Source of the DNA: an uncultured Gammaproteobacteria bacterium | Lineage (GTDB): Bacteria; Patescibacteriota; Patescibacteriia; Magasanikbacterales; GWA2-37-8 | Reading direction: 5' to 3' | Assembly (NCBI GenBank): GCA_964511375.1 | Contig: CAZEEW010000001.1 | Location: forward strand, 70,512 to 134,511 | DNA length: 64,000 nucleotides | In this document: positions 1 through 64,000 of the stretch, one piece after another | How positions within the stretch are numbered: position 1 is the first letter of the stretch | Layout: every line of letters begins with the position of its first letter | Program-made: the position numbers and the translations under genes | The notes under the pieces: generated by a model | Told to the model about the DNA's origin: nothing | The model's input: the letters and a program-made list of their open reading frames with translations, nothing else | Database searches by the model: none

Positions 1-1
1 A

Positions 2-1912
2 CCAGATTTGAAGATAGATTTAAAAGATTCAGAAATTAAAGAATTTGATCGAGAAAAAGTTGTAAAACTTTTTCAAGAATTTGAATTTACTTCTCTTTTA
101 AAACGTCTCCCAGGTTTTGGTTCCGAATCTGCGGAAGAGAAAAAAACCAGTAAGGGAAAGAAAATTAAAAAGACAGCGGCTAATTGTGAAAATATTACAG
201 ATAAAAAAGGCCTTAAAGACTTAGCAGAGCTGATCAAGAAAGAAAATCAATTTGTCGCTAAAGTTATTTTAAACAATCCAGATGTTTTTGCGCTCGACTG
301 CGGTGGAATAGTTTTTTGGGCGGGGGGTAAAGGATTTTTTGTGCCAAAAAACCTAATGGCAGACACCAAGGATATTTTTGAAGATTCCAAAACCGAACTG
401 ATTGGTTATGATTTAAAACAACTGGTTAAAGTAATGTGTCAGTTGGGTATTAAAATTAAAAACCAACTCTTTGATATCCTGATCGCCTCGTATCTGTTAT
501 CTCCGGGTAGCCGTAATAATAGTTTAGAAAGTATTATTTTAAAAGAATTGGGCGAAGAGATTAAAAATGGTAATCAAGGTGGGTTATTTGGTGTTGAGCC
601 TTTAACTGAAGTTGAGACTTTAGAGAAGATTGGTCGCGCGGCGGAGAAGTTGCGACCAGAATTAAAGTCCATTGATGATTATGGTCTGTTTCAAAAAGTA
701 GAAATGCCACTTGTTATTGTTTTAGCTGAGATTGAGCTAAATGGTATTGCTTTAGATTTTGATCTACTAAAAAAATTATCTAAAGAAGTTGCTGAGGAAA
801 TTCTAAAACTTCAAGAGACGATTTATAAACTAGCCGGACAGGAATTTAATGTTTCTTCACCACTACAACTTCGGGAAATCTTGTTTGATAAACTATCCCT
901 ACCAACCGATGGGGTAAAAAAGGGTAAAACTGGTTTGTCTACTTCAGCCGAAGAGTTAGAAAAACTTCGCCCCCTCCACCCAATTATTTCTGAAATTGAA
1001 AACTACCGGGAAACGAGCAAGTTACAGAATACCTACATCGATGTTTTACCTGCCCTGGTTAATCCAAAAACTAATCGCTTGCACACTTCCTTTAACCAAG
1101 CCGTAACTGCCACCGGTCGTCTTTCTAGTTCTGATCCAAATTTGCAAAATATTCCTATCCGTACTGCGGCAGGTAGAAAAATTCGTGCCGCCTTTGTGGC
1201 AGAAAAGGGTAATGTCTTGGTAAGTGCCGACTATTCACAGATTGAACTAAGGATCGCGGCGTCTTTGGCCGAAGATCAGAAGATGTTAGAAATCTTTTCC
1301 AAAGACGAAGACATCCATCGGGCTACCGCAGCGGCCATTAACAATGTTCCTTTAGACAAAGTAACCAAAGACATGCGCCGGGCCGCCAAAGAGGTAAACT
1401 TCGGTGTCTTGTATGGTATGGGTGCCTATGGTTTAAGTTGGCGGGCCGACATCCCCCAGTGGCAAGCCAAGGAGTTCATAGACAAATACTTCTCAGAATT
1501 TAGTGGTGTAAAAAAATATTTAGAAAGAACCCTAGAATTCACACGGAAAGAGGGATACTGCGAGACTCTCTTTGGTCGAAGAAGATATATACCCGAACTT
1601 AATTCCCACAACTTTCAATTGCGTAATGCCGCAGAACGCATGGCAATTAACCACCCCATCCAAGGCACGGCAGCTGACTTAATGAAGATGGCCATGGTTG
1701 CGGTTCAGGAAGAGTTAAAAGAAGATAAAGAAATAAAAATGTTATTGCAGGTTCACGATGAATTGGTCTTTGAAGTTAAAAAAGGTGAGGAAGTTAAGCT
1801 CGCGAAGCGACTAAAAGAAGTTATGGAAAATGTTGCTAAACTTCGAGTACCAATTAAAGTTGAGGTTAAGTTCGGCACCAATTGGGAAGAAATGGAAGGA
1901 ATTAAAATTTAA
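2..1912 (+). CDS. polA: DNA polymerase I, C-terminal part (5' end lies off-window)
   Basis: The reading frame is open to the window edge. Family-A polymerase motifs are present: DYSQIELRI, RRAAKEVNFGVLYGM and QVHDEL. Confidence 0.93.
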   Translation, partial: PDLKIDLKDSEIKEFDREKVVKLFQEFEFTSLLKRLPGFGSESAEEKKTSKGKKIKKTAANCENITDKKGLKDLAELIKKENQFVAKVILNNPDVFALDCGGIVFWAGGKGFFVPKNLMADTKDIFEDSKTELIGYDLKQLVKVMCQLGIKIKNQLFDILIASYLLSPGSRNNSLESIILKELGEEIKNGNQGGLFGVEPLTEVETLEKIGRAAEKLRPELKSIDDYGLFQKVEMPLVIVLAEIELNGIALDFDLLKKLSKEVAEEILKLQETIYKLAGQEFNVSSPLQLREILFDKLSLPTDGVKKGKTGLSTSAEELEKLRPLHPIISEIENYRETSKLQNTYIDVLPALVNPKTNRLHTSFNQAVTATGRLSSSDPNLQNIPIRTAAGRKIRAAFVAEKGNVLVSADYSQIELRIAASLAEDQKMLEIFSKDEDIHRATAAAINNVPLDKVTKDMRRAAKEVNFGVLYGMGAYGLSWRADIPQWQAKEFIDKYFSEFSGVKKYLERTLEFTRKEGYCETLFGRRRYIPELNSHNFQLRNAAERMAINHPIQGTAADLMKMAMVAVQEELKEDKEIKMLLQVHDELVFEVKKGEEVKLAKRLKEVMENVAKLRVPIKVEVKFGTNWEEMEGIKI

Positions 1913-1920
1913 ATTTTTAT

Positions 1921-2661
1921 ATGAAAAAAATATTTGCATTAACTTTGTTAATGTTATTAATCTCCGGCTGTTCCTGGAATTACGGAAACGAAAATGGCAG
2001 CATTAAGAAAAGCAATTGGCAGCTAAAGAAAGAAGCATTAGAGTACCGGGATGTGGGTACCCGGACCGATACCGCGCTATACTATCCAGTAATGACTAAT
2101 TACGAAAAGGCTGAAACAAGCTTTAATAACGATGTAAAGAATTTAGTAGTGCAAGAACGTGATGCATTTTTGGTTGAGTTGGACGGAATAGAATTGCCAC
2201 GCGTAACTGATCCGGGTAGTTATTTTAGAGCGGATTACGAAATATTGAATAGCCAAGATTTCTTAAGTATTAAATTCGTTTTTGATACCTATGTCTCTGG
2301 TGCCGCCCACCCTAATAGTTTTACTAAAGCCTATAATTTTGATTTAATTACTGGACGACCTATAAGTTGGACAGAAATATTTAAACCCGGTTCAAATTAC
2401 TTACAAGTAGTTAGCGACAAGTCTGGCCAAAAACTTCTGGCAAAAAACAACGAAGAAGAATTCACAGACATTGTTTCAATACGAGAAGGAACAAAACCAA
2501 ACCCAGAGAATTTTAAAACTGTAAACATTGCAGATAAACGGTTGATCATAACCTTCGATGCCTACCAAGTGGCTTCATATGCAGCGGGACCACAGGTAAT
2601 TGAAATACCTTTTTCTGATTTGTATGAAATTTTGAAGGATGAATATGCGACTAAAATATAG
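1921..2661 (+). CDS. Lipoprotein, DUF3298/DUF4163-like
   Basis: Signal peptide with lipobox LISGC. The central YVSGAAHPN and C-terminal YQVASYAAGPQVIEIP segments resemble the DUF3298 family (recalled similarity, not searched). Confidence 0.6.
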   Translation: MKKIFALTLLMLLISGCSWNYGNENGSIKKSNWQLKKEALEYRDVGTRTDTALYYPVMTNYEKAETSFNNDVKNLVVQERDAFLVELDGIELPRVTDPGSYFRADYEILNSQDFLSIKFVFDTYVSGAAHPNSFTKAYNFDLITGRPISWTEIFKPGSNYLQVVSDKSGQKLLAKNNEEEFTDIVSIREGTKPNPENFKTVNIADKRLIITFDAYQVASYAAGPQVIEIPFSDLYEILKDEYATKI

Positions 2662-2691
2662 TCGTAAACAAAAAATTTGTTGTGACTGATT

Positions 2692-3660
2692 ATGATAATT
2701 TTTATCAACGGCGAAGACACCTTTAGAAGTCGGCAGTATCTGCAGGAACAGGTATATAAATTTAAACAGGCACGTGACCCGGCAGGGTACAACGTTGTTT
2801 TTGTTGATGCTCTAAAAAGTGAGCCGGGGAAAATTTTAGGCGAAATTTTGTCAGCCCCTTTTCTGGCGGAAAAGAGACTTGTTGTTGTGGAAAACCTGTT
2901 GTCTCTTAGCGACAAAGATTTCCTCGCTGCGATCATTGAGCGAGTTGAAAAAAATGATTTTCCAGAAAGCAATGTCATTATTTTTTGGCAAGGTCAAAGT
3001 AAAAGCAAGGTAAAGGAAGCCGAAATCTTGGAAAAAACTTTAGCTAAAATAAAATATAGTAAAGAATTTGTTCCACTTACCGGTCAACAATTAATAACGT
3101 GGATAAAAAGCGAACTCGCTAGCCGAGGTGGAAGCATGAGCTCACCTGCCTTGTCTTACATAACAGCAAATTTCAGTGGAGACATGTGGACATTGAATTC
3201 TTTAATTGACCAACTGATCGCTTACAAATCTGGTAAAGAAATTGAAACAAAAGACGTCAGTGAGTTTTTAGATGAAAAAGTTGATGACAATGTATTCAAC
3301 ATGGTTAATGCCATAGTGACCGGCAACAAGAAATTAGCCCTTAAGCTTCTGCAAGAACAGCGCCGTTTGGGCGAGGATGATTTTAAGTTGTTTGGACTTC
3401 TAATTTGGCAGTTTCGGGCGTTATTATCTTTACGGGATCTTTACGAAACTGATGACAGAATAACGAGCGACAATGCCGCAAAAAAAACCGGACTCAACCT
3501 CTTTGTTGTGAAGAAAAATTGGCCACTTATTAAAAATTTTAGTAGCCAAAAATTAAAAGAATTATATGACGGCTTAATCCAGATGGACTTAAAAGCAAAA
3601 ACAGGTCAAGCTGACCTGTCTCTAGCGTTGGACTTATTTGTCGGAACATTAAAAGATTAA
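2692..3660 (+). CDS. holA: DNA polymerase III delta subunit-like
   Basis: 322 aa. The N-terminus (IIFINGEDTFRSRQYL) and overall length and helical C-terminus are typical of HolA. Sits next to polA. Confidence 0.6.
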   Translation: MIIFINGEDTFRSRQYLQEQVYKFKQARDPAGYNVVFVDALKSEPGKILGEILSAPFLAEKRLVVVENLLSLSDKDFLAAIIERVEKNDFPESNVIIFWQGQSKSKVKEAEILEKTLAKIKYSKEFVPLTGQQLITWIKSELASRGGSMSSPALSYITANFSGDMWTLNSLIDQLIAYKSGKEIETKDVSEFLDEKVDDNVFNMVNAIVTGNKKLALKLLQEQRRLGEDDFKLFGLLIWQFRALLSLRDLYETDDRITSDNAAKKTGLNLFVVKKNWPLIKNFSSQKLKELYDGLIQMDLKAKTGQADLSLALDLFVGTLKD

Positions 3661-4751
3661 CGGGATGTACTTTGGAAAATAAGTTTTGCTAACTCATCAA
3701 TTTTCTCGCTAATTTCTGATGGAACTGTACCGTTGTTACTTCTGGCTACATCGTCTAGCGTCCTCGCTAAAGCGCTGTTGACTATACTTTTGGCAACGTC
3801 TAAACTCTCAGCTACACTAGGCTCTTCTTTTTTAATGCCCACTAGTTTACCTGGATCTTCACTTGCGAACCGACCGTCTCTGCCTAACTTGAAAAAAAGG
3901 CCGCTGTCTTCGTTGACAAGCAGAGTTAAACCGCCTCGTCCTTGGTGTTTTGTTGTATATAAAGCTTGGTCAGCCTCTGTTTTCGTCGCTTGGAGAGTGG
4001 GCCTCCCAGCACCCTCGGGCTCAATTAGTTTTATTCCAGCACTTAAACTAATAGTAGCCTCAATTTTACCATACTGCTCTTCATTATAGCTGCTGCGTTC
4101 CACAACCTCTCTCTTGCCAGTGGTTTTATTCTTTGTGACAACATAAGAACAAGCAGCCTCTAAAATTCTTTGTGCTACAACAATAGCCTCTTCTTTGGGC
4201 AAATCATTTAACATGATCATAAATTCATCGCCGCCGAATTTACCCGCCACATCAGTTGCTCGAATAGATTGCCCTATTTTTTTACCGATGGCTGTCAGGA
4301 CATCGTCGGTTGTTGGGTGTCCAAAACGATCATTTAACTCCTTGGTTTTATCTATGTCTAAAAAAATTAAAGCTGAAACTCTATTTTTTTCGTCCCCGTT
4401 TCGTTCCTCGAGTCTTCTTATACTAGCTTCATACTTAAGGGCAAAAGCATCACGTTGAAGTAAGCCAGTGGTGGAGTCGGTGTCGGCTTTTTCTTGTAAG
4501 CGGCGATTAATTTCGGCGTTATCTCCAACCATCTCCATGACTAAGGCAAATCTCGCCTGTATTTCTGGTGATAAAGTGTGTAGAGGTTGTCCCATAGCTT
4601 CTCTTTGCAAGAAACGCGGCAAAACACGATCTAGCAGGTCTTCTACAAATGGACGATAAGCCTCTCTCTCGTTTTTTTCCCAACGAGGTAAAATATTGTC
4701 CAAAGCCTCTTTTCGGTATGCATTGATTGGATCTAGGTGTTCTGTACCCAT
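3657..4751 (-). CDS. GGDEF-domain diguanylate cyclase
   Basis: The C-terminal half contains the literal GGDEF motif (KFGGDEFMIM) with flanking LFLDIDKTKELND-type residues. Confidence 0.8.
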   Translation of the reverse strand: MGTEHLDPINAYRKEALDNILPRWEKNEREAYRPFVEDLLDRVLPRFLQREAMGQPLHTLSPEIQARFALVMEMVGDNAEINRRLQEKADTDSTTGLLQRDAFALKYEASIRRLEERNGDEKNRVSALIFLDIDKTKELNDRFGHPTTDDVLTAIGKKIGQSIRATDVAGKFGGDEFMIMLNDLPKEEAIVVAQRILEAACSYVVTKNKTTGKREVVERSSYNEEQYGKIEATISLSAGIKLIEPEGAGRPTLQATKTEADQALYTTKHQGRGGLTLLVNEDSGLFFKLGRDGRFASEDPGKLVGIKKEEPSVAESLDVAKSIVNSALARTLDDVARSNNGTVPSEISEKIDELAKLIFQSTSR

Positions 4752-4757
4752 AATTAT

Positions 4758-4791
4758 AAAAAATTAAAAACCTCGGGTAATTCCCGAGGTT
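4758..4791 (-). terminator. Intrinsic terminator after rpsT
   Basis: Hairpin AACCTCGGG-taatt-CCCGAGGTT, followed on the minus strand by a T-run. Confidence 0.6.
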
Positions 4792-4807
4792 TATTATACT
4801 TTTTAAC

Positions 4808-5068
4808 TTACTTTTTCGCAAGGCTGTTTACAGACTTCATAAGGCGAGACAACTTGCGAGCAGCGGTGTTTTTCTTAATAACACCACGCTTTGCCGCCTT
4901 GTCTAAAGCTTTTTGGGCAGTCTGAGCAAGCTTTTTAGCATCTTCTAAACTGGTGGCCTTTTTAGTGCTTTTTATAGCATCTTTAAAAGCGTCTTTTCGA
5001 ACTTTATTCCAAGCAGTACGTTTTATCGCTTGACGTAGAGCCTTTTTAGCATTTGCTTTATTTGGCAT
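4808..5068 (-). CDS. rpsT: 30S ribosomal protein S20
   Basis: 86 aa, Lys/Ala-rich, with the N-terminus MPNKANAKKALRQAIKR typical of S20. Confidence 0.85.
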   Translation of the reverse strand: MPNKANAKKALRQAIKRTAWNKVRKDAFKDAIKSTKKATSLEDAKKLAQTAQKALDKAAKRGVIKKNTAARKLSRLMKSVNSLAKK

Positions 5069-5168
5069 AGTATATTATTTTTTGTAAATTGAGAGCAATT
5101 TTTGGACTAAGTGAGTCAAGTATACTTTAAATCTCAACAAAAGTCAATAGAATAGGCTCTTTTGGTTG

Positions 5169-7271
5169 TTAGTTTGGATTATAGACTCGGGCGCCATTGT
5201 AAGCGTTAAGATATATCGCTGACATGGCGCTGACACCCTTCTTTACTTTAATGACTGCACCGTTGTATTTGCTGGCTATTAAGGGTCCAGAATAATTGGA
5301 GTAAGCAGTCCAGTCATATGTGGTGTGGTCACTGTACATCACTCTGACCTTGCCATTATTTAGTGCTGTCACACTTAAAAAGTATCTGTTAGCCAAGCTT
5401 TTATTTTTTGGATTAAGGCTCTTAAGAACCGGGTGTAGGCCGTTTTCAGCACGTGAGTTAACCTCATCAATGATGTTATCTCCATCGTTATCTATTGTGT
5501 CGCCACTTACCTCCAATCCAACCGAGGACAAGAAGTCATCAAAGTCAAAGTTATTAGTGGTGTAGTTAGTAGTATTTGGGTTCACACAAGCATTAATAAA
5601 GACGGTTTTACTCCCCAAACCATCTCGGTCATTGTCTTGGTAAAAATTTTGTGGGCCCAGTACCAAAACATTGTTGTCATCACAGTCATTAGCGGTTGTA
5701 ACACCGTCGTTATCATAGTCGTGGTCATTAAGGTCCAGACTATTTGTAACAAGACCTGGTTGGGCAGTACACATTAGAATCGGGGCACCAAATCCGAACC
5801 CGTCGCCATCAGCATCGTTATAGAAGCTTTGTTTGCCCAGGACCGCGCTATTGCGATCATCACAGTCATCAGTTAGGCTGATGCCGTCATTATCAAAGTC
5901 ATTATCATTGTGGTCAGAGTTGTTACTAACGTAGTTGTTGGGCGAGGAACAAGTTAGTACGCCGGTGCCATAACCAAGCCCGTCACCATCGTTGTCCTGG
6001 TAATATGTTTGTTTACCACGGATGTTAGTGTTGTGGTCATCACAATCGTTTGCAGTTGTTATACCGTCATTGTCAAAATCTTGGTCGTTTAAATCAGAGT
6101 TATTAGTCACATAGTTTGCCTGGGCAGAACACATTTGTGAAGCAGCTCCGGCGCCCAAACCATCACCGTCCCCATCGTAATAGAAATTTTGTGGACCTAA
6201 AATACTGGCATTGCGGTCGTCGCAATCAAGGCTAGCAATTAAATGGTCATTGTCGTAGTCGTTGTCGGCCTCTGGCCACGCGCTGTCTAAATAGTTGGAA
6301 ACGTATCCGGGTGGAGGAGTAAGAGAGGCAGAGGTAGTGGTTAAAAGAGAACCACGACCGTCTCCGTCATTATCTCGAAAATAGGTTTGTGTAAAACCGG
6401 TGTGCCAAGTTACGGTTGGTGTGTTGTCATGAGCAACGTAAGCATTTTTTCGGTTGTTGACAGTATCGGTGATTAGGGTAAAGCCTTCTCTAGCTGAACC
6501 CGGAACATTAGAATAGGTGTTAAGTAGAGTTCCGTCTGGTTTTACCTCTGCTAATAAGTTAACACTATCATCAAACAGAATAAAAAGCGTTCCAGTATCA
6601 CGATTAAAATATAAATCAGACACATCCTTCTTGGGTAGGCTTGGGTCCATCCTCATAGTACCAAGGTGGGTAACTTGTCCGGAAGTGGTTAGATTAACAT
6701 CAAAAATGTCAATCAAGTTATCGTTGGTGGTAATTCCGTCGGTTAAGTTATATTCTCTTTGAATGCCGGTGTAAAACACACCGCCAGAAGCTGAATTTGC
6801 ATACGGGTGGAAGCCGTTTGGCACAAAAGCCAGTCCTTCTAAACCAGAATTACCAAGTCCAGAGAGCCAGGTTCCAAGGCTCCAGTTTTTAGTAATACGA
6901 GGTGAACTGGAGGGAGAAGTCCAATCAAATTCTAAAATCGCTGGAGTGTTTTCAACCCCAATATAAATATAATTGCTAGCCGGATCAACAATAGTTAAGG
7001 CCTCATAGTCTCCAGTAATCTTCCACTCCACCTTATTATCCCCATTCTTGTCCATCATGGTAACGCGGTTTTTACCGTCGCTAGTTGGGTCGCTAACGGA
7101 AAACAACCTATTGGTATGCGCATTCCAAGCTAAACCACTTGGTTCATAAGGTGCGTTTAGAGAAATAGTGTTATTACCACTAGCTGGCCAGGAAAGACTG
7201 GCACTAAAAACAAAGGACGGAAACAGCAAAACGGCTAAAGTTAAGCTAAACCAAGCAGTGATTTTTTGCAT
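5169..7271 (-). CDS. Secreted repeat protein: N-terminal beta-propeller-like region plus Asp/Cys-rich metal-binding-like repeats
   Basis: Signal peptide (LLFPSFVFSAS). The C-terminal half carries about 4 repeats of roughly 62 aa with DNDGDG and DCDD(R/H/N)N motifs. Confidence 0.7.
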   Translation of the reverse strand: MQKITAWFSLTLAVLLFPSFVFSASLSWPASGNNTISLNAPYEPSGLAWNAHTNRLFSVSDPTSDGKNRVTMMDKNGDNKVEWKITGDYEALTIVDPASNYIYIGVENTPAILEFDWTSPSSSPRITKNWSLGTWLSGLGNSGLEGLAFVPNGFHPYANSASGGVFYTGIQREYNLTDGITTNDNLIDIFDVNLTTSGQVTHLGTMRMDPSLPKKDVSDLYFNRDTGTLFILFDDSVNLLAEVKPDGTLLNTYSNVPGSAREGFTLITDTVNNRKNAYVAHDNTPTVTWHTGFTQTYFRDNDGDGRGSLLTTTSASLTPPPGYVSNYLDSAWPEADNDYDNDHLIASLDCDDRNASILGPQNFYYDGDGDGLGAGAASQMCSAQANYVTNNSDLNDQDFDNDGITTANDCDDHNTNIRGKQTYYQDNDGDGLGYGTGVLTCSSPNNYVSNNSDHNDNDFDNDGISLTDDCDDRNSAVLGKQSFYNDADGDGFGFGAPILMCTAQPGLVTNSLDLNDHDYDNDGVTTANDCDDNNVLVLGPQNFYQDNDRDGLGSKTVFINACVNPNTTNYTTNNFDFDDFLSSVGLEVSGDTIDNDGDNIIDEVNSRAENGLHPVLKSLNPKNKSLANRYFLSVTALNNGKVRVMYSDHTTYDWTAYSNYSGPLIASKYNGAVIKVKKGVSAMSAIYLNAYNGARVYNPN
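5466..6385 (-). repeat. Coding tandem repeats (YxxDxDGDGxG ... NDxDxDNDG ... DCDDxN)
   Basis: The repeats are read directly from the translation of 5169..7271. The period is about 186 bp. Confidence 0.75.
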
Positions 7272-7346
7272 AAAAAATAGTTAATAAAACGAAATACTAT
7301 ACCACAAATATACGGTTTTGTCAAGCATTTCGTTACAGTAAAAAGT

Positions 7347-8429
7347 CTACACCTCTTCCATTTGTGGTTTTTCTAAAGAGAGTGGTTCAATATTTTTTTC
7401 GCCATCCGTAATGCGCATGACGTCCTTGTCTATCTTATTGAATTCTTTGTAAGCAGAGTTATAAGTATTTACTGCTGTACCGAGATTGTTTCCGAGTTTT
7501 TTTAAATACTCGTCATAGGCCAGAAGGTGTTTCCCCAGCTCCTCGACCCGTTTCCGAATTTCTTTCGCCGACTCCTCTATCTGTAAGGCGCGTAAACCCT
7601 GCAAAACAGTTTGCAAATAGGCCAAGAAAGAAGTCGGAGAAACAATAATGACATGTTTTTCTCGGAACGCGTATTCAATTAAATCATGGGTGTTGATTTT
7701 TAAAGTTCCAACTTTATTGATTAATAAGTCGTAGTAAATTCCTTCGGCCGGAATAAACATGAAAGCAAAATCCATTGTTCTTTCCTTTGGTTTAATATAT
7801 TTGCTGGTTTCATCGATGCGGTTCTTCAAATCCTGGACAAAACTTTTTTCCAAATCTTTCTTCCGATCCGGATCTTTTTCTTCGTTTAGGCGATTATAAT
7901 TCTCTAGACTAAATTTGGAGTCGATTGGTATGACTTTGTCTTTTACAAAAACTGCGGCATCAACAATGTCTCCGTCAGTAAATTTATATTGCATGGAATA
8001 ACTTCCGGGCGGCAAAACATTTTTTAAAACATTTTCTAAATAGTATTCCCCTAAGATGCCACGATGCTTTGGGTTTTGTAAAATGTTTTCTAGATTTTCT
8101 AACTGTTCAGCAAAACCAATCACTTGTTTGTTGGTTTCGTCTAATTTAGTCAGTTTTTCGGTGACGTCGGTAATAATTTTAGTGCTATTTTGGAATTGAG
8201 ACTGGATTGTCCGGTTTAAATTAGTTTGCGTATCATTTACAACGCGATGCGTTTCAGAAATTTTTTGGTCAATTTGTCGGTTTAGCTCCTGGATCTGGTT
8301 CTGTAACATCACAAACAGGTTGTTGTCAGATTCGGATTGGGGTTTTTTAAGAGAGAGTAGTAAGAAGACAATTGCGGCGAGTCCAACGCCCAAAAGAATG
8401 ATGAGCGCAATTAGTAGTGTCTCTTGCAT
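7347..8429 (-). CDS. rmuC: DNA recombination protein RmuC
   Basis: N-terminal TM helix, long coiled coil, and a C-terminal RmuC-type nuclease region (DFAFMFIPAEGIYYDL). Confidence 0.85.
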   Translation of the reverse strand: MQETLLIALIILLGVGLAAIVFLLLSLKKPQSESDNNLFVMLQNQIQELNRQIDQKISETHRVVNDTQTNLNRTIQSQFQNSTKIITDVTEKLTKLDETNKQVIGFAEQLENLENILQNPKHRGILGEYYLENVLKNVLPPGSYSMQYKFTDGDIVDAAVFVKDKVIPIDSKFSLENYNRLNEEKDPDRKKDLEKSFVQDLKNRIDETSKYIKPKERTMDFAFMFIPAEGIYYDLLINKVGTLKINTHDLIEYAFREKHVIIVSPTSFLAYLQTVLQGLRALQIEESAKEIRKRVEELGKHLLAYDEYLKKLGNNLGTAVNTYNSAYKEFNKIDKDVMRITDGEKNIEPLSLEKPQMEEV

Positions 8430-8499
8430 AAAGAGTAAAAAAATTGATAATATAACCTGGCTTTAGTTTAGCATTATTTTACTATATTTGAAAGTTGCT

Positions 8500-9846
8500 A
8501 TGGCGGATAAATTTAAACCTGTTCCGGAGGAAATGGCCGGCATGGAACAGGAATTAACTGAACAAGAATTTCAAAAATTAGAGAGACGTCACCAGAGAGT
8601 AGCGCTCACTGCTCTGTTTGAGCGACTAGCTCTGTCTTCGCGCCACTCTGAACTAACAGGCAATTTAAAGGCTGATTTCAATGTTTTGCTCGGGTCGATG
8701 TCAAAAATTTATGGAGAAAAGATCGGTGTCCTCCGACATAAAATCTTTGCAGACAGGGAATTTTTGACGAGGATGTATCATGTATATTTGGCTCTATTAA
8801 AAGAAAAAGAGTCAATTGACAAGGTCGCCTCTGATGTTTTCCACGATCATTTTAGGGAAATTCGTCATCCACCTACGCCACATGAATGGGGTAAAAAGGT
8901 CTTCGATTTATGTACTGGCAGTGAAAACAAAGGTGGGGCCACCTTAGAATTTAAGGAGGGTTTTGCTGTGTTTGCTTTATCTGATCGTGAAGACTACGAA
9001 TATTTTTTAGAAAGCATGCGCACAAGTACAGACATAGTTGAAAGAAGTTACGGCGTTTTTATTTCTAACTTTACAATTCCCGGTTATAATGAAATGAATC
9101 TTATTGTCGTAAATGGCGGCGTTTCTAGCCTTCTAAACGACACTTCTTCATTGGTATCACATGAAAAGCAGCATTTTATTAATAGGCGGCTAGTGAGCGA
9201 TGCAAACCGCCCGATGTTTGATCGGGTTGAATCGGACTATCTTAAGGCCCGCGGCGTGTCTGGTGAGACGCTTCGCAAAAGACTGTCTGAATCGGCTCTG
9301 ATGCAGCACATTAAGAATGAGGTGTTGGCTTTTTTGCGCGATGGAACTGGTGGTAGAGAGGAGGTTCGCTGGAACGAGGAGTCTGTGCCGGTGGGGATTT
9401 ACAATTATCTTCAGGGCTCTTGCTACGCACCCTTATTCGGAATGCTACCAAAAGCGCTACGTGTTAAAACAGACGAAGCTTTGCGGGAAATTGCCGTTGA
9501 AATGAATCTGCTAAAAGGATTTACTACACTGCCTGAACGCGCAGTTTTAGCAAATCATTTAATTTCCGTGCCGCTAGTTGACATGGCCGAAGAGATTAGT
9601 AGGTTTGCTAAGTTCTATACCAAGCGACTGCGAAGGTGCAATGTTATAAGGAGTTCCGTTAGAGAATACGGTCCAAAATTTAAGGACCCTGACCTTGAAA
9701 AAGAAGCCTTTAAGACCGCTAGAGCATTTGAAAGTCACATCGTTGACCCAAGAAACGTTGAGGACATTAGAGATCAGGTTGAAGGTGTGTTTAAGAAGTA
9801 CGGTGTTGCCTTCAAAGTAAGGCAACCCCTTGATTTTTCCACGTAA
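8500..9846 (+). CDS. Hypothetical protein with HExxH motif
   Basis: Long ORF. The ATG at 8500 is preferred over the TTG at 8488. Contains HEKQH (HExxH). No family recognised. Confidence 0.6.
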   Translation: MADKFKPVPEEMAGMEQELTEQEFQKLERRHQRVALTALFERLALSSRHSELTGNLKADFNVLLGSMSKIYGEKIGVLRHKIFADREFLTRMYHVYLALLKEKESIDKVASDVFHDHFREIRHPPTPHEWGKKVFDLCTGSENKGGATLEFKEGFAVFALSDREDYEYFLESMRTSTDIVERSYGVFISNFTIPGYNEMNLIVVNGGVSSLLNDTSSLVSHEKQHFINRRLVSDANRPMFDRVESDYLKARGVSGETLRKRLSESALMQHIKNEVLAFLRDGTGGREEVRWNEESVPVGIYNYLQGSCYAPLFGMLPKALRVKTDEALREIAVEMNLLKGFTTLPERAVLANHLISVPLVDMAEEISRFAKFYTKRLRRCNVIRSSVREYGPKFKDPDLEKEAFKTARAFESHIVDPRNVEDIRDQVEGVFKKYGVAFKVRQPLDFST

Positions 9847-9872
9847 ATATAATAAAATTTGTTGGTTCAGTC

Positions 9873-9944
9873 GCCCCCATAGTTCAATGGATAGAACAGG
9901 TCCGTCCTAAGGACAAAATGTGCGTTCGATTCGTGCTGGGGGCA
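9873..9944 (+). tRNA. tRNA-Arg (anticodon CCT)
   Basis: Hand-folded cloverleaf: acceptor GCCCCCA/TGGGGGC, anticodon loop GTCCTAA, T-loop TTCGATT. No CCA is encoded. Confidence 0.85.
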
Positions 9945-9950
9945 CTATAT

Positions 9951-10021
9951 GGGCCTATGGTTCAGTGGTAGAACGCGGCATTCGCATTGCTGAGACGGCA
10001 GTTCGATTCTGCCTAGGTCCA
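9951..10021 (+). tRNA. tRNA-Ala (anticodon CGC)
   Basis: Hand-folded cloverleaf: acceptor GGGCCTA/TAGGTCC with the G3:U70 Ala identity pair, anticodon loop TTCGCAT, T-loop TTCGATT. Confidence 0.9.
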
Positions 10022-10043
10022 CAAGAAAAATGTGATAAATATC

Positions 10044-10073
10044 AAATTTGTATAGACTAGTCTATACAAATTT
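10044..10073. repeat. 30-bp perfect palindrome AAATTTGTATAGACT|AGTCTATACAAATTT
   Basis: Checked base by base. Lies between tRNA-Ala and the yhhQ-like gene. Its core recurs at 10828..10851. Confidence 0.9.
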
Positions 10074-10091
10074 TGGATTATAGGCTGGATT

Positions 10092-10742
10092 ATGTTTAAT
10101 TTAAGCACGAAAGAGTTCAAGAAAGTCATAATTGCTCTAACAATATACCTCACTTCTCTTTTTGCAGCAAACACCCTTGGTTTGAAAGTAATGCCTTTTT
10201 TGTTTGGTACGCATTTATCTGTCGCCGTGTTTTACTTTCCTTTCGTTTTCTTAATGACTGACATAATTGGTGAGATTTATGGCAAGAAGATGGCAAGGTT
10301 ATTTGTTTTGGCCGGTTTTTTAAGTACAGCCATGTTTGTAATTTACTCGTTCTTGTCCTTGGCAATGCCTTGGTCGGCGGATGGACTTTGGGCCAAAGAA
10401 GGGTATAATTTAATGTTTGGTATTTCTATAAGGATGGCTATTGCCTCCCTTCTGGCCTTTGTCATAGCGGAATATCAGGATGTTTTTTCATTCTTCTTCT
10501 TTAAAGATAAGTGGGGGCAGAGGTTTTTTTGGCTAAGATCAATGCTAAGTAATCTCTGGTCTCAGCTTTTAGATACTGTAATATTTATGCTGGTGGCCTT
10601 TGCTGGCGTATATCCACCCAGGGTTTTGGTAAGCATAATAATTACGTGGTGGTTATATAAAGTAGCAATGGGCGCCCTGTATTCTCCCTTGTTGTACATT
10701 GGTTTAATGTTGTTTCGGACAAAAGAGGCCGGAACCGATTAG
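10092..10742 (+). CDS. yhhQ: Queuosine-precursor transporter, YhhQ/VUT (DUF165) family
   Basis: 216-aa polytopic membrane protein. The segment FYFPFVFLMTDIIGEIYGKK and overall topology are typical of YhhQ. Confidence 0.75.
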   Translation: MFNLSTKEFKKVIIALTIYLTSLFAANTLGLKVMPFLFGTHLSVAVFYFPFVFLMTDIIGEIYGKKMARLFVLAGFLSTAMFVIYSFLSLAMPWSADGLWAKEGYNLMFGISIRMAIASLLAFVIAEYQDVFSFFFFKDKWGQRFFWLRSMLSNLWSQLLDTVIFMLVAFAGVYPPRVLVSIIITWWLYKVAMGALYSPLLYIGLMLFRTKEAGTD

Positions 10743-10764
10743 ATGTTTCACCTGAAACAATAAA

Positions 10765-10790
10765 TACCCCAGATCTGGGGGTATTCTTGT
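10765..10790 (+). terminator. Hairpin terminator after the yhhQ-like gene
   Basis: Palindrome CCCCAGA|TCTGGGG followed by a T-rich tail (tattcttgt). Confidence 0.55.
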
Positions 10791-10827
10791 GGATAAGTGT
10801 GTGTATAAGGCAGCCTAACTGTGGATG

Positions 10828-10851
10828 TTTGTATAGACTAGTGTATACAAA
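10828..10851. repeat. Second copy of the TTTGTATAGACTAGT(G)TATACAAA palindrome
   Basis: Matches the core of 10044..10073 at 23 of 24 positions. Lies in the convergent gap between the yhhQ-like and TrmB-like genes. Confidence 0.85.
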
Positions 10852-10938
10852 TGATCAATTTTCAGACCCAGAACCTTCCGGTTCTAACCTTTCGGAAGGT
10901 GGTTTAGTCGTATACAGATAGTGTTCAACGTGAAACAA

Positions 10939-11676
10939 CTACAGTGTTTTCCACAATACACTATGGATTAGCTTAAACGATCTAGACAGAAGCTGACTAG
11001 TAATCACTGTGGCAAATACCGGCTCTTCTAAGGTAATAAGCGCTACATTGTCCCCCCAGATCAGTATGTCAGTAGGTTGATCGTTCCCATCGCTATCTGA
11101 ATCTGGTAGAAACTTCGCATCGTATAGACTGCCCAATTGTTGCTTGTTTTCTGAATAATTTGTTTCACGTGAAATAGGGGTCAGTATGTCCCTAATAACA
11201 ACATGATTCTTCTTAAACTGACTAATCAGATAATCATATGTATCCGGCATTACCTCAGACAACCGGTGCGTAGATCCAATTGCCCAAAAGCCTTCGGCTT
11301 TAGCGCATTCGTAGTAAATATTTTTTACTTCCTCAACTCCATTGTAGAACCTAATCTTTGGCTTATTTTTGTTTGCGCCAAATAAAACTCGTAGTTCTGG
11401 CACTATCTCATTTAATGAGGCTCTTCGTTTGTCGAGAGAAAGAAGTAGTGAGTTAGGGTCATTAGCATAGTAAATCCACCTACCTCCGGTGCGCTGTTTT
11501 CTAATTAGACCACTGGCCCACAAACTCTTTAGCACGTTGTATGAATTGGTTCTTGTAATCTTGGTGCCTAAGGCCACCTCGGGTGGAGTGGCTTGACCAT
11601 GTTCCACGAGAAACAAATACACCTTAATTTCTGATTTACTCAGTCCGAATTGTAATAAATTAGCCTCGAGATTCAT
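10939..11676 (-). CDS. TrmB-family transcriptional regulator
   Basis: N-terminal winged HTH (LSKSEIKVYLFLVEHGQATPPEVALGTKITRTNSYNVLKSLWASGLI) plus a TrmB-like C-terminal domain. Confidence 0.7.
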   Translation of the reverse strand: MNLEANLLQFGLSKSEIKVYLFLVEHGQATPPEVALGTKITRTNSYNVLKSLWASGLIRKQRTGGRWIYYANDPNSLLLSLDKRRASLNEIVPELRVLFGANKNKPKIRFYNGVEEVKNIYYECAKAEGFWAIGSTHRLSEVMPDTYDYLISQFKKNHVVIRDILTPISRETNYSENKQQLGSLYDAKFLPDSDSDGNDQPTDILIWGDNVALITLEEPVFATVITSQLLSRSFKLIHSVLWKTL

Positions 11677-11762
11677 ATAATATTGTCAAAAAAAATTATA
11701 CCATTTTTATAACTATATGTAAAGAAAAATATGAAAAATATATAAAAATGATATAAATATAA

Positions 11763-11935
11763 TTGACAATAATCACATCTTCCACCAGAATACATAGTTC
11801 TGTGTGGGTTATCCAGACAGCACAAAGAGAGAGCAAGGTAGAGAAACAAATCGGCATACTCGATCGATCATTAAGATCGAGAAGTGCGGAAAGATAGATA
11901 AAACCCAGTGCTTAAATGCGCTGGTTTTTTGTTTT
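11763..11935 (+). ncRNA. Candidate small transcription unit (sRNA or leader), function unknown
   Basis: TTGACA-N17-CAGAAT promoter-like element, internal hairpin CTCGATC-N9-GATCGAG, and terminator CCAGTGC-ttaaat-GCGCTGG followed by TTTTTTGTTTTT. No convincing ORF. Confidence 0.3.
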
Positions 11936-11985
11936 TAAAAAGTAAAAAATATGGTATAATGTTCAGGAAGAAACAACCAATCTAT

Positions 11986-14274
11986 ATGCACAATGACAAG
12001 ATAAAAAAAGTTATCAATTTTCTTTCGTTCTCATTGCTTTCTCTGGCTGTATTAGTAATGCCTTTTGTCGTGGATACCAGAGTGTTTAACGCTTTTAATA
12101 TTCCTAAACAAAATTTCTTTTTAGGAATGGTCTTGCTTTTGACTTTGTTGTTTCTCGTTAAATTTGCTCTAACCAAGACCATTTCTCTCCGGTTAACATT
12201 TTTAGATAAGATACTAGGAGTGTATGTTGTTCTTCTGTTGTTATCTGGAGCCTTTTCGGTCCAAAGACTAGATAGTTTTTGGGGCAGAAATGAGTATTTC
12301 ATTACCAACATCATTTTTCTGATCGGTTTGCTGTTGTATTACTATCTGTTTGTCAACACTGTTACAACCACAAAAAAATGGCATTTAATTTACGATGCAG
12401 TGGTCGTTTCTGGTGCCTTGGTCCAAATCCCTTATCTTTTTAAGGTCATATTTAAATGGTCTTTCTTACCCTTTCTAACTGAGGGAATGTGGAATTTGGT
12501 AGCAGAAAGTAATGCCGGGTTCGGTATTTTTGTAACTATAATCTTGGTTTTATCTTTAGGACAGTTGATCAAAAAGAAAACATCATACAATCGTAATCTT
12601 TTTTACATCATCGCTACTGTCTTAAGTTTGGCTACCTTGTCTACTATTAGCTTCTCGTTAATTTGGTGGTTGGTAGTAGCTGCAGTTGGATTGCTACTTT
12701 TACTCGGAATTAATTTTTTACAAGAAGCGAGGTTGGTAACCTTGACTGGCATGTTTCTGATTTTAGTTGCCGGCATCGCCACTTTAATTTTTGGTTCACC
12801 AAAGTTTCTGAAAGCCCCGTTGCCCCAAGAAGCGTTTTTAAGTCCGAGTGCCTCTTGGCAGGTGGCAGAAAACACAATGTTTAAGAATGTTAAAAACTTT
12901 GTGTTTGGTAGTGGACCAGGTACGTTTAGTGTGGATTTCTCTGAATTCCGTGAAGCAGGGTTTAATAACGATGCTCTGGCCTGGTCAGCTCGTTTCAGTA
13001 ATCCATTTAATACCATCTTTGCTTTTGTTGCCGAGAACGGTTTGGCTTTTTCCGCGCTATTTATAATTTTGACTCTTGTAATTTTAGGGTATGTTTCCGT
13101 TTACTGGATAAAGTTGCGAGGTGGGGCGTGGCATCAGAGCTTCGGAGAAGTGGTCGGCTACCGCACGGATTTACGGCTTGAACTTTTAGTTTCATCAATC
13201 GCCTGGGTTATGTTAACCACCACACTTTTCCTACATTTTTTCAAACCAGTTCTTTGGTTCTTGTGGTGGACACTTACGGCCTTGATTATAACTGGTTTAA
13301 GCTTTTATCGTGAAAATATTGTCCGCGAGAAGAAATGGGAAATTGAAAATCGTCCTGAGCACAGCTTGTCGTTTTCTTTCGCGGTCATAATCGTTGTTGC
13401 CCTAATAATTGTGACAAGTGTTTTTGGTGCCCGAATGTATAAAGGAGAACTGGTATATGCCGCTGCTTTACGCGAATCTAAAGTCAGTGAAGCTATCCAG
13501 CAATTAAATACCGCCATTAGGTTACGCCCGAGCACTGACGTGTATTATGCAGCGTTGGCACAGGCTTATTTATCCGAAGCAGTGGAAAAAGCCAAAGAAA
13601 AAGAACCACATCGTGAGGAAGTAGCGGCATCCCTCGGAAGTGCGGTCAATTCGGCGCGCGTCGCTACTGATCTTTCTCCGAAAATGGTTGGACTTTGGGA
13701 AAATTTAGGAACCATGTATGAGAACGCTGCTGTTATGGTGCCTGAGGCCTATACTTGGAGTCTAAAAGCCTGGACCTCAGCCAAGGTTCTAGAACCGACT
13801 AATCCAGTAATTGCCTGGCGACTTGGTCGGATTAATCTCGCTCTCGGTAATAACGAAGAGGCAGCCAAAAATTTTCAAGAAGCCATCAATTTAAAAGCTG
13901 ACCTGCTTGGTGCTTATCTGGGTTTAGCAATCGCCGAAGAGCGGTTAGAAAAAACTTCTGAAGCTTTGAAGACCTATGAAACTCTCCTGACCCTGAACCC
14001 ACAAAATCCCGAGGCCCTGTTTAATTATGGTCGAGTACTGTATAACCGCAACGCCAAAGGAGATCGAAAGGCGGCTGAACAAGCTTGGCTTTTAGCGATC
14101 AAGTTACAACCTAATTATTCTAATGCACTGTACAGTCTTGCTAATTACTATGAAACAAAAGGAGACAAGTCAATGGCTTTGAAATATTATTATGAGGTGC
14201 GCGATTTGAACCCAGATAATAAAGATATTCTGAAAAAGATTAAGTCATTAGCTCCTGCGCCTGAAAAAAAATAG
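11986..14274 (+). CDS. Polytopic membrane protein, O-antigen-ligase-like, with C-terminal TPR repeats
   Basis: More than 10 predicted TM helices followed by TPR-like repeats. The start is set after the TGGTATAAT extended -10 at 11952-11960; alternative starts are 11959 and 11908. Confidence 0.7.
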   Translation: MHNDKIKKVINFLSFSLLSLAVLVMPFVVDTRVFNAFNIPKQNFFLGMVLLLTLLFLVKFALTKTISLRLTFLDKILGVYVVLLLLSGAFSVQRLDSFWGRNEYFITNIIFLIGLLLYYYLFVNTVTTTKKWHLIYDAVVVSGALVQIPYLFKVIFKWSFLPFLTEGMWNLVAESNAGFGIFVTIILVLSLGQLIKKKTSYNRNLFYIIATVLSLATLSTISFSLIWWLVVAAVGLLLLLGINFLQEARLVTLTGMFLILVAGIATLIFGSPKFLKAPLPQEAFLSPSASWQVAENTMFKNVKNFVFGSGPGTFSVDFSEFREAGFNNDALAWSARFSNPFNTIFAFVAENGLAFSALFIILTLVILGYVSVYWIKLRGGAWHQSFGEVVGYRTDLRLELLVSSIAWVMLTTTLFLHFFKPVLWFLWWTLTALIITGLSFYRENIVREKKWEIENRPEHSLSFSFAVIIVVALIIVTSVFGARMYKGELVYAAALRESKVSEAIQQLNTAIRLRPSTDVYYAALAQAYLSEAVEKAKEKEPHREEVAASLGSAVNSARVATDLSPKMVGLWENLGTMYENAAVMVPEAYTWSLKAWTSAKVLEPTNPVIAWRLGRINLALGNNEEAAKNFQEAINLKADLLGAYLGLAIAEERLEKTSEALKTYETLLTLNPQNPEALFNYGRVLYNRNAKGDRKAAEQAWLLAIKLQPNYSNALYSLANYYETKGDKSMALKYYYEVRDLNPDNKDILKKIKSLAPAPEKK

Positions 14275-14275
14275 T

Positions 14276-14926
14276 ATGGTTCTAAAGAAATTTTTATTAA
14301 TATTTTTCTTAAGCACAACAACTATTTTTTGTTTTCCGGCCATTGGCAACACCACAATGACCTCGACTAATTATACAATTGAGTCAGATGTGGTTGGTTT
14401 CGGCGGTGATATTTCTAGTAGTACTGGAGATACGTATTCATTGTATGATACCGCCGGAGACAATGCTCCAGGCACTTCGACCAGCACAACTTACACTATT
14501 AATGCTGGTTTTCGGGCGATGGATGGTGGAAGTTCTATTAGTCTCACCATTGGTAACTCCTCGCTTTCTTTTGGAACTCTTTCCGCCGCCTCTGTCTCTT
14601 CAGTTTCTACAGACGTCGATGTTACTGTTACTTCAGATACTGGCTATTCTTTATCTGTTAGTAGCCAATCGGGAAGCCTTTGGACGACATTAACTGGCTC
14701 AGTTGATGCTGGGAGTCAGGAGTTCGGTGTTTTGGTAAGTGGGACTGATCAGGCGTTTGCTGGTACTGCCGCATTAAGCAATGGTTTAGTATTAGCGAGT
14801 AACAACTCGGCTATTACGAGTGAAACACGCACTACTGCTTTAAGTTTCCAGGTAGCCATGTCTAGCGCGACCGCATCAGGGTCATACACTAAAAGCATAA
14901 CTTTAACCGCCTCGGCTAATCCATAA
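14276..14926 (+). CDS. Secreted Ser/Thr-rich beta-rich protein (weakly WxL-like)
   Basis: Signal peptide and Ser/Thr-rich composition. The C-terminus YTKSITLTASANP is reminiscent of WxL-domain ends (weak, recalled). Confidence 0.6.
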   Translation: MVLKKFLLIFFLSTTTIFCFPAIGNTTMTSTNYTIESDVVGFGGDISSSTGDTYSLYDTAGDNAPGTSTSTTYTINAGFRAMDGGSSISLTIGNSSLSFGTLSAASVSSVSTDVDVTVTSDTGYSLSVSSQSGSLWTTLTGSVDAGSQEFGVLVSGTDQAFAGTAALSNGLVLASNNSAITSETRTTALSFQVAMSSATASGSYTKSITLTASANP

Positions 14927-14928
14927 AT

Positions 14929-15795
14929 ATGAAAAGGATTGGGTTAATAATTTTATTTTGCCTTTTTTTCATACCAGCCAATACTCAGGCTGTCAGTGTG
15001 AGTCCGGTTAGAACTGTTATTACAGTTGACCCCGGAGAAAGTAATACAGTGTCGATAAAGGTGGCCAATAATACTGATGCTGAGAGGAATTATGAACTCC
15101 GCACCCTGTCTTTTTCCGAGAGCGAGCAAGGGCAAGTGATTTATGGGTATGGAGTTCAGGAAGCAGAAAAATGGCTTAAACCAAGACAAGAAAAAATTGT
15201 TTTAAAAGTCAACGAGAGTAAAACGATAGACTTTTTAGTTAAGATCCCGAGCGGTGTACCCGCCGGTTCGTACTATTTAGCTTTGGCCGCTAAAGAATTG
15301 GGAAAGGAATCAGGTAATTTAGGGGTGGGGGCAGAAGTAGCGAGTCTGCTGATCCTGCAGGTTGCCGGAGAGGTTAAAGAGGAGCTGGTTGTCAAAGAAA
15401 TTAATTCTGAACGATCTATATATTTTTCTAAGCCCTGGAAATTAGAATTAAGCTTAAAAAATTTAACCCCAGTAGAAGTACCAGTTAAGGGCCGTGTGTA
15501 TTTAAAAGATCCAATGGGTGAACTGGTTGCGGCTAAAGACCTGGCCCTCGGCCGAGATATTTTGGCTAGATCGGAGCGGAGAATTCAGACTGTACTTTGG
15601 GAAAATGCTAGTCTGGTTTTACCAGGCAAATACCGTGTTAGTATTATTATTGACTACGGAAAAACCAATGGACAAATCGCTCAAGAAGTATTTGTTTGGT
15701 ATTTTCCAATATGGTTTGTCGTTGCCGGGCCAATAGTTATAATTTTACTGGTTAGTCTTACAATTTTAAAAAAGCGAAATAAAAAGAATGCGTAA
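14929..15795 (+). CDS. Cell-surface protein, DUF916/CscA-like architecture
   Basis: Signal peptide, two Ig-like-looking segments, and a C-terminal TM helix with a basic tail (LTILKKRNKKNA). Confidence 0.65.
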   Translation: MKRIGLIILFCLFFIPANTQAVSVSPVRTVITVDPGESNTVSIKVANNTDAERNYELRTLSFSESEQGQVIYGYGVQEAEKWLKPRQEKIVLKVNESKTIDFLVKIPSGVPAGSYYLALAAKELGKESGNLGVGAEVASLLILQVAGEVKEELVVKEINSERSIYFSKPWKLELSLKNLTPVEVPVKGRVYLKDPMGELVAAKDLALGRDILARSERRIQTVLWENASLVLPGKYRVSIIIDYGKTNGQIAQEVFVWYFPIWFVVAGPIVIILLVSLTILKKRNKKNA

Positions 15796-18700
15796 GTTTT
15801 GGTTAAAACTGTTTTTAGTTTTTTTAGTTGGGAGTGGAATTCTCACCGGCCTTTTATTTTTCGCCAGTACTTCTTTAAGCCAAAGTAGTGGCATTACTTT
15901 AGATGCTACTGTTCCGTCAACCGGTGGAGGAGGTGACCCGCCCAATCCAGGCGATACCACCCCGCCGACCATCTCGAACGTTGGGTCGAGTAGTATTTCT
16001 CAAACGGGCGCTGTTGTTACTTGGACAGCGACGGATAATACTTTGTTGACTGGTTGTTCGTTTGCTTATGGAGAAAGCTATGGCAGTTCGGTGACGCCAT
16101 CTAATAACGGCAGTAATTTTACGGCGTCATTATCTGGTTTGGTAGCCAATACATTATATAATTTTCGAATCACTTGCACTGATTCAAGTAGTAACTCAGC
16201 TCAACAAACTGGTAGTTTCCAAACTTTGCCGCTCCAAGACACCACCCCGCCGGTTATTTCTAACATTCTCGCCACACCAAGCGTGCGCAGCAGTGTTATA
16301 ACCTGGGACACCAACGAGGCGGCAGATAACCAGGTAGATTTTGGGCTAACCACTAGCTATGGGCAGAGCGTTAATGACGTTAATCTTCTTTTAAGCCATA
16401 GTCTAACTTTAAACGGACTCCTACCTGGTACATTGTATAATTACCGAGTGATTAGTGCTGACGCTAGTGGTAATCGGGCTACATCAGTGAACCAAACCTT
16501 CACTACTTTGAATGATACCGTCCCACCAGCTGAGGCGAGTAATTATACTTTAACCACGACCACCAACTCGATTGTATTAAATTGGACTAATCCTGTAGAT
16601 ACGGATTTTTCAAAAGTCATTTTAGTCCGGAAGATCGGCAGTCGCTCGAATACACCAACCGACGGCACAGTAATTTACGAGGGAGCGAATAGTACGAAAA
16701 CCGATACCAATATTCAAGTAAATGTAACTTATTTTTATACACTTTTCTCTTTTGACACCTCTAATAATCGTAGCAATGGTATTTTCTTGTCAGGCAAAAT
16801 TAACCCTCCGCAGAATGTTGAAGTGTGTACTAATGGCGTTGATGACGATGGTGACAACAAGATTGACTGTGCTGATTCAGATTGTTCACTTGCCGAGAAC
16901 TGTGTGCATCGGGATGAGATTTGTAATAACGGTGTAGATGATGATCGAGACACAAAAATTGATTGCGCTGACAGTGATTGCGCGAATAACATTGCCTGTC
17001 GTGTCCCTACTCCGGAAATATGTAATAACAGTGTAGACGACGATGAAGATGGAAAAGTCGATTGTGCAGATAATGATTGTTCTCAGTCTAGTTATTGCCA
17101 ACCAGCTGCAACAGAGATTTGTAATAATGGGCAAGACGACGACAATGACGGAATGATAGATTGTGCCGATAGTAATTGCAGCGCTTTTCCAGGTTGCGCT
17201 GAATCCCCGGGCGGAAGCAGTGCATGTAATAATGGAAGAGATGATGATGGGGATGCTAAAGTGGATTACCCGAATGATCCTGGCTGCACTTCAATAGATG
17301 ATAATGATGAATATAACCCGCCAGACGAAAATGTGCCATCGTCTTTAAGACTCGAGCTGTCTTCGTTGGAATTTTTTGCCGGTTTAAGAAATATTAGTAT
17401 ACCCTGGCGCAACAAAAGTATAGCTAGCCTTGCCAACTCCCGTGCTTACTTGCGTATTAACACTAATGCCTTCACAACTCGGCCAGAAAAAGTAACTTTT
17501 TATACGGCTTCGAATAAGTATGAATTGGCCCTAAGTAATAATTATTACTTGGTTGATTTTACTTTCCCCAAAGCCGGTGTCCATGACTCCTATTTAGAGT
17601 TAAATTACGGTGCTGGCCAAAACGATTCATTATCTTTTGTTTTAAACAGTTTGCCTGCTGGTCTTGTAACCGGTGATGAGAACAAACCTTTAGCTGGCGC
17701 ACGAGTTACAATAAGTCCGCGCGGTAGTGGAAGTTCATCAGCCGAAAATTATGGCCAAAACAGTCAATTAGTAACCGACGTCAATGGTCTTTATGGTTGG
17801 GTCATGCCGGTTGGTTTTTATGAACTAAAAATTACTAAAGAAGGATATTACGAAGAAACTAAAGTACTAAAAGTAGATAATAACATTGTTAATGAAAACA
17901 TTTCCTTAGTGTTGAAACCAAAAAAACTGGAAGATGTAATCGACCCCAAAGCTGGTTTAACTGAAAACATTTCAAACGTCGCAAAAAATATTGGTCAAAA
18001 AAGTAGTGCTACTCTTAAGAGAGGTATTAAATCGGCGGAAAATGTCGTTAAAGACATTGATCGAGCAAAAGAAAATCCGGAAGTGCAGAAGGTGACTAGA
18101 GAAGTGGTTGCTCCTGGTACGACGGCTGTAGTAGCAGTTGGTGCCGTACCGTTAATTTCTTGGGGAAGCATTTGGCCGTTGCTTCGCTTTATCTTTTTGC
18201 AGCCAACCCTTCTTTTGGGAAGAAAAAAACGTCAAGCTTGGGGCGTAGTTTACAATGCGTTAAACAAATTACCACTTGATCTGGTTATCGTGCGTCTTTT
18301 AGACGCACAAACTAAAAAAGTTTTGCAAACCAAAGTTACGGATAAACAAGGTCGCTTTATTTTTTGGGCTGAGCCAGGCGAATATCTGATTGAAGCGCAG
18401 AAAGGGTCGATGAAGTTTCCTTCCGCCCTTCTTAGTGGTTATGAACAAGATGGCCGGAAAGGAGATATTTACCATGGTGAGAAAATTGTGGTATCTCAAG
18501 AAGAGGCTAATATATCACCAAATATACCGCTTGATCCGGGCGGAGTGTTAAAAACCCCAACTCGTTTAAGGTGGGAAAAATTTGGTCGCGCCGTGCAAAA
18601 TATTTTGGCCTGGTTAGGTTTAATTGTAACAGCCGCATCACTATATATCACACTGGTGTGGTATATGTGGTTCCTCCTTGTTGTGCATGTGGTATTGTTC

Positions 18701-19036
18701 CTGCTCTTTAAACGTTTGGCAGTACCACCAAAACCAAGAAATTGGGGCATGGTTGCTGACGCCGACACCAAGTCACCGCTTCGGCAGGTAGTGGCGAGGC
18801 TCTTTAGCGCTCAATTTAACAAATTAGTAGCGACTGAAGTTACTGATCGTAGAGGTCGTTACAATTTCCTGGTCGGTGATGGGGAATATTATGTTACCTA
18901 TGATAAAGCTGAATACTTGCCACACAAAACTAATGTGATAGATACAAGCAGGGAAGAAGAAAAGATATTAGCTAAAAATATTGTTTTGAAAAAGAAAGAA
19001 AATACATTATCCACAATAGAAAAAACCAGCGAATAG
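15788..19036 (+). CDS. Giant surface protein: three FN3-like domains, Cys/Asp repeats, CarboxypepD_reg-like domains and TM segments
   Basis: 1082 aa with an N-terminal signal or anchor. FN3-like units begin TTPP(T/V)ISN. There are 5-6 CNNGxDDDxDxxxDCADxDC repeats and three beta-sandwich segments ending in EGYYE- or PGEY-type motifs. Confidence 0.8.
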   Translation: MRKFWLKLFLVFLVGSGILTGLLFFASTSLSQSSGITLDATVPSTGGGGDPPNPGDTTPPTISNVGSSSISQTGAVVTWTATDNTLLTGCSFAYGESYGSSVTPSNNGSNFTASLSGLVANTLYNFRITCTDSSSNSAQQTGSFQTLPLQDTTPPVISNILATPSVRSSVITWDTNEAADNQVDFGLTTSYGQSVNDVNLLLSHSLTLNGLLPGTLYNYRVISADASGNRATSVNQTFTTLNDTVPPAEASNYTLTTTTNSIVLNWTNPVDTDFSKVILVRKIGSRSNTPTDGTVIYEGANSTKTDTNIQVNVTYFYTLFSFDTSNNRSNGIFLSGKINPPQNVEVCTNGVDDDGDNKIDCADSDCSLAENCVHRDEICNNGVDDDRDTKIDCADSDCANNIACRVPTPEICNNSVDDDEDGKVDCADNDCSQSSYCQPAATEICNNGQDDDNDGMIDCADSNCSAFPGCAESPGGSSACNNGRDDDGDAKVDYPNDPGCTSIDDNDEYNPPDENVPSSLRLELSSLEFFAGLRNISIPWRNKSIASLANSRAYLRINTNAFTTRPEKVTFYTASNKYELALSNNYYLVDFTFPKAGVHDSYLELNYGAGQNDSLSFVLNSLPAGLVTGDENKPLAGARVTISPRGSGSSSAENYGQNSQLVTDVNGLYGWVMPVGFYELKITKEGYYEETKVLKVDNNIVNENISLVLKPKKLEDVIDPKAGLTENISNVAKNIGQKSSATLKRGIKSAENVVKDIDRAKENPEVQKVTREVVAPGTTAVVAVGAVPLISWGSIWPLLRFIFLQPTLLLGRKKRQAWGVVYNALNKLPLDLVIVRLLDAQTKKVLQTKVTDKQGRFIFWAEPGEYLIEAQKGSMKFPSALLSGYEQDGRKGDIYHGEKIVVSQEEANISPNIPLDPGGVLKTPTRLRWEKFGRAVQNILAWLGLIVTAASLYITLVWYMWFLLVVHVVLFLLFKRLAVPPKPRNWGMVADADTKSPLRQVVARLFSAQFNKLVATEVTDRRGRYNFLVGDGEYYVTYDKAEYLPHKTNVIDTSREEEKILAKNIVLKKKENTLSTIEKTSE
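16826..17310 (+). repeat. Coding tandem repeats CNNG(V/Q/R)DDDxDxK(I/V)DCAD(S/N)(D/N)C
   Basis: 5-6 units of about 31-33 aa are visible in the translation. Confidence 0.8.
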
Positions 19037-19065
19037 TAGTATAATAATATAGAATAGAAGAGATT

Positions 19066-22000
19066 ATGGAAGAGTTTGCGGAAAAGTTAAAAAAACAGGG
19101 AAGAACCCTATTTTTTAGCGTACTAGGGATATTTTTTGTTATGCTAACTTTTAGCATTATTTTGCAACAAGATTCAGCTGTCGAAGCAGCGACGCCCCCT
19201 ACTATTGTTTCTTACCAAGGCAAGCTCTTGGTAGGTGGGAGTTTGGCATCGAGCACTGTTAGCATGACTTTCCGTTTATATGATGATCCAACCGCTGGGA
19301 GTGAAAAATATAATTCTGGAGCGGTAAGTGTCACTCCGCAATCCGGTTTATTTTCGGTCGAACTAGGTGGTAATGATGGTGCGGTAATTGACCCAACGAT
19401 TTTTAAGGATAATGCTGCTTTGTATTTGCAGGTTACAATTGGTGCCGAAAACCTGTCGCCTAGAAAGAGGATTACCACTGCACCTTACGCTCTAAACGCT
19501 CTTTACTTGGATGGTCGAATTGCTACAAGTACACCAACCAGCACTAGTTATGTTCCGTTGGCAGATAATTCTGGAAATTTTAATTTCAACAAAGTAACCT
19601 CCACGGAGGTATATGTGAGTGCTACGAGTTCATTTAACAATGGGACAGCCTTCTTTGTTCCATTTGATGGCACCAGTATTTTGAGCCTTGGCAATATAAC
19701 ATCAAATTCAGGGCTGCTGAGTATTTTGGGTACGACTGGAGATGCTCCCACAATTTTAATGGGAACAGGTGATGTGTACGGGGATGAATTTAATGTTTCA
19801 ATCGGTGGAGGAAATAGTCCAAGTATTGCTTTAAACTATAATTCGGTCTCGAATAATGGTTTGGAAATCGGGGCTAATGCCAGCGGCGGCTACATTGAGA
19901 GTACCCCAAGTAGTACAACTCTGAAGTTTGTTTCCAATATTGCTGCAGGGCTAGATTCATACTCTGCCTTTGAATTCAGAACAAATAATACCTTGACGGG
20001 CGGTGTAAACAAATATTTAGCCGCCTGGTACAATAATACGACAAACGTTATGGTTTTAAGTCCAGAGGGTACCCTGCTTGTTAACGCCCTTGGTGTTGCG
20101 GGTGTAGGCATTGAAACCACTGCGCTTACATCTTTCGGTACTGTCTCAGTCGGGACTGATCTTACAATAGGTGGTATAAATTATACACCCTACTTTATTG
20201 ATTCAGTTGGTACAAATGGTTATTTGTGGAAGTCAGACGGTGATGGACGTGGAACTTGGGTTTCAACTTCGAGCCTTGGTATAATAGGCGACCTTCCTCC
20301 TGGATCGACTGGCCAAGTTTTTCGTTATGGCTCTTCCTCGTGGGAAGCAACTAGTAGTTTGTTTATCGCTGATTCAGGTTTTGTTGGTATAGGAACCACA
20401 ACACCTAATTTAAAATTGACCATCGCAAATGATGGTGGTATGCAAGCAATGGGAACCTATGGTAGTGGTACGCTTCTTGCGACCAGTACAGGTTCGCAAT
20501 TTATTTGGTATCCAAGAAAGAGTTCTTTAATGGCTGGTCACATGGAAAGTTCGTACGAATATTGGTCAGATGGAATGGTGGGTAGTTACACTGCTTCGTT
20601 CGGAAGAGATAACCGTACCGGTGCTGATTATGCTTTCGCAGCAGGCAGCGGCAACAACGCTAACGGAACAGCTGCGGTTGCCATTGGATACGGTAATCAG
20701 GCAAGCGCAGAGTATAGTTCTGCCTTTGGGTCAGGGAATTTAAGCTTAGGTAATTATGGTGCAACTATAGGCCGCAGTAATCGAACTGATGGTGAATATT
20801 CCATTGCTATGGGATACACTGTGCGTGCTAGTTCAACCAGCGCTTTTGCCTGGGGATACAACTATACATTAACGACAGACTACTCACTTTCTATCGGTCG
20901 TGACGATGCAGATTTTATCTTTACGCCAGGAGAAAGCACAGCAACAAATACTGTAGCATTTTCTACTGTCACTCAATTTAATAACAACGTCGCAAGTACT
21001 ACTGGTGCCCTTGCATATATTTTGAATGCACCGAATTTTGCTTCTACGAGTCCCGATCAATACATTTTGTCCTTGCGCTCCAATAACACCCCGGTCTTTT
21101 CAGTAGCTTCCAACGGCAATGTTCATGCCTTAGGTACGTTAAGTGCATCGAGCGCAACGGTTGGTACTCCAGGAACACCCGGTGACTTGGCCGAGCGCGT
21201 GGATATTGCCATAGATGATACAGCTGAAGCTGGAGACGTATTAACTGTAGATGAAATCAGTCCAGATACTTATCGTCGCACGTCTGGCTCCTATGATGCT
21301 TCCGTTTCTGGTGTTGTGTCCACAAACCCGACGATTGTTGTTGGTAATGGTAAAACAGATTACACGGCGGTAATGGCCATGGTTGGTCGTGTACCCGTTA
21401 AAGCAAGTGCTGAAAACGGGCCAATTAATCGAGGTGATTTATTAGTTAGTGCTTCCTTACCCGGTCATGCTATGCGCTATGACCCGACCAAGGATGATAC
21501 CCGTGTAGTCGGTGTGATTGGTGTGGCTCTTGATTCGCTACCTTCCGGCAGTGGTAAAATTATGGCCCTGATCCGCACGGGCTGGGTGTATAACCGCAAT
21601 CAAAGCATCCAAGAGATTAAATCTAATTTAGAAACTTTAGCTGCGGTACAAGGCTTGAGCTTGGGTAGTAACCCGAACAATTTAGAAGTGCAGAATACTG
21701 GAGGTGCTTTAAATTACACTAGTGGAAACCTAAATCTTCAAGGGTTTGCCATTTTAAATGTGGGTCGAGTTATAGGAGTAAATGGTCGGTGGATTATTGA
21801 TGGTAATGGTCGATTAATTTCTAAAGTACAAACTTCTGAAGGTGAAAAAACTCTGTATTCTGTAAATTCATATAGCGATGAATTAATTATCTCAGGTAGT
21901 GATAAATTAACTTCCGGTGAGGCGCGAATTAATTTTGACCAAGCAACCAGAGAGATAATAAATAGTGACGAAACTTTGAAAGTAAATGTTACTTTAACTT

Positions 22001-22479
22001 CCGGTGAGGCCACGGGTATATACGTAAAAGAAAAAAATGAGCAGGGCTTTGTGGTAAAAGAAACTGGTGCTGGACAGAGTAATGCCACTTTTGATTGGGT
22101 AGTAATTGCTAAGCGTAAGCCAGTACCAACTCCCGAACCTCCAGCTGAAGTGACTAACCCGCCTCCGTCTAGCGGTAATAACACAGAAACGCCAGCGAGT
22201 TCGAATGAAAGTTCTGGTGGTAACCAAGTCAACCCACCTACCACTGATCAAGGTGCTGGTGAGACTAGTGAAGCCCCACCAAGTACTGATGCCAACGCAA
22301 GTCCAGACACAAACGACAATACTTCAGACACTGCTAGCCCTACTACAGAAACAAGTTCAACTCCGCCGCCAGCGGACCCTGTTGAAACTACCCCAGCACT
22401 AACCCAAACCACAGAAGCGCCTGTCGAGACAGGTGAAACTACTCCAGGCAATGGAGGAGAAGCATTAGCCAGCCCTTGA
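19066..22479 (+). CDS. Giant fibre/adhesin-like surface protein with N-terminal anchor and Pro/Thr/Ser-rich C-terminal tail
   Basis: 1137 aa with an N-terminal TM helix (LFFSVLGIFFVMLTFSIIL). Carries YadA-head-like repeats (aa ~520-600) and a low-complexity P/T/S/E tail. Confidence 0.8.
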   Translation: MEEFAEKLKKQGRTLFFSVLGIFFVMLTFSIILQQDSAVEAATPPTIVSYQGKLLVGGSLASSTVSMTFRLYDDPTAGSEKYNSGAVSVTPQSGLFSVELGGNDGAVIDPTIFKDNAALYLQVTIGAENLSPRKRITTAPYALNALYLDGRIATSTPTSTSYVPLADNSGNFNFNKVTSTEVYVSATSSFNNGTAFFVPFDGTSILSLGNITSNSGLLSILGTTGDAPTILMGTGDVYGDEFNVSIGGGNSPSIALNYNSVSNNGLEIGANASGGYIESTPSSTTLKFVSNIAAGLDSYSAFEFRTNNTLTGGVNKYLAAWYNNTTNVMVLSPEGTLLVNALGVAGVGIETTALTSFGTVSVGTDLTIGGINYTPYFIDSVGTNGYLWKSDGDGRGTWVSTSSLGIIGDLPPGSTGQVFRYGSSSWEATSSLFIADSGFVGIGTTTPNLKLTIANDGGMQAMGTYGSGTLLATSTGSQFIWYPRKSSLMAGHMESSYEYWSDGMVGSYTASFGRDNRTGADYAFAAGSGNNANGTAAVAIGYGNQASAEYSSAFGSGNLSLGNYGATIGRSNRTDGEYSIAMGYTVRASSTSAFAWGYNYTLTTDYSLSIGRDDADFIFTPGESTATNTVAFSTVTQFNNNVASTTGALAYILNAPNFASTSPDQYILSLRSNNTPVFSVASNGNVHALGTLSASSATVGTPGTPGDLAERVDIAIDDTAEAGDVLTVDEISPDTYRRTSGSYDASVSGVVSTNPTIVVGNGKTDYTAVMAMVGRVPVKASAENGPINRGDLLVSASLPGHAMRYDPTKDDTRVVGVIGVALDSLPSGSGKIMALIRTGWVYNRNQSIQEIKSNLETLAAVQGLSLGSNPNNLEVQNTGGALNYTSGNLNLQGFAILNVGRVIGVNGRWIIDGNGRLISKVQTSEGEKTLYSVNSYSDELIISGSDKLTSGEARINFDQATREIINSDETLKVNVTLTSGEATGIYVKEKNEQGFVVKETGAGQSNATFDWVVIAKRKPVPTPEPPAEVTNPPPSSGNNTETPASSNESSGGNQVNPPTTDQGAGETSEAPPSTDANASPDTNDNTSDTASPTTETSSTPPPADPVETTPALTQTTEAPVETGETTPGNGGEALASP

Positions 22480-22516
22480 TTTTCTTCATACTCTAGGCTA
22501 TACTATCCTGACTTAG

Positions 22517-22590
22517 GGGCCCTTAGCGTAGCTGGCTAGCGCGCTTCCATGGCATGGAAGAGGTCACGAGTTCGAATCTCGTAGGGTCCA
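22517..22590 (+). tRNA. tRNA-Ala (anticodon GGC)
   Basis: Hand-folded cloverleaf: acceptor GGGCCCT/AGGGTCC with G3:U70, anticodon loop ATGGCAT, T-arm ACGAG-TTCGAAT-CTCGT. Confidence 0.9.
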
Positions 22591-22597
22591 CAAAAAT

Positions 22598-22619
22598 CCG
22601 GCACTTTGCCGGTTTTTTT
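22598..22619 (+). terminator. Intrinsic terminator after tRNA-Ala
   Basis: Hairpin CCGGCA-ctt-TGCCGG followed by T7. Confidence 0.85.
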
Positions 22620-22658
22620 CTGGACTTTTTTTAAAATTAGTCGTAGAATACTGGCACT

Positions 22659-23183
22659 ATGACAGATTTTTATCTTATTTTACAAATAATTCTACTTATA
22701 TTAGCCTTTTCAATGGTTGTTGCTACTTTGTCACTGGCGCCTTGGGTACCGACGAGAAATAGGGATTTACAAAGGGTGTTCAGATTAAGTAATCTGTCTC
22801 CGGGAGAAGTATTTTATGATCTAGGTAGCGGGACCGGGACTACGGTTTTTGCTGCGGCCAAAATCAAAGATGTAAAAGCAAGGGGTATTGAATTGGCTCT
22901 GCCGTTGTATGTATTTTCGGTAATTAAAAAGGTACTTTTAGGTAGTAAACAAGCAAGTTTCAAATGGAAATCCTTGTTTAAGGAAGATTTATCAGAAGCC
23001 GACGTTATTTACATTTTTGGTTTACCAAACAAATTAAAAGATAAATTAGTTAATAAATTTCAAAAAGAACTGAAATCTGGTAGTCGGGTGGTAAGTTACG
23101 TTTTTCCGATCAAAGGCCTCGAGCCAGTGATCGTCGATCACCCGACCGACCAAGATCTTTCTGTTTACGTATATAAATTTTAA
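22659..23183 (+). CDS. Class I SAM-dependent methyltransferase with N-terminal TM helix
   Basis: SAM-binding motif I: VFYDLGSGTGTTVF. Confidence 0.75.
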   Translation: MTDFYLILQIILLILAFSMVVATLSLAPWVPTRNRDLQRVFRLSNLSPGEVFYDLGSGTGTTVFAAAKIKDVKARGIELALPLYVFSVIKKVLLGSKQASFKWKSLFKEDLSEADVIYIFGLPNKLKDKLVNKFQKELKSGSRVVSYVFPIKGLEPVIVDHPTDQDLSVYVYKF

Positions 23184-23187
23184 TTAT

Positions 23188-24264
23188 ATGTCATTTTCTA
23201 TTGGTATTGTTGGTCTGCCAAATGTCGGTAAATCCACCTTATTTAACGCCTTAACTAGAAGTAAACAAGCTGACGCGCAAAATTACCCCTTTTGTACTAT
23301 TGATCCCAATGTAGGAGTGGTGGAGGTTCCAGATGAACGCCTGCAAAAATTATCTGATGTCTCCAAATCATTGAAAATAGTACCAACAGTAATCGAGTTT
23401 GTAGACATTGCTGGTTTGGTTAAGGGCGCATCCGAAGGAGAAGGCTTGGGCAACAAATTTCTATCCCACATCCGTGAAGTAGACGCGATCGCTCAAGTGG
23501 TTCGTAGTTTTAGTGACTCAAATGTTATTCATGTACATAACCGCGTTGACCCGAAAGATGATGCAGATATAATTAATTTAGAATTAACTTTAGCCGACCT
23601 CCAGACTGTTTCTAAAAGATTAGAAAATACAAAGAAAGCTGCGAAGGGTACTGCGGCCAAGGAAAAAGAAAAGGAATTGGAGTTTTTGGAAAAACTCAAC
23701 TCCCATTTAGAAAAAGGTCTACCCGCCCGCCTATTAGAGATTGAAGAGGATGAAAAGCCCTTACTTAAGGAACTCCAACTTATTACCTCTAAGCCCATGC
23801 TCTATGTAGTTAACTCTGACGAAGGTAAGAGTGCACCAATTGCAGAATTGTCTGGCAGCTTAACTGAGCAGATTGCATTAAGCGCAAAGTTGGAGGCAGA
23901 GTTAGCAGATCTTTCCCCAGAAGAGGGTAGAGAATATTTAAAAAGCCTGGGTTTAGAAGAGACTGGTTTGGAAAAATTGATTAGGGCGAGTTACAAGCTC
24001 TTAAATTTAGTGACATATTTTACTTCTGGTGAACCAGAAACCCGAGCTTGGACAGTAACCGAAGGCACTAAAGCTCCACAGGCAGCTGGTGTCATCCACA
24101 CGGATTTTATTAAAGGTTTCATTAAGGCCGATGTTTCCAATTGGAAAGATTTTGTTGAGTGCGGAGGTTGGGGAAAAATAAAAGAAACCGGAAAGCTCCG
24201 GTTAGAAGGAAAAGATTATGTTGTCAAAGACGGCGATGTCTGTTATTTCCATGTTAATACTTAA
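23188..24264 (+). CDS. ychF: Redox-regulated ATPase YchF
   Basis: G1 motif [18 protein letters not shown] and a conserved TGS-like C-terminus ([10 protein letters not shown]). Confidence 0.9.
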
Positions 24265-25508
24265 GCAGTTTTTCGAGAGTATCTGAAACGCCAGATTTCT
24301 CTACCTACTTGCTGTCCTGGTCTATGATAAAGAAGAAAATCTTGGTTGTTAAACATTTGTTTCACCTCAAAACCCATTTTCATAATGGGTTTTTTAATAT
24401 CTATCGTTACCCATTGGCCTTTAACCCAAAACCGTGGGATAAGAAAAACTACCGAAGCGTTTAATTCTAGCACCCTGCTAAATGAACGAAAGGCCGCCAA
24501 GTACAATTCCTTCAGTTCGTTTAATTGTAAGTCTAATTTTTGGCGATCAATTTTGCCTCGCCAGGCAATACCCAGGTAGGGCTCAGTAACGATTCCGCCA
24601 ATTGAGTTTTTGTTTATTTTTTTTTCCAAATCATGGACGTCGGCCTGAAATACGCGTGCGGAAAATTTTTGACTAATTTCACTATTATCTTTTAACCACG
24701 CAATATTCTTTTCAGAATCAGTAACGGCCTTATCATAAAGATCAGAACCAATAACACTTTGGTAGCCTAATAATAGCGCTTCGGACAAAACTGTGCCTGA
24801 GCCACAGAAAGGATCAAGTAAGGTTTTGTCCTTTGGAGTTTGGGAAAGGTTGATCATCATCATGGCTAATTTCGGCGGCAACATTCCGCTGAAGTCGTCG
24901 CGACCAGGACGATTAAAGTCTCGCTCAGAAAATTTTTCAAAGGGCTGTACGGAAAGAGTCTTGGCTACTGAATAATCGTGACCAGACTTTTCTAAAATAA
25001 GAAATTCGATTCCTTTATCTAAAAGATCATTTTTTACAACTGACACGCTAGAGAGCTCGGTTTCCGCATCAAAAATGTAGCGAGAAGACAAATTTTTATC
25101 TGCCAACCTTTTTTTGATTTTCTTCCCCAAATCATTCAGCCAGTCTGGCGTTCCGGCCCCCTCTATTGAAGAGGGGCGGTAAAGACTTAGTCCAAAATCT
25201 TTTTTTCGTGTTTTGTCGTCACTTAAGTAATCACTAATTAACCCTATAATGTCTTCTTTGGAAGAAATTTGTTTCCCAGAAAATAATCTTTCACCAATTT
25301 TGACTGTGCCACCCAACTCATTAATTATATCTGGGCTCACATTGTCCGAAACAAGGCGTAGAATCTTGTTTTCGACCTCTAAGTTTTTTGGCTCTAAGTT
25401 TAAAGAAGCCGCGATTTCAGCGGCAGAAATATTTGGTTCACGACCTAAAACAAACCAGATCTCGCTAGGTTTTTTTTGCTGTGGAAGTTGTGCTGGTTGT
25501 TTGTTCAT
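24261..25508 (-). CDS. Putative RNA methyltransferase (UPF0020/Trm11-like)
   Basis: Motif I DPFCGSGTVLSEALLLG and a TEPYLG (D/N-P-P-Y-like) motif. Confidence 0.65.
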   Translation of the reverse strand: MNKQPAQLPQQKKPSEIWFVLGREPNISAAEIAASLNLEPKNLEVENKILRLVSDNVSPDIINELGGTVKIGERLFSGKQISSKEDIIGLISDYLSDDKTRKKDFGLSLYRPSSIEGAGTPDWLNDLGKKIKKRLADKNLSSRYIFDAETELSSVSVVKNDLLDKGIEFLILEKSGHDYSVAKTLSVQPFEKFSERDFNRPGRDDFSGMLPPKLAMMMINLSQTPKDKTLLDPFCGSGTVLSEALLLGYQSVIGSDLYDKAVTDSEKNIAWLKDNSEISQKFSARVFQADVHDLEKKINKNSIGGIVTEPYLGIAWRGKIDRQKLDLQLNELKELYLAAFRSFSRVLELNASVVFLIPRFWVKGQWVTIDIKKPIMKMGFEVKQMFNNQDFLLYHRPGQQVGREIWRFRYSRKTA

Positions 25509-25821
25509 ACATGAGAATATCCTTGTTCTGGAAAAAGTCTCTGGTAGAGGTTGGAATGTTAAATTCGCTTGTTTTAGTTAACTGGAGAGCGTTTGCCTCC
25601 TCATAAGCTGCCTGGTCGATCGCTTCACCGCCAATCTGTGAGTTCAAGGCAACGACGGCATTGGCATCGGCTAAAGTCGTATAGATATTATTGTATATAA
25701 AGTAATATGTAAAGAGGGAGGCAGTAAGAAGAACCCCCATAAGGAAGATGCTTAGTAAGCGCCAACCGGCGTACTTGCCGACTGATTTAAATTCAAGTTT
25801 TATTGGTTTATTTAGAAACAT
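25465..25821 (-). CDS. Small membrane protein, last gene of the pilus operon
   Basis: 118 aa with a single TM helix. Position suggests translational coupling to the pilO-like gene. Confidence 0.5.
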   Translation of the reverse strand: MFLNKPIKLEFKSVGKYAGWRLLSIFLMGVLLTASLFTYYFIYNNIYTTLADANAVVALNSQIGGEAIDQAAYEEANALQLTKTSEFNIPTSTRDFFQNKDILMYEQTTSTTSTAKKT

Positions 25822-26344
25822 ACAAGGAGATATCTAGAACCAGACGAACGTTGCTTTCTTTATGAGAATTGATCCCTGTCGGCATCAGGCTAAGGTTTTC
25901 TAAACGTAGAAAATATGGTAAATTTTCTAATTCATTCATGTAGAATAAGACATTTTTGTAGCTGCCATTAACAATCAAATTAAATTTTAGCGACTGTTTG
26001 TTTGGGTCATCTAAGTTGCTACTATTTATTTTTTGGTCCAACTTATGTTTTAACGCGAGGTTCTCAAGCAGCGTAATAAATTTTAGTTCCTGTCCTGTTT
26101 GATATAAATGCTGGTCTAAGTTAGCAATTTGTTCACGGACGGTTTCCACCTGGTGGACAGAGCTTTTAGATTGTAATGTCCTTTGGTAGCGTTTCTCTAA
26201 GAAATTTTTGAGAGCAGCTGTCTCTTCCTTTAAATTATTAATGTCCTGGCTGGTAGGGTAAATCACCCCAAAAATTATACCCAAAGTCAGGACCATGATG
26301 GCCACAAGTAGTAAATAAACTTTCTTTTCTTGCGTTGTACGCAT
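25808..26344 (-). CDS. pilO: Type IV pilus assembly protein PilO-like
   Basis: N-terminal TM helix plus coiled coil. Called mainly from its position after pilN. Confidence 0.5.
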   Translation of the reverse strand: MRTTQEKKVYLLLVAIMVLTLGIIFGVIYPTSQDINNLKEETAALKNFLEKRYQRTLQSKSSVHQVETVREQIANLDQHLYQTGQELKFITLLENLALKHKLDQKINSSNLDDPNKQSLKFNLIVNGSYKNVLFYMNELENLPYFLRLENLSLMPTGINSHKESNVRLVLDISLYVSK

Positions 26345-26352
26345 AGGCGTTA

Positions 26353-26895
26353 TTAAAGACTGGGCCAGCCCTGGATTTTAATTTTAAACTCAAATGGTAT
26401 ATTCTCTTTTTGCAGCAGACGAGAAATTGGGGAGGAGACATTTTCTAACCAGCTAATTTCTTTAAGCTTGTCTTGGTAATCCAACAAAGCTTGACGGGTG
26501 GTGGCTGTCCCACTTAAGGACAAAGTAGAATCAGAACGGTTAACAGCAAGACTGTTTAGGGTAATATTCTGGGGCAAGTTACTGGACAGAACTAATAATT
26601 CTGGCACAATTCTTTTAAAACCTTTTCCAGCCTCATTGAATCTTTCTAGTTTACGATTTGTCTCTCTTACCTCTTGGTTATGTGCTGTAAATTCTTGGTT
26701 AACAACGATTGCGCTTTCCGACAAAGAATTAAAATCCTCTTGAAGTGTTAGCCAGCTCCAAACTAAACTAATTCCTAAGACAGCGGCAGTAATGAGCACA
26801 ATCTCCAGCATGTTTTTGACAAAGATAAAGCGCACCAGGTGTTCTAACTTAGCTTTTTTTGGGGGAGGTAATAGATTAACGGCTTGTCGAAACAT
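26353..26895 (-). CDS. pilN: Type IV pilus assembly protein PilN-like
   Basis: VNLLPPP near the N-terminus and a single TM helix. Position after pilM. Confidence 0.6.
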   Translation of the reverse strand: MFRQAVNLLPPPKKAKLEHLVRFIFVKNMLEIVLITAAVLGISLVWSWLTLQEDFNSLSESAIVVNQEFTAHNQEVRETNRKLERFNEAGKGFKRIVPELLVLSSNLPQNITLNSLAVNRSDSTLSLSGTATTRQALLDYQDKLKEISWLENVSSPISRLLQKENIPFEFKIKIQGWPSL

Positions 26896-26896
26896 A

Positions 26897-27985
26897 TTAT
26901 TCTTTACTCAAGAAAGGATTTTGTGCTGCTCGTAGCGCCAAACCAACTACCGAAGCCAAGGAAGAATCAGTGGTGTGGTTAGCAAATTCATCCGAAAATT
27001 TAAGTGTGGGCAGGAATGGTAAAATGCTTGTTTTTACCTTTAATTTTCTACCAATCGTCTCTGGCAAATTTTTTAAAGAAGCTGAACCACCACACAGGTT
27101 AACTTCTTTTATTGGATCAGTTTCAGAAAAGTGTTCTTGGTAAAAATTAACTGCCCGGCTAACCTCGGTAATTAAATTGTCAGTTAATTTTGTGACTACC
27201 TTAAGATATTTCGGATCTAGTTTAGAGTAAGTAACCCCTCGCTCAATTTTTAAATCCTCGGCTTTTTCGTAGTCAATCTTCATTTCTTGTGCAATTGCGG
27301 TTGTAAGTAATTCACCTGAGAAGTTCAGATGAGTACTAAACTTAACGCCCTCATGATCAAAAAAGATAAGGTTAGAGCGGGTGGCGCCTAAGTCTAAAAT
27401 CGCGCTCGCTTTTTGCTCGACTTGGTTATCTGGCAACAGGGCGCGGGCGATAGACAAAACCTCGATTTCTAAAGCCAGAGGGGTTAGCCCAACACTTTCT
27501 AAGAGATAAGTATATGAGTCGGCAATAATTTTAGGTACAGCACCTACCAATACTCGCGAATGGTTGTTGTTGCTGCCTCCTAACACCTTCCAATCAATAT
27601 AAGTTTCTTCGGCTTCAAATGGTAAATGCTTTTTCGCCTGGTACAAAACATCTTCTTCAGTTACCTGATCTGGGCTAGCTTCCAACGGAATGATTTTTAA
27701 AAAAGTTTTTGGTTCTGGCAGGTCAGCTACTACCCAGGGAGATTTGATTGCTTTATAACGTCCTTCCCGTCCTAGAAGGTAGAGAATTTTTTTCCGAACC
27801 ATTTCTGGCTGTTGGATCTCTCCGTTCACTATACAACCTGGGGAGAGAGGGGCGGTGCGTAGTTCTTTAACGTAATAATAATCATGGCCCCGTAAGGATT
27901 TACGTCGTTCTAATTGCATTAATTTTATTGACAGGTCACCAATGTTTAAGCCAAAGGCGCCGCAAAAAGGATTTTGCAAAAACAT
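26897..27985 (-). CDS. pilM: Type IV pilus assembly protein PilM
   Basis: Actin-like ATPase fold signature at the N-terminus (FGLNIGDLSIKLMQL), 362 aa. Confidence 0.8.
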   Translation of the reverse strand: MFLQNPFCGAFGLNIGDLSIKLMQLERRKSLRGHDYYYVKELRTAPLSPGCIVNGEIQQPEMVRKKILYLLGREGRYKAIKSPWVVADLPEPKTFLKIIPLEASPDQVTEEDVLYQAKKHLPFEAEETYIDWKVLGGSNNNHSRVLVGAVPKIIADSYTYLLESVGLTPLALEIEVLSIARALLPDNQVEQKASAILDLGATRSNLIFFDHEGVKFSTHLNFSGELLTTAIAQEMKIDYEKAEDLKIERGVTYSKLDPKYLKVVTKLTDNLITEVSRAVNFYQEHFSETDPIKEVNLCGGSASLKNLPETIGRKLKVKTSILPFLPTLKFSDEFANHTTDSSLASVVGLALRAAQNPFLSKE

Positions 27986-27987
27986 AA

Positions 27988-29136
27988 CTAGAAACTCTGA
28001 GCTAAAGAGTACATCGGCATGATAACTGCCACCGCTATGCCAGCAACTGCCAAGCCAAGTATTAAAATAATAACTGGCTCAATAATTGTAGAAAAGTTTT
28101 TCATCGTGTTATCTACTTCATTTGAATAGTAATCAGACAATTCTTTCAACATATGTTCTACCTCACCGGACTGTTCTCCAACCATGATCATTTCCGTTAC
28201 CATTGGTGGAAACGCTTTTGGGAAGGTTGCTAAGATTTCTGACAAAGCCTCACCTTTTTTAAGTTTTTCCGAAACTTCTAACAAGTTGTTTTTGTAAACT
28301 AAATTACTTTGTACTTCTGAAGTGATGCGGACAGCATCAATAATTGGAATGGAGCTCTGCATTAGAGAAGAAAGAGTCAAAGTAAAACGAGCTAAGTTAA
28401 TTTTTTTAATGATTGGTCCGGCTAAAGGTAGGTGCAAGTTCAAAACATGCAATTTTTTTCTTAAGCTTGGCACTTTAAATAACTGAATTAGGCCAATAAT
28501 TAAAGCTACCAAGCCAATTCCAATAAAGATGCCATACTTTTGTGTGCCCTCGGTAATCGCAATTAGGATTCTTGTTGGTAAAGGCAATTCCGCATCAAAG
28601 TCATTAAACATGACCATAACTTTTGGTAAAACAAATACCACTACTTCGATCGCAATCCCTACCATGGCCACCAACACTACTGCCGGGTAAACCATGGCGC
28701 CCCGCACCCGGCTTGTAAGTTCGTGGCTTTTTTTCATTTGAGTATGGATTTGGTCTAAAGCCTCCTCCATTTTGCCGGCGGCCTCACCCGCAGCGACCAT
28801 ACTTACGTAGATAGGCGGGAAGACTTTTGGGTACAAGGCCAAGACTTCGCTTAACTGCTTGCCTTTTTCAACCCCTTCTTTAATCTCACCAATTATTTTT
28901 TTAAGTCTTTTATTCTCGATTTCTTGCCCTAAGACTTGTAAAGCGTTCACAATCGGCAAACCAGCCTTAATCATGGTCTTAAGGTGGTAAATGAACAGCA
29001 TTTTGTGCACCAAAGGAATCCGAGTCAAATGATCAGTGACCCAGGCATTTAGCTTGGATTCAAAAGAAGATAGTTGCTTTTCACTCCCTTTGTCAGTTAC
29101 TTCTTCCAAGTTGGGTGCTTTGCGTGTCGCAAACAT
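27988..29136 (-). CDS. pilC: Type IV pilus platform protein PilC (T2SS F family)
   Basis: Duplicated T2SSF domains and 3-4 TM helices. Confidence 0.85.
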   Translation of the reverse strand: MFATRKAPNLEEVTDKGSEKQLSSFESKLNAWVTDHLTRIPLVHKMLFIYHLKTMIKAGLPIVNALQVLGQEIENKRLKKIIGEIKEGVEKGKQLSEVLALYPKVFPPIYVSMVAAGEAAGKMEEALDQIHTQMKKSHELTSRVRGAMVYPAVVLVAMVGIAIEVVVFVLPKVMVMFNDFDAELPLPTRILIAITEGTQKYGIFIGIGLVALIIGLIQLFKVPSLRKKLHVLNLHLPLAGPIIKKINLARFTLTLSSLMQSSIPIIDAVRITSEVQSNLVYKNNLLEVSEKLKKGEALSEILATFPKAFPPMVTEMIMVGEQSGEVEHMLKELSDYYSNEVDNTMKNFSTIIEPVIILILGLAVAGIAVAVIMPMYSLAQSF

Positions 29137-29138
29137 AA

Positions 29139-30860
29139 CTATTCTTTAGTTACACGTAGTATTTCACTAATTGTGGTAATGCCAATTTTGGCTTTAATCA
29201 AGCCATCTTCTAACATTGTCAACATGCCGTGTTCGCGGGCATAATTTTTAATTTCCTCAGCGGTGCCACGATTGTTAATGATTTGGGTTAGTTTATCGTC
29301 GATTTCCAAAACTTCGTAAATACCTTGTCGTCCCTTATACCCAGTGTCGCCGCATCTTCGGCAGCCCGTGCCTTGGTAAAAAATCATACTGGCCAGGTTT
29401 TTTTCTTTTATCTTAATATCTCCGTATTTTGTAAATAGTTCTCCCATCTTTTTAACATCGAATATCTTCAAGAGGTCAGCAATCGCGGCTTTATCTAACT
29501 TGTATTCTTTTTTACAGTGTGGACAGATTTTTCTGACTAAACGTTGAGCAATAATAATGTTAGCGGTAAAGGCGACCAAGAAAGGCGGAACACCCATGTC
29601 TGTTAGGCGAGGTAGGGCGGTCGGTGCGTCATTTGTATGCAGTGTCGACAATACCAAGTGTCCAGTCATGGCCGAATGAATAGCGATCTCAGCAGTTTCT
29701 TCATCGCGGATTTCTCCGACCATGATAACATTCGGGTCCTGACGTAATAAGGAGCGCAAGCCTGAAGCAAAGGTAAATCCTACTTTGGGATTAATTTGGC
29801 TTTGGTTTACCCCAGCAACGCGGTACTCGATCGGGTCTTCGATGGTTGAAATGTTTACACCCGGTTGGTTTAAAATACCAAGAACAGAATACAAGGTTGT
29901 GGTTTTACCAGAACCAGTCGGACCGGTAACCAAGATCATGCCGTGCGGTTTCTTAATAGCGGATTCAACAATTTCTTTAATTTTTGGTAAAAACCCAAGC
30001 TGATCCAAAGTTAATGGTTTTGTTCCTTCATGTAGCAGGCGCATAACAATCTTTTCACCATCATATACTGGTAGAATAGACACACGAAAAGCCAACTTCT
30101 CATCCTGCACTTGTATTTTAAAGCGCCCGTCCTGTGGCACCATGTGCTCATCTAGCTTTAGATTAGCCAAAATCTTGATTCTTGCAATAATACCATTTTG
30201 AATCGCTTTTGGTAGGGTCATGACAGGTTTTAAGACGCCATCAATGCGGTAACGAATAGTCACCTCTTTTTCGCCAGGCTCCATGTGAATATCTGAAGCA
30301 TTTTCGTAAACTGCGTGCTCTAAAATACTATTCACGATATTTACTACTGGCAATTCTTCCGCTGCCTTTTTTAGGTCCTTGGCGTTTATCGTCCCAGTTG
30401 GGTCAGTAACAATTTTCAAATCATCTTCCAGCTCCGCATGATAACGGCGTAGAGCATCTTTGAGATCAGACGGTGTGGTAATAAACACGTTCGGTTCTAA
30501 TCCAGTTTTACGACGCAGGAATTCGATTGTTTGAATATCGGTCGGATCAGTCATGGCCAGTTTTAGTTCAGTCGCGTCTTTGTCAAAAGCAACAACCTGG
30601 TGAGTGCCAGCCAGAGGACCAGGAATAAGATTCAAAATTTCTTTTTTAATTTCTTTTCCTTTTAAACCAATAAATGGGAAATCCAAATACTTTCCAGCCT
30701 TTTCATAAAGCTCTTCTTCAGAAATTTCTCCTTCTGCAACCAGGGCGTCTTCCAACTCCTTATTTTGTTTTTCAGCTTTAGTAGATACCGAGCGTAAAGC
30801 CGAAGTAGAAATAAGTTTATACTTTTTAATAACTTCTTTTAGTGTGTCTGTAGGTAACAT
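29139..30860 (-). CDS. pilB: Type IV pilus assembly ATPase PilB (GspE family)
   Basis: Walker A GPTGSGKTTTLY, a tetracysteine motif (CPHC...CRRC), and a T2SSE N-terminal domain. Confidence 0.9.
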   Translation of the reverse strand: MLPTDTLKEVIKKYKLISTSALRSVSTKAEKQNKELEDALVAEGEISEEELYEKAGKYLDFPFIGLKGKEIKKEILNLIPGPLAGTHQVVAFDKDATELKLAMTDPTDIQTIEFLRRKTGLEPNVFITTPSDLKDALRRYHAELEDDLKIVTDPTGTINAKDLKKAAEELPVVNIVNSILEHAVYENASDIHMEPGEKEVTIRYRIDGVLKPVMTLPKAIQNGIIARIKILANLKLDEHMVPQDGRFKIQVQDEKLAFRVSILPVYDGEKIVMRLLHEGTKPLTLDQLGFLPKIKEIVESAIKKPHGMILVTGPTGSGKTTTLYSVLGILNQPGVNISTIEDPIEYRVAGVNQSQINPKVGFTFASGLRSLLRQDPNVIMVGEIRDEETAEIAIHSAMTGHLVLSTLHTNDAPTALPRLTDMGVPPFLVAFTANIIIAQRLVRKICPHCKKEYKLDKAAIADLLKIFDVKKMGELFTKYGDIKIKEKNLASMIFYQGTGCRRCGDTGYKGRQGIYEVLEIDDKLTQIINNRGTAEEIKNYAREHGMLTMLEDGLIKAKIGITTISEILRVTKE

Positions 30861-30933
30861 AAAAATCGCAAAATTTTTGCAATTTAATTATATCACATTA
30901 TAGAGTTATGATGAAGTAAGAAAAATATATTTG

Positions 30934-30942
30934 TGGTATACT
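30934..30942 (+). promoter_or_regulatory. Extended -10 element TGGTATACT driving island 1
   Basis: Same TGGTATA(A/C)T form as host promoters at 11952 and 40757(-). It ends 9 nt before the ATG at 30952. Confidence 0.4.
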
Positions 30943-30951
30943 CTAAGTGAG

Positions 30952-31285
30952 ATGCTGGCTCGGAGAGGAGGTGAGCGATGAGCCAGTTCAAGCGAGGTCT
31001 ACCACCCGACCTCAAAGCAATGGGTGGCCAGGTTTTCTGCCGGGAGCGGTTTGGTACAATCGTCGGTTACTCAACCGACGCCGCTCGAGGCAGACGGACT
31101 CTTCTTGTTCTCCAGGTCGTTCCTGGGTTCGGGGCGCAGGTGCTCCGGATTTCGGAGAATGACCACGATCTCTCGCGTGTGAGACTGGCGACGGCTTCGC
31201 CATGCTAGCCCCACGCGATAAGAAGGAGGCCTCGTGGCCTGCCTGATTCTCTTTGGCGCCGTTAAACACCTCGCGGCGCCCCTTC
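30952..31285 (+). other. GC-rich island 1 (foreign-composition cassette)
   Basis: Abrupt AT-to-GC switch at ATGCTGGCTCG. Contains an SD, a 76-aa ORF and G/C hairpins at 31227-31240 and 31255-31280. Confidence 0.8.
30978..31208 (+). CDS. Hypothetical 76-aa protein (island 1)
   Basis: A strong SD (GGAGAGGAGG) lies 6 nt upstream of the ATG. No family recognised. Confidence 0.55.
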   Translation: MSQFKRGLPPDLKAMGGQVFCRERFGTIVGYSTDAARGRRTLLVLQVVPGFGAQVLRISENDHDLSRVRLATASPC

Positions 31286-31288
31286 ATT

Positions 31289-31325
31289 AAAAAAAATAAT
31301 TAGCCGCCCTGATTTAAGAGCGGCT
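31289..31325 (-). terminator. Intrinsic terminator of the DNPH1-like gene
   Basis: On the minus strand: AGCCGC-N12-GCGGCT followed by a T-run (aattatttttttt). Confidence 0.7.
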
Positions 31326-31736
31326 ATTGTTAAATATTTGTTCAATCAGAACGGGTAAATTGTCTGGCGTGGCGTAAGTGAAAATCTCTACTTCCGTATT
31401 GCCCTTAATCATAGCGGATAATTTGTAGGTGTCCTTGCCTTGGTAAAGACAGACAACTCGTTTTTTTTCGTTCAAAGCCTGAGCTATTTCATATCCTACA
31501 CCCAAGCTTGGTGTGGTTACTTCAGCAATTACAACATTACTATTTAAAATGTTTTTCATTTCTCTGTCATGAATTTCCTCTTTACTTAGGTCGGTTTCCC
31601 CGTATACAGTAATATTTTCGTCAGCGACCTGAGCAGATAAAACTCGGCCGTATTTTTGTAGTTCCCCAACTATTGTTGCATATATTGGCAACATGGCCCG
31701 TCCGCCCCGTATCGAACCAGTAAAGAAGATGTTCAT
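31314..31736 (-). CDS. 2'-deoxynucleoside 5'-phosphate N-hydrolase (DNPH1/Rcl-like; nucleoside 2-deoxyribosyltransferase fold)
   Basis: FTGSIRGGR, VVIAEVTTPSLGVGYEIAQA and LSAMIKG match the recalled DNPH1 motifs FCGSIRGGR, VVVAEVTQPSLGVGYELG and LSAMIRG. Confidence 0.8.
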   Translation of the reverse strand: MNIFFTGSIRGGRAMLPIYATIVGELQKYGRVLSAQVADENITVYGETDLSKEEIHDREMKNILNSNVVIAEVTTPSLGVGYEIAQALNEKKRVVCLYQGKDTYKLSAMIKGNTEVEIFTYATPDNLPVLIEQIFNNSRS

Positions 31737-31747
31737 AAAACTTAATG

Positions 31748-32539
31748 TTAATATCTTGGCGTATTGCTTAATTCCCAGATAAATTGAAATAAATTAGATT
31801 GCATTGTAATCAGGTTTTGATCTTCCAGTAAGAGTATGATGGGTTCGCGTCCATCGTGAGTAACGTAAAGCATTTTGGAATTATAAAGGTAAATGTCTTG
31901 GGTGGCAATCTTAAGGTTGTTTGGCCCGAGACGATGCCAAGTATAGTCATTAAGCGGTTGCTTTCTTATCCATTCCAAACTAGCAGTGCTATTTTCCACT
32001 AAAATATTGAGCGGCAGACGCTTATTAAGCCTTCTGACTTCAAAATCTTCTTGCACTTCTAAGCCGGGAATTTTTGGCGTACCAATATGTTTGTAATAAT
32101 AAATTATCTTAGGGTTAGAGCGCAAGATGTCTTCTAAGGCTGATTGGTAACCATGAATACCTTGAAAGATCGATGTGTCCGGTCGTTTAGACGAAAGACG
32201 GTAAGCAGCTTTTAGTTCAGGAATAATCTCCTGGATAGTTAGAGTGGTGTTTTTGAATTCCTGCCCGCGTTTGTCTAGCAATTCATATAACCGGTCGGGG
32301 TTTTCCACAATATATTCTGTTCGCCAACCCGCCTTTTCTCGTGTAACAAGGCCGGCTTCTTGTAAATTGTTTAGAACATAATACAATATGGTACGCGGGA
32401 AAGGTGTGCGTACTTGTAGTTCTTGTACTGTGCTTTTGGGATGCGTCAATAATAAAGAGTAAAGCAGGGACTCATTCTCCCCCAGCCCTAAATTCCGCAG
32501 GGCCTCTACCACCCGACTTTTTGTTTGTTTTTTAGCCAT
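31748..32539 (-). CDS. TrmB-family transcriptional regulator (second copy)
   Basis: N-terminal winged HTH (ESLLYSLLLTHPKSTVQELQVRTPFPRTILYYVLNNLQEAGLV). Architecture is paralogous to 10939..11676. Confidence 0.7.
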   Translation of the reverse strand: MAKKQTKSRVVEALRNLGLGENESLLYSLLLTHPKSTVQELQVRTPFPRTILYYVLNNLQEAGLVTREKAGWRTEYIVENPDRLYELLDKRGQEFKNTTLTIQEIIPELKAAYRLSSKRPDTSIFQGIHGYQSALEDILRSNPKIIYYYKHIGTPKIPGLEVQEDFEVRRLNKRLPLNILVENSTASLEWIRKQPLNDYTWHRLGPNNLKIATQDIYLYNSKMLYVTHDGREPIILLLEDQNLITMQSNLFQFIWELSNTPRY

Positions 32540-32822
32540 ATGCGCTAGAATAACAGCTTTTTAATTATTTGTCAAATACATATTTACAATCTCATGCCTG
32601 GACTATTGCTAGGTATCCAAAAGTCTGCTATTATAAACGATCATCTTCAAAAAAAGAAGATGTTCAAATAATATTTACAAGCTCCTTAAAATTCGCAAAA
32701 AAGGCAAATTCAATCTGGCGAACCAACATTTTCTTTTAATTTTAGAAAAAAATGCTGGCTCGCCAGAAGGTCGTTCCTCACGGTGGGGGATGACTGGAAG
32801 GTAAGTTGGAAAGGAAAAAGAG

Positions 32823-33986
32823 ATGGAGTCGGTCCGTCTCTTGTCCTGGAGCTTCGTTCACGTGCTCCAGATGATTCTCAACCTCGCCCGGCGCGGCGGG
32901 GTCGACTTCTCCAACCCCGGTCTCCTCCGTGAGGCCCTGAACATCCGGGCCTGGGAGGCCCTCGACGAGTTGGGGCGCGACCCCAAACACTTGTGGCGGC
33001 TTACGCCGCCCCTGCACCAGGTTTACTCTCGGGCCCTGGCTTACGGAGCTGGGGACAGGTGTAGCCATAATCAGGTCTACATGGCAGCCGAACAAGCCAC
33101 CAGTCTCGCCGAGGTAGCACTCGGTGAGGTGGGGTACAGTTGGCTGTCGCGGCGTCAGGTTGCTGCTCAGCTGATCTACGCACTGGCGAATGAGATCCAG
33201 GGCGATCCGCACGCCCTGGACGCAGCCGAGCGTCAGTCCCGCTCCGAGGCCTTCCTCCGGGAGTTCTACGGGTGCGGGTGGGACGACCCCGACCCCGAGC
33301 TCCAGAAGGAAGTTGAGTACTACGAGCGCCAGCTCGGGGTGCTCTACTGCCTCAGGGCGATCGCGGTGCTCACCGAGCATCCCGAGCTCGACCTCGTCGA
33401 GCTGACCCGCCAGGGCCTCATGAAGTACGGGGTCGTGGACACCCGGGGCCGCCGGGTGTGCTACTGGTGCTCCGGTGCCCCCTGCGTCTGCGGTGGGCGG
33501 AAGGGCGGGATGAAGGCCCGCCGGCCGGAGATCACCTCCGACCTCGTCTGGGCCCGGGGACTGCCGGAGATGGACCAGCACATGGTCGTCTACGGCGTGT
33601 CTCGGAACTCGGCCATCAACGCCCTCGCGGGTGTGGTTCGCTCCCTGTCGGAGGACGGTGGGGAGTACGGATGGATCAACCTCATGTCCCGCTGTGGCGG
33701 GACGAACCGGGGAATCCAAGAGAGGCTCGGCTGCCTCTACCTCGGCAGCAGCCGGCACCCCCGCATGGCGGCCAAGAAGTTCGACGCCGAGGGCGTGCCT
33801 CTCATCGAGGGGCTCTACTCGGAGGCGGCGGACGCCGTCGTCTCCTGGCCCTGCCTCGTGACACAGGCCTTCGGTCTGCAGTTCACAAGGTCGGTCTTAC
33901 TCGGTCTCCAGCACATGGCCGATGGCGCCGGGGTCACGCTCGAGACCCCAGACGATCTGACCCGGACCATCCCGGTCCGCGAGTAG
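32823..33986 (+). CDS. Hypothetical 387-aa protein with Cys cluster CYWCSGAPCVC (island 2)
   Basis: Longest ORF of the island and G/C-dominated third positions in this frame. The other long ORFs here are off-frame or antisense shadows. No family recognised. Confidence 0.7.
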   Translation: MESVRLLSWSFVHVLQMILNLARRGGVDFSNPGLLREALNIRAWEALDELGRDPKHLWRLTPPLHQVYSRALAYGAGDRCSHNQVYMAAEQATSLAEVALGEVGYSWLSRRQVAAQLIYALANEIQGDPHALDAAERQSRSEAFLREFYGCGWDDPDPELQKEVEYYERQLGVLYCLRAIAVLTEHPELDLVELTRQGLMKYGVVDTRGRRVCYWCSGAPCVCGGRKGGMKARRPEITSDLVWARGLPEMDQHMVVYGVSRNSAINALAGVVRSLSEDGGEYGWINLMSRCGGTNRGIQERLGCLYLGSSRHPRMAAKKFDAEGVPLIEGLYSEAADAVVSWPCLVTQAFGLQFTRSVLLGLQHMADGAGVTLETPDDLTRTIPVRE

Positions 33987-34187
33987 TCGCCTCGCCGGCT
34001 GTCCTTCGGGGCGGTCGGTGGGCATGGTTTAGAGGTGGGGCGTTTCTCTTAGGGGAGACGCTTGCGCCTCCCCTATCCCAGTATTTCTTAATTCAAGGAA
34101 TGTTGAGATAGGAGGCTCGTAGACCGACGTGTTTTCGTTGGGCGCTCGGTTGAGCGCACGGCGAAACACCAAACAGAGGGAGGACAA

Positions 34188-34547
34188 ATGGTCCACAAGG
34201 ATCTCAGAATCGAGCTGGTGCTCGGCGGCGTCACTTTTATCATCGTTGGCTTCCTCGAGGCAGGCGAGGAAGTGATCACCGGTGATGAAATGAAGCGTCG
34301 GCTGGCGGCCCGCTCCTTGCGGCTCATCCACGGGGCGGATTTCGAGCACTTCTCTCGCTACCGCGAGGATTTGCCGAAAGAACTCCGACCTCACCTACTG
34401 GCCACAGACCAGTGTGCTCCAGAGTGCCAGAAAGAGACGACCGTCTTCGAGTTCTTCGAAGATGTGGAAGTGTGGCACTCGTTCTGGCACAACCTTTGCG
34501 GCCCGACATGGGGCCACAACGTCTTGGCGGTGTGCTGTTGTGTGTAG
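34188..34547 (+). CDS. Hypothetical 119-aa protein ending in CCCV (island 2)
   Basis: Strong SD AGAGGGAGGACAA-ATG and GC-rich codons. No family recognised. Confidence 0.6.
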   Translation: MVHKDLRIELVLGGVTFIIVGFLEAGEEVITGDEMKRRLAARSLRLIHGADFEHFSRYREDLPKELRPHLLATDQCAPECQKETTVFEFFEDVEVWHSFWHNLCGPTWGHNVLAVCCCV

Positions 34548-34555
34548 GAGGGAGC

Positions 34556-34585
34556 GGTGCCGGCGGGGGACCCCCCGCCGGCACC
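34556..34585 (+). terminator. G/C hairpin closing island 2
   Basis: GGTGCCGGCGGGGG-a-CCCCCGCCGGCACC. The T-run begins only 9 nt later, so this is not a canonical intrinsic terminator. Confidence 0.55.
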
Positions 34586-34691
34586 CGTAGTCCCTTTTAA
34601 TTTAAATCACTAGCGTTGTTTTATTATAACTTACCTCTTGATGTACTAAATAATTATTTGTGATATACTTCATTTATTCTAATTCTTAATT

Positions 34692-35315
34692 ATGACCCCC
34701 AACAAAATACAGGAGATCATCACGTTTTTAAATCGTGCTAATGAGCTAAAAGCTGTACCACGGTTCAGTGCTTCTTTAAAAGAAGGTGGAGATACAGTTG
34801 CCGAGCATTCTTGGCGACTAGCTCTCATGACATTTATCATCGCCCAAGAATGTAATTTAGATATCAATCTTGAGAAGGCTTTAGTTTTTTCGCTTTTGCA
34901 CGACTTGGCTGAAGCCAAAACCGGAGATATCGACGGGTATTTGGTCGCCACTCAAAAAGTATCTCTGAAAGATAAAGAAGCGGCTGAAGAAAATGCCATG
35001 CATGAAATGACCGATGATCTTTCCTTTGGTGAATGGATTTACCATATTTGGGAGGAATATGAAAAACAAGAGATAATTGAAGCTAAATTGGTTAAAGCTC
35101 TCGATAAAATTGAAGCCTACTTGCATATTATGGATACAGGCGTAGAGGCTTATATACCAACAGAGTTTCATGCCGACTATGCAGATAAAGCTGTGGCTGC
35201 TTTCGACGCCGCTACTTCTCATTTCCCCGAGCTTAAGGACTTATTAGAAGCTGTAAAAATCGCTTTAAGGGAAAAACTTGAGGCCCGAGGAGTTAGTTGG
35301 GAGAGCAAAGTCTAA
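34692..35315 (+). CDS. HD-domain phosphohydrolase (YfbR-like 5'-deoxynucleotidase)
   Basis: HSWRLALM ... LLHDLAEAKTGDI, the HD motif pattern of the YfbR family. Confidence 0.8.
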   Translation: MTPNKIQEIITFLNRANELKAVPRFSASLKEGGDTVAEHSWRLALMTFIIAQECNLDINLEKALVFSLLHDLAEAKTGDIDGYLVATQKVSLKDKEAAEENAMHEMTDDLSFGEWIYHIWEEYEKQEIIEAKLVKALDKIEAYLHIMDTGVEAYIPTEFHADYADKAVAAFDAATSHFPELKDLLEAVKIALREKLEARGVSWESKV

Positions 35316-35325
35316 ATATAATTTT

Positions 35326-35901
35326 ATGGCAAATTCGGAAATAGAAATCAAAGTTAATATTGAAAACATGGATAATTTAACAAAGTTTTTAGAAGAAAAT
35401 GCCATGTTTAAATTGTCCACCCGTCAGATTGATGAATACTTTAATGCCCCAGATAGAGATTTTTTGGCTATCCGTCCGGTTACTGAATGGTTGCGTCTTC
35501 GGCAGACCAGAGAGGCGGTTCTGATAACTTACAAAAAGGCGCACTATACTACGGAGGGGAAGCTGAATTTCCGTGACGAGTTTGAAACTATAGTTGGTGA
35601 CATCGATCAAGCCAGAAAAATTCTTTTGTCTCTTGGTTATACTCCATTGGTTACAGTTAACAAAGTTCGCAAAATCTGGCGTTACCAGGAGTATGAAGTA
35701 GCCCTAGATGAAGTACAGGGATTAGGGATATTTGTAGAAATTGAGTATAAAGGTGAAGACCCAAGCAACCCAAAGTTAATCACTGACCAAATGATTGAGT
35801 TTTTACGGAAAGTTGATTGTGGAGAGATCAAACGGCACCACTCTGGTTACCCTTACATTATGCTTCTTCCTAGTGAGGCGCGTTACGATGTTATAACATA
35901 A
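35326..35901 (+). CDS. CYTH-domain protein (class IV adenylate cyclase/triphosphate tunnel enzyme)
   Basis: N-terminal EIEIKVNI (ExExK) motif and about 190 aa. The ATG at 35326 is preferred over the TTG at 35278, which overlaps the upstream gene. Confidence 0.8.
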   Translation: MANSEIEIKVNIENMDNLTKFLEENAMFKLSTRQIDEYFNAPDRDFLAIRPVTEWLRLRQTREAVLITYKKAHYTTEGKLNFRDEFETIVGDIDQARKILLSLGYTPLVTVNKVRKIWRYQEYEVALDEVQGLGIFVEIEYKGEDPSNPKLITDQMIEFLRKVDCGEIKRHHSGYPYIMLLPSEARYDVIT

Positions 35902-35913
35902 GTTTAGTAAACA

Positions 35914-35938
35914 AAATCCCGGCTATTAGCCGGGATTT
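35914..35938. terminator. Bidirectional terminator between CYTH and SOD genes
   Basis: AAATCCCGGCT-att-AGCCGGGATTT, flanked by A- and T-runs. Confidence 0.85.
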
Positions 35939-35942
35939 AAGT

Positions 35943-36524
35943 TTAAAATAACTTTAGTACTTTCCACCAGTTTTCTATATAATCTTGCCTTCGGTTTTGG
36001 TATTTTAGGTAATAGGCATGTTCCCAGAGGTCGAGTCCTATAATGGGTGTGTGGCCAAGGGAAAGAGGTGAATCCTGATTAGGCAAAGAATACATTTTTA
36101 ATTTGTCATTTTCGTCACGCACCAACCAACTCCAACCGCTGCCGAAATGAGCAAGAGAAAGTTTGTTAAACTCTTCCTTAAAATTGTCCAAAGAACCCCA
36201 AGTCTCTTCAATTTTTTTAACTAACATTTCGTCAGTTTGCTTTTCTGGCCCCATGATGAGCCAATACAGGTTGTGATTAACAAACCCACCGCCATTATTT
36301 CTTATCTTCACTCGATCTCCCTCATCGACAGAAACATTTTTAATATCTGTGAGTATTTCTTCCGCCGTTTTTTCTGTTAGTTCTGAATATTTATTAACAA
36401 GTTCTTGGAAATTATCTAAATACTTTTGATGGTGCTTGGTATAATGTACCTCCATAGTTTTAGCATCAATGTACGGCTCAAGCGCATTATAACTATATGG
36501 TAATAGTACTAAAGAGTGTTGCAT
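35943..36524 (-). CDS. sodA: Fe/Mn superoxide dismutase
   Basis: HYTKHHQKYL and DLWEHAYYLKYQNRR signatures. The metal specificity is not determinable here. Confidence 0.92.
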   Translation of the reverse strand: MQHSLVLLPYSYNALEPYIDAKTMEVHYTKHHQKYLDNFQELVNKYSELTEKTAEEILTDIKNVSVDEGDRVKIRNNGGGFVNHNLYWLIMGPEKQTDEMLVKKIEETWGSLDNFKEEFNKLSLAHFGSGWSWLVRDENDKLKMYSLPNQDSPLSLGHTPIIGLDLWEHAYYLKYQNRRQDYIENWWKVLKLF

Positions 36525-36611
36525 AAATGTATTCTTAGTAAATTTTAAATAGTATACATATTTAGTATGAATCTATCATAATGCAAAAGTGAAGCGAAGT
36601 CAAATATGTTT

Positions 36612-36645
36612 GTCATAAAGAAAACCCACGCTCTTAGCGTGGGTT
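36612..36645 (-). terminator. Intrinsic terminator after recA
   Basis: AACCCACGC-N6-GCGTGGGTT followed on the minus strand by TTTTCTTT. Confidence 0.85.
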
Positions 36646-36650
36646 AAAGT

Positions 36651-37739
36651 CTATTCTTCAGGAGGTAAGGGTACTTCTTCGTCGGTTGGTTCACCTGGGT
36701 TTCCTTCCTCTTCCTCTGGCGCCTCACCTCGTTCAACCACTTCCCATACCTTATCTCTGATTTCGTTTAATAGTTTTGGGTTATCCTTTAAATATTTTTT
36801 AGCAGTCTCGCGGCCAACACCTAATTTTTCTTCGCGGTAGTTATATGAATTTCCTTTTTTGTCTATTACTTTGTAAGTAACAGCGGTGTCTAATAAATCG
36901 CCCGACAATGAAATACCTTCATTGTACATGATATCAAATTCTGTTGTGCGGAATGGGGGCGCTACTTTGTTCTTTACTACTTTAATTTTTACGCGATTAC
37001 CAATTACTTTGTCACCCTGTTTAATCTGAGCAGCCCGGCGGATTTCAATGCGGATAGACGAATAGAATTTTAAAGCTACACCACCAGTTGTAGTTTCTGG
37101 GTTGCCAAAATATACGCCGATCTTCATACGAGTCTGGTTAATGAAGATCAAGACGGTTTTGGACTTACTAATAATCGCAGTCAGTTTACGGAGAGCCTGA
37201 CTCATGAGGCGAGCCTGTAAACCCATCTGCGCCTCGCCCATTTCTCCTTCAATTTCCGCCTTTGGCACCAGGGCCGCAACGGAGTCCACAACTACAACGT
37301 CAACAGCATTAGAGCGCACCAAAGTTTCTACGATTTCTAATGCCTGTTCACCGGTATCTGGCTGAGAAATTAAAAGTTCGTCAACCTTAATACCAATTTT
37401 ACGTGCATAATCTGGGTCAAAAGCGTGTTCGGCATCGACAAAAGCCGCAATGCCACCACGTTTTTGCACTTCCGCTACAACGTGCTGTGCTAAAGTTGTT
37501 TTACCACTAGCTTCTGGTCCATACACTTCAATAATACGACCACGTGGTACGCCTTTAACGCCAAGTGCTATGTCCAGGGACATGCAGCCAGTAGGTATTG
37601 ATTCTACCTGCATTGAAGCCTTGGCTTCGCCAAAAGTCATAATTGCCCCATCACCAAAGCGGCTCTTGATCTGCTCGATCGCGCTTTCGGCTGCTTTCAG
37701 CTTGTTCTTTACCTCCTCGTTAACTGATCCTTTAGCCAT
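36651..37739 (-). CDS. recA: Recombinase RecA
   Basis: Walker [12 protein letters not shown] and full-length RecA similarity, with an acidic C-terminal tail. Confidence 0.97.
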
Positions 37740-37764
37740 ACTAGAATAAAATTAAATACTTTTA

Positions 37765-38469
37765 TTAATTTGGTAATACGCTTATCTTTTCACCAGCGAC
37801 TGCTCCTGGCCTCGCAACGACGTGACGGGTCACAGTAGTGGTTTTGCCGTGCTTCTTTTTTACGGAAACAATAATTGTGTTAACACCGTTTTGTAAATCT
37901 AAATGTGTTTCAAATCTCCCCGCATCATTTACCCGAACCTCCTGTCCGTTAATTGTTAAAGCTGTTTCCTTTTCTGTCTCCCCTTGGATGAACGCAGAAA
38001 GCGTATTCGCGATCATACCTTCTTCTGGCGAGTAAAGAACCAGCTCGGGTGGCTCAATTACCCCTTTAACTTGCCAAGCTAGGTAGCCAAGGAAGATAAA
38101 AATAAAAACCCCAGCGACAACATAACGGAGTGTTAAAGAGAAGAAGTTAAAGCGAGAATTACGAATAGTTTGGTGTGGATGGATAGTTCGGATGTCTTTT
38201 AGACCACCTTCATTCTTAAAATCTCTGGTCAAAGATTTCGGATCAAGCCCAACCGCTTTAGCATAACCTTTAATATATGCTAGTCGGTAGGCAACGGCCT
38301 GAGGTAGACGATGGTACTCACAATCCTCAATCATCAGCAAGTGATTCTTGGCGATTAAAGAATTGCGTGAGATATTATCCAAATCCAAACCAATGCGAAT
38401 TCGAGCTTCTTTTAACTCTTCGCCAACGCGCTTTGTTTTCGCTATCTTTTTGTAGCAAAACATTGTCAT
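37765..38469 (-). CDS. HTH-domain membrane protein (RodZ-like)
   Basis: N-terminal XRE-type HTH, a central TM helix and an extracytoplasmic beta-rich C-terminus. Confidence 0.55.
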   Translation of the reverse strand: MTMFCYKKIAKTKRVGEELKEARIRIGLDLDNISRNSLIAKNHLLMIEDCEYHRLPQAVAYRLAYIKGYAKAVGLDPKSLTRDFKNEGGLKDIRTIHPHQTIRNSRFNFFSLTLRYVVAGVFIFIFLGYLAWQVKGVIEPPELVLYSPEEGMIANTLSAFIQGETEKETALTINGQEVRVNDAGRFETHLDLQNGVNTIIVSVKKKHGKTTTVTRHVVARPGAVAGEKISVLPN

Positions 38470-38472
38470 AAT

Positions 38473-40737
38473 CTACTCTTTAAACACTGTTCCGCCAGCG
38501 TCCATAGTTTGTTCATCCTCGCTCAGCTCTCCTTCTGGTTCTGGCATTAGGTGTTCACTGAAAACTTCTCTAGGTTTAGCGCCATCAGCAGGTCCTACTA
38601 TACCAGCTTCCTCTAATTCGTCAAGCAGTCTGGCCGCCCGGGCATAGCCCACTTTCATGCGGCGTTGTAATAACGAAGCACTGGCTTTGCCAGACTCCAT
38701 AACCACTCGCTTTGCTTCGTCAAAAAGCGGATCTTGGTCGTCACTTCCACCGCCAAACATATTCATCGTTCCGCCAGAAACCCCGCCGCCCTTACTAACA
38801 ATTGATTCGTTGTAATTTGGTTCAGCGTTCCCCTTCAGGAATTCAACAATCCGCTTCATTTCCTCTTCAGAAACATAGGCACCCTGGATACGTTTTGGTT
38901 TGGAGAGTTCAGCTGTTAAGAACAACATGTCGCCTCGTCCTAAAAGTTTCTCTGCACCAGGACAATCTAAGATGGTACGGGAATCGATAAGCGAAGCAAC
39001 CGAGAAAGCAATGCGAGCTGGGATGTTTGCTTTCATAAGACCGGTAATAACTTCCACACTTGGGCGTTGGGTAGCGACAATTAAGTGAATACCAACTGCC
39101 CGGGCCATCTGGGCAATGCGGATGATGCCAGCTTCCACTTCACTGGCAGCCATGGCCATAAGATCAGCGAGCTCATCAATAACGAAAACAATGTAAGGCA
39201 TTTTTTCAGTGGCTGTCTTGTTGTAAGATTGGATGTCGCGTTTTCCTGCTTGAGCGAGAACATCAAAACGGCGTTCCATTTCACCAATTGTCCATTTCAA
39301 AGCATTTACAGTTTTACTTGGGTCAGTGATAACTGGAGTCAAAAGGTGCGGAATGCCGTTATACAAAGTTAATTCGACTCTTTTTGGATCAACCATAATA
39401 AGCCGTAAGGTTTCTGGTGTGTTTTGGTATAGCAAGCTTAACAAAATGGTATTAATACAAACTGTTTTACCAGAACCAGTTGTACCAGCAATGAGTAGAT
39501 GTGGCATTTTAGCTAATTTTCCAAACCAGACTTTGCCAGCTACATCCTTACCTAACGCGATTTGCAAGCTGTCGTCACGTTCTTTAAATTCCGGGGCTTC
39601 TAACAACTCACGCAAAGTAACCATGGCCACTTTTTGGTTGGGGACCTCAATACCAACCAAAGATTGACCAGGAATTGGCGCCTCAATACGAATAGGGTGA
39701 GCAGCCATAGCCAAAGCCAGATCGTTACTTAAAGCTAAGATGCGAGTCAGTTTAATACCTTTGGCTGGCTTTAGTGAATATTGTGTAACAGTCGGACCAA
39801 CACGGACTTCGCCCATGTCTACCTCAATACCAAAGTTTTGCAAGGTATCTTTAATCACCTCGGCATTGCTTTTAATATCACCTGATGATGGTTTGCTTTT
39901 CGAAGTAAAGAGCAGGTTTGTGTCAGGTAAGGCAAAAGAACTGTAATCTGGTAGTGGTAGTTCTTCAATTTCTTCCTTATTAGTTGTTTCCTCGGTTTCT
40001 TCATCTGCTTCAGCCGAATTGCGTTCTAAGGATTTGCGTTCAAAAGCGCGTTTTTCTTCCTCTTCTTCTAGATTAACAGTTTCCCACTCTTCTTCGTTTT
40101 CTTCGCTCGGTGTTTCTTGGTAATCCCCCTTAATTTTGAATTCAACCTTCTTCTCTTTTTTGAATGAACCGAAGAAGTTTAGTAATTGTTGACCAATAAA
40201 ACCCATCATTAAGAAAAATTTCTTGTTTAAAAGCACTAACTGAGCTAAGGAAGTGTTGAAAAGGAAAATGACAGAAACAAGTAAAAGAGCGATAAAAATT
40301 ACTAGACTACCCCAATAACCGAGATAGGTACCAAGCGGCCAAGCCAACGCCAGGCCAAACAAACCACCGCCATAGCCTTGCATGGCTAGGCTAACCATTT
40401 CCTCAACTGGTTTTTGGATATGGACAAGACCATTAAAGCTTAAAAAGAAAAGTAAAGAGCCAAAAAAGTGGGTTGGCCGGTATTCGTAGCTTAAGTCTTT
40501 AATAATTAAACCAGCCACAATGGCTAGAATGATCGGGAAAACGTACCTAACTTGACCAAAGACAATAGCCAGCAAGGAGTCAATAAAGTGGCCAGCAATA
40601 CCAGCCAGATTAAAGAAACTAAGAATGGACAGGCCGGCTATGACGAAGAGGAAAATAGATAAAAGACCCCTGCCAATTTCAGGGTTCAGATTAATTCGCT
40701 CATGCAAAGGTGGCCGTCCGCGACGTGGTCGTGACAT
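38473..40737 (-). CDS. ftsK: DNA translocase FtsK/SpoIIIE
   Basis: N-terminal TM helices, an acidic linker, Walker A GTTGSGKTVCIN and a gamma-domain-like C-terminus. The start is set at 40737 because TGGTATAAT (40757-40765, minus) lies inside the longer ORF. Confidence 0.93.
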   Translation of the reverse strand: MSRPRRGRPPLHERINLNPEIGRGLLSIFLFVIAGLSILSFFNLAGIAGHFIDSLLAIVFGQVRYVFPIILAIVAGLIIKDLSYEYRPTHFFGSLLFFLSFNGLVHIQKPVEEMVSLAMQGYGGGLFGLALAWPLGTYLGYWGSLVIFIALLLVSVIFLFNTSLAQLVLLNKKFFLMMGFIGQQLLNFFGSFKKEKKVEFKIKGDYQETPSEENEEEWETVNLEEEEEKRAFERKSLERNSAEADEETEETTNKEEIEELPLPDYSSFALPDTNLLFTSKSKPSSGDIKSNAEVIKDTLQNFGIEVDMGEVRVGPTVTQYSLKPAKGIKLTRILALSNDLALAMAAHPIRIEAPIPGQSLVGIEVPNQKVAMVTLRELLEAPEFKERDDSLQIALGKDVAGKVWFGKLAKMPHLLIAGTTGSGKTVCINTILLSLLYQNTPETLRLIMVDPKRVELTLYNGIPHLLTPVITDPSKTVNALKWTIGEMERRFDVLAQAGKRDIQSYNKTATEKMPYIVFVIDELADLMAMAASEVEAGIIRIAQMARAVGIHLIVATQRPSVEVITGLMKANIPARIAFSVASLIDSRTILDCPGAEKLLGRGDMLFLTAELSKPKRIQGAYVSEEEMKRIVEFLKGNAEPNYNESIVSKGGGVSGGTMNMFGGGSDDQDPLFDEAKRVVMESGKASASLLQRRMKVGYARAARLLDELEEAGIVGPADGAKPREVFSEHLMPEPEGELSEDEQTMDAGGTVFKE

Positions 40738-40756
40738 AATTATTTTTGTTACGAAT

Positions 40757-40765
40757 ATTATACCA
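40757..40765 (-). promoter_or_regulatory. Extended -10 TGGTATAAT for ftsK
   Basis: Reverse complement of attatacca, about 20 nt upstream of the ATG at 40737. Confidence 0.45.
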
Positions 40766-40853
40766 CAGAGGAGAAAAGCGAACAAATAACGTGGGGCTTG
40801 GTCTTGCTAAAACAAGCGAACTCAGGTATACTGACTGGTCAGGAATATGGAAT

Positions 40854-41318
40854 ATGACACTGCCTTATTACAAACAAGAGACAAATTATACCTGTGGACC
40901 AGCTAGTTTGCGAATGGTCATGGCTTATTTGGGTTATAGCTATGAAGAGTCGGAACTTCGAAAAATGCTAAAGACTACCAAGGTTTGGGGTACTTTGCAC
41001 AAAAATATAGTTAAGGCTGCTGAAAAACATAAACTCAGTTACGTTGTTAAGCGAAATACCAGTATCGAGGAATTAAAAAAGTCGTTGAAAAAGAAAAAGG
41101 TCGCCATTGTCTGTTATATGATTCCGCAAGGTAATATTTATCACTATGCAGTGGTTCGGAAAATCGGTTCTAAATACATTTATCTTCATGACCCTTATCT
41201 CGGGCCAGACTGCAAATATCTAATTGAGGATTTTATAGAAGTTTGGAAAAGTGACCCTAAGCACGAGGGGGATGAAAGATGGTTTTTCGCCATTGAAACA
41301 AAAGGTCATATAAATTAA
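40854..41318 (+). CDS. Papain-like cysteine peptidase, C39-like (stand-alone)
   Basis: QETNYTCGPASLRM (catalytic Cys context) and HYAVV (His). The ATG at 40854 is preferred over 40746, which overlaps ftsK. Confidence 0.65.
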   Translation: MTLPYYKQETNYTCGPASLRMVMAYLGYSYEESELRKMLKTTKVWGTLHKNIVKAAEKHKLSYVVKRNTSIEELKKSLKKKKVAIVCYMIPQGNIYHYAVVRKIGSKYIYLHDPYLGPDCKYLIEDFIEVWKSDPKHEGDERWFFAIETKGHIN

Positions 41319-41350
41319 AACCGCTCTGTAAGCTACACAGGCGGTTTTTT
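41319..41350 (+). terminator. Intrinsic terminator
   Basis: Imperfect hairpin AACCGCTCTGT...ACAGGCGGTT followed by T6. Confidence 0.65.
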
Positions 41351-41413
41351 AGTTGTCTTGACCAGTATACATGTTGAGGCTATTATTAATTAATAAAATA
41401 ATTAAATAAGATT

Positions 41414-41833
41414 ATGCGTATAGGTATAATTGGGTCAATGCAGTTTACGGAAAAGATGTTAGAAGTAAGGGAGGCTTTAGTTGATTTAGGACACGATGCT
41501 TACGTGACAAGTTATGCCGTGGGTTTTGTTGGTAAAACAGACGAAGAAAAAGAAGTTTTAAAAATTGAACAGAAGATGGACAAAAACGAAGATGTAATCA
41601 AGGAATATTGGGACCTGATGCAAGGTGGCGATGTGGTTTTGGTTTTAAATTTGGATAAACACGGTATAAAAAATTACGTGGGAGGAAACACGCTTATGGA
41701 AATAGGGTTTGCGCACGTGCTCGGACAAAAAATATTTATGTGGAATCCTATTCCTGAACAGCCGTACTGTAAACACGAGATCGAGTCGGCTCATCCGACA
41801 ATTATTAATGGCGATTTATCTTTAATAAAATAA
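41414..41833 (+). CDS. Nucleoside 2-deoxyribosyltransferase-like protein
   Basis: N-terminal IGIIGSM and GGNTLMEIGFAHVLGQKIF (GT-x-x-E-x-G-type motif). The assignment is by recalled family pattern. Confidence 0.5.
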   Translation: MRIGIIGSMQFTEKMLEVREALVDLGHDAYVTSYAVGFVGKTDEEKEVLKIEQKMDKNEDVIKEYWDLMQGGDVVLVLNLDKHGIKNYVGGNTLMEIGFAHVLGQKIFMWNPIPEQPYCKHEIESAHPTIINGDLSLIK

Positions 41834-41834
41834 T

Positions 41835-42320
41835 ATGGAGATAATGGATATTGTAGACGGTAAAGACGAAGTCGTGGGTCAAGTAGATAAGGAAGACGTT
41901 TACAAAAAATTATTATGCCATCGTATAGTTCATGTACTAATTTTTAATGATGAGGGAAAAATGGCGCTGCAACTTCGCCACCCTAATCTTTCTTTTGCCC
42001 CAAATCATTGGTCGACCACAGTCGGTGGTCATGTCCAAAGTGGTGAAAGCTATGAAGAAGCGGCGAAACGTGAAATGATGGAAGAGATCGGGATTGAATT
42101 ACCGTTAGAATATTTTTCTAAAGATTTTTACCAAGTACCAGGGAGACCAGATAAATTTTTTGTTAGTTATAAAGCAAAATATGAGGGGCCTTTCCAACTG
42201 GAGGAAGGAGCAGTAGTAAAAGTTGACTATTTCACCATCGATCAAATTAAGAGCATGATTGATCAAGGTGAAAAATTTCATCCTGAACTTTTGTATCTTC
42301 TCAAGAAATACTTTTTGTAA
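41835..42320 (+). CDS. Nudix hydrolase
   Basis: Nudix box GGHVQSGESYEEAAKREMMEEIGI. Confidence 0.8.
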   Translation: MEIMDIVDGKDEVVGQVDKEDVYKKLLCHRIVHVLIFNDEGKMALQLRHPNLSFAPNHWSTTVGGHVQSGESYEEAAKREMMEEIGIELPLEYFSKDFYQVPGRPDKFFVSYKAKYEGPFQLEEGAVVKVDYFTIDQIKSMIDQGEKFHPELLYLLKKYFL

Positions 42321-42324
42321 AAAT

Positions 42325-42352
42325 AAACCCTCGACATAATCGAGGGTTTTTC
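42325..42352 (+). terminator. Intrinsic terminator
   Basis: AAACCCTCGA-cataa-TCGAGGGTTT followed by a T-run. Confidence 0.85.
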
Positions 42353-42630
42353 TTTCCACTAAGCTGCGTAAAGAGTTGCATGTTTTAATCACGAGTCGAA
42401 TCTAAAAAACTTCGACTATAAACAAAATAATGTTTACAGAGGAGAGAGAATTGCTTTTTATAATCCGATCCGGTTGAGACATCAACTCCACCGCAGCTCA
42501 TTGGAAAGAAAGTGAGAATATTGTAAAGTCAAATACACCTAGTGTCAAGTGTGGATAGGTATATAGGTAGGTTGTTGTTGAAAACAGATTAAGGTATACT
42601 ATATTTTGTCTATTATTTAAATTTCGGAAT

Positions 42631-43908
42631 ATGGCTGAAAGAAGTCGGGAAGTAAAAAAATATGACCGTTCGTTTTTTGATGAGCAAATCCTCAAAGCTA
42701 ATGAGGTGAGTCTTTTAGAATTATTAAGACGCGGCAACCCTGAACAAGGAGTTTTCGGTGCAGACATAGAAATGATAGAGAGAGCTATTTATGATAAGGA
42801 ATTTCGTAAAAAATTGGTGGGGCTAAACATAAAAGTAGGTTCTGATTTTGTGCCCTTATCAACCGCCAGTCGAGAGCAATTAAAAGAAGCAAAGCTTGCT
42901 CGAGTGGGGCTTTTACTAAATAAATTAGTAGAAATTGATTTAGAGAATTTGGTTTTTTTACCACCAGAAGAGCAACAGTTTTTGATCGGCTTAAAACAGA
43001 GAGCGATAAAAGGAGAAAAAATTTTGGTGAGAGAAATTATGGATTTTTTTCAAATGCACCAGCTTAATCACGAAAAAATGTCTGAAACCCAGCAACAAAG
43101 AATAGAAAAACATGCCGAGGTATTTAGTTCGCTAAGCCAAAAATTTTTGGAGCACATTGGAATGGATAGTGAAAGAGCTGCAGAAATTGTTAGTAGACTG
43201 AAAAGAGTAAGGCTGCAAGTTAAAGATCGATTAAGCTTGTTGGCTTATACACCACCAGGGAGAAAATTAGAAGAGGCCATGAATGTGGGCGGAAATTTCG
43301 ATCCTGTCCTACAAATAATATCTATTTTTCCACCCAAGTACTCGGGTTCGAGAGAGGATGCTTACGTTGGGATGGCTGTGCCTCATGAATTTTTTCACAG
43401 CGCTTCTGGTATAGCTATTAAAGAAGGACCGCTCACTTCTAGCGAAGATGGCATTAGAATCATGAAAGCTGGGATGGGTTTTGCGCTTGGCAACGGCAGA
43501 ATGTTATCGGGGCTTAATGAAGGATATACACAAATTTTAACCAAAAAATATCTGGAGTTTTTGCAAATTGAAAGACCGGAAAGCTTGACGGCAGAAGACG
43601 TTCAAGCTTCTGCCCGGATCGCTGATGATGTTTATCCAGAGGAAGCTAAATTGGTAAGAAAAATTATTGAGGCTTTAGATTTAAGAGACCCTAGTTGTGG
43701 CGCTTTTGAATTGTTTCGCAACGCTTATTTTGAAGATCTACAGACTTCTGCATCTAAGTCTGGATTTCCTGCTACTCAAGAATTAAATCGTACTTTGTAT
43801 AAGTTTTTTGGGAGGGGCTTCTTGCTCGCGATTGAAAAAATGCTCCGGAAAGGGGATATTTCCCGAGCATTGGATTTTATAGAAAGCAAATCTTCTGGAG
43901 CTGTCTAG
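42631..43908 (+). CDS. Hypothetical protein with HExxH motif
   Basis: 425-aa ORF containing VPHEFFHSASG. No family recognised. Confidence 0.6.
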   Translation: MAERSREVKKYDRSFFDEQILKANEVSLLELLRRGNPEQGVFGADIEMIERAIYDKEFRKKLVGLNIKVGSDFVPLSTASREQLKEAKLARVGLLLNKLVEIDLENLVFLPPEEQQFLIGLKQRAIKGEKILVREIMDFFQMHQLNHEKMSETQQQRIEKHAEVFSSLSQKFLEHIGMDSERAAEIVSRLKRVRLQVKDRLSLLAYTPPGRKLEEAMNVGGNFDPVLQIISIFPPKYSGSREDAYVGMAVPHEFFHSASGIAIKEGPLTSSEDGIRIMKAGMGFALGNGRMLSGLNEGYTQILTKKYLEFLQIERPESLTAEDVQASARIADDVYPEEAKLVRKIIEALDLRDPSCGAFELFRNAYFEDLQTSASKSGFPATQELNRTLYKFFGRGFLLAIEKMLRKGDISRALDFIESKSSGAV

Positions 43909-43958
43909 TTTGATTAAATGAGAATTTTTGTTCCAGTCACTTATCCACTGTTTTCAGG

Positions 43959-43987
43959 TTGACAAATCACTTGACTTTTTGTATTAT
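43959..43987 (+). promoter_or_regulatory. Sigma70-type promoter TTGACA-N17-TATTAT upstream of rpoB
   Basis: Spacing counted by hand. Implies a leader of about 260 nt before the rpoB ATG. Confidence 0.5.
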
Positions 43988-44252
43988 TCTAGTACTTTGA
44001 AAACCATAGGCGTAAACAACCATTTTTTGGCTAAATATAGCTAAAAGTTCGGTTGCGTCCAACCTCGCTTAGCGCAAGGTTTTACAAACATCGAGAATAA
44101 ATAGATGCGTACCTTGCTTTTTTTGGCTCAACTGTAAGAAAAATTGATTAAGCCCAATGCACCAGCGGCCTTTTTTGGTTTGTGGCTTTTGCCTGCTTTT
44201 TTAACAAAAAATAACCTTTTTTAAACTAAAATAACTTTAAAACGCTAAGCTT

Positions 44253-47200
44253 ATGTCCATCTACAAGCACAAGCCAGTTTCTTCTGCCCCTCGTCGTTTC
44301 TTCAACGGCCGAGAGGGTGTTATGCCGTTACCAGACCTAATTGAGCTCCAAAAGGACTCCTATGGTTGGTTTTTAAAGTTCGGTGTTAAAGAGCTTTTTG
44401 AAGAGGTTTCCCCAATCACAGACTTTACCGGTCGGGACCTTGAGTTATATCTCGAAGATTATTATTTAGATGAGCCTCGTTTTGATGAGGTGGTCTGTCG
44501 TACTCGTAACATCACTTTCGAAGCCCCGCTTCGTATTACTGCTCGCTTGGTAAACAAAAGGACTGGTCAGTCTAAGTCACAAGAAATTTATTTGGGTGAA
44601 ATCCCGGTCATGACTAACCGTGGTACTTTCATTGTTAATGGTATTGAACGTGTCGTAGTTTCTCAGCTGATTCGTAGCGCCGGTGCTTTCTTTACGGCGG
44701 AAAATGTTCGTGGTCGTCGATTCTATGGCGCGAAGATCATCCCAAACCGCGGTGCTTGGATCGAAGTGGAAACTGACATGAACAATGTGCTTTGGGTAAA
44801 AGTAGATCGCAAACGTAAAGTTGCCGCCACTTCTATTCTCCGGGCTTTTGGCTATGAGAACGATGACGAGATTAAGAAATTGTTCGAGGATGTTAATACT
44901 AACCCACACATCGATTACGTCGATGCCACGATTAAGAAAGATTTAGCCAAGAACCGCGATGAAGGTTTAATTGAAGTTTACAAAAGAATTCGTCCTGGTG
45001 ATTTAGCCACTGCTGACAACGCTAAGAGTTTAATCGAAGCCATGTTCTTTAACTTCGAGCGCTATGATCTTGGTCGCGTTGGTGTTTACAAATTCAATAC
45101 CAAGTTTGATCTCGGTTATACCGAAGGAGATTTTGATCAAAAAGATAATCGTGTTTTAAGTCCAGAAAAATTATTACTAGTTTTAAAAGAAGTTGTTCGC
45201 TTAAACGTTACTCAAGAAGAACCAGATGATGTTGATCACTTAGGTAACCGCCGTGTTCGATCAGTTGGTGAATTAGTACAAAACAGATTTCGTATCGGTT
45301 TAGCTAGAATGGAACGTATCATCAAAGATCGCATGAGTACTTATGATGTTGAGCAACTAAGTCCAAATAAACTTATCAACGCTCGTCCAGTGACTTCAGC
45401 CATCCGTGAATTTTTCATGAGTTCACAGTTGTCTCAGTTCATGGACCAAACCAATCCATTGTCTGAACTTGAGCATAAACGTCGTTTGTCCGCTCTTGGT
45501 CCAGGTGGTTTGTCTCGTGATCGCGCTGGCTTCGAAGTTCGTGACGTGCACACTACTCATTATGGTCGTATCTGTCCGATTGCTACTCCGGAAGGTCCAA
45601 ACATTGGTTTGGTTAACCATCTTTCAAGTTACGCTCGTATTAACGAATTTGGTTTTATTGAAACACCATACCGCAAAGTTTTACGTGAAGTAGAAAACGA
45701 TCCGAAACTTCTAGTGGGAGAAATTTTACGTGGTGATATTGAGGGTCTCAAAGATGGTACCAAGATTACTGAAGACGTTGCTAAAAAATTAGCAAAATCC
45801 AGTTTAAAACGTATTCCAGTAAAACCACGTTTAACAAATGAAATTGTTTATTTAAATTCCTTTAAGGAGGAGAAGGTCGTAACTGCCGCCGCCTCGACAA
45901 AAGTTGATGCTGACGGTTATTTTGTTGACGAAATGATTGCGGCTCGTGTTAACGGTAAGGCTGGTGTTGGCAGAAGTGAAGATGTTGAATATATTGACGT
46001 TGCCCCACACCAGATTGTGAGTATCGCAACAGCTTGTATTCCTTTCCTTGAACATGATGATGCGACTCGTGCTCTCATGGGTACAAACATGCAACGTCAG
46101 GCTGTTCCCTGTATTAATCCAGAACCACCATTGGTTGGTACTGGTGTTGAACGTGAAGCGGCTTTGTATACTGGCCACATTGTTGTCGCAGATGCTGATG
46201 GCGATATCACAGAAATGGATGGTAGTAAGATTGTCTTGACTACCAAGAAAGGTGAAAAGTTTACTTACAATTTAAATAAATTCGTTCGCTCTAACTCTTC
46301 AACCTGTATCAACCAACATCCTTGTGTGAATGTAGGTGACAAGGTGAAGAAGGGCGATGTTTTATCCGATGGTCCATCTGTCCGCGATGGTGAAATGGCT
46401 CTCGGAAGAAATGTTTTGGTTGGTTACATGGTCTGGGATGGTTTTAACTACGAAGACGCGGTTATCATTTCTGAACGCGTTGTGCAAAAAGATGCTTACA
46501 CTTCAATCCACATTGAAGACTACACCATTGATGTTCGTGAAACCAAACTTGGTCCAGAAGTTGTGACTTCTGACATTCCAAATGTTAGTGAAGAAAAATT
46601 AAAGAACCTAGATAGTGAAGGTATTGTACGTATTGGTGCAGAAGTAAAATCTGGCGATATCTTAGTTGGTAAGATTACACCAAAGGGTGAAACTGAACTA
46701 AGCGCGGAAGAAAGATTGCTTCGTGCCATCTTCGGTGAGAAAGCTCGTGACGTTCGTGACTCTTCTTTGTATCTTGAACATGGTGAGCATGGTAAAGTGA
46801 TTGGTATCCAAATCTTCTCTGCTGAAGCTGGTGACAAACTTGAACCAGGTGTTATTAAACAAGTTCAGGTTACAGTGGCTGACATGAGAAAAGTACAGGT
46901 TGGTGATAAAATGTCTGGTCGCCATGGTAACAAAGGTGTGATCTCCAAAGTCGTTCCGGTCGCTGACATGCCATTTATGGAAGATGGTACTCCATTAGAT
47001 ATTATTTTGTCCCCGCTTGGTGTTATCTCACGTATGAACTTGGGTCAGTTACTTGAAAACCACCTAGGTTTGGCGGCTAATGCTTTAGGCTACAAGGTTG
47101 CTACTCCAGTATTAGACGGCATGACCGAAGAACAAATTAAAGCCGAATTAAAGAAAGCTGGCTTGCCAGAAGGTGGCCAGGTTACTTTGTGTGATGGCCG

Positions 47201-47678
47201 TACTGGTGAACCTTTTGATAACCCCGTTACTATCGGTTACAACTACATGTTGAAGTTGAACCACATGGTTGAAGACAAGATCCACCAACGTTCTATTGGC
47301 CCTTACAGTTTGATCACTCAACAGCCATTGGGCGGTAAAGCACAATTCGGTGGTCAGAGATTTGGTGAAATGGAAGTTTGGGCTTTGGAAGCATATGGTG
47401 CTGCCCATACTTTACAAGAAATGTTAACCATTAAGTCCGATGATGTTCCCGGTCGCTCTAAAGCTTATGAAGCGATCATTAAGGGTGAGCAAGTATCTCG
47501 TGTTAACATCCCTGAATCATTTAACGTTTTGGTCCGCGAACTTAAAGGTCTGGGCCTGGACGTCGAGTTATTAAGCCGTAGTGAATCTGGTCAGTATTTG
47601 CCTACTGAAGAAGTAAAGCGTGAAAAGGCAGAGACTGAAGAAGCGGCTCCGGTCGAAGCGCCGGTTCAAGCCGAGTAA
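44253..47678 (+). CDS. rpoB: RNA polymerase beta subunit
   Basis: Full-length similarity; signature segments include NMQRQAVP and GRHGNKGV. Confidence 0.98.
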   Translation: MSIYKHKPVSSAPRRFFNGREGVMPLPDLIELQKDSYGWFLKFGVKELFEEVSPITDFTGRDLELYLEDYYLDEPRFDEVVCRTRNITFEAPLRITARLVNKRTGQSKSQEIYLGEIPVMTNRGTFIVNGIERVVVSQLIRSAGAFFTAENVRGRRFYGAKIIPNRGAWIEVETDMNNVLWVKVDRKRKVAATSILRAFGYENDDEIKKLFEDVNTNPHIDYVDATIKKDLAKNRDEGLIEVYKRIRPGDLATADNAKSLIEAMFFNFERYDLGRVGVYKFNTKFDLGYTEGDFDQKDNRVLSPEKLLLVLKEVVRLNVTQEEPDDVDHLGNRRVRSVGELVQNRFRIGLARMERIIKDRMSTYDVEQLSPNKLINARPVTSAIREFFMSSQLSQFMDQTNPLSELEHKRRLSALGPGGLSRDRAGFEVRDVHTTHYGRICPIATPEGPNIGLVNHLSSYARINEFGFIETPYRKVLREVENDPKLLVGEILRGDIEGLKDGTKITEDVAKKLAKSSLKRIPVKPRLTNEIVYLNSFKEEKVVTAAASTKVDADGYFVDEMIAARVNGKAGVGRSEDVEYIDVAPHQIVSIATACIPFLEHDDATRALMGTNMQRQAVPCINPEPPLVGTGVEREAALYTGHIVVADADGDITEMDGSKIVLTTKKGEKFTYNLNKFVRSNSSTCINQHPCVNVGDKVKKGDVLSDGPSVRDGEMALGRNVLVGYMVWDGFNYEDAVIISERVVQKDAYTSIHIEDYTIDVRETKLGPEVVTSDIPNVSEEKLKNLDSEGIVRIGAEVKSGDILVGKITPKGETELSAEERLLRAIFGEKARDVRDSSLYLEHGEHGKVIGIQIFSAEAGDKLEPGVIKQVQVTVADMRKVQVGDKMSGRHGNKGVISKVVPVADMPFMEDGTPLDIILSPLGVISRMNLGQLLENHLGLAANALGYKVATPVLDGMTEEQIKAELKKAGLPEGGQVTLCDGRTGEPFDNPVTIGYNYMLKLNHMVEDKIHQRSIGPYSLITQQPLGGKAQFGGQRFGEMEVWALEAYGAAHTLQEMLTIKSDDVPGRSKAYEAIIKGEQVSRVNIPESFNVLVRELKGLGLDVELLSRSESGQYLPTEEVKREKAETEEAAPVEAPVQAE

Positions 47679-47703
47679 CGGCCTTAATTCACCTTAAATA
47701 GTC

Positions 47704-50700
47704 ATGAAAAATATGTCACGCGATTCACTCCATTCAATTGACTTCGATGCCATTCGTCTTAGGCTGGCCTCTCCTGACATTATCCGCAATTGGTCATACG
47801 GTGAAGTAAACAAACCAGAAACCATTAACTACCGCACCCAGAAACCTGAGAAGGGTGGTTTGTTTGCCGAAGAAATTTTTGGTCCGACCAAAGACTGGGA
47901 ATGTTATTGTGGAAAGTATAAAAAGATTAGATATAAAGGTATTGTCTGCGACAAGTGTGGTGTAGAAGTTACTCACTCCTTAGTTCGCCGAGAACGCATG
48001 GGTCACATCGAACTGGCTGCTCCAGTCTCCCACATTTGGTTCTTACGTTCAGTCCCATCCAAAGTTGGTTTGGTTTTAGACCTTTCGGCTCAGGCTTTGG
48101 AAAAAGTTATTTACTTCGCTTCATTTGTAATAACTCAAGTCGATGAAGAAGGTAAGAAATTAGCTTCTGATCAATTACGTCAAGAATATAAGTCCAAACG
48201 CAAACAGATCGAACGTGAATTAGAACAAGCCATTCAAAAGTTGAATGATGAAAAAGCTGGGAAATCTGCTTTGGACAACGCCCAACAAGAAGCTGAGCGC
48301 AAATTAAAATCTCTAGAAAATGATTTCCAACAAGCTGACAAGGAACTAAAGGAAATCCAAGTGATGAAGATTGTTTCCGAAAATCGTTACCAGGAACTTT
48401 CTTTGCGCTATGGTCATTTATTTGAAGCTTCAATTGGTGCCGAAGCCGTCCGCAACTTACTCGAGCGCATTGATCTTGAAGAAACTATTAAACGTCTAAC
48501 TGAGGAACAACAAACTGCAAAAGGTGCAAAACGTGAAAGAATCATCCGCCGTAAGAAACTACTTAAGAGTTTGTTCATGACTGGTATCCGCCCAGAATGG
48601 ATGATCATGTTAAATATCCCGGTTATCCCACCAGACTTACGTCCAATGGTTGCTCTTGATGGTGGTCGTTTTGCAACCAGTGACTTAAATGATTTGTATC
48701 GTCGTGTTATTAACCGCAACAATCGTTTACGTCGTTTGAATGAATTGGATGCTCCGGAAGTTATCTGTCGCAACGAGAAAAGAATGCTGCAAGAAGCGGT
48801 TGATGCTTTGATCGACAATAGTGCTCGCCACTCAAAGACCGTCACTGCTTCCACTGGTCAAAAGAGACAATTGCGTTCTTTGGCCGACATCTTAAAAGGT
48901 AAACAAGGTCGTTTCCGCCAGAATCTTTTAGGTAAACGTGTTGATTATTCTGGTCGTTCGGTAATCGTCGTTGGCCCAACCCTAAATATTGATGAATGTG
49001 GTTTGCCAAAACGCATGGCTCTCGAATTATTCAAGCCATTCATTATTAGTGAGATTATTAAACGTGAATTAGCTCACAACGTTCGTAGTGCTAGCCGCTT
49101 TATTGAATCGGAGCGTGATGAGGTTTGGGATATTTTGGAAGAATTAACCAAAACCACTCGCGTGCTTTTGAACCGTGCGCCAACCCTACACCGCTTAGGT
49201 ATCCAGGCTTTCCACCCTCGTTTAATCGAAGGTAAAGCTATCCAATTACATCCCTTGGTTTGTACGGCTTTCAACGCTGACTTCGACGGTGACCAGATGG
49301 CTGTACATTTGCCTTTGACTTTAGAAGCCCGCGCTGAAGCCGATAATCTTATGGCTGCAGAAAAGAATCTTTTGAAGCCAGCGACTGGCCAACCAGTTAT
49401 TACTCCTAAGCAAGACATTGCACTTGGTTGTTTCTACCTGACTCACCACAAGACCGATGATACGGCTGAAGTTAAGAAGTTCTTCTATTCACCAAAGGAA
49501 GCCTTGCTTGCTTACAAGAGCCGCGTTGTTACTTTGCACGAACGCATTAAAGTTCGTATTTCTGAAGGTTTAGAACGACACGGCAAGAGCGAACCATTCT
49601 TGCTTGAGACTTCCATGGGTCGTCTTATCTTCAACGAAGTTGTTCCCGAAGGCTTACCATATTACAACGAAACAATTAACGTTAAAAAATTAGCCATGAT
49701 CATCCGGCTTTCTCTTGAAATGAATGGCCAAGAACGTACCGCTCATTTCTTGGATGATTTAAAGAACATGGGCTATAAGTATGTCACCAAGTCTGGTTAC
49801 TCACTTGGTATGAACAACTTCCCACGTATTGATGAAAAGCCAGCGATCTTAAAAGAAAGCGATGCTCGTGTACAAGAAGTAGAAGAACAATTCCAAGAAG
49901 GTTTGTTAACTCAAGCTGAACGTCGTGCCAAGATTTTAGAAATCTGGACTGAAGCTAAAGAAAAGATTTTGGCCAATAACCAAGCAACCTTGGATAAAAA
50001 CGGTCCAGTATTCGCCATGATTGATTCTGGTGCTCGTGGTACTTGGGGTCAGCTTGGTCAGGTTATTGGTATGAAAGGTTTGGTGGTGTCTCCTTCCGGC
50101 GATATTATCGAGCTTCCGGTTAAAGGTAACTTTAAAGAAGGTTTCGATGTACTTGAATTCTTCATCTCCTCCCACGGTACTCGTAAGGGTTTGTCCGATA
50201 CCGCTTTACGTACTGCTAACGCTGGTTACTTAACCCGTCGTTTAGTAGATGTTTCTCAAGATGTCGTAGTCTTAGAAGACGATTGTGGTGATGATATCGG
50301 TGAAACCTTTACTGAAGCTCAGTCTAAAGAAATGGGTGAGAAATTGGCTGACCGTGTCTGGGGTCGTTATGTCTTAGCGGATGTTAAGACAAACGATGGT
50401 AAGGTCATTGTTAAGGCCGGTGAAGCCATTGATGACAAAGCGGCTCGCGAAATTGAAAAGAGCGGTGTTACCTCAGTGCATGTTCGTAGCGTCTTACAAT
50501 GTCATTTGCCAAAAGGTGTTTGCCGCAAGTGTTATGGCTTTGATCTCGCCCACAACGCTCCAGCTAACATTGGTGTGGCCGTTGGTGTAATCGCTGCTCA
50601 GTCTATCGGTGAACCGGGTACTCAGCTTACACTTCGCACCTTCCACACTGGTGGTGTCATGGGTGGAGATATTACCCAAGGTTTGCCCCGCGTAGAAGAA

Positions 50701-51591
50701 CTATTTGAATGTCGTGCACCAAAGCACCAAGCTGTCTTGGCTGAAGTTGAAGGAACTGTCGAAATTGATGATGCTGACGGTAAGGTTATTACTTCCGCCT
50801 CTGGCAAGAAGATCTTTGAAGGCCGCCGTGGTCAAAAAATCATCCGCATTAAGTTTGAGGGTATGGAAGAAATGAAACTCAAATTTACTGAGGAAGACGA
50901 AGTGGAAGTAAAAGATGGTGATACAGTAAATAAAGATCAGGTTCTCATGGTTCGTGGTGGATCTGGTGAAGAAATTAAAGCTAAATACGGTGGTACTGTT
51001 AAAGTTAACAAGAACACTATTATTTTAACCTACGAAGGTCCAAAGGTTCGTGAATACATCGTCCCATTGGGTTACAAAGTCACTGTTCAAGACGGACAAA
51101 AGGTAGAAAAAGGTGACCGCCTAACTGATGGTAGTATTAACCTCCAAGACCTCTTTGATCTTAAGGGTCGCCCAGCGGTGCAAAGATACGTTTTGGAAGA
51201 AGTACAAAACATCTACTCTTCTCAAGGCCAGAAGGTTAATGATAAGCACGTAGAAATCATTATCCGCCAGATGTTTAGCCGTGTCTATGTTGAAGATGCT
51301 GGTGACACAGATTTATTACCAGGTGAAGTAGTAGAGAAAGCCCAGTTAGAGATTTCTAACCGTATGGCTAAGAAAGACGGCGGTAAGACTGCTACCTGCC
51401 GCGAACTCTTACTCGGTGTTTCTCGTGTTGCTCTTTCCACCCAGAGTTTCTTGTCTTCTGCTTCCTTCCAGGAAACAGCGAAAGTTCTTATTAACACCGC
51501 TATCACTGGTAAGATTGACTATCTTGAAGGTCTTAAAGAAAATGTTATTATCGGTCGTCTTATCCCAGCTGGTACTGGTTTCAAAGGTTAA
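47704..51591 (+). CDS. rpoC: RNA polymerase beta' subunit
   Basis: Zinc finger CYCGKYKKIRYKGIVCDKCG, catalytic NADFDGDQM, and full-length similarity. Confidence 0.98.
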   Translation: MKNMSRDSLHSIDFDAIRLRLASPDIIRNWSYGEVNKPETINYRTQKPEKGGLFAEEIFGPTKDWECYCGKYKKIRYKGIVCDKCGVEVTHSLVRRERMGHIELAAPVSHIWFLRSVPSKVGLVLDLSAQALEKVIYFASFVITQVDEEGKKLASDQLRQEYKSKRKQIERELEQAIQKLNDEKAGKSALDNAQQEAERKLKSLENDFQQADKELKEIQVMKIVSENRYQELSLRYGHLFEASIGAEAVRNLLERIDLEETIKRLTEEQQTAKGAKRERIIRRKKLLKSLFMTGIRPEWMIMLNIPVIPPDLRPMVALDGGRFATSDLNDLYRRVINRNNRLRRLNELDAPEVICRNEKRMLQEAVDALIDNSARHSKTVTASTGQKRQLRSLADILKGKQGRFRQNLLGKRVDYSGRSVIVVGPTLNIDECGLPKRMALELFKPFIISEIIKRELAHNVRSASRFIESERDEVWDILEELTKTTRVLLNRAPTLHRLGIQAFHPRLIEGKAIQLHPLVCTAFNADFDGDQMAVHLPLTLEARAEADNLMAAEKNLLKPATGQPVITPKQDIALGCFYLTHHKTDDTAEVKKFFYSPKEALLAYKSRVVTLHERIKVRISEGLERHGKSEPFLLETSMGRLIFNEVVPEGLPYYNETINVKKLAMIIRLSLEMNGQERTAHFLDDLKNMGYKYVTKSGYSLGMNNFPRIDEKPAILKESDARVQEVEEQFQEGLLTQAERRAKILEIWTEAKEKILANNQATLDKNGPVFAMIDSGARGTWGQLGQVIGMKGLVVSPSGDIIELPVKGNFKEGFDVLEFFISSHGTRKGLSDTALRTANAGYLTRRLVDVSQDVVVLEDDCGDDIGETFTEAQSKEMGEKLADRVWGRYVLADVKTNDGKVIVKAGEAIDDKAAREIEKSGVTSVHVRSVLQCHLPKGVCRKCYGFDLAHNAPANIGVAVGVIAAQSIGEPGTQLTLRTFHTGGVMGGDITQGLPRVEELFECRAPKHQAVLAEVEGTVEIDDADGKVITSASGKKIFEGRRGQKIIRIKFEGMEEMKLKFTEEDEVEVKDGDTVNKDQVLMVRGGSGEEIKAKYGGTVKVNKNTIILTYEGPKVREYIVPLGYKVTVQDGQKVEKGDRLTDGSINLQDLFDLKGRPAVQRYVLEEVQNIYSSQGQKVNDKHVEIIIRQMFSRVYVEDAGDTDLLPGEVVEKAQLEISNRMAKKDGGKTATCRELLLGVSRVALSTQSFLSSASFQETAKVLINTAITGKIDYLEGLKENVIIGRLIPAGTGFKG

Positions 51592-51602
51592 TAAAATATT
51601 TA

Positions 51603-51632
51603 AAGAGCCCCATAACTGGGGCTCTTGTTTTT
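51603..51632 (+). terminator. Intrinsic terminator after rpoC
   Basis: AAGAGCCCC-ataact-GGGGCTCTT followed by gTTTTT. Confidence 0.9.
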
Positions 51633-51659
51633 GGCTAAAATTTGAGATAGAATAACAAT

Positions 51660-51694
51660 ATAAAACAAAAATCCTACACTTTAAAGTATAGGAT
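51660..51694 (-). terminator. AT-rich intrinsic terminator downstream of the island 3 gene
   Basis: On the minus strand: ATCCTATAC-tttaaa-GTGTAGGAT followed by TTTTTGTTTT. Confidence 0.6.
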
Positions 51695-51751
51695 CTTATG
51701 TATTCCATTTAGCTTCTCTGTAGTCTTTAGCTAACAAGTGTTTGCTAGTTA

Positions 51752-52066
51752 AGGGCCGGGACAGAGAAGCTGTCCGCGGGTTAAAGAGTATGGGAACAGC
51801 TAGGTGGTTCGTCGATCACCGCCTTCGCTGTAGAACAGCGAGGGTAGCGATTGAGAAGAACACACCTCCCACAACCGTCACGCGCTTAGGTTCGCGCGCA
51901 AGATCGTGGAACAAGCCGTCCCCGGTAAGGTCACCGCTCGCGCAGGCCAGGAGTCCGCAGATGATGCTTGCGAACACGGCTCCAGCCACGAGAGCGAGGA
52001 CTAGCCGAACGATCGCTTGATCACACTGCTGGGTCATTTGACCCCTCCATGCCCCCGCAGGGGCAA
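51752..52066 (-). other. GC-rich island 3 (foreign-composition cassette)
   Basis: Abrupt composition switch on both sides. Hairpin GCCCC-tgcg-GGGGC lies upstream of the SD, and GGACAG-N5-CTGTCC lies downstream of the stop. Confidence 0.8.
51816..52037 (-). CDS. Hypothetical 73-aa two-TM membrane protein (island 3)
   Basis: SD GGAGGGGTCAA-ATG at the internal Met of the 91-aa ORF. Two hydrophobic helices (IVRLVLALVAGAVFASIICGLLA; VTVVGGVFFSIATLAVL). Confidence 0.6.
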   Translation of the reverse strand: MTQQCDQAIVRLVLALVAGAVFASIICGLLACASGDLTGDGLFHDLAREPKRVTVVGGVFFSIATLAVLQRRR

Positions 52067-52081
52067 GTTGGAATAGACAAG

Positions 52082-52110
52082 ATTTAATCACGAAAATGAG
52101 TTATAGTCAA
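52082..52110 (-). promoter_or_regulatory. TTGACT-N17-TTAAAT promoter-like element reading into island 3
   Basis: Counted on the minus strand. Lies in the AT-rich gap shared with the divergent gene at 52121. Confidence 0.4.
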
Positions 52111-52120
52111 TCACATTTTT

Positions 52121-53986
52121 ATGTATAACCGCACCAAAATTATAGTCGTAACTTCCCTAATTTTAGCTATATTTGCAGGAATTCTAGGATATTTTTATGG
52201 GCCAAAAATATCCACAGATGGCAGCGTTTTTAACAGTACTGTTGAGGCTCAAAATGATAATCCCAACACCTCAACACCGGTCGTAGGTAAAAACCATAAT
52301 CCCTATGTAAACGATTCTCGTTTGTATGATGAATTTTTTGACTACGCCAAAAAGCCTAATGCCATTAGTGATAAAATTGTCTCTGGTGTTATCCCACATC
52401 ATCTTGTCGCTGGTCACTATGTAGCTGGATTTTTCGATTCTGTACAGAACACCGATCCTGAAGTAGTAGTATTGGTTGGGCCTAATCATGGGCAGCGTGG
52501 CAATGACAATTTTGTATCCAGCTACTTAAATTGGAACACACCATATGGTGAATTAAAGACAGATGCTAAATTGGTTGGTAAATTGGAAAAAGAAGGACTG
52601 GTTAAGATTAAGCCGGAAATAATGGAGGGAGAACATAGTATTAGTTCGCTCGTACCGTTTATCAGAAAAAACTGGAAAAACACTAAAATAGTGCCAGTCA
52701 TTGTTAAAAACAACGCCACAACTTCAGAATTAGATCGATTGGTGGAGTGGATTAAAAATGAAGTAGGAGATAAGGGATTGCTTTTAACTAGTGTAGACTT
52801 TTCACACTACCTGCAAAAAGATTCGGCAGATTTTCATGATGAGTTGTCCTTAGCAGTTTTAAGATCAGGCGACTTATCTCGGGTTCGTAAGTTGGAAGTA
52901 GATAGCCCTAATAGTTTGTACTTATTACTGAAGTACAATGAACAAATGGGTGCGAAAAAGTTTGAATTTTTTTCTCATACTAATAGTGCGGACATTTTAG
53001 AAAATCCGTCCTTGCTGGAAACCACTTCTCACGTCATTGCCGGATTTAATAGAGGTGAAGCGGCAGATAAGGCTATTACAATGCAATTTTTTGGCGACAT
53101 GATGCTAGAACGCAATGTTGCTAAGGTCATGGGCGTAAAAGGACTAGATTATCTTTTTGACAAATTAAAGGCCCAAGAAAACCGCTTCTTCTATGGCATG
53201 GACTTATTAGTTGCCAACCTCGAAGGTCCGTTTGCGCCAAGTAGAGTCCCCACCACTAAGTCCATCGCTTTTCGTTTTGATCCAAAACTCGCTTCGCAAT
53301 TGTCTAAGTATGGTTTCAGCGGATTCAATATCGCCAACAACCATACCGTGGATATGGGCTGGGCGAATGTGGATTACACCAAAAAGATTTTAAAACAAAA
53401 TAATTTAAAATATTTTGGTGATCAATTACGTGAAGGGAAAGAGTATTCTTGGATTGCGGGAGAAGAAATGGGCTTACCAGAAAAAGTTGCTTTTATCGGT
53501 GTTAATAACACCGACCACGCCTTGAAGATGGCAAAGGTTAGAGAAGCGATTGAGGAAGCAAAAAAGCAGGCTAGATACATAGTTGTTAACGTCCATTGGG
53601 GAGTAGAATACCAGCGAAACTCCAGAAAGGCTGAACAAGATTTAGCGCATTGGTTTGTGGACCAAGGAGTCGATGCGGTGATTGGTCATCATCCCCATGT
53701 GATTCAAGAAATGGAAGTGTATAAAGGTGCACCAATTTTTTATTCACTTGGCAATTTCATCTTTGACCAATATTTTTCAACGGAAACACAAGAAGGTATA
53801 AGCGTTGGATTAACTTTTAGCGACGGTAAGGTGAACGACGTGTATGTCTTCCCTTTCTACGGCACGAAATCCCAGGTTCAGTTAATGACCGGTAGTCGTA
53901 AAACAAAGTTTTTTGACTGGTGGAATAAAAATAGTCGGTTGGGAGGAGAGAAATTTGAAAATGGTAAAATAACTTTAAGTGAATAA
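52121..53986 (+). CDS. Fusion protein: Memo-like (AmmeMemoRadiSam system protein B) N-domain plus CapA/PGA_cap metallophosphatase C-domain
   Basis: N-terminal TM helix. GVIPHHLVAGHY, VLVGPNHG and DFSHY are Memo-like; ANNHTVDMG, HWGVEY and GHHPHVIQE...YSLGNFIFDQ are CapA-like. Confidence 0.8.
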   Translation: MYNRTKIIVVTSLILAIFAGILGYFYGPKISTDGSVFNSTVEAQNDNPNTSTPVVGKNHNPYVNDSRLYDEFFDYAKKPNAISDKIVSGVIPHHLVAGHYVAGFFDSVQNTDPEVVVLVGPNHGQRGNDNFVSSYLNWNTPYGELKTDAKLVGKLEKEGLVKIKPEIMEGEHSISSLVPFIRKNWKNTKIVPVIVKNNATTSELDRLVEWIKNEVGDKGLLLTSVDFSHYLQKDSADFHDELSLAVLRSGDLSRVRKLEVDSPNSLYLLLKYNEQMGAKKFEFFSHTNSADILENPSLLETTSHVIAGFNRGEAADKAITMQFFGDMMLERNVAKVMGVKGLDYLFDKLKAQENRFFYGMDLLVANLEGPFAPSRVPTTKSIAFRFDPKLASQLSKYGFSGFNIANNHTVDMGWANVDYTKKILKQNNLKYFGDQLREGKEYSWIAGEEMGLPEKVAFIGVNNTDHALKMAKVREAIEEAKKQARYIVVNVHWGVEYQRNSRKAEQDLAHWFVDQGVDAVIGHHPHVIQEMEVYKGAPIFYSLGNFIFDQYFSTETQEGISVGLTFSDGKVNDVYVFPFYGTKSQVQLMTGSRKTKFFDWWNKNSRLGGEKFENGKITLSE

Positions 53987-54000
53987 CTATTAAGTTTTGT

Positions 54001-54729
54001 ATGTCAGGACATTCCAAATGGCACAATATTCAAGGACGGAAAGGTAAACAAGATGCGAAGCGTAGCAACCTATTTACTAAATTTGCTAAAGGCATTACGG
54101 TCGCGGCCCAATCTGGTGGAGGAGACCCTGAAATGAATTTCTCTTTACGCATTGCAATTGAAAAGGCTAAGGCTGTCGGTATGCCCAAAGATAATATCGA
54201 GCGGGCTATCAAACGCGGCACTGGTGAATTAAATGATGGCGTAAAAGTAGAAACAGTAATATATGAGGGATATGGACCGGGCGGTGTGGCCATACTTCTA
54301 AAAGCTTTAACTGACAATAAGAATCGAACTGTTTCAGATGTTAAACATTTGCTTTCTGAACATGGTGGCTCAATGGCTGGGCCGGGAAGCGTACTTTGGA
54401 TGTTTGAGCAGTGGGGATTAATTACTATCAGCAGATCCAGCATTACCAAAAGTCGTGATGAATTTGAATTAGAGTTAATCGAAGCTGGGGCTGAGGATAT
54501 TGCCGACGTGGAGGAAGATAAAGTTGAAATTAAAACCAAAGTAGAAAATTTACAAAAAGTTTTAGCTGCTCTTAAGACCTCTGGTATTGAACCAGAACAA
54601 TCCGGATTAGTGTGGTTGGCTAAAGACGAAGTAGATGTGACACCAGAGAATGCCGAGAAGCTGGCCGATCTCTTCGCCGAACTAGAAGACAATGATGATA
54701 TCGAAGATTATTACACCAACGCTAAATAG
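54001..54729 (+). CDS. yebC: YebC/PmpR-family transcriptional regulator
   Basis: N-terminus MSGHSKWHNIQGRKGKQDAKR and full-length family similarity. Confidence 0.9.
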   Translation: MSGHSKWHNIQGRKGKQDAKRSNLFTKFAKGITVAAQSGGGDPEMNFSLRIAIEKAKAVGMPKDNIERAIKRGTGELNDGVKVETVIYEGYGPGGVAILLKALTDNKNRTVSDVKHLLSEHGGSMAGPGSVLWMFEQWGLITISRSSITKSRDEFELELIEAGAEDIADVEEDKVEIKTKVENLQKVLAALKTSGIEPEQSGLVWLAKDEVDVTPENAEKLADLFAELEDNDDIEDYYTNAK

Positions 54730-54730
54730 C

Positions 54731-55255
54731 ATGAAAGCACTACTCGAAAAAAAGACAAGAATAATTGGTATTGACCCCGGTTTTGGTCGGGTTGGTTATG
54801 GCGTAATAGAGAAGGTAGGGAGGAGAGATTGGCAAGTAGTGGATTATGGTTGCATTGAAACCGCTAAGGGGAAAAAGTTTGTCGATCGCTTAACAGAAAT
54901 ATTTGACGAGCTAAATGTTTTAGTTAAAAAATACAAACCAGAAAGAATGGCGGTTGAAAAGCTATTCTTTTTTCGTAATGTAACAACCGCAATTGAAGTC
55001 GGGCAGGCCCGAGGGGTAATATTACTTACCGCTGTTCAGAATGGACTGGAGGTAGACGAATTTACGCCGCTTCAGGTAAAGCAAGCCATTACTGGCTACG
55101 GTAAAGCAGAGAAGCCGCAGATGCAGAAAATGGTAGCTATGATATTAGGTATCAAGGAAAAAATAAAATCCGATGATGCGGCCGACGCCCTGGCGATTGC
55201 TTTGTGTGCCGGACAGAGTCTGTGGATGAATAAACTAAAAGGAGTAAAACCGTGA
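54731..55255 (+). CDS. ruvC: Holliday junction resolvase RuvC
   Basis: IIGIDPGFGRVGYGVIE and a C-terminal DAADALAIALC. The ATG at 54731 directly follows the yebC stop. Confidence 0.9.
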   Translation: MKALLEKKTRIIGIDPGFGRVGYGVIEKVGRRDWQVVDYGCIETAKGKKFVDRLTEIFDELNVLVKKYKPERMAVEKLFFFRNVTTAIEVGQARGVILLTAVQNGLEVDEFTPLQVKQAITGYGKAEKPQMQKMVAMILGIKEKIKSDDAADALAIALCAGQSLWMNKLKGVKP

Positions 55256-55262
55256 AGCACGG

Positions 55263-55291
55263 TTGACAATTTGTCTAATTTTAGCTAAAAT
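55263..55291 (+). promoter_or_regulatory. Sigma70-type promoter TTGACA-N17-TAAAAT upstream of island 4
   Basis: Consensus -35 and 17-nt spacer counted by hand, about 60 nt before the GC switch. Confidence 0.55.
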
Positions 55292-55349
55292 CACATTCAT
55301 ACATTGGACGTGATTTGTTTTTTAATAGCGAAAATTGCTGTTAAAAAAC

Positions 55350-55988
55350 ATGTCTCGTCCAGGGCGGACGGGAGTAAACCCGCAACGGGAGAGTTCAGAT
55401 GAAGAGCCTGGTGTCGTGTTTCGTGCTGGTCGCCCTGTTCCTCAACCTGTTCGGCTGCATCGAAGCGGCCGAGTTCAACCACTCCGACGCGACGACCGTG
55501 TCGGAGGACGTGGCTAGCGTCCAAGACGTCTCCTTGCCAGAGGAGAACGACATCGCCATCAAGATTCCCCGGGCGGAGTGCCCGGAGGCAACAGCCGGAC
55601 CATACACGGTCCGAGTTGTGATCGACGCCACGACCTGGGTCAGGATCTCGTCCGAGGTAGAGCGTGTCTTCCTCAGCCGGGAGCTCGATGCAGATCGGAT
55701 GGACACGGCCGAAATTCGCGTCGAGTCCGCCGGGTGCGATTTCCAGTTCGCCATCAGCAACAACTCCACGGAGGTCGCGCACGTCTCTGTGGAAGCCCCG
55801 ACAGGGGTTTCCATCACCATCCGGTACGCCCGTGGCGGATCCGAGACCGTTCCCGCGAACGGTTTCAAGCAGGCGATCGTCTACACGGTCGGTAATGTGA
55901 AGTACTACTTCCATTACCAGCCGCCGGGCTGAGCACCAAGGGCGGCAAGTCGCCGCCCGCGAGGCTGCCGCATCGTACTGGCCCTCGT
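55350..55988 (+). other. GC-rich island 4 (foreign-composition cassette)
   Basis: The composition switch falls exactly at an ATG (55350). Contains a lipoprotein ORF, with hairpin GGGCGGC-N5-GCCGCCC (55940-55958) after the stop. Confidence 0.8.
55399..55932 (+). CDS. Hypothetical lipoprotein, 177 aa (island 4)
   Basis: Signal peptide with lipobox LFGC, very high G/C at third positions, and SD-like GGGAGAG 7 nt upstream. Confidence 0.7.
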   Translation: MKSLVSCFVLVALFLNLFGCIEAAEFNHSDATTVSEDVASVQDVSLPEENDIAIKIPRAECPEATAGPYTVRVVIDATTWVRISSEVERVFLSRELDADRMDTAEIRVESAGCDFQFAISNNSTEVAHVSVEAPTGVSITIRYARGGSETVPANGFKQAIVYTVGNVKYYFHYQPPG

Positions 55989-56052
55989 ATTCATTATTAA
56001 TCCTTTGGGGTTGGTAATGAGTACTTACTTCCAGTACGCTTGCGAATAAAAA

Positions 56053-56084
56053 TAAAGGACTTCCCAATCGGGGAGTCCTTTTGA
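56053..56084 (+). terminator. Intrinsic terminator after island 4
   Basis: AAAGGACT(T)CCC-aatcg-GGGAGTCCTTT followed by TTTTGACTTTT. Confidence 0.7.
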
Positions 56085-56122
56085 CTTTTCACACATAATT
56101 ATGCTAAAATTTGCTAAATATT

Positions 56123-56587
56123 ATGAAAAAAACCGATAGAAAATTTGTAATAGTGTTACCGAATATTCGCAGCTGCCATAATGTAGGTGCTGTTTTTCGT
56201 ACTGCCGATGGCGCCGGGGTAGATAAAATCTATCTCACTGGCTATACGCCAGACCCATCTCACCCTAAAATGGCGAAAGTGTCGCTTGGTGCAGAAAAGT
56301 CTGTGCCCTGGGAAAAACACTATCAAACAGCCAGGGTTTTAAAGCAATTAAAGGCCGAAGGATACAAAATAGTTGCCTTGGAGAAAACTAGTAAAAGTGT
56401 TAATATGTATTCATGGAAACCAGACTTCCCCCTTGCTTTGATCGTTGGAAATGAAGTAACTGGTGTCACACCAAATATCTTGAAATACTGTGATGAAATC
56501 ATTCATTTACCAATGAATGGCATTAAAGAGAGTCTGAATGTCAGTATCGCAAGCGGTATCGCCATCTATTACATTGCTAATAACTAA
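56123..56587 (+). CDS. SpoU/TrmH-family RNA 2'-O-methyltransferase
   Basis: Motifs NVGAVFRTADGAG, LIVGNEVTGV and LNVSIASGIAIY. Confidence 0.85.
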   Translation: MKKTDRKFVIVLPNIRSCHNVGAVFRTADGAGVDKIYLTGYTPDPSHPKMAKVSLGAEKSVPWEKHYQTARVLKQLKAEGYKIVALEKTSKSVNMYSWKPDFPLALIVGNEVTGVTPNILKYCDEIIHLPMNGIKESLNVSIASGIAIYYIANN

Positions 56588-56590
56588 ATT

Positions 56591-57316
56591 ATGCAATCCA
56601 CTATCTCACTTTTTCGTCACCTTTACGAAAAACTTCCTCCCTTATTTCCGGAAGAAACAAAGACCAAGATTAAACACGCCCTGGATCATTTAGAAAATGA
56701 TCCGACCGTTAGTTTAAGTGAAATTGAGGACACGATGGTGATGTTTGGTTATGAGGTGTGGCCTTGGAATCAGGCTTATCGTGAATTCTTGGCTTTAGCC
56801 GAAGGCGAAGTTGGCGAACATTTTTTACTACCCAGACTGAGCCAGGAGCTACAAACAAAATACGAAGATTATAAAGGATATGGAATGTCGCTTCGGGATT
56901 TGCATTCAGGGAATCCAGCTGAGTATTTCACGTCCGAAGAGCGAGTTGAACTCGCTACTGCCCTCGTAGATTTGCAGAATGATTTAAGAAAATATTTAGA
57001 GCACAAGATAATTAGCGAATACCAGACTAAATATTTATCTCGCGTTCAGGAATTTACTAGATTATTAGATGAGATGAGAGCCAGGATTCAAGACTTACGT
57101 AGTTTGGCAGATTCAGAACAAGATCACCCAACACTAGCTGACGAAATTCGACAGCAAATCAAAGCCTTTGAGCATGGACTATGCTTGCTCGGCCCAGAAC
57201 TACGTTATGACGCTGTTCTTGGTTCACCGGAATATTTTCATGGTCGCAAGTCCGAGCTAAACCGCATGCGAGGTATTCATGAAAGTCTGGAAATAGATTT
57301 TTATAACGAAGATTAA
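56591..57316 (+). CDS. Hypothetical protein
   Basis: 241-aa helical-looking ORF, tightly packed with its neighbours. No family recognised. Confidence 0.6.
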   Translation: MQSTISLFRHLYEKLPPLFPEETKTKIKHALDHLENDPTVSLSEIEDTMVMFGYEVWPWNQAYREFLALAEGEVGEHFLLPRLSQELQTKYEDYKGYGMSLRDLHSGNPAEYFTSEERVELATALVDLQNDLRKYLEHKIISEYQTKYLSRVQEFTRLLDEMRARIQDLRSLADSEQDHPTLADEIRQQIKAFEHGLCLLGPELRYDAVLGSPEYFHGRKSELNRMRGIHESLEIDFYNED

Positions 57317-57324
57317 TAAATTTT

Positions 57325-57762
57325 ATGGAAGAGAAGAGAGTTGGGGTGGGATTTGGTGTAATGTTATTAAAAGGAAACAAGATATTATTAGGCAAACGAC
57401 ACGAAGATCCGGTAAAGGCCAGTAGCTTATTGAATGGTGCCGGGACTTGGACCATGCCAGGGGGTAAATTGAAGTTTGGGGAAACATTTGAACAAGGATC
57501 AAAAAGAGAAGTATTAGAGGAAACCGGTATTGAATTAAACAGCGCCAAAGTAATCGCCGTTAATAATGATATTGTTGATTCCGCCCACTTTGTTACTGTC
57601 GGAGTTATGTCCAATGACTTTGTTGGTGAGCCCCAAGTTTTAGAGCCAGAACAAATTACTGAGTGGGATTGGTTTGAATTAGATAATCTACCTTCACCGT
57701 TATATTTTCCGAGTGCCAAGATTTTAGAAAATTATAAAGAAAACAAGTTCTATATCCCTTAG
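57325..57762 (+). CDS. Nudix hydrolase
   Basis: Nudix box GGKLKFGETFEQGSKREVLEETGI. Confidence 0.8.
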   Translation: MEEKRVGVGFGVMLLKGNKILLGKRHEDPVKASSLLNGAGTWTMPGGKLKFGETFEQGSKREVLEETGIELNSAKVIAVNNDIVDSAHFVTVGVMSNDFVGEPQVLEPEQITEWDWFELDNLPSPLYFPSAKILENYKENKFYIP

Positions 57763-57772
57763 ATATTAAAAT

Positions 57773-58189
57773 ATGGAAAGCCAACGACCAAAAGTAGGAG
57801 TAGGAGTCTTTGTTTTTAAAGATGGAAAAATTCTCTTTGGCCAGAGAAAAAATACCGGGCATGGAGTCGGAACATGGAGTTTGCCCGGTGGTCACCTGGA
57901 GTTTAATGAGGAAGTAGAAAAATGCGCAGAGAGAGAGGTGATGGAGGAGGCGGGTATTAAGATAAAAAATGTGCGTCTGGGTCCCTATACTAATGATATT
58001 TTTACAAATGACAACAAGCATTACATAACATTATTTGTAATGTCGGACTACGATTCGGGCGAGGTAACTAACATGGAGCCAGAGAAACTCGAAGAATGGC
58101 GGTGGGTAGAGTGGAACGACCTGCCAGAACCTCTGTTTTCACCAATAGTTAGCTTTATGAATTCTGGTTATAGCCCGTTCATGAACTAA
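57773..58189 (+). CDS. Nudix hydrolase (paralog of the preceding gene)
   Basis: Nudix box GGHLEFNEEVEKCAEREVMEEAGI. Confidence 0.85.
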   Translation: MESQRPKVGVGVFVFKDGKILFGQRKNTGHGVGTWSLPGGHLEFNEEVEKCAEREVMEEAGIKIKNVRLGPYTNDIFTNDNKHYITLFVMSDYDSGEVTNMEPEKLEEWRWVEWNDLPEPLFSPIVSFMNSGYSPFMN

Positions 58190-58200
58190 AAAGCTTAAAA

Positions 58201-58226
58201 AACTGACCATTAAGGTCAGTTTTTTG
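58201..58226. terminator. Bidirectional terminator
   Basis: AACTGACC-attaa-GGTCAGTT flanked by A6 and T5, between convergent genes. Confidence 0.8.
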
Positions 58227-58232
58227 TTTCTA

Positions 58233-59216
58233 TTAAATTCTTTTTGGTCTTACGTGGTTATATCTCTTCAACATTCTTTTAATTCCGTTTTCGTCCAAAA
58301 GACCAAAATGCGGACCGTGTTTTTGAATTACCCCCGAGCTATTAGCGATACCCCACATTAAGGCGGTATACATATTCTCGCCTTTAATTCTGGCCGCCAG
58401 ATAACCAGCAGAAAAAGCATCTCCGGCACCAGTTTTGGCTATAACCTTCACCGGCAGGCTTTCCATGTGCCAACCCTCATCTTCCTCTAGTGCAAAGACA
58501 CCATTAGCACCATCGGTAATCACAACTTCTTTGGCACCAAACATCATAAGTTGGTGCATAATTGAAGTAAGATTTTTTTCTTTCTCAAGAGTAGTATTTA
58601 GGAGCATTTCCGCCTCCTCGAGGTTGAGTATAAGAATATCTGCTCTCGCCAGTGCCTCTAGTAATTTTTTGGGAGCATATTTTAATTGGAAAGAGCCAGG
58701 GTTGATCGCGAGACGAACTGTTGGGTGTTTGCTTAAGTATTTCAGTAAACCATCCTGGATTTTTTCATAGCCATCAGATAACCCAGTGTAATAAATCCAG
58801 TTACTTGGTGGGATCTCTTTTGGCCAGACATATTTTCTCTTTTGGTGGTAAGAAAGGATCGTGCGTTCACCCTGGAAGTTAATAACCGTCGAGTATCTGG
58901 TCAAGGCTTTGTCATCGATGGTAACAAGAGTTGTATCAACTCCGGCCGCGTTTAATTCTTGAGTTACAAATTCACCATTAGGGTCGTTCCCGATGCTGGC
59001 AATAATGGCAGTGTTTAAGGCTAATTCAATTGCGCCTCGAGCGACGTTGGCCGCATTACCTCCGAGCGACTGGAAACTACCTTTAATTGGCACTTTACCA
59101 GCATAGTTAAAGCAAAGTTTTTTATGATCATGAAGTATGGCACATTCAGCGCTGGATTCATCAACGATGAGGTGGGTGTCAACTAAGACGTCACCAATGG
59201 TTATTAGCTTAAACAT
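58233..59216 (-). CDS. PfkB-family carbohydrate/nucleoside kinase
   Basis: The C-terminal GAGDAFSAGYL motif and the N-terminal GGNAANVA-type motif. Confidence 0.8.
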   Translation of the reverse strand: MFKLITIGDVLVDTHLIVDESSAECAILHDHKKLCFNYAGKVPIKGSFQSLGGNAANVARGAIELALNTAIIASIGNDPNGEFVTQELNAAGVDTTLVTIDDKALTRYSTVINFQGERTILSYHQKRKYVWPKEIPPSNWIYYTGLSDGYEKIQDGLLKYLSKHPTVRLAINPGSFQLKYAPKKLLEALARADILILNLEEAEMLLNTTLEKEKNLTSIMHQLMMFGAKEVVITDGANGVFALEEDEGWHMESLPVKVIAKTGAGDAFSAGYLAARIKGENMYTALMWGIANSSGVIQKHGPHFGLLDENGIKRMLKRYNHVRPKRI

Positions 59217-59222
59217 ATCTGT

Positions 59223-59546
59223 CTAGTTAGATTTACCACTAGGATTTTTGTAGCTCTCCACGTCCTTCAGGTTGTGTCCGTGTTTGCCTAAAATAATTTC
59301 CACCATTTCAATGAAACTACCGAGAGTAAAACCAGCCATGGCAATCGAAAATACCTTGTTACCCACCCAGAGGGCGTATATAAATAAACAGGCGCCCGCC
59401 ACAACAAATACAGCGTCTTGGCGACGCTCTGTTTCCAAAAACACCCCATAAGTTAATAAAATAGCCCCAAGACCAGCAACTACGTTCATAAGGATTGTAG
59501 TTAGCGGCCAAGGTAGGGTAGAGAAAATCTCTGGTAGTGGCGGCAT
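59223..59546 (-). CDS. Small 3-TM membrane protein
   Basis: 107 aa, paralogous to 59557..59790 (LLTYGVFLETERRQDAVFV against LLITYGIFVKKEIRQDIVFA). Confidence 0.55.
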   Translation of the reverse strand: MPPLPEIFSTLPWPLTTILMNVVAGLGAILLTYGVFLETERRQDAVFVVAGACLFIYALWVGNKVFSIAMAGFTLGSFIEMVEIILGKHGHNLKDVESYKNPSGKSN

Positions 59547-59556
59547 ATGTTTTAAG

Positions 59557-59790
59557 TTAAGAAGTAACTTTTTTATTTCGTAATTTAAATATTTCGTAGA
59601 GACTAGCGAGAGTAAAAATTATTTGCAAAGGTATGAAGATTGGATCGCGCAAGTACGAGCTGTATGCTAAGAGAAATATCCCGCCTAAAGCAAAAACAAT
59701 ATCTTGTCGTATCTCTTTTTTAACAAAAATACCGTAAGTAATGAGCAAAACTCCAATTACTCCAGAAGTTTTCGCTAAGATTTCTAGCAT
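59557..59790 (-). CDS. Small 3-TM membrane protein (tandem paralog)
   Basis: 77 aa with three hydrophobic helices. Confidence 0.55.
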   Translation of the reverse strand: MLEILAKTSGVIGVLLITYGIFVKKEIRQDIVFALGGIFLLAYSSYLRDPIFIPLQIIFTLASLYEIFKLRNKKVTS

Positions 59791-59791
59791 A

Positions 59792-60754
59792 TTAATTTTC
59801 TGTCCAACGGTTTATGTATTCAATGGCAGCAAGAGCAGCCGTAATACCTTGTCCAGCAGAAATGCCGATCTGTTTGTAAGGGATGTTGGTGACGTCACCA
59901 GCCGCAAATATTCCAGGGCAACTGGTTCGGCATTTTTGATCAACTATGATTTGGCCGTTTGCATCTTTCTCAACACAATCGGCGATGTCTGAATTCGGTG
60001 TTTGACCAATGTGGATCATAACCCCATCAAGGTTTAAGGTATTTTCCTTGCCTTGTTCATCTAAATATTTCAACCCCGTTACTTTATCTGGCCCAATTAT
60101 TTCAGCTGTTTTTACTGAGTAAAGAATCTCAATTTTTGGATTAGCTTTAATTTTATCCACTAAAATAGTTTCACCCTTAGGGAAGCCACCATTAAATTCC
60201 TTTTGGTTCGGATATTTACTTAGTACATATACCTTGCTCGCGAGTTCGCCCATCATAAGGGCAGATTCGAGAGCGGCATTACCTGAACCAATCGTTGCCG
60301 TTACCTTATTTCGGAAAAGAGGACCATCACAGACTGTACAGTAGGTAAGACCTTTGTGAAGTAATTCCTGCTCACCTGGCACCTTTAGGTGACGAGGTTT
60401 AATGCCGGTGGCAATAATTACTCCCTTAGCTTGGTAAACATCTTCCTTGCCATCAGCTTTTTTGACGTGAACGTTGTGGTGATTCATTTCTGGAACAATT
60501 TTGTAGACCCAGGTGCCTTCTTCTAAATCTACTTCTGGATAGCTCTTGGCATGTTCAATAAATTTATTAGCCAATTCATAACCCTGAATTTCAATAATAC
60601 CTGGCCAGTTGTTAACAATGCCAGATAAGGCAACTTCTCCGCCCAAACGGTCAGAGATTAGTTTAATTTTTAGTCTGCGTCTTGCCGCATACACTGCGGC
60701 AGCTGGTCCAGCCGCTGCCCCTCCGATGATAATAAGATCAAACATAACAAACAA
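59792..60754 (-). CDS. trxB: Thioredoxin-disulfide reductase
   Basis: FAD motif IIGGAAAGPAAA, redox-active CTVCDG and NADPH motif GSGNAALE. Confidence 0.92.
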   Translation of the reverse strand: MFVMFDLIIIGGAAAGPAAAVYAARRRLKIKLISDRLGGEVALSGIVNNWPGIIEIQGYELANKFIEHAKSYPEVDLEEGTWVYKIVPEMNHHNVHVKKADGKEDVYQAKGVIIATGIKPRHLKVPGEQELLHKGLTYCTVCDGPLFRNKVTATIGSGNAALESALMMGELASKVYVLSKYPNQKEFNGGFPKGETILVDKIKANPKIEILYSVKTAEIIGPDKVTGLKYLDEQGKENTLNLDGVMIHIGQTPNSDIADCVEKDANGQIIVDQKCRTSCPGIFAAGDVTNIPYKQIGISAGQGITAALAAIEYINRWTEN

Positions 60755-60756
60755 GT

Positions 60757-61410
60757 TTACAAATTGGTTAATTGTGAATAAGCTGCTTGAATATTTTCCG
60801 CCCCCATTAAGGCACTACCAACATAGGCAATATCTACACTCCAAGAACGGATCAGATCGATATTTTCTGGCTTTACCCCACCATCAATAGCTAGAACAGG
60901 GGAGTCGGTACCAAGACTGCTTTTTAAGTCTTTAATCTTGTTGCCAACAAAATCTAAAAAGTCTCCACCTTGTTTTCCGGGGTAAACGGTCATGAATAAA
61001 ATTAAGTCAATTATACCACAGAACGGTTGGATTTTCGACCAAGCCGTGTCTGGGTTAATTGCTATTCCGACTTCATGTCCCAGTTCCCTAATTTTAGCTA
61101 TCACTTCCGCTGGGTCGTCGAGAGATTCAATGTGAAAGATTATTCTTTTTAAACCGTGGACATTTGACCAAGATTTAATCTCTTCTAGTGGGTTATTAAC
61201 CATGAGATGCAATTCTAAGCCAAAAGGTAAGTTAAGGTGGTTAACTTCCTCTCTCTCAGGAAACGACTGGTTATTTACAAAAACTCCGTCCATAATGTCT
61301 AGTTGAACATAGGACGGATTCAGTAGTTTAACTTTCTCAGTCTGTATTTTGAATTTTGAAAAACTGTCTACCAAAATGGCCGGAACAATTTGCATAGTTT
61401 TAAGCTTCAA
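60757..61410 (-). CDS. rpe: Ribulose-phosphate 3-epimerase
   Basis: QLDIMDGVFVNN and the overall TIM-barrel family pattern. Confidence 0.9.
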   Translation of the reverse strand: MKLKTMQIVPAILVDSFSKFKIQTEKVKLLNPSYVQLDIMDGVFVNNQSFPEREEVNHLNLPFGLELHLMVNNPLEEIKSWSNVHGLKRIIFHIESLDDPAEVIAKIRELGHEVGIAINPDTAWSKIQPFCGIIDLILFMTVYPGKQGGDFLDFVGNKIKDLKSSLGTDSPVLAIDGGVKPENIDLIRSWSVDIAYVGSALMGAENIQAAYSQLTNL

Positions 61411-61846
61411 TTTGGCTAATCTTATCTAATCTTCTCTGGTATTTCGGGTCATCAGTTCTAAATTCTGTTTCTAGGAATTTTTTAGTGATTGCTGCAGCAT
61501 GATCATTAGAAATTATCCTGGCTGCTAAACATAATACATTCAAGTCATCGTCGCGTCGCCCTAGCTCAACCCCTTCAATGCTGTAACCAATACTAGCGCG
61601 GACTCCTTTAAACTTATTAGCTGCAACACACACACCGTGTCCGCTACCGCAAAGTAAAAGGCCCAGTGATCCCTTATCTTTTTGTACTGCCTCAGCAACT
61701 TTTTTAGCGTAATCTACATAATCATCATTCTCATCGTACTTATCTCCACCGAGATCAGTCACGTCTTTTTTGAGTTGGGTCTTAAGATAGGTGGTGAGAT
61801 ATTTCTTCATGTCGAAACCTCGGTGATCTGAGGCAATGTATATCAT
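61400..61846 (-). CDS. rpiB: Ribose-5-phosphate isomerase B
   Basis: IASDHRGFDMKKYL and LLCGSGHGVCVAANKFKGVRA. Confidence 0.9.
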   Translation of the reverse strand: MIYIASDHRGFDMKKYLTTYLKTQLKKDVTDLGGDKYDENDDYVDYAKKVAEAVQKDKGSLGLLLCGSGHGVCVAANKFKGVRASIGYSIEGVELGRRDDDLNVLCLAARIISNDHAAAITKKFLETEFRTDDPKYQRRLDKISQIEA

Positions 61847-61899
61847 AGAATATGGCTTAAATACCTCTGTATTATATAGTTTTGTAAATGGTTTGGCAA

Positions 61900-61925
61900 A
61901 TAGAAAAGCCCTGTTTTTCAGGGCT
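61900..61925 (-). terminator. Intrinsic terminator after livF
   Basis: AGCCCTG-N5-CAGGGCT followed on the minus strand by TTTTCTATTT. Confidence 0.75.
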
Positions 61926-62669
61926 CTAAATTTTTCCTATAAACACTTTCTCCAGTACGCCCGACGATATAATTTTTTGAGGTGCTCCTTCTGTCACCAC
62001 CGTGCCTTTGTCCAATACATAAGCTCGATCAACGATCTGCAGAAGGGACTTAATGTTGTGTTCAACGACCAAGATAGCAGTTTTATGCCTTAAATTTATC
62101 TCCTTTATAGTGTGAAACACCTCTTTAACTAGTTTGGGGGAAAGTCCAAGTGATGGTTCATCTAGCAACAATACCTTGGGAGCGATCATAAGACCTCTCG
62201 CCAGAGCTAACATCTGTTGTTGTCCGCCAGAAAGGGTCCCAGATTTAGATTTTAACTTTGGCTTAAGGCTAGGAAAAATTTCTATTGCTTCTTGCAGCCG
62301 GCGTTTTAGTTCCTCTTTGTTCTTTACAGCAAATCCACCCATCTCGAGATTTTCCCTTACAGTCAGGTGGGTGAAAACCCGTCGTCCCTGAGGAACAAAA
62401 GCAATACCCAGATCAGCCATTTCATAGGAAACAGGTGTGACTGATTTATCGTGCCAGAGAATTTTACCAGACTCAATCGGTGCTAGGCCGAAAATTGCTT
62501 TGAGGATCGTCGATTTGCCTGCCCCGTTAGGTCCCATCAGGGCGACAATTTCTCCTTCGTCAATTTCAATAGTGGCACCATCAAGTGCCTTTACACCTCC
62601 ATAGTGAACATGAATATCTTTAGCTTGTAAAAGCAGGTCTTTCATATTACTCACCAAGATAGGCTTCAA
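61926..62669 (-). CDS. livF: Branched-chain amino acid ABC transporter ATP-binding protein (LivF-like)
   Basis: Walker A GPNGAGKST, signature LSGGQQQ and Walker B LLLDEP. Confidence 0.85.
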   Translation of the reverse strand: MKPILVSNMKDLLLQAKDIHVHYGGVKALDGATIEIDEGEIVALMGPNGAGKSTILKAIFGLAPIESGKILWHDKSVTPVSYEMADLGIAFVPQGRRVFTHLTVRENLEMGGFAVKNKEELKRRLQEAIEIFPSLKPKLKSKSGTLSGGQQQMLALARGLMIAPKVLLLDEPSLGLSPKLVKEVFHTIKEINLRHKTAILVVEHNIKSLLQIVDRAYVLDKGTVVTEGAPQKIISSGVLEKVFIGKI

Positions 62670-63378
62670 TTACTTTTTTATCTTCCAAAACTTTATCTGG
62701 CTTTCCAAACGCGAGTAATGCTCCACTATCTAAAACTACTACTTCATCACAAAGTTCGCGGATAAGGTCCATACTGTGCTCAATTAGAATAATGGTTTTA
62801 CCGCTTTGTCTAAGTTCTTGCAGAATTTTGATGACAATCTTACGCATCTCGGGAAAAAGACCAGCAAAAGGTTCGTCGAATAGATATATTTCCGAATTCA
62901 TGGCTAAAGCACGTCCAATTTCTAATAGTTTCCTCTGACCATAAGAGAGGTTAACTGCAAGTTCGTGGCATTTTTCTTTAAGACTAAGTTTTTCTAAAAT
63001 TTCATGAGTTTTATCTAAGTGATACTTACTGTGTCGTTCAAATAAGGCACTAAAGATATTCCTTTCGGTTAGGACAACAAGCAAATTATCTTCCACTGTC
63101 ATTTGATTAAACAATCTTACTTCTTGGAAAGTGCGGGTAATTGAATATATCTGATTATCTATGGGGTTAATGTTCTTTTTACTAATACCGTTAATCACTA
63201 TTAACCCTGAATCGGGGTGAAATAAGCCGCTTAAAATGTTTACGAGAGTAGATTTACCTGATCCGTTTGGTCCAATTAGGCCTGTAATTTGTCCTTTTTT
63301 AAATGCTAAATCCAGGTTGTCGATGGCTCGAACACCATTAAATTTTTTAACTAAACTTTTTGTCGAGACCACTACCAT
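62647..63378 (-). CDS. livG: Branched-chain amino acid ABC transporter ATP-binding protein (LivG-like)
   Basis: Walker A GPNGSGKST, signature LSYGQRK and Walker B YLFDEP. The start at 63378 directly follows the livM stop. Confidence 0.85.
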   Translation of the reverse strand: MVVVSTKSLVKKFNGVRAIDNLDLAFKKGQITGLIGPNGSGKSTLVNILSGLFHPDSGLIVINGISKKNINPIDNQIYSITRTFQEVRLFNQMTVEDNLLVVLTERNIFSALFERHSKYHLDKTHEILEKLSLKEKCHELAVNLSYGQRKLLEIGRALAMNSEIYLFDEPFAGLFPEMRKIVIKILQELRQSGKTIILIEHSMDLIRELCDEVVVLDSGALLAFGKPDKVLEDKKVIEAYLGE

Positions 63379-63379
63379 A

Positions 63380-64000
63380 CTACAATTTATATTCACCCAT
63401 TATACCTTGAGGACGGAAGAGCATGAGTAAAATTAAGATTACCCCATAAATTACCTGTCGCATTTGTGCCGCGATATCATTCGGTAGACCAAGGAAACGT
63501 AGTGCTTCAGGCAACAGCACTAAAATTAAAGCACCAACAATCGAGCCTCTTAGGTTGGCAAGCCCGCCAAGGATTATAATGGCAAGGATAAAAATAGATT
63601 CATCGATTGTAAAGGTAGAAGGGTCAATGAAAGTAATGTAGCTTGCGATTAATGAGCCTGCAATCGAGGCGAACATTGCTCCGATTACAAAGATTGCCAG
63701 CTTATAAACACTAACGTTATACCCAAATATTTTGATCGCCCCCTCATCTTCTCGAATGGCCTTTAGGACTCTTCCAAAAGAAGAATGAATCAAAGAACGA
63801 GATAAATAATACACGATAATAAGAAGGACTAATGCTAAGATAAGAAACATCCAGTTTTCAGTAAAATTTAAACCCAATATATTTGGTCGGTAAATGCCTG
63901 GAATACCAAGTGGCCCGCGGGTTAATTCTTGCCAGTTTAACATAATACTGTAGACGATGATGTTAAAACCCAAGGAGGCGAGTGCGTAGTAGTCTTCTTT
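63380..64000 (-). CDS. livM: Branched-chain amino acid ABC transporter permease (LivM-like), 5' end off-window
   Basis: Polytopic membrane protein. The frame stays open to the window edge. Confidence 0.8.
   Translation of the reverse strand, partial: KEDYYALASLGFNIIVYSIMLNWQELTRGPLGIPGIYRPNILGLNFTENWMFLILALVLLIIVYYLSRSLIHSSFGRVLKAIREDEGAIKIFGYNVSVYKLAIFVIGAMFASIAGSLIASYITFIDPSTFTIDESIFILAIIILGGLANLRGSIVGALILVLLPEALRFLGLPNDIAAQMRQVIYGVILILLMLFRPQGIMGEYKL

Follow-up and report, generated by a model that had tools for sequence, protein, structure and literature searches.

The window, that is, the whole 64,000-nucleotide stretch of DNA that was analysed, carries a gene for a yhhQ-like queuosine-precursor transporter which is bracketed by two copies of a palindromic site (Table 1). 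The interval from tRNA-Ala to the gene of a TPR / polytopic membrane protein is a hot spot of variable genes, which in one genome or another comprise yhhQ, genes for TrmB-like proteins, an ORF that is a homing-endonuclease-like candidate, and further unclassified ORFs. The occurrence of yhhQ at this locus is lineage-specific, and most relatives lack the gene there. Four parS-like sites occur in the window, all of them within 900 bp (10744-11615) and none elsewhere; the palindrome is unrelated to the parS consensus TGTTTCACGTGAAACA and is itself no parS site.

Table 1. Genes and sequence features around the two palindromic sites (positions are those of the window)
Feature	Position	Strand	Remarks
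RmuC gene	7347-8429	-	Conserved left neighbour in context (c) loci
tRNA-Arg(CCT)	9873-9945	+	Left landmark of the locus, conserved
tRNA-Ala(CGC)	9951-10022	+	Left landmark of the locus, conserved
Copy 1	10044-10073		Perfect 30-bp palindrome AAATTTGTATAGACTAGTCTATACAAATTT, its own reverse complement
Weak candidate yhhQ promoter (inferred)	10053-10081	+	-35 TAGACT, 17-bp spacer, -10 GATTAT
yhhQ-like queuosine-precursor transporter gene	10092-10742	+	Vut_1 / TIGR00697
parS-like site	10744-10759		TGTTTCACCTGAAACA, 1 mismatch
Terminator-like hairpin	10762-10786		Positional counterpart of the terminator directly 3' of tRNA-Ala in relatives
Three DnaA-box-like sequences	10788-10828		Same orientation; TGTGGATAA (perfect), TGTGTATAA, TGTGGATGT
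Copy 2	10828-10851		TTTGTATAGACTAGTGTATACAAA, mixed G/C half-sites
parS-like site	10922-10937		TGTTCAACGTGAAACA, 2 mismatches
TrmB-HTH gene	10939-11676	-	TrmB HTH domain
Further DnaA boxes	10947; 11809		1 mismatch each
Further parS-like sites	11161-11176; 11600-11615		Inside the TrmB-HTH gene
AT-rich gap	11677-11907
TPR / polytopic membrane protein gene	11908-14274	+	Conserved right neighbour in context (c) loci

Both the 30-bp palindrome and the recurrence of its 24-bp core with one substitution, as described in the original prediction, were confirmed from the sequence, and the flanking annotation (tRNA-Ala, transporter, TrmB-HTH gene and downstream hairpin) holds. Copy 1 is the longest perfect palindrome of the window, the runner-up measuring 18 bp; the longest one in each of 200 mononucleotide shuffles typically measured 14-18 bp, with a single case of 26 bp. 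Within copy 1 lies the 24-bp motif TTTGTATAGACTAGTCTATACAAA, whose two half-sites are both of the less common G type, and copy 2 differs from this core by a single C-to-G change. Searching the 64 kb for the 18-mer core with up to 3 mismatches returned two matches, copies 1 and 2, where shuffles predict 0. The locus is 100% identical in 3 further metagenome contigs from independent samples; assemblies made at k=31 break exactly at perfect 30-bp palindromes. In the related loci L075 and L019 the motifs and the three DnaA boxes are invariant, while the flanking sequence has diverged: the core of copy 1 is kept and its borders vary between AAATTT...AAATTT and CTGTTT...AAACAG. The last DnaA-box-like sequence, TGTGGATGT, abuts copy 2, and the trio adjoins the motif in relatives as well. 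The position of copy 2 is common to relatives, whereas copy 1 together with yhhQ is confined to the sublineage of the window.

An exact-pattern scan of 185,579 species genomes matched 103 stretches in 67 assemblies, 63 of them of Patescibacteria type (mostly Magasanikbacteria) and 4 chance-like; no match was found in the viral contigs scanned. The consensus is TTT-GTATA[G/C]ACTAGT[G/C]TATAC-AAA, in which the half-sites GTATA[G/C]AC and GT[G/C]TATAC have their centres 10 bp (one helical turn) apart and are flanked by TTT and AAA. Almost all instances lie between ORFs, usually as 2-3 copies separated by 65-135 bp; helical phasing of the pair spacing is weak and confounded by orthology. Three contexts recur: (a) upstream of an unclassified structured RNA of ~330 nt and a DksA-like operon; (b) at the promoter of a very conserved gene for a small winged-helix HTH_17 protein, divergent from an ECF sigma factor gene; and (c) 3' of tRNA-Arg/tRNA-Ala, near DnaA boxes and a parS cluster, the class to which the window belongs. 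The DnaA-box trio is also present at a second class of loci. All three contexts and no fourth were found in 9 assemblies. The literature yielded nothing relevant on the motif string or on regulons or oriC of Patescibacteria/Magasanikbacteria, and this putative 24-bp protein-binding site apparently has not been described before. The preservation of a nearly unchanged site at three loci per genome across Magasanikbacteria points to a conserved small regulon and not to a switch specific to yhhQ.

The link to yhhQ that had been proposed was not borne out by the comparison of genomes. The yhhQ orthologues of other Patescibacteria lack such a site, relatives hold the same locus and motif without yhhQ, and in L109 yhhQ occupies the same hot spot in the absence of copy 1; a general yhhQ regulon was ruled out by 3 other yhhQ contexts without the motif. 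No preQ1 or other riboswitch was detected, either with Rfam gathering scores over the whole window or at E<=5 over 9990-11000, the matches consisting of tRNAs and noise only. The earlier remark that no riboswitch precedes the gene is thus correct, and the idea that the palindrome takes its place found no support.

Between tRNA-Ala and yhhQ no sigma-70-like promoter passed the promoter scan in the window or in L075. The candidate promoter of Table 1, with its -35 hexamer inside the palindrome (10053-10058) and its -10 hexamer at 10076-10081, scores below the scan threshold; the aligned -10 hexamers read GATATT in L075 and GGTATT in L019. In L075 a terminator-like hairpin lies upstream of the motif and no promoter passes the scan from this hairpin to yhhQ, so that any promoter there must be weak and overlap the motif. 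The way in which copy 1 would act on yhhQ is therefore conjecture. Copy 1, located 19 bp upstream of the start codon, would cover either a weak promoter or the route along which transcription of the tRNA operon reads through, and a protein bound to it would therefore shut off yhhQ. A loop between copies 1 and 2 is conceivable under this scheme and would not be required. For the purposes of annotation, palindromes around yhhQ should not be taken as a queuosine-specific switch.

The gene that accompanies the motif in context (b) provides the best candidate for the protein that binds it. TTGAC is found 29-31 nt upstream of the core in 16 of the 20 HTH loci from genomes, a spacing that places the -10 hexamer against the motif or partly within it. 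In an independent set from metagenomes the motif lies <=160 nt upstream of the conserved protein core in 63 of 69 HTH loci; most keep the same register, and 2-3 copies are usual. The HTH protein has 1508 homologues in total; among 40 of them, 50 of the ~85 core residues are invariant, a degree of conservation that matches the near-invariance of the site. Its structural model reaches a pLDDT of 86-94 over the core, and the nearest solved folds are those of Xis, BldC, RacA, the DNA-binding domain of pSK1 Par and DNA-bound MerR-family domains (Foldseek probability 0.98-1.00 and TM 0.58-0.74 on the target, but E only 0.03-0.3). A sequence search against the PDB returned no relative, and only the fold search was informative; Pfam HTH_17 and TIGR01764 matched just below their cut-offs in the sequences scanned here, and precomputed database annotation places PF12728 on most of the homologues. 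The assembly CAZRZQ01, a close relative in which yhhQ is bracketed in the same manner (L019), also encodes the HTH gene with the motif (L107).

On these grounds both palindromes are rather likely to be high-affinity operators of a lineage-specific, probably dimeric, DNA-binding protein, with the small HTH protein as the likeliest binder. The half-sites are one helical turn apart, the sites are intergenic, promoter-proximal and orthologous, and one of them stands at the promoter of the candidate itself, features all expected of dyad operators. The binder would be a very conserved protein of ~120 amino acids with a MerR-like winged-helix domain (HTH_17, Xis/BldC/RacA-like), encoded elsewhere in the genome and divergent from an ECF sigma / anti-sigma pair; acting on that same site, it would repress its own promoter. 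The conservation of the motif, the three classes of loci, the promoter geometry and the fold of the protein are observed, whereas the identity of the binder and the sign of the regulation are inferred. Copy 2 would then form part of a shared module composed of the terminator, the three DnaA boxes, the motif and the parS cluster. The suggestion in the original prediction of paired operators for a dimeric regulator is consequently retained insofar as the sites are operator-like and typically paired, and dropped as regards the tie to yhhQ and the adjacent TrmB-like protein as binder. Several observations count against the operator model. BldC and Xis relatives bind direct repeats and not palindromes, and the association of the HTH gene with the motif might simply reflect a conserved target gene. 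Copy 2, like many sites of classes (a) and (c), is located off promoters, at fixed spacing to DnaA-box-like sequences, and a simple repressor model leaves this fixed fusion of motif and DnaA box unexplained.

Among the alternatives, one takes the palindromes as nucleic-acid hairpins, i.e., a terminator, an RNA processing site or a mobile palindrome of the REP/REPIN type. The RNA of copy 1 could form a hairpin of ~12 base pairs, and flank position 4 is paired in 104 of 173 sites against ~70 expected, within an excess of symmetry at positions 4-6 which a protein site alone does not predict and which thus also weighs against the operator reading. The stems, however, consist largely of A and U, fold weakly (-9 to -12.6 kcal/mol, z about -1.5 and -0.7) and are not directly followed by a U-tract; the commonest cores are mismatched in the middle of the stem (G.G or C.C) and show no covariation. 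The choice of G or C at core position 6 is almost independent of that at position 13 (46 C/C, 59 mixed and 3 G/G sites in an unbiased set), which indicates a protein reading DNA and not a hairpin; selection for perfect dyads was ruled out as well, the perfect G/G sites being the rarest type. At class (b) loci the inferred promoter would start transcription inside the motif, so that the full RNA hairpin could not form. The terminator scan called neither copy, in agreement with the earlier view that they are not needed for termination, and the terminator-like hairpin of the locus is the separate element downstream of yhhQ. A genome-wide repeat of the REP type, also entertained originally, is contradicted by the presence of only 2 copies in 64 kb and of three loci per genome in the 9 assemblies with all classes, in orthologous positions, with no stem compensation in the core, no associated transposase and no occurrence in viral contigs. 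Taken together, a hairpin function is highly improbable. The outcome named at the outset as fatal to the proposal, a dispersed repeat tied neither to yhhQ nor to regulators, was found in part: the motif is dispersed and occurs independently of yhhQ, yet its association with a regulator gene is tight. That the neighbouring TrmB-like protein binds both palindromes and loops out yhhQ is very unlikely. A TrmB-HTH gene does lie ~100 bp to 1.4 kb from the motif in 7 of ~100 loci, in different contexts (the window, L019, L075, L033, L059, L068 and L100), but where inspected (the window, L059 and L100) the motif is placed just past the 3' end of the gene and not at its promoter, and ~95 motif loci lack any such gene within 2.5 kb. 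In the window the region upstream of the gene (11677-11907) lacks the motif, and a second paralogue (31748-32539) has no site nearby; moreover, the TrmB-like proteins of different loci are 23-30% identical, in contrast to the nearly invariant motif. The TrmB-HTH protein is probably not the binder. It is highly improbable that the two copies are att-like recombination sites delimiting a yhhQ cassette inserted by tRNA-Ala. The variable content of the hot spot and the restriction of yhhQ with copy 1 to one sublineage are in keeping with a cassette, but no recombinase-type domain was detected in the 5 ORFs scanned between 7347 and 14274, L109 lacks copy 1 although yhhQ is present in its hot spot, the two motifs of L015 are separated by 65 bp that hold no gene, and the motif takes orthologous promoter positions at two other loci per genome, as part of a promoter-proximal distribution over 63 assemblies. 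The att sites of a tRNA island were likewise discarded, as the repeat is not derived from a tRNA and the scanned ORFs lack a recombinase domain. The insertion of yhhQ into a pre-existing pair of motifs was also considered; L015, in which motif, boxes and motif follow each other with no intervening gene, is compatible with such an event, but the positions relative to the terminator differ.

A further alternative, itself unlikely, is that the motif is an architectural site of an origin-proximal or centromere region bound by a RacA/Par-like protein, and not a transcription operator. Such a protein would influence DnaA binding, the initiation of replication, the spreading of ParB or the anchoring of the chromosome, and the site at its own promoter would be only autoregulatory. 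The motif is accompanied by 42 DnaA-box-like sequences (33 exact) at fixed distance and orientation, 11-20 bp from centre to centre; from the background of 0.55 boxes per kb we estimate that this bin should hold about 0.5. Class (c) loci contain 2-4 parS sites at most a few hundred bp away from the motif, and in 5 genomes a single contig carries both a class (a) and a class (c) locus, separated by 13-40 kb. In L109 a degenerate motif lies in a 1.5-kb non-coding stretch, surrounded by at least 5 DnaA boxes that are perfect or nearly so, and RacA and the centromere-binding domain of pSK1 Par are among the structural neighbours of the HTH protein. On the other hand, the GC skew of the window argues against an oriC at this locus, as it does not switch at 10-12 kb and the cumulative skew rises on either side, and a Walker-A pattern search of the window ORFs found no dnaA-like gene. 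The motif shows classical promoter-overlapping or promoter-adjacent geometry at class (b) loci, most of which lack DnaA boxes, and at 8 class (a) loci. An extended version, which is quite unlikely, envisages a system specific to CPR (Patescibacteria) in which a RacA/BldC-like protein binds in a fixed register by DnaA boxes at two origin-proximal loci, one of them the parS cluster, and makes DnaA occupancy, and through it the initiation of replication or the organisation of the chromosome, respond to a signal that the neighbouring ECF sigma / anti-sigma pair senses; the presence of yhhQ in this module would be incidental.

The operator arrangement favoured here resembles several characterised systems in part. 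As with HrcA-CIRCE and the LexA-SOS box, an inverted repeat of ~20 bp is almost invariant across a lineage, overlaps core promoters, among them the one of the presumed regulator gene, and occurs at few loci per genome. The sequence, however, is unrelated, the regulator would be a small protein of MerR-like winged-helix fold and not HrcA or LexA, and the targets comprise the HTH gene linked to an ECF sigma factor, the DksA-like operon with its unclassified RNA and the DnaA-box/parS locus; recA of the window carries no motif. The structural model matches the winged-helix domains of Bacillus subtilis RacA, which acts at ram sites, and of pSK1 Par, whose sites are located upstream of its own gene. 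Short palindromic sites are shared with these systems too, and one class of loci lies by a parS cluster and DnaA boxes. Homology to RacA or pSK1 Par at the sequence level is lacking and no coiled-coil tail is predicted in the candidate; ~25 ram sites are known, compared with three loci per genome here, and the promoter-overlap geometry of the latter is repressor-like. Streptomyces BldC is likewise a small protein with a Xis/MerR-like fold, and the ECF sigma factor next to the HTH gene has the BldN family as its best NCBIfam match (109.5 bits, below the 206-bit cut-off). The resemblance to BldC is one of fold only (E about 0.03), and BldC binds direct repeats head-to-tail whereas the present site is a dyad. 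DnaA boxes placed beside a second, unrelated protein site are found in Escherichia coli datA and DARS2 (IHF/Fis) and in origins controlled by CtrA, Spo0A or MtrA, and in the genomes considered here box and partner site are combined at more than one locus. In this case the partner is a long palindrome at a fixed gap of 0-2 bp from the box, and a role of the loci as origins or DnaA-titration sites is not supported. REP, BIME and REPIN elements are also palindromic, intergenic and often paired ~100 bp apart, but they number tens to hundreds per genome, whereas the present motif has three loci in orthologous positions across genera, with neither stem covariation nor a RAYT transposase.

Patescibacteria are uncultivated organisms with tiny genomes, and to our knowledge almost nothing has been established on their gene regulation. 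A 24-bp site that is nearly letter-perfect in 63 species-level assemblies at just three loci is unusual. Together with the ultra-conserved small DNA-binding protein it constitutes a concrete candidate circuit that is open to in vitro testing. This circuit connects an ECF sigma module, a DksA-like operon with an unclassified structured RNA and a DnaA-box/parS region, and may therefore bear on the coordination of growth, replication and segregation in these bacteria.

The longest perfect palindrome of the window by far (copy 1, AAATTTGTATAGACTAGTCTATACAAATTT) lies 5' of the queuosine-precursor transporter gene yhhQ and is identical to its own reverse complement over 30 bp; the runner-up measures 18 bp, and in 200 shuffles the longest palindrome was mostly 14-18 bp and once 26 bp. 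Its 24-bp core recurs 3' of the gene with a single C-to-G change (copy 2), and the 18-mer core, searched at up to 3 mismatches, matched these two copies only in 64 kb, with a chance expectation of 0. The palindrome and its one-substitution second copy were thereby confirmed as originally predicted, the annotation of the neighboring tRNAs, transporter, hairpin and TrmB-like gene holds, and the proposed lack of a preQ1 riboswitch was borne out by an Rfam search that returned tRNA and no further family at the locus, even at E<=5. An identical locus is present in three independent metagenome contigs. Two Logan contigs from different runs (L001:1 and L002:1) begin exactly at the first bases of the palindrome (window 10044/10045), consistent with an assembly-graph (de Bruijn) break by the 30-bp palindrome (k-1) at k=31.

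Features of the yhhQ locus and of a second region of the window (window coordinates)
Feature	Position	Strand	Remark
RmuC gene	7347-8429		conserved neighbor, class (c)
452-aa ORF	8488-9846	+	between RmuC and tRNAs; no Pfam domain
tRNA promoter	9830-9858		possible source of read-through
tRNA-Arg(CCT), tRNA-Ala(CGC)			upstream of copy 1
Copy 1	10044-10073		30-bp palindrome
yhhQ	10092-10742		Vut_1 / TIGR00697
parS-like site	10744-10759
Terminator-like hairpin	10762-10786
Copy 2	10828-10851		24-bp near-copy
parS-like site	10922-10937
TrmB-HTH gene	10939-11676		convergent
parS-like site	11161-11176		in TrmB-like coding sequence
parS-like site	11600-11615		in TrmB-like coding sequence
Inverted repeat	11681-11711 / 11741-11771		31-nt arms
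TPR protein gene	11908-14274		conserved neighbor, class (c)
Nucleoside 2-deoxyribosyltransferase-like gene	31314-31736
Second TrmB-HTH paralogue	31748-32539	-	adjoins preceding gene
ORF of G+C island	32823-33986	+	no Pfam match
G+C island	32900-34600		no Rfam match
ORF of G+C island	34029-34394	-	no Pfam match

Two other features of the window were recorded. The inverted repeat in the AT-rich gap between the TrmB-like and TPR genes (84% complementary, 29 nt apart) overlaps both promoter-like sites and could be the TrmB-like protein's own operator. For the G+C island, which stands at 61-70% against a genome value of about 40%, foreign DNA, an unclassified RNA and a chimeric assembly are all conceivable explanations.

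The motif was counted across genomes. A scan of one genome per species (185,579 species) with GTATAGACTAGTSTATAC returned 103 stretches in 67 assemblies, 63 of which are Magasanikbacteria or other Patescibacteria; the remaining four (two archaea, a Paenibacillus and a Fibrobacteria MAG) share no context and look like chance matches, and the motif was absent from viral contigs. Allowing up to 2 mismatches, about 170 instances were collected, with the consensus TTT-GTATA[G/C]ACTAGT[G/C]TATAC-AAA; nearly all lie between ORFs, usually as 2-3 copies spaced by 65-135 bp. Magasanikbacteria-type gene contexts occur in many TPA MAGs titled 'uncultured Gammaproteobacteria' (L006, L007, L010, L012 and ~35 other loci) and in one that bears the title 'Candidatus Udaeobacter' (L084, L101); these titles look wrong, or the bins mixed.

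Clustering of flanking proteins, domain assignment and gene order place nearly every motif locus in one of three classes, all of which, and no fourth, were recovered in nine assemblies; classes (a) and (c) occur on one contig, 13-40 kb apart, in five genomes. Class (a) loci begin with an upstream gene, in many cases EF-G, and its terminator; a motif, DnaA-like boxes and a second motif come next, and then a consensus TTGACA-17-TATAAT promoter drives an ORF-free transcript of ~330 nt, beyond which lies a DksA-like/LspA/YifB gene cluster. In class (b), genes for an ECF sigma factor and a DUF5667 membrane protein are oriented divergently from the one that encodes a small HTH protein (~120 aa, MerR-like winged helix); motifs occupy the gap, and a gene for a ~590-aa membrane protein stands 3' of the HTH gene. 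Class (c), to which the window locus belongs, runs from RmuC through tRNA-Arg(CCT), tRNA-Ala(CGC) and a terminator to three DnaA-like boxes, the motif, 2-4 parS sites, a promoter and the TPR membrane protein gene. The class (a) transcript is conserved with its own promoter and terminator 5' of the DksA-like gene (L063:6790-7130(+) and ~20 other loci); an RNAalifold consensus of 10 sequences has 53 pairs, 23 of which show compensatory changes, and Rfam left it unmatched even at E<=5. The transcript is a candidate for a structured RNA, as yet undescribed, in Magasanikbacteria.

It is copy 2 that stands in the context common to relatives, where the hairpin precedes TGTGGATAA, TGTGTATAA and TGTGGATGT, with the motif next in line; this unit is invariant in the window, L075 and L019 (the last two being related genomes), amid diverged surrounding sequence. 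The locus comparison in relatives showed that yhhQ with copy 1, the 452-aa ORF and the TrmB-like gene are limited to the sublineage that the window forms with L075/L111 and L019. Most relatives have the motif directly after the tRNAs, with no intervening gene, and other genomes carry different variable genes at the tRNA-Ala spot. At this hot spot, ORFs of 128-132 aa (L080:1072-1458, L094:881-1279) look by their sequence like candidate homing endonucleases, in which case they would further mark the spot as one of variable insertion. Four parS-like sites (TGTTTCACGTGAAACA with 1-2 mismatches) lie within 900 bp and nowhere else in the window, and since relatives hold 2-4 perfect or near-perfect sites in the same interval, the cluster is probably a chromosomal centromere.

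The proposal that the palindromes are operators of yhhQ does not hold in general: yhhQ orthologues of other Patescibacteria (70-78% identity) have no motif upstream, in a Magasanikbacteria MAG (L109) yhhQ occupies this tRNA-Ala hot spot and copy 1 is missing, and relatives have the motif without yhhQ. At the window locus, 19 bp separate the end of copy 1 from the start codon of yhhQ, and no good sigma-70 promoter was found between tRNA-Ala and yhhQ. Transcription could start from a weak promoter whose -35 (TAGACT) is the palindrome centre, with GATTAT 17 bp downstream (aligned hexamers GATATT in L075 and GGTATT in L019), or could read through from the tRNA promoter; a terminator between tRNA-Ala and yhhQ is absent in the window and present in L075 and L019. 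A protein on copy 1 would be expected to block expression by either route, and copy 2 is part of the box-motif-parS module. A loop joining the copies, 781 bp apart, is possible and would be an unusual arrangement given the normal spacing of motif pairs (65-135 bp).

The variation of the motif points to a putative site of protein binding instead of a hairpin. At core positions 6 and 13 the choice between G and C is nearly independent (46 C/C, 59 mixed and 3 G/G in an unbiased site set); mixed sites are mismatched as hairpins, the doubly G, perfectly dyad form of copy 1 is the rarest, and RNA folds of the palindromes are weak and AU-rich. Class (b) loci have TTGACA 29-31 nt 5' of the core, which brings the -10 (TA[AGC]TTT, or TATCAT + TT) up to or into the motif and would put the transcription start within it, in what reads as classical repressor-operator geometry. 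Flank positions 4-6 are more symmetrical than expected, and orthologous copy 1 flanks have changed from AAATTT...AAATTT to CTGTTT...AAACAG; either selection or palindrome-correcting mutation may be the cause. Membership tests rejected a REP element, terminator, riboswitch, parS and att site as the palindrome's identity.

As to the binder, the TrmB-like neighbor originally proposed is a poor candidate, because its gene is near the motif in only 7 loci, the motif lies past the gene's 3' end in the loci inspected (window, L059, L100), identity among the proteins of different loci is just 23-30%, and the window's second paralogue lacks a site. The small HTH protein is a better placed candidate: in an independent metagenome sample the motif lies <=160 nt upstream of its conserved core in 63/69 loci, mostly in one register, with one or two more copies ~80 bp apart, and CAZRZQ01 (L019), which shares the yhhQ bracket, encodes the same protein behind the motif (L107). 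Its homologues number 1508, of which the best 120 listed share about 70-96% identity with the query, and 50 positions of the ~85-residue core are invariant among 40 sequences, a conservation that matches that of the motif. The protein weakly matches Pfam HTH_17 and TIGR01764 'excisionase family', and a PDB sequence search gave no relative; its AlphaFold model (pLDDT 86-94 over the core) is, among solved structures, nearest to Pukovnik Xis, BldC-DNA, RacA-DNA, the pSK1 Par centromere-binding domain and MerR-family domains on DNA. Annotated N-termini of several homologues (P0044, P0049, P0113, P0014 and others) read 'LYTLVYTN' or 'LYRLVYTN', the translated palindrome, so their start codons were called too far upstream, through the putative operator. 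The class (b) ECF sigma genes, whose top NCBIfam match is the BldN family, below cut-off, have a conserved promoter of ECF type, TGTAAC-N16-CGTCT, immediately 5' of the start (e.g., L053:4695-4740) and so do not need the motif.

DnaA-box-like sequences are joined to the motif at fixed distance and orientation (TTATCCACA-N0-2-TTT-core) in classes (a) and (c), and at a few loci of class (b): the 11-20 bp bin holds 42 boxes, 33 of them exact, with ~0.5 expected by estimate from a background of 0.55 boxes per kb. An origin at the window locus is disfavored, since GC skew shows no switch there and no dnaA was detected in the window. The boxes, the parS cluster and the RacA/Par-like fold would allow the HTH protein to act on DnaA binding or chromosome organization, and we consider it unlikely that anything more unusual than a dyad operator with a small regulon lies behind the coupling to DnaA boxes. 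In the literature searched there was no mention of the motif string and no comparable Patescibacteria regulon. In kind, the predicted system is a dyad operator whose regulator controls its own gene and serves a small, conserved regulon; it resembles CIRCE-HrcA and the SOS box while differing from them in sequence, targets and candidate regulator family.

What the first reader, a model, noticed from the sequence alone, without database searches (positions are those of the whole stretch)
14276..22479. Four-gene secreted-protein cluster resembling a Firmicute csc (WxL/DUF916) surface complex, expanded with two giant adhesins
The cluster runs in tight or overlapping order. First is a 216-aa Ser/Thr-rich secreted protein. 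Second is a 288-aa protein with a signal peptide, Ig-like segments and a C-terminal TM helix with a basic tail, which is the CscA/DUF916 architecture. Third is a 1082-aa FN3, Cys-repeat and CarboxypepD_reg protein with internal TM helices. Fourth is a 1137-aa fibre-like protein. It sits directly downstream of a large O-antigen-ligase-like/TPR membrane protein. A csc-like module has, to my knowledge, been described mainly in Gram-positive Firmicutes. Coupling it to 1000-aa adhesins in a putative epibiont could form a distinct attachment apparatus. The similarity is architectural and based on recalled motifs only.
Basis: inference. Interest (0 to 1): 0.5.

Follow-up and report, generated by a model that had tools for sequence, protein, structure and literature searches.

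The report
Chaperone-assisted surface fibre operon in Patescibacteria
This conserved operon of an ultra-small (CPR/Patescibacteria) bacterium most likely builds a surface fibre from a small pilin and a membrane-anchored chaperone; the pilin is distantly related to the recently described CPR "Pam" pilus, and the chaperone to both that system's chaperones and the WxL-interacting protein of Gram-positive bacteria.

Summary
The csc idea holds for gene 2 only. It is a WxLIP/CscA homologue: Pfam PF06030 just above its cut-off, family profile against E. faecium WxLIP (PDB 9i1y) E 1e-9, Foldseek E 4.5e-14, then PapD/FimC-type pilus chaperones. No gene has a WxL domain or an LPXTG motif.

Gene 1 is a small pilin-like protein. 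All 20 family members match NCBIfam "CPR-type pilus protein PamT" (best E 1e-17, far below the curated cut-off). Its C-terminal domain folds like donor-strand pilins. A conserved N-terminal extension has no confident fold in the monomer model.

The order gene 1, gene 2, gene 3 recurs across 80 GTDB species loci, mostly Magasanikbacteria and Uhrbacteria. Gene 4, a YadA-head-like fibre, and the upstream TM+TPR gene are facultative.

Best reading: a minimal variant of the Pam pilus system (bioRxiv 2026). It has one short pilin, one membrane-anchored chaperone and a large membrane protein whose conserved N-terminal strand may anchor the fibre. Polymerisation is inferred, not shown. I rate it a new variant of a known kind, interest about 0.5. 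No paper in the searched library links WxLIP to CPR.

The parts
11763..11791 (+). Sigma-70-like promoter candidate (TTGACA-17-CAGAAT) upstream of the operon
   Evidence: Consensus scan only. It is the only 10-of-12 match on the + strand in the 232-nt gap before the TM+TPR gene. Weak evidence.
11908..14274 (+). Polytopic membrane protein with C-terminal TPR repeats. It is the first gene of the operon in the Magasanikbacteria-type clade. The real start is probably the ATG at 11959 or 11986.
   Evidence: TPR families at aa ~520-788; about 11-12 hydrophobic segments in aa 30-512. Orthologues are 709-796 aa and lie directly upstream of gene 1 in 23 of 66 GTDB loci with room. The ORF-list GTG start overlaps a hairpin at 11905-11924. 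No match to O-antigen ligase or any other membrane family.
14276..14926 (+). Gene 1: small secreted pilin-like subunit (PamT-like, 216 aa)
   Evidence: NCBIfam NF058579 PamT at E 2e-11. All 20 family members match PamT and 11 match Pam_pilin_C. The match persists without the signal peptide. Family size: 3029 representatives at E<=1e-3.
14357..14527 (+). Gene 1 aa 28-84: conserved N-terminal extension (MTSTNYTI..D..GG..Y.L.DT.G...STxYTINAGFRA), including the candidate linker/donor strand at aa ~70-82
   Evidence: pLDDT below 50 in the monomer model, yet about as conserved as the folded domain. Alone it scores 28.6 bits against PamT HMM positions 28-80. In two-domain relatives the same segments flank an inserted ~130-aa domain. 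The donor-strand role is inferred.
14528..14923 (+). Gene 1 aa 85-216: beta-sandwich pilin domain carrying the family signature DG.V.AGSEEYG
14929..15795 (+). Gene 2: membrane-anchored two-domain chaperone of the WxLIP (DUF916) / PapD type, 288 aa
   Evidence: PF06030 28 bits against cut-off 27.3. Family profile reaches EfmWxLIP1 9i1y/9i25_C at E 1e-9. Model pLDDT 91.3. Foldseek: WxLIP E 4.5e-14, then CfaA, CsuC, EcpB, SafB, DraB, FimC, Caf1M and PapD. Found within 3 kb downstream of gene 1 in 78 of 80 loci.
15265..15366 (+). Gene 2 aa 113-146: F1 strand, loop and G1-like strand (VASLLILQVAG), the candidate donor strand of the chaperone
   Evidence: This is the lowest-confidence block of domain 1 (pLDDT 78-82) followed by a conserved strand. 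It aligns with the EfmWxLIP1 segment that covers the hairpin reported to complete the WxL sandwich (PMC10599100). Inferred by homology.
15709..15789 (+). Gene 2 aa 261-287: C-terminal transmembrane helix with basic tail
   Evidence: Helix 261-287 in the model; hydrophobic segment 253-283; conserved in the family.
15788..19036 (+). Gene 3: 1082-aa multi-domain membrane protein, a conserved third component and candidate anchor or platform
   Evidence: fn3/Pur_ac_phosph_N, CarboxypepD_reg x3 and SdrD_B; acidic double-disulfide repeats x5. Follows gene 2 in 59 of 68 loci with room. The C-terminal TM-containing part is the most conserved.
15878..15916 (+). Gene 3 aa 31-43: conserved beta-strand-like motif directly after the signal peptide (SSGITLDATVPST), followed by a Gly/Pro-rich linker
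   Evidence: Alignment of 54 orthologue N-termini shows I/V-x-V-x-L/A-T-V-P in the close clade and ANHxxxFTTPS in the Uhrbacteria-type clade. It is analogous to the extra N-terminal strand of PamR. The anchoring role is inferred.
18101..18730 (+). Gene 3 aa 772-981: hydrophobic segments 772-799 and 936-981 bracketing a CarboxypepD_reg-like domain
   Evidence: Hydropathy scan and Pfam stretches. Basic residues after each hydrophobic block (GRKKRQ, KRLAVPPKPR) suggest the last ~280 aa are partly cytoplasmic; this is inference from the positive-inside rule.
19066..22479 (+). Gene 4: 1137-aa fibre-like protein with an N-terminal TM anchor, a YadA-head-like beta-roll (aa 512-650) and a Pro/Thr/Ser-rich tail (aa ~1018-1137). 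Facultative member.
   Evidence: YadA_head at 27 bits on the segment. PDB phmmer: CbpF 9u93 at E 1.3e-5, plus trimeric autotransporter heads. TM at 12-35; tail composition. Absent in L006/L007. A gene-4-like protein follows gene 3 in 25 of 44 loci with room. Conserved N-terminal A.PP.I(I/V)TYQGKLL.
22517..22591 (+). tRNA-Ala(GGC) at the end of the transcription unit
   Evidence: ARAGORN and Rfam.
22598..22612 (.). Bidirectional terminator-like hairpin (CCGGCA-CTT-TGCCGG) flanked by T-runs
   Evidence: Consensus scan, found on both strands.

Best explanation
The cluster is an operon for a chaperone-assisted, donor-strand-type surface fibre. It is a minimal variant of the CPR 'Pam' pilus system, and its chaperone belongs to the same family as the WxL-interacting protein (CscA/DUF916) of Gram-positive bacteria.

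Proposed steps:
1. All products are exported by Sec (signal peptides are shown).
2. Gene 1 is the subunit: an Ig-like pilin domain preceded by a conserved ~55-residue extension that has no stable fold of its own (domain shown; role inferred).
3. Gene 2 is tethered to the cytoplasmic membrane by its C-terminal helix. It binds newly exported gene-1 protein by lending its F1-G1 hairpin/G1 strand to the pilin domain, as PapD/FimC chaperones do and as reported for WxLIP (fold and homology shown; the interaction is inferred).
4. The chaperone strand is then exchanged for a strand from the next component. That is either the linker strand of another gene-1 molecule, giving a homopolymeric thin fibre, or the conserved N-terminal strand of gene 3 (inferred).
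5. Gene 3 has three FN3-like domains, five disulfide-knot repeats and a membrane-spanning C-terminal part. It serves as the stalk and membrane anchor, as proposed for PamR, so no outer-membrane usher is needed in this monoderm-type envelope (inferred).
6. Gene 4 is an optional, separately anchored, probably trimeric fibre adhesin. The upstream TM+TPR protein is a clade-specific accessory of unknown role.

The likely function is attachment to a host cell or surface.
For: - Gene 2, sequence: PF06030 at its cut-off. The family profile retrieves actinobacterial DUF916 proteins at E 1e-18 to 1e-12 and EfmWxLIP1 at E 1e-9.
- Gene 2, fold: model pLDDT 91 with two beta-sandwiches and a TM helix. Foldseek gives WxLIP at 4.5e-14 and about 40 chaperone-usher chaperone chains at 1e-10 to 1e-7.
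- Gene 1, sequence: PamT and Pam_pilin_C matches across the whole family.
- Gene 1, fold: fold searches are dominated by donor-strand pilins. The extension is conserved but unstructured in the monomer. Two-domain relatives keep the same N-terminal motif, linker and C-terminal domain.
- Link to pam-like operons: in Saccharibacteria and WWE3 loci the gene-2 family member sits between several Pam-like pilin genes, and matches the gene-2 family at hhalign probability 99.9, E 7e-34.
- Synteny: the order gene 1, gene 2, gene 3 holds across 80 species loci.
- Gene 3: a conserved N-terminal strand follows its signal peptide.
- Published model: the Pam system has TM-anchored PapD-like chaperones, an FnIII anchor with an N-terminal strand, and a co-localised tail-fibre-like protein.
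- Published precedent: WxLIP is reported to complete the WxL sandwich with a strand, and PDB 9i25 holds WxLIP bound to long WxL.
Against: - No complex was modelled, so the gene 1-gene 2, gene 1-gene 1 and gene 3-gene 1 contacts are all inferred.
- Gene 1 scores far below the curated cut-offs of both Pam models (43.7 against 240 bits; at best ~16 against 55 bits).
- Gene 1 resembles PamT most, and the Pam authors interpret PamT as a tip subunit without a donor strand. With only one pilin gene in the window, a true polymer is not guaranteed.
- Gene 1 lacks the nine-strand N-terminal domain and the disulfides of PamA/PamB.
- Gene 3 is much larger than PamR and built differently.
- No filament has been observed in this lineage.
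Confidence: 0.6

Rival explanations
1. A static Csc/WxL-like cell-surface complex rather than a fibre. Gene 1 stays bound to the membrane-anchored gene-2 protein as a stable heterodimer, as proposed for WxL-WxLIP. The pair acts as a surface scaffold or receptor alongside the large proteins 3 and 4, with no strand exchange and no polymer.
For: Gene 2's closest solved relative is WxLIP, crystallised bound to a WxL protein. WxLIP is described as a stabilising partner, not a transient chaperone. There is only one small subunit gene in the window.
Against: No WxL domain, dual W-x-L motif or LPXTG protein is present. A gene-1 profile finds nothing in the PDB sequence set, which holds 9i25 chain C; I did not check that its WxL chains are in that copy. 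No 9i25 chain appears in the 50-60 matches listed by either fold search. Gene 1 instead matches Pam pilus models. Related loci carry two or three pilin paralogues per chaperone, as pilus operons do. The conserved, unfolded extension of gene 1 would have no role.
Confidence: 0.2
2. A capped stalk. Gene 1 does not polymerise. A single copy is loaded by the gene-2 chaperone onto the conserved N-terminal strand of gene 3, so the organelle is a gene-3 stalk of about 750 extracellular residues carrying one PamT-like tip domain.
For: Gene 1 is most similar to PamT, the proposed tip subunit. Gene 3's N-terminal strand is conserved and followed by a flexible linker. Gene 3 co-occurs with genes 1 and 2 in 59 of 68 loci. 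No major two-domain pilin is in the window.
Against: Gene 1 retains the segment that corresponds to the inter-domain linker of two-domain relatives. Its extension is as conserved as its folded domain, which a pure acceptor subunit would not need. About 10 loci have a second, larger pilin gene between gene 1 and gene 2, which points to real fibres in close relatives.
Confidence: 0.15
3. Functionally unrelated surface proteins that are merely co-transcribed: generic Ig-like, FN3 and fibre adhesins with no assembly relationship.
For: Ig-like folds are common, and several of the matches are weak.
Against: The gene 1-gene 2 pairing holds in 78 of 80 species loci and is adjacent in 59; gene 3 follows in 59 of 68. 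Translational coupling is seen in the 2-nt gap and the 8-nt overlap. The pairing of a pilin-like fold with a chaperone-like fold is specific.
Confidence: 0.05

Closest known systems
Pam pilus system of CPR bacteria (Ca. Mycosynbacter amalyticus; Troman et al., bioRxiv 10.64898/2026.03.03.709456; NCBIfam NF058579 PamT, NF058581 Pam pilin C-domain)
   Same: - It is also found in CPR bacteria.
- Sec-exported subunits with an Ig-like C-terminal domain; gene 1 gives significant though sub-threshold matches to both NCBIfam Pam models.
- A PapD-like two-domain chaperone carrying a C-terminal TM helix.
- An FN3-containing membrane protein with an extra N-terminal strand.
- A co-localised tail-fibre-like protein.
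- No usher.
   Different: - One short pilin (216 aa) without the nine-strand N-terminal domain and without cysteines, instead of PamA/B/E plus PamT.
- One chaperone instead of PamC plus PamD.
- The third component is 1082 aa, with Cys-knot repeats, CarboxypepD_reg domains and several TM segments, instead of the small RbmA-like PamR.
- An upstream TM+TPR gene, which the preprint does not mention.
- The lineage is Magasanikbacteria/Uhrbacteria-type rather than Saccharimonadia or Microgenomatia.
- Scores lie far below the curated family cut-offs.
WxL / Csc cell-surface clusters of Firmicutes (CscA = WxLIP: DUF916 + DUF3324 + TM; Siezen 2006; Hassan et al. 2023, PMC10599100; PDB 9i1y, 9i25)
   Same: Gene 2 is a sequence and structure homologue of WxLIP with the same three-part architecture. 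WxLIP is reported to complete its partner's beta-sandwich with a strand, which is the mechanism proposed here.
   Different: - No WxL-domain proteins and no LPXTG protein.
- The DUF3324 HMM is not matched.
- Gene 2 is about 60 residues shorter than typical WxLIPs (337-365 aa).
- The partner is a Pam-type pilin-like protein.
- The organism is a CPR bacterium, not a Firmicute.
[quoted passage not shown]
   Same: The pilin-like fold of gene 1 and the chaperone fold of gene 2 are the top solved-structure classes after WxLIP. The proposed mechanism, donor-strand complementation and exchange, is the same.
   Different: There is no outer-membrane usher and no periplasm. The chaperone is membrane-tethered. 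No sequence similarity is detectable by HMM.
Chaperone-free donor-strand filaments (TasA and TasA-like fibres, archaeal threads, Pyrobaculum bundling pili, Pyrodictium cannulae)
   Different: Those systems lack a PapD-like chaperone, whereas here a chaperone gene is almost invariably adjacent.

Membership tests
Csc / WxL cell-surface cluster | CscA/WxLIP N-terminal DUF916 domain (Pfam PF06030) | tested here: met
   28.0 bits against gathering score 27.3, E 2.4e-6. Orthologues score 15-27 bits. The family profile reaches EfmWxLIP1 9i1y at E 1.1e-9, and Foldseek gives E 4.5e-14.
Csc / WxL cell-surface cluster | Second WxLIP domain DUF3324 (PF11797) | tested here: inconclusive
   No Pfam hit at E<=1. 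The second-domain alignment to 9i1y scores only 3.9 bits. However, the Foldseek alignment spans 258-260 of about 265 residues, so both domains superpose.
Csc / WxL cell-surface cluster | C-terminal transmembrane helix on the WxLIP protein | tested here: met
   Helix at aa 261-287 in the model; hydrophobic segment 253-283.
Csc / WxL cell-surface cluster | At least two WxL-domain proteins (dual Trp-x-Leu motif) in the cluster | tested here: not met
   No WxL Pfam hit for genes 1, 3 or 4 at E<=1. There is no W.L motif in genes 1 and 4; gene 3 has them only inside TM segments. A gene-1 profile finds nothing in PDB sequences at E<=10.
Csc / WxL cell-surface cluster | Small LPXTG-anchored protein (CscD) | tested here: not met
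   No LPxTG-like motif in genes 1-4.
Pam pilus system (CPR) | PamT equivalog (NF058579, cut-off 240 bits) | tested here: not met
   43.7 bits, E 2e-11. The mature protein scores 36 bits, E 4.6e-9. All 20 family members match, best E 9.8e-18. This is significant remote homology, not equivalog membership.
Pam pilus system (CPR) | [quoted passage not shown] | tested here: inconclusive
   Window gene 1 scores only 6.6-15.8 bits. Eleven of 20 family members match, best E 1.4e-7. The model of aa 85-216 is a confident beta-sandwich whose best matches are donor-strand pilins.
Pam pilus system (CPR) | Nine-strand N-terminal beta-sandwich domain joined to the C-terminal domain by one linker strand (PamA/B/E) | tested here: not met
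   Gene 1 has only ~55 residues before the C-terminal domain. Two-domain relatives carry an extra ~130-residue insert at that point.
Pam pilus system (CPR) | PapD/FimC-like chaperone with a C-terminal TM helix encoded next to the pilins | tested here: met
   Searches show fold and TM helix. Adjacency holds in 78 of 80 loci. The gene-2 family member sits inside Saccharibacteria pam-like operons. A direct comparison with PamC/PamD sequences was not possible.
Pam pilus system (CPR) | FnIII-containing anchor (PamR) with an extra N-terminal strand and a TM helix | tested here: inconclusive
   Gene 3 has FN3-like domains, TM segments and a conserved post-signal strand. It is about three times larger, has other domains, and was not compared with PamR itself.
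Pam pilus system (CPR) | Assembled extracellular filament held together by donor-strand exchange | not testable with these tools
   This needs multimer modelling, cryo-EM or biochemistry.
Chaperone-usher pili | Outer-membrane usher | tested here: not met
   No usher family hit in any cluster gene.
O-antigen ligase (Wzy_C/WaaL) family, for the upstream TM+TPR gene | Wzy_C domain or similarity to WaaL | tested here: not met
   Pfam finds nothing in the TM part of four orthologues at E<=10. NCBIfam finds only TPR families. A 20-sequence profile has no PDB hit. hhalign against E. coli WaaL gives probability 0.1.
Trimeric autotransporter adhesins, for gene 4 | YadA-like head repeats plus C-terminal beta-barrel anchor | tested here: not met
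   Head repeats are present: 27 bits on the segment, and CbpF at E 1.3e-5. There is no anchor-domain hit; the C-terminus is a Pro/Thr/Ser-rich tail and the only TM segment is N-terminal.

The most novel reading that the evidence does not exclude
The gene 1-gene 2-gene 3 module would show that CPR Pam pili and the WxL/Csc clusters of Gram-positive bacteria are branches of one usher-less, membrane-tethered chaperone/donor-strand machinery of monoderm envelopes, itself related to Gram-negative chaperone-usher systems. Gene 3 would then define a new class of membrane anchor or platform. By implication, WxL proteins might also be assembled by strand exchange rather than simply held on peptidoglycan.
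Probability: 0.3. Interest if true: 0.7.

Novelty: new variant of a known kind. Interest (0 to 1): 0.5.

Why it matters
How CPR/Patescibacteria attach to their hosts is largely unknown. Apart from type IV pili, the Pam pilus is the only dedicated fibre system described, it dates from a 2026 preprint, and it was reported mainly for Saccharimonadia and Microgenomatia.

This cluster suggests three things:
- A stripped-down relative (one short pilin, one chaperone, one large membrane protein) is a conserved operon in Magasanikbacteria- and Uhrbacteria-type lineages. The pilin superfamily has about 3000 representative clusters at 50% identity in metagenomes.
- The chaperone family is demonstrably the DUF916/WxLIP family. 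That offers an evolutionary bridge between CPR pili, Gram-positive WxL clusters and Gram-negative chaperone-usher pili. No paper in the searched library makes this link.
- It gives concrete, testable predictions about strand-exchange partners.

Tried and rejected
- **O-antigen-ligase identity of the upstream gene.** Pfam on the TM parts of four orthologues, a 20-sequence profile against PDB and hhalign against E. coli WaaL were all negative. From memory, the loop motif GSGLGTF...NQPxNTxFAxLAEGG loosely resembles the Wzy_C signature, but that is not a test.
- **WxL identity of gene 1.** There is no Pfam hit and no PDB sequence hit with the family profile. No WxL chain appears in the listed fold matches. 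I looked for WxL neighbours of the actinobacterial DUF916 hits to obtain WxL sequences for a profile comparison, but those loci have none.
- **Direct comparison with PamC, PamD, PamR and PamT of M. amalyticus.** The single genome-contig scan went to the gene-1 survey, and NCBIfam appears to hold no Pam chaperone model that these proteins match.
- **The search for related loci with the 20- and 15-sequence alignments.** It failed because no stretch was conserved enough. A 6-sequence alignment worked.
- **PHROGs.** It gave nothing useful for genes 1-4.
- **My first impression that the N-terminal extension of gene 1 is the most conserved part.** Over 49 orthologues it is about as conserved as the folded domain, not more.
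- **Gene 4 as a donor-strand partner.** It has a conserved N-terminal TYQGKLL strand. However, it has no pilin domain and is absent from many loci, so I treat it as an accessory.

Full report
**Observation**

- gene 1: 14276-14926, 216 aa
- gene 2: 14929-15795, 288 aa
- gene 3: 15788-19036, 1082 aa
- gene 4: 19066-22479, 1137 aa

All are on the + strand, separated by a 2-nt gap, an 8-nt overlap and a 29-nt gap. A 788-aa ORF ends one base before gene 1.

A promoter-like site lies at 11763-11791. A tRNA-Ala (22517-22591) and a bidirectional hairpin terminator (22598-22612) close the unit.

The described features were checked by translation, hydropathy, HMMs and models, and all hold except the label "O-antigen-ligase-like". 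The upstream protein has about a dozen hydrophobic segments and C-terminal TPRs. Its membrane part matches no family: nothing in Pfam for four orthologues, nothing in PDB for a 20-sequence profile, and probability 0.1 against E. coli WaaL.

**Gene 2 is a WxLIP/CscA-type, PapD-like chaperone with a membrane tether**

- Pfam PF06030 (WxLIP_PGBD, formerly DUF916) is matched at 28.0 bits against a gathering score of 27.3. Several orthologues match it independently.
- A profile of 11 orthologues finds 114 relatives. Most are CPR proteins of 360-560 aa. The weakest significant hits are actinobacterial proteins named DUF916 or WxL peptidoglycan-domain proteins, at E 1e-18 to 1e-12.
- A 51-sequence profile hits the solved E. 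faecium WxLIP (9i1y, 9i25_C) at E 1.1e-9.
- The AlphaFold2 model is confident (mean pLDDT 91.3). It shows two beta-sandwich domains followed by a helix at aa 261-287.
- Foldseek against PDB ranks WxLIP first (E 4.5e-14, about 260 aligned columns). The periplasmic chaperones of chaperone-usher pili follow at E 1e-10 to 1e-7: CfaA, CsuC, EcpB, YadV, SafB, DraB, FimC, Caf1M and PapD.

**Gene 1 is a pilin-like subunit of the CPR Pam family**

- NCBIfam gives "CPR-type pilus protein PamT" at E 2e-11, far below the equivalog cut-off of 240 bits (43.7 bits).
- All 20 collected family members match PamT (best E 9.8e-18), and 11 match the Pam pilin C-terminal domain model (best E 1.4e-7).
- The match is not a signal-peptide artefact. 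The mature protein still scores E 4.6e-9, and the 57-residue N-terminal extension alone scores 28.6 bits.
- In the AlphaFold2 model, aa 85-216 form a beta-sandwich with pLDDT above 90, while aa 24-82 fall below 50.
- Over 49 orthologues that extension is about as conserved as the folded domain: top-residue frequency 0.49 against 0.53.
- An exhaustive profile search finds 3029 representatives at E<=1e-3 and 165 at E<=1e-30, in size classes of about 210, 300 and 345-367 aa.
- Aligning the classes shows that the larger proteins share the N-terminal motif, the segment just before the C-terminal domain (GYKLQGGFQAME, against TYTINAGFRAMDG in gene 1) and the C-terminal domain itself. They add a ~130-residue insert in between.
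- Gene 1 is thus a two-domain Pam-type pilin minus its N-terminal domain. By position, it retains the inter-domain linker that serves as the donor strand in PamA and PamB.

**The literature context**

Troman et al. (bioRxiv 10.64898/2026.03.03.709456) solved two filaments of the CPR parasite Mycosynbacter amalyticus and defined the pam operon. Its components are:
- pilins PamA, PamB and PamE: an N-terminal sandwich, a donated linker strand and a truncated Ig-like C-terminal domain;
- the single-domain PamT;
- the PapD/FimC-like chaperones PamC and PamD, which unusually carry a C-terminal TM helix;
- PamR, an FnIII protein with an extra N-terminal strand and a TM helix, proposed to terminate and anchor the pilus;
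- a co-localised tail-fibre-like protein.

The authors report Pam pilins mainly in Saccharimonadia and Microgenomatia. The preprint does not mention WxL, DUF916 or TPR.

Hassan et al. (PMC10599100) describe WxLIP as DUF916 plus DUF3324 plus a TM helix. [quoted passage not shown] PDB 9i25 is titled WxLIP bound to long WxL.

No paper in the searchable library combines DUF916 or WxL with Patescibacteria or candidate phyla radiation.

**Conservation**

Exact-protein look-ups show the same block in several related metagenomic contigs: TM+TPR, gene 1, gene 2, gene 3, then gene 4. Gene 4 is missing from a 963-kb genome, where YchF directly follows gene 3.

A scan of one genome per GTDB species returned 80 loci. 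By record title they are mostly Candidatus Magasanikbacteria and Uhrbacteria, with some Falkow-, Woyke-, WWE3 and Saccharibacteria entries. Many MAGs are titled "uncultured Gammaproteobacteria" but share the synteny.

| Neighbour of gene 1 | Loci with it | Loci assessed |
|---|---|---|
| Gene-2 homologue within 3 kb downstream | 78 | 80 |
| Gene-2 homologue adjacent (gap under 150 nt) | 59 | 80 |
| Gene-3 homologue following gene 2 | 59 | 68 with room |
| Gene-4-like giant protein (about 1000-2900 aa) following | 25 | 44 with room |
| TM+TPR gene directly upstream | 23 | 66 with room |

About ten loci carry a second, larger pilin-like gene between gene 1 and the chaperone.

In the Saccharibacteria and WWE3 loci, three pilin-like genes surround a gene-2 homologue and gene 3 is absent, which is a canonical pam-like layout. 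That chaperone matches the gene-2 family at hhalign probability 99.9, E 7e-34.

The core is therefore gene 1, gene 2 and usually gene 3. Gene 4 and the TM+TPR gene are lineage-specific additions.

**Genes 3 and 4**

Gene 3 has, in order:
- a signal peptide;
- a short conserved strand (SSGITLDATVPST), which reads I/V-x-V-x-L-T-V-P across the close clade and ANHxxxFTTPS in the Uhrbacteria-type clade, followed by a Gly/Pro- or Cys-rich linker;
- three FN3-like domains;
- five acidic double-disulfide repeats;
- a CarboxypepD_reg domain;
- hydrophobic segments at 772-799 and 936-981, interleaved with two more CarboxypepD_reg-like domains.

The TM-containing C-terminal third is its most conserved part. 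Basic residues after each hydrophobic block suggest that part of the C-terminus is cytoplasmic; this is inference.

Gene 4 has a basic N-terminus, one TM segment and a conserved A.PP.I(I/V)TYQGKLL motif. It also has a YadA-head-like beta-roll at aa 512-650 (CbpF at E 1.3e-5; YadA_head at 27 bits on the segment) and a Pro/Thr/Ser-rich tail. It has no autotransporter anchor.

**Mechanism proposed**

Shown:
- the fold and family of gene 2;
- the family and domain fold of gene 1;
- the signal peptides and TM helices;
- the conserved gene order.

Inferred:
- Gene 2, tethered to the membrane, caps the groove of newly exported gene 1 with its F1-G1 hairpin and G1 strand (aa 113-146, VASLLILQVAG).
- That strand is then exchanged for the linker strand of another gene-1 subunit, giving a homopolymeric fibre, or for the N-terminal strand of gene 3, which anchors the structure.
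- Gene 4 acts as an independent trimeric adhesin.

I put about 0.6 on this donor-strand assembly reading as a whole. Within it, the number of gene-1 subunits per structure is open. Gene 1 resembles PamT most, and the Pam authors regard PamT as a tip subunit without a donor strand, so a one-subunit cap on a gene-3 stalk is a serious alternative (0.15). A static WxL-like heterodimer is a further alternative (0.2). Unrelated co-transcribed proteins are unlikely (0.05).

**Comparison and membership**

- Against the csc/WxL cluster, the WxLIP component is met. The defining WxL proteins and the LPXTG protein are not, so it should not be filed as a csc cluster.
- Against the Pam system, the TM-anchored chaperone is met. 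The pilin models are matched only below their cut-offs, the N-terminal pilin domain is absent, and the anchor differs. It is a divergent variant, not an orthologous pam operon.
- Against chaperone-usher pili, the two folds agree but there is no usher.

**Novelty and verdict**

I rate this a new variant of a known, very recently described kind, with interest about 0.5. A CPR specialist who knows the Pam preprint would see the pilin-chaperone pair as an expected extension. Three points go beyond it:
- the minimal one-pilin composition;
- the conserved giant membrane partner and the TM+TPR gene;
- the sequence-level identification of the chaperone family with WxLIP/DUF916, which suggests a common origin for CPR pili and Gram-positive WxL clusters.

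**Limits**

- No multimer models were made.
- There was no direct comparison with the M. amalyticus proteins.
- The fold scores for gene 1 are weak.
- Taxonomy rests on record titles.

Noticed in passing
window 32800-34600 (also 31000-31299): A ~1.8-kb island of 55-69% G+C sits in a ~40% G+C genome. Long overlapping ORFs lie on both strands (for example 32823-33986 +, 387 aa; 32778-33758 -). There is no Rfam match at gathering score or at E<=1. Possible explanations are foreign DNA, an assembly chimera or an unknown structured RNA. It remains unexplained.
   Followed up: partly
window 26353-30860, minus strand: A type IV pilus assembly gene set lies 4-8 kb downstream of the cluster: PilN-like, PilM, PilC/T2SSF and PilB/T2SSE. 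The same neighbourhood occurs in the related 963-kb genome (L006). The organism therefore encodes two different fibre systems side by side.
   Followed up: partly
window 11905-11986: The ORF-list GTG start of the TM+TPR gene (11908) overlaps a terminator-like hairpin at 11905-11924. Orthologues are about 26 residues shorter. The true start is probably the ATG at 11959 or 11986.
   Followed up: partly
loci L014, L017, L021, L022, L025-L027, L030, L031, L049 and others: About 27 of the 80 GTDB loci come from MAGs titled 'uncultured Gammaproteobacteria bacterium'; one is titled Udaeobacter and one Pseudobdellovibrionaceae. They carry the same Patescibacteria-type synteny, and L049 is an 886-kb complete chromosome. 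The record titles look like placeholders or mislabels.
   Followed up: no
window 19066-19230 and gene-4-like genes in about 35 loci: The giant fibre-like proteins share a conserved N-terminus: a basic tail, one TM helix, an Ala-rich site, then A.PP.I(I/V)TYQGKLL. Their lengths vary from about 1000 to 2900 aa. The role of this strand-like motif is unknown.
   Followed up: partly
proteins P0029, P0058, P0061, P0073, P0096 and others: Many CPR members of the gene-2 (DUF916-like) family are 520-580 aa long and carry a C-terminal LytR_C domain (PF13399) after the TM helix. This suggests a cell-envelope-attached subclass of these chaperone-like proteins.
   Followed up: no
L010 (Parcubacteria contig RFLG01000003.1) 154-3457: Three consecutive gene-2-like (DUF916-type) paralogues of 357, 339 and 387 aa occur with no detectable gene-1-like pilin on the contig. 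They are followed by FGE-sulfatase, glycosyltransferase and dockerin proteins.
   Followed up: no
window 22659-23183: A DOT1-like / protein-lysine methyltransferase-like gene (174 aa) lies between the tRNA-Ala and ychF. It is present in some relatives (L001, L004) and replaced by small ORFs in L003.
   Followed up: no

Follow-up and report, generated by a model that had tools for sequence, protein, structure and literature searches.

The locus analysed here raises the question of why small GC-rich genes persist as discrete units in an AT-rich Patescibacteria genome, and whether they were imported or are resident. The window, a 64,000-nt stretch of contig CAZEEW010000001.1, has a mean G+C of 41.7%. 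The original prediction was that four segments with abruptly raised G+C had been captured repeatedly from a high-GC donor.

Compositional islands and their boundaries

We called islands from 150-nt windows exceeding 55% G+C, merged where contiguous. This gave four stretches, at 30931-31327 (island 1, 57% G+C), 32747-34649 (island 2, 63%), 51735-52097 (island 3, 57%) and 55327-56047 (island 4, 59%), and the scan detected nothing else in the window comparable in length or height. The predicted abrupt rise was confirmed: G+C climbs from ~41% to 57-63% within ~50 nt, without gradation. The clear island ORFs have a GC3 of 0.74-0.86; that of 50 host ORFs is 0.371 (sd 0.029, maximum 0.44). Dominance of G/C at third codon positions, claimed for all island ORFs, held for those of 387, 119 and 177 aa; the 76-aa ORF is ambiguous (GC1/GC2/GC3 of.66/.49/.62). 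G+C is also elevated beyond third positions, in the UTRs and the inter-ORF spacer (.54-.84). The quoted Shine-Dalgarno (SD) sequences were found exactly as given, with a strong SD at four of the five island ORFs, and the description of the host as SD-poor was likewise correct, an SD-like motif preceding just 2 of 50 host ORFs.

Such abrupt compositional change, and nothing else, would suit an assembly chimera or contamination in which an AT-rich contig took up GC-rich reads of a different organism. This explanation can be practically dismissed, as both junctions of islands 1 and 2 are spanned by independent Logan assemblies from other sequencing runs (SRR5011273, 100% match to window 29823-34476; SRR6488411, 99.98% match to window 32417-36986), and the same architecture recurs in many independent metagenomes. 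As proposed, the islands are discrete: each forms a single transcription unit and occupies a slot flanked by conserved operons. The slots border core operons (rpoC, ruvC, pilB) outside any prophage context, and among the neighbouring genes inspected no integrase or transposase adjoins them, in keeping with the claim that no mobility gene accompanies the cassettes.

Gene content and signals of the four units

The host-style promoters that had been proposed were recovered at islands 1, 3 and 4. Island 1 has an extended -10-like element, TGgTATACT, read in sequence at 30932..30942 (+), and its GC-rich stretch begins ~10 nt downstream. The 76-aa ORF behind GGAGAGGAGGTGAGCG (30978..31208, +) is probably a small protein: its positional orthologue in the related locus L027 shows 65% amino acid identity across 34 aa, shares the stop position and has a G+C of.63. 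A 3' GC hairpin, GGCGCCG...CGGCGCC (31255..31280, +), is kept in the L027 alignment, and the transcript folds with z = -3.95 against dinucleotide shuffles. A structured RNA is a less likely reading of island 1. Two 11-mers are common to island 1 and the leader of island 2.

Slots 1 and 2 are framed by genes that carry the Pfam labels nucleoside 2-deoxyribosyltransferase (NDT; 31314-31736, -) and TrmB-like regulator (31748-32539, -), and slot 2 is closed by an HD-domain YfbR-like 5'-deoxynucleotidase (34692..35315, +). The consensus scan found a promoter-like site of island 2, TTCAAA-N18-TAAAAT (32663..32692, +; 9/12 matches), in an intergenic region ~80% identical to that of L027. It is followed by a leader hairpin with 26-nt arms (32714..32767, +), two pairs of which are altered on both sides relative to L027; ATGCTGGCTCG, previously taken as the start of the island, is actually the right arm of this hairpin. 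The 387-aa protein, X387 (32823..33986, +), is all-alpha with a Cys cluster, CYWCSGxPCVCGGRKGG, and its ORF has GC1/GC2/GC3 of.68/.46/.86. Alignment of its family revealed strong amino acid conservation, with 82 invariant columns. In the structural model, the fold resembles dimeric dUTPases, which makes X387 a candidate dimeric-dUTPase/MazG-like nucleotide pyrophosphatase in a deoxynucleotide-salvage neighbourhood. Identity to the dimeric all-alpha dUTPases and MazG-like NTP pyrophosphohydrolases (PDB 5myd, 1w2y, 2yay) is ~9%, with no sequence-level membership in these families, and X387, unlike dimeric dUTPases, carries a Cys-rich insertion (residues 212-234), which was modelled with low confidence. 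The 119-aa partner ORF behind AGAGGGAGGACAA (34188..34547, +) shows a coding pattern (.63/.38/.74). It forms a one-member cluster by exact look-up, has no match in Pfam, NCBIfam, PHROGs or PADLOC, and gave no tblastn match within the fetched related loci. A G/C-only terminator hairpin with a T-rich tail, read in sequence, follows at 34556..34586 (+), and the 3' UTR reaches a G+C of.84.

Island 3 lies on the minus strand, with a promoter TTGACT-N17-TTAAAT (52082..52110, read in sequence and kept in L025). In the ORF list, it encodes a 74-aa two-helix membrane mini-protein behind GGAGGGGTCAA (51816..52040), for which no relatives were detected. The conserved 3' UTR (51668..51771) contains an inverted repeat (51711-51721/51761-51771) and the predicted intrinsic terminator, placed by the consensus scan at 51697-51668. 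The promoter of island 4, TTGACA-N17-TAAAAT (55263..55291, +), matched 11/12 in the consensus scan and is kept in L022 and L025. A conserved 5'-proximal leader hairpin with 25-nt arms and compensatory changes (55305..55361, +) precedes a 177-aa lipoprotein with a signal peptide and the lipobox LFGC (55399..55932, +; GC3.79-.82), and the unit ends in a conserved structured 3' UTR (55933..56081, +; five pairs changed on both sides) with the other predicted terminator (consensus scan, 56054-56081). The lipoprotein had been regarded as an ORFan because public gene calls picked the ORF antisense to it. Colinear orthologues in fact occur in L022, L025 and L026, with 36-38% amino acid identity and with the lipobox and C-terminal motifs conserved.

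The slots in related genomes

The NDT-TrmB-[slot]-HD synteny is kept in 12 GTDB and 20 JGI loci. The X387 family is present in at least 8 genomes, and its genes lie between HD and TrmB in the window, L002, L003, L006, L016, L018, L019 and L027. Across 14 genomes, slot-2 genes exceed the GC3 of their flanks by up to +.53, and their G+C (.51-.70) is nearly independent of host G+C (.36-.51). The possibility that relatives carry the genes at host G+C was realised in L001 only, the genes being GC-rich in all others; this sole exception indicates that an X387-family protein does not require high G+C. Whole genes have probably been swapped at slot 2, given that the flanks of L002 and L018, 84% identical in DNA (88-90% in amino acids), enclose X genes that are 22% identical. 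Homology between these two loci stops just past the -35 box and returns ~85 nt beyond the stop. The window and L027 similarly share a leader (~80%) up to the ATG and carry different X387 subfamilies thereafter, and the phylogeny of the 387-aa protein is discordant with that of the flanks. The X-A/X-B discordance could instead have arisen without transfer, if different members of an old tandem pair were lost in different genomes. Slot 3 of L025 and L026 holds a different GC3-rich membrane ORF of 114 aa, unalignable with the 74-aa ORF, between UTRs that are conserved in L025. The view that different whole genes fill the same slot in different genomes was therefore borne out for slot 2 and possibly for slot 3. 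In L022 and L025 the whole lipoprotein unit, promoter through terminator, is colinear with that of the window, and this slot looks vertically inherited.

These comparisons bear directly on the proposed capture from a high-GC donor or host, for instance an actinobacterial host or its phages, recent enough for the genes not to have ameliorated. This scenario draws on the foreign-looking composition, the SD sites and GC hairpins, the two ORFs (119 and 74 aa) with no detected relatives, and the phylogenetic conflict between the 387-aa protein and its flanks, which implies that horizontal movement occurs. Against it, the corresponding slots of relatives also hold GC-rich genes (the lipoprotein in L022, L025 and L026, the 76-aa ORF in L027 and a small membrane ORF in L025 and L026), and conserved host sequence makes up the promoter, leader and 3' UTR. 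The searches found no homologue of an island ORF outside Patescibacteria contexts, and none in a high-GC genome, a GenBank phage or a PLSDB plasmid. Between the window and L022/L025, five flanking genes have a dS of 1.5-2.7 or undefined and a GC3 of.35-.44. Since the flanks are synonymously saturated (dS ≥ 1.5) while lipoprotein GC3 stays at.77-.83 in all three loci, these sequence comparisons indicate that island G+C is maintained and is no fading trace of import. At least three of the four islands look like old residents of fixed slots that are still GC-rich in relatives, as far as comparisons with few, partly fragmentary genomes extend. We thus regard recent repeated capture as improbable overall and as largely refuted for islands 1, 2 (X387) and 4; the 119-aa and 74-aa ORFs, having no detectable relatives, may be recent imports.

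Horizontally acquired DNA tends to be richer in A+T than the recipient genome and to ameliorate over time. The islands share with classical horizontally acquired islands and islets an atypical G+C and codon usage and functions that are not known, but they are GC-richer than their surroundings, conserved in position and unameliorated after saturating divergence. Phage morons (Hendrix and colleagues, about 2000) are reportedly additional genes, each under its own promoter and terminator and unlike its neighbours in composition; the islands are likewise autonomous promoter-gene-terminator units that deviate in composition and encode small membrane proteins or lipoproteins, but they lie between core operons, and the island genes have no PHROG or phage match. 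A further parallel is offered by the minimal mobile elements (MMEs) of Neisseria (PMC3082526, citing Snyder et al.), in which conserved flanking genes enclose different whole genes in different genomes, without integrase, transposase or repeats. Our comparisons are between species or genera rather than strains, and recombination would have to be assumed; slot 4 looks vertically inherited, and persistent anomalous G+C and hyper-structured mRNAs are features of the present cassettes and not of MMEs.

Folded transcripts and the maintenance of high G+C

Transcript folding was compared with synonymous-codon shuffles, which leave dinucleotides across codon boundaries unpreserved, and with dinucleotide shuffles, which agree. 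Under the synonymous null, island ORFs have z = -1.7 to -6.8 (mean -2.9) and 18 host ORFs a mean of -0.36 (Mann-Whitney p =.0009). The mean is -2.3 for GC-rich island ORFs of related genomes and -0.58 for 20 core genes from Patescibacteria genomes of 52-62% G+C. Dinucleotide shuffles gave -6.84 for the lipoprotein and -6.07 for X387, with -0.24 for host RuvC. The lipoprotein mRNA thus reaches -6.8 under both null models, and over-folding is kept in its orthologues (z -4.8 and -4.1). Compensatory changes in UTR hairpins (island 2 leader, island 4 leader and 3' UTR) were counted over effectively two lineages.

Strong folding, together with the GC-richness usual for RNA genes in AT-rich genomes, could mean that the islands are structured non-coding RNA genes whose ORFs are accidents of high G+C; the antisense strand also has long ORFs, and island 1 lacks a clear codon periodicity and shares its two 11-mers with the island 2 leader. 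We consider this very improbable, in view of the GC3 > GC1 > GC2 periodicity in X387, the 119-aa ORF and the lipoprotein, the invariant columns of X387, the retained lipobox and C-terminal motifs, the conserved frame and stop of island 1, and the lack of any Rfam match, islands 1 and 2 being negative even at E = 10. A less remote, though still unlikely, explanation is that the slots are recombination hot spots where frequent allele exchange among related Patescibacteria, with heteroduplex repair biased to G:C, raises G+C as a by-product rather than through selection on RNA. The allele swaps at slot 2, the non-alignable ORFs between conserved UTRs at slot 3 and the raised G+C of non-coding parts of the tracts agree with such GC-biased gene conversion. 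The lipoprotein dS between L022 and L025 (.17) is below that of the flanks (.42-.86), as expected after recent gene flow; this low value fits constrained synonymous sites, and, with the swaps, fits recombination-driven conversion equally well. Biased conversion, however, predicts neither folding 4-7 sd beyond composition-matched shuffles nor compensatory hairpin changes, and the island boundaries are sharp and the lipoprotein slot apparently vertical and colinear. To our knowledge, no bacterial gene-conversion case with a GC3 shift of ~0.45 has been described.

We favour, with a probability of about 0.5, the reading that these are fast-evolving genes resident in their slots, whose high G+C is sustained by selection for folded transcripts; such selection is suggested by a degree of mRNA folding far beyond that expected from composition or codon usage. 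On this reading, a Magasanikbacteria-like lineage of Patescibacteria keeps each island as a single transcription unit in a fixed gap that separates conserved operons. Every unit would start from a host-type promoter and a structured leader carrying a strong SD, continue with one GC-rich, fast-evolving ORF or a pair of them, and close with 3' hairpins and a terminator. The strong SD may offset the structure of the GC-rich leaders in a genome where translation otherwise begins without an SD. Long-lived bacterial mRNAs carry stability elements such as the 5'-terminal stem-loops of ompA and aprE and the STAB-SD of cry3A. The islands resemble these in their 5'-proximal and 3' hairpins and a strong SD near the 5' end, and differ in that the entire coding body is also GC-rich and over-folded. 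Natural competence is known in Patescibacteria and type IV pilus genes are present in this lineage; gene replacement could proceed, as in the MMEs of Neisseria, by natural transformation with homologous recombination within the conserved parts around the ORF, namely promoter, leader and 3' UTR. The products would comprise the X387 pyrophosphatase candidate with its 119-aa partner, a lipoprotein, a small membrane protein and a 76-aa protein, expressed from messages that are probably long-lived, slowly translated, or both.

Composition and expression signals of the islands

The four GC-rich segments named in the original prediction are real. As delimited by G+C content, islands 1 to 4 (30931-31327, 32747-34649, 51735-52097 and 55327-56047) contain 57-63% G+C against a window mean of 41.7%, and the third-position G+C (GC3) of their clear ORFs (.74-.86) lies far above that of 50 host ORFs (0.371 ± 0.029, maximum 0.44), so that both base composition and codon usage are atypical for the host. 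Periodicity across codon positions, as in coding sequence of high G+C, was found in the gene of the 387-aa protein of island 2, X387 (32823-33986; GC1/GC2/GC3.68/.46/.86), in its 119-aa partner ORF (.63/.38/.74) and in the lipoprotein ORF of island 4 (55399-55932; GC3 ~.8); codon-position G+C was ambiguous in the 76-aa ORF of island 1. High G+C runs through the whole island transcription unit; leaders, 3′ UTRs and the spacer between the paired ORFs have it too (.54-.84). The Shine-Dalgarno (SD) sequences, promoters and terminators quoted for the islands were all found in the sequence, and an SD-like motif precedes 2 of the 50 host ORFs. Two assemblies from other sequencing runs match 29823-34476 (100%) and 32417-36986 (99.98%); islands 1 and 2 are therefore not assembly chimeras.

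None of the five island ORFs was assigned to a significant family in Pfam, NCBIfam, PHROGs or PADLOC, and no attC-like repeated element, the recombination site of integron gene cassettes, was seen by eye among the island 3′ hairpins. At gathering thresholds, Rfam returned three tRNAs and nothing else; over islands 1 and 2, no credible match appeared up to E = 10. These tRNA genes (9873-10022 and 22517-22591; Arg-CCT, Ala-CGC and Ala-GGC) without exception decode codons that end in G or C, so the genome is equipped for decoding GC-rich genes. The TrmB-like regulator gene (TrmB) has the promoter TTGACA-N17-TATTCT on the minus strand (32547-32575), with its ATG at 32539, 7 nt past the -10 box, a spacing so short that the mRNA is probably leaderless, in keeping with the near absence of SD sites in host genes.

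Islands 1 and 2 have two colinear, exactly identical 11-mers in common, ATGCTGGCTCG and AGGTCGTTCCT, at 30952-30962 and 32752-32762 and at 31114-31124 and 32768-32778. Each falls inside a predicted hairpin and has an altered counterpart in L027, which of all relatives is nearest to the window at the TrmB locus (TrmB 72%, nucleoside 2-deoxyribosyltransferase (NDT) 75% identity); the two 11-mers could represent a common regulator or RNA-binding site. A recombination core at ATGCTGGCTCG was rejected, because the leader of island 2 uses its copy as the right arm of a hairpin that is conserved in L027.

Occupants of the slots in related genomes

The original prediction regarded the islands as repeated captures of small genes from a high-GC donor, plausibly the host. 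A recently acquired island should be absent from the syntenic site in relatives, but these are not missing there: the same slots, that is, the gaps between conserved genes that hold the islands, contain GC-rich genes in ten loci of related genomes (L022, L025, L026, L027, L002, L003, L006, L016, L018 and L019). For island 1, L027 contains an orthologue with a G+C of.63, 65% amino acid identity over 34 residues and a matching stop position.

The slot of island 2 lies between TrmB and the gene of a YfbR-like HD 5′-deoxynucleotidase (HD). Homologues of X387 formed five clusters at 42-69% identity, and a profile run against 1.84 billion representatives detected only 20 family members. The family has 82 invariant columns, with motifs including CYWCSGxPCVCGGRKGG and VSWPCLVTQAFG, a conservation strong enough to indicate that the gene is real. 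The order NDT - TrmB - X gene - (small ORF) - HD is the same in L002, L003 and L006 as in the window, and an extended profile took in GC-rich ORFs adjoining HD in L016 (E = 1e-101), L018 (1.5e-37) and L019 (7.5e-34). The NDT-TrmB-slot-HD frame is kept in 12 GTDB and 20 JGI loci labelled Patescibacteria, Magasanikbacteria or Uhrbacteria, with the slot occupied by an X gene of subfamily X-A, X-B or X-C, by a Dut-like gene, or by nothing, the last in one distant locus only (L020). Across 14 genomes, GC3 of the slot gene minus that of the flanks ranged from -0.01 to +0.53, exceeding 0.1 in 11 and 0.3 in 6, and slot-gene G+C (.51-.70) was nearly independent of host G+C (.36-.51). Trimeric dUTPase-like genes in this slot, at 9255-9815 (-) in L015 and 7028-7567 (-) in L042, have a GC3 of.95 and.81 against flanks of.49 and.29, respectively; the compositional anomaly thus tracks the slot and not one protein family. 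Island 2 has thus occupied its slot for a long time. Scans with patterns from the family alignment confirmed no relative of X387 in JGI metagenome contigs or IMG/VR, and tblastn against GenBank phages and PLSDB plasmids gave no match.

Several relatives carry a conserved motif, GAGCGCAGAAAGAAATTTGTGC(A/T)YTCAT, between the X terminator and HD (~80-130 nt past the X stop in L006, L018 and L019); it is absent from the window and may serve to regulate HD. In L018, a segment without counterpart in L002 (~7700-9950), in which a 91-nt copy of the TrmB-upstream sequence recurs past the first HD copy, resembles a duplication of an X + HD module, and in L019, too, two HD copies surround the X gene.

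For island 4, the closest relatives were located through their Memo-CapA protein (75-77% identity). Their RuvC-SpoU gap contains a sense-strand ORF of 183 aa (GC1/GC2/GC3.59/.41/.77) that has the lipobox and C-terminal motifs in common with the window lipoprotein, and the slot is colinear throughout: promoter, leader hairpins, SD, ORF, 3′ UTR and terminator. The 177-aa window ORF begins with a signal peptide ending in a lipobox of the form [LVI]-x-[GAS]-C, MKSLVSCFVLVALFLNLFGC, which is conserved as LTLTGC in L022 and FFLTGC in L025. A search of the lipoprotein against 5.8 billion proteins found no match because public gene calls picked the antisense ORF, both in the window (P0009, 256 aa, 55300-56067 (-)) and over the relatives' gene (L022 13283-13879 (-); L025 8077-8736 (-)). 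The true family is accordingly absent from public protein sets, hence its ORFan-like appearance. The lipoprotein 3′ UTR (55975-56050) is far better conserved than the ORF and folds into an extended hairpin in which several pairs are G-U; this suggests an element acting as RNA on the plus strand. An rve-family transposase gene lies at a contig end of L025 (12003-12860), ~3 kb from slot 4, and adjoins no island.

At slot 3, between rpoC and Memo-CapA, L025 and L026 keep the promoter and 3′ UTR around an ORF for a different GC3-rich small membrane protein; depending on the genome, an ORF of 74 aa, one of 114 aa or a radical-SAM gene is found there. The last, a 1260-aa radical-SAM/aminotransferase gene replacing the small GC-rich ORF in L022 (6114-9896), is the expected partner in the AmmeMemoRadiSam system.

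Slot genes have probably been replaced horizontally, with Patescibacteria as the partners. The flanks of L002 and L018 have 84% DNA identity (NDT 88%, TrmB 90% at the amino acid level) and their X genes only 22%, L002 belonging to the group of the window (69%) and L018 to that of L019 (42%). At the nucleotide level, homology between the two loci ends just past the -35 box and restarts ~85 nt beyond the stop codon. Likewise, the window and L027 are ~80% identical over the TrmB-X intergenic region and the leader up to the ATG, and then continue into different subfamilies. The gene tree of subfamily A conflicts with that of the flanks. As an alternative, differential loss of old tandem paralogues would explain the discordance of the X genes. 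Minimal mobile elements (MMEs), as described in PMC3082526, combine conserved flanks, different whole-gene cassettes and exchange by homologous recombination. Slots 2 and 3 hold different whole genes between the same flanks, here compared between species and not strains; the flanks are HD and TrmB-NDT at slot 2, rpoC and Memo-CapA at slot 3, and RuvC and SpoU at slot 4. In flanks and cassettes, the slot pattern matches the MME definition; homologous recombination would be the presumed means of exchange, with indirect signs in the breaks of homology within the promoter or leader and past the stop. The cassette picture of the original prediction stands in so far as the islands are autonomous units in fixed slots, some of them probably replaced and none with an adjoining mobility gene among the genes inspected.

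Persistence and possible causes of the high G+C

For three or more of the four islands, capture from a high-GC donor or host is unsupported, given their GC-rich positional relatives and the lack of a donor homologue. No homologue beyond Patescibacteria-type contexts was found among 5.8 billion proteins, 1.84 billion representatives, GenBank phages, PLSDB and IMG/VR, nor was one in a high-GC context found in JGI contigs. The islands had no PHROG, phage-sequence or viral-fold match, and their neighbours are the core genes rpoC, ruvC, pilB and recA, not the location of phage morons. Between the window and L022 or L025, five flanking genes are saturated (dS 1.5-2.7 or undefined), with a third-position identity of 44-57% and a GC3 of.35-.44. 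The orthologous lipoprotein genes have a GC3 of.77-.83 in all three lineages despite these saturated flanks, and thus show no amelioration. By our estimate from a simple two-state relaxation model, 0.75 or more synonymous substitutions per site in each lineage should have erased most of an imported G+C excess, so the data do not fit an import that decays neutrally. Judging from these comparisons, island G+C is maintained and not fading. Between L022 and L025, dS of the lipoprotein gene is.17 (dN/dS.45) and that of the five flanking genes.42-.86.

Under synonymous-codon shuffling, seven window island ORF segments gave RNA-folding z-scores of -1.7 to -6.8 (mean -2.9) and 18 window host ORFs a mean of -0.36 (Mann-Whitney p =.0009). 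Nine GC-rich ORFs from relatives' islands had a mean of -2.3, with the lipoprotein orthologues at -4.8 and -4.1 (all island ORFs against host, p =.0006); the mean of 20 core genes from Patescibacteria of 52-62% G+C was -0.58. Dinucleotide shuffling gave z = -6.84 for the lipoprotein ORF, -6.07 for the first 780 nt of X387, -3.95 for the island 1 transcript and -0.24 for host RuvC. The leaders of islands 2 and 4 open with a hairpin of ~55 nt, and compensatory changes occur in leader and 3′ UTR hairpins.

Since G+C is raised in non-coding parts too, translational codon selection alone is insufficient. The over-folding under two null models, together with the compensatory hairpin changes, favours selection on transcript structure as what keeps the islands GC-rich. 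The selected property would probably be stability or throttled translation of the folded mRNAs, and the strong SD sites may compensate for structured leaders in an otherwise SD-less genome. A serious rival is GC-biased gene conversion at recombination-prone slots, which accounts for the slot swaps and for the low dS of the lipoprotein gene but leaves the folding excess unexplained. A mutational origin, whether of the diversity-generating retroelement (DGR) type or coupled to transcription, was rejected: GC and AT skew near 0 in the islands indicates no strand asymmetry, and rpoB and rpoC have no high G+C despite their strong expression.

Island products and biological meaning

X387 is predicted to adopt the all-alpha fold of the dimeric dUTPase/MazG-like superfamily. 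Against Pfam MazG and dUTPase_2, one of 11 family members reached MazG (E =.005) and none was reported above the cut-off; a sequence-profile search of the PDB gave chance matches only, with nothing relevant, and the BFVD viral fold search nothing meaningful. The acidic residues D157, E159, E163, E168, E334 and D337 are invariant in the family and might correspond to the metal-binding acidic motifs (E-x2-E ... E-x2-D) of the superfamily. Because X387 lies beside NDT and the YfbR-like HD gene, and trimeric dUTPase-like genes occupy its slot in other genomes, a nucleotide-cleaning pyrophosphatase is a reasonable lead for this putative superfamily member. The HD-TrmB slot would then hold a candidate new nucleotide pyrophosphatase family adjoining deoxynucleotide-salvage genes, of relevance for organisms reliant on scavenged nucleotides. 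The other products are the lipoprotein, a two-helix membrane mini-protein, the 119-aa protein with one hydrophobic segment and the 76-aa protein.

Among known kinds of element, we rate accessory gene islets and MME-like slots as nearest to the islands. Their unusual feature is that anomalous G+C and RNA folding last over long divergence, a pattern that we found undescribed in the literature searched, which dealt with gene conversion in bacteria and with GC-rich islands of CPR/Patescibacteria. A more far-reaching reading, to which we give a probability of about 0.35, is that these are "armoured" transcription units: fast-evolving accessory genes of Patescibacteria whose entire transcripts are held GC-rich and folded by selection on the RNA. 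Such units would encode envelope proteins and nucleotide-cleaning enzymes, and their G+C and folding would be kept far from genomic equilibrium while neighbouring synonymous sites saturate.

Horizontal transfer is routinely deduced from atypical G+C content. For this lineage the deduction would be wrong, as slots and composition are kept through long divergence. If armoured units exist, atypical G+C would mark a special mode of expression and not foreign origin, for example very stable or RNase-resistant messages translated in an SD-dependent manner in an otherwise SD-free genome, and many such genes would be missing from protein databases through antisense gene calls. If selection for heavily folded mRNAs is the cause, the islands, with GC3 near 0.8 beside 0.37 within ~50 nt, would show clearly, in a natural example, how selection at the RNA level can set the composition of genes, and would hint that ultra-small symbiotic bacteria have a mode of expression that has yet to be studied.
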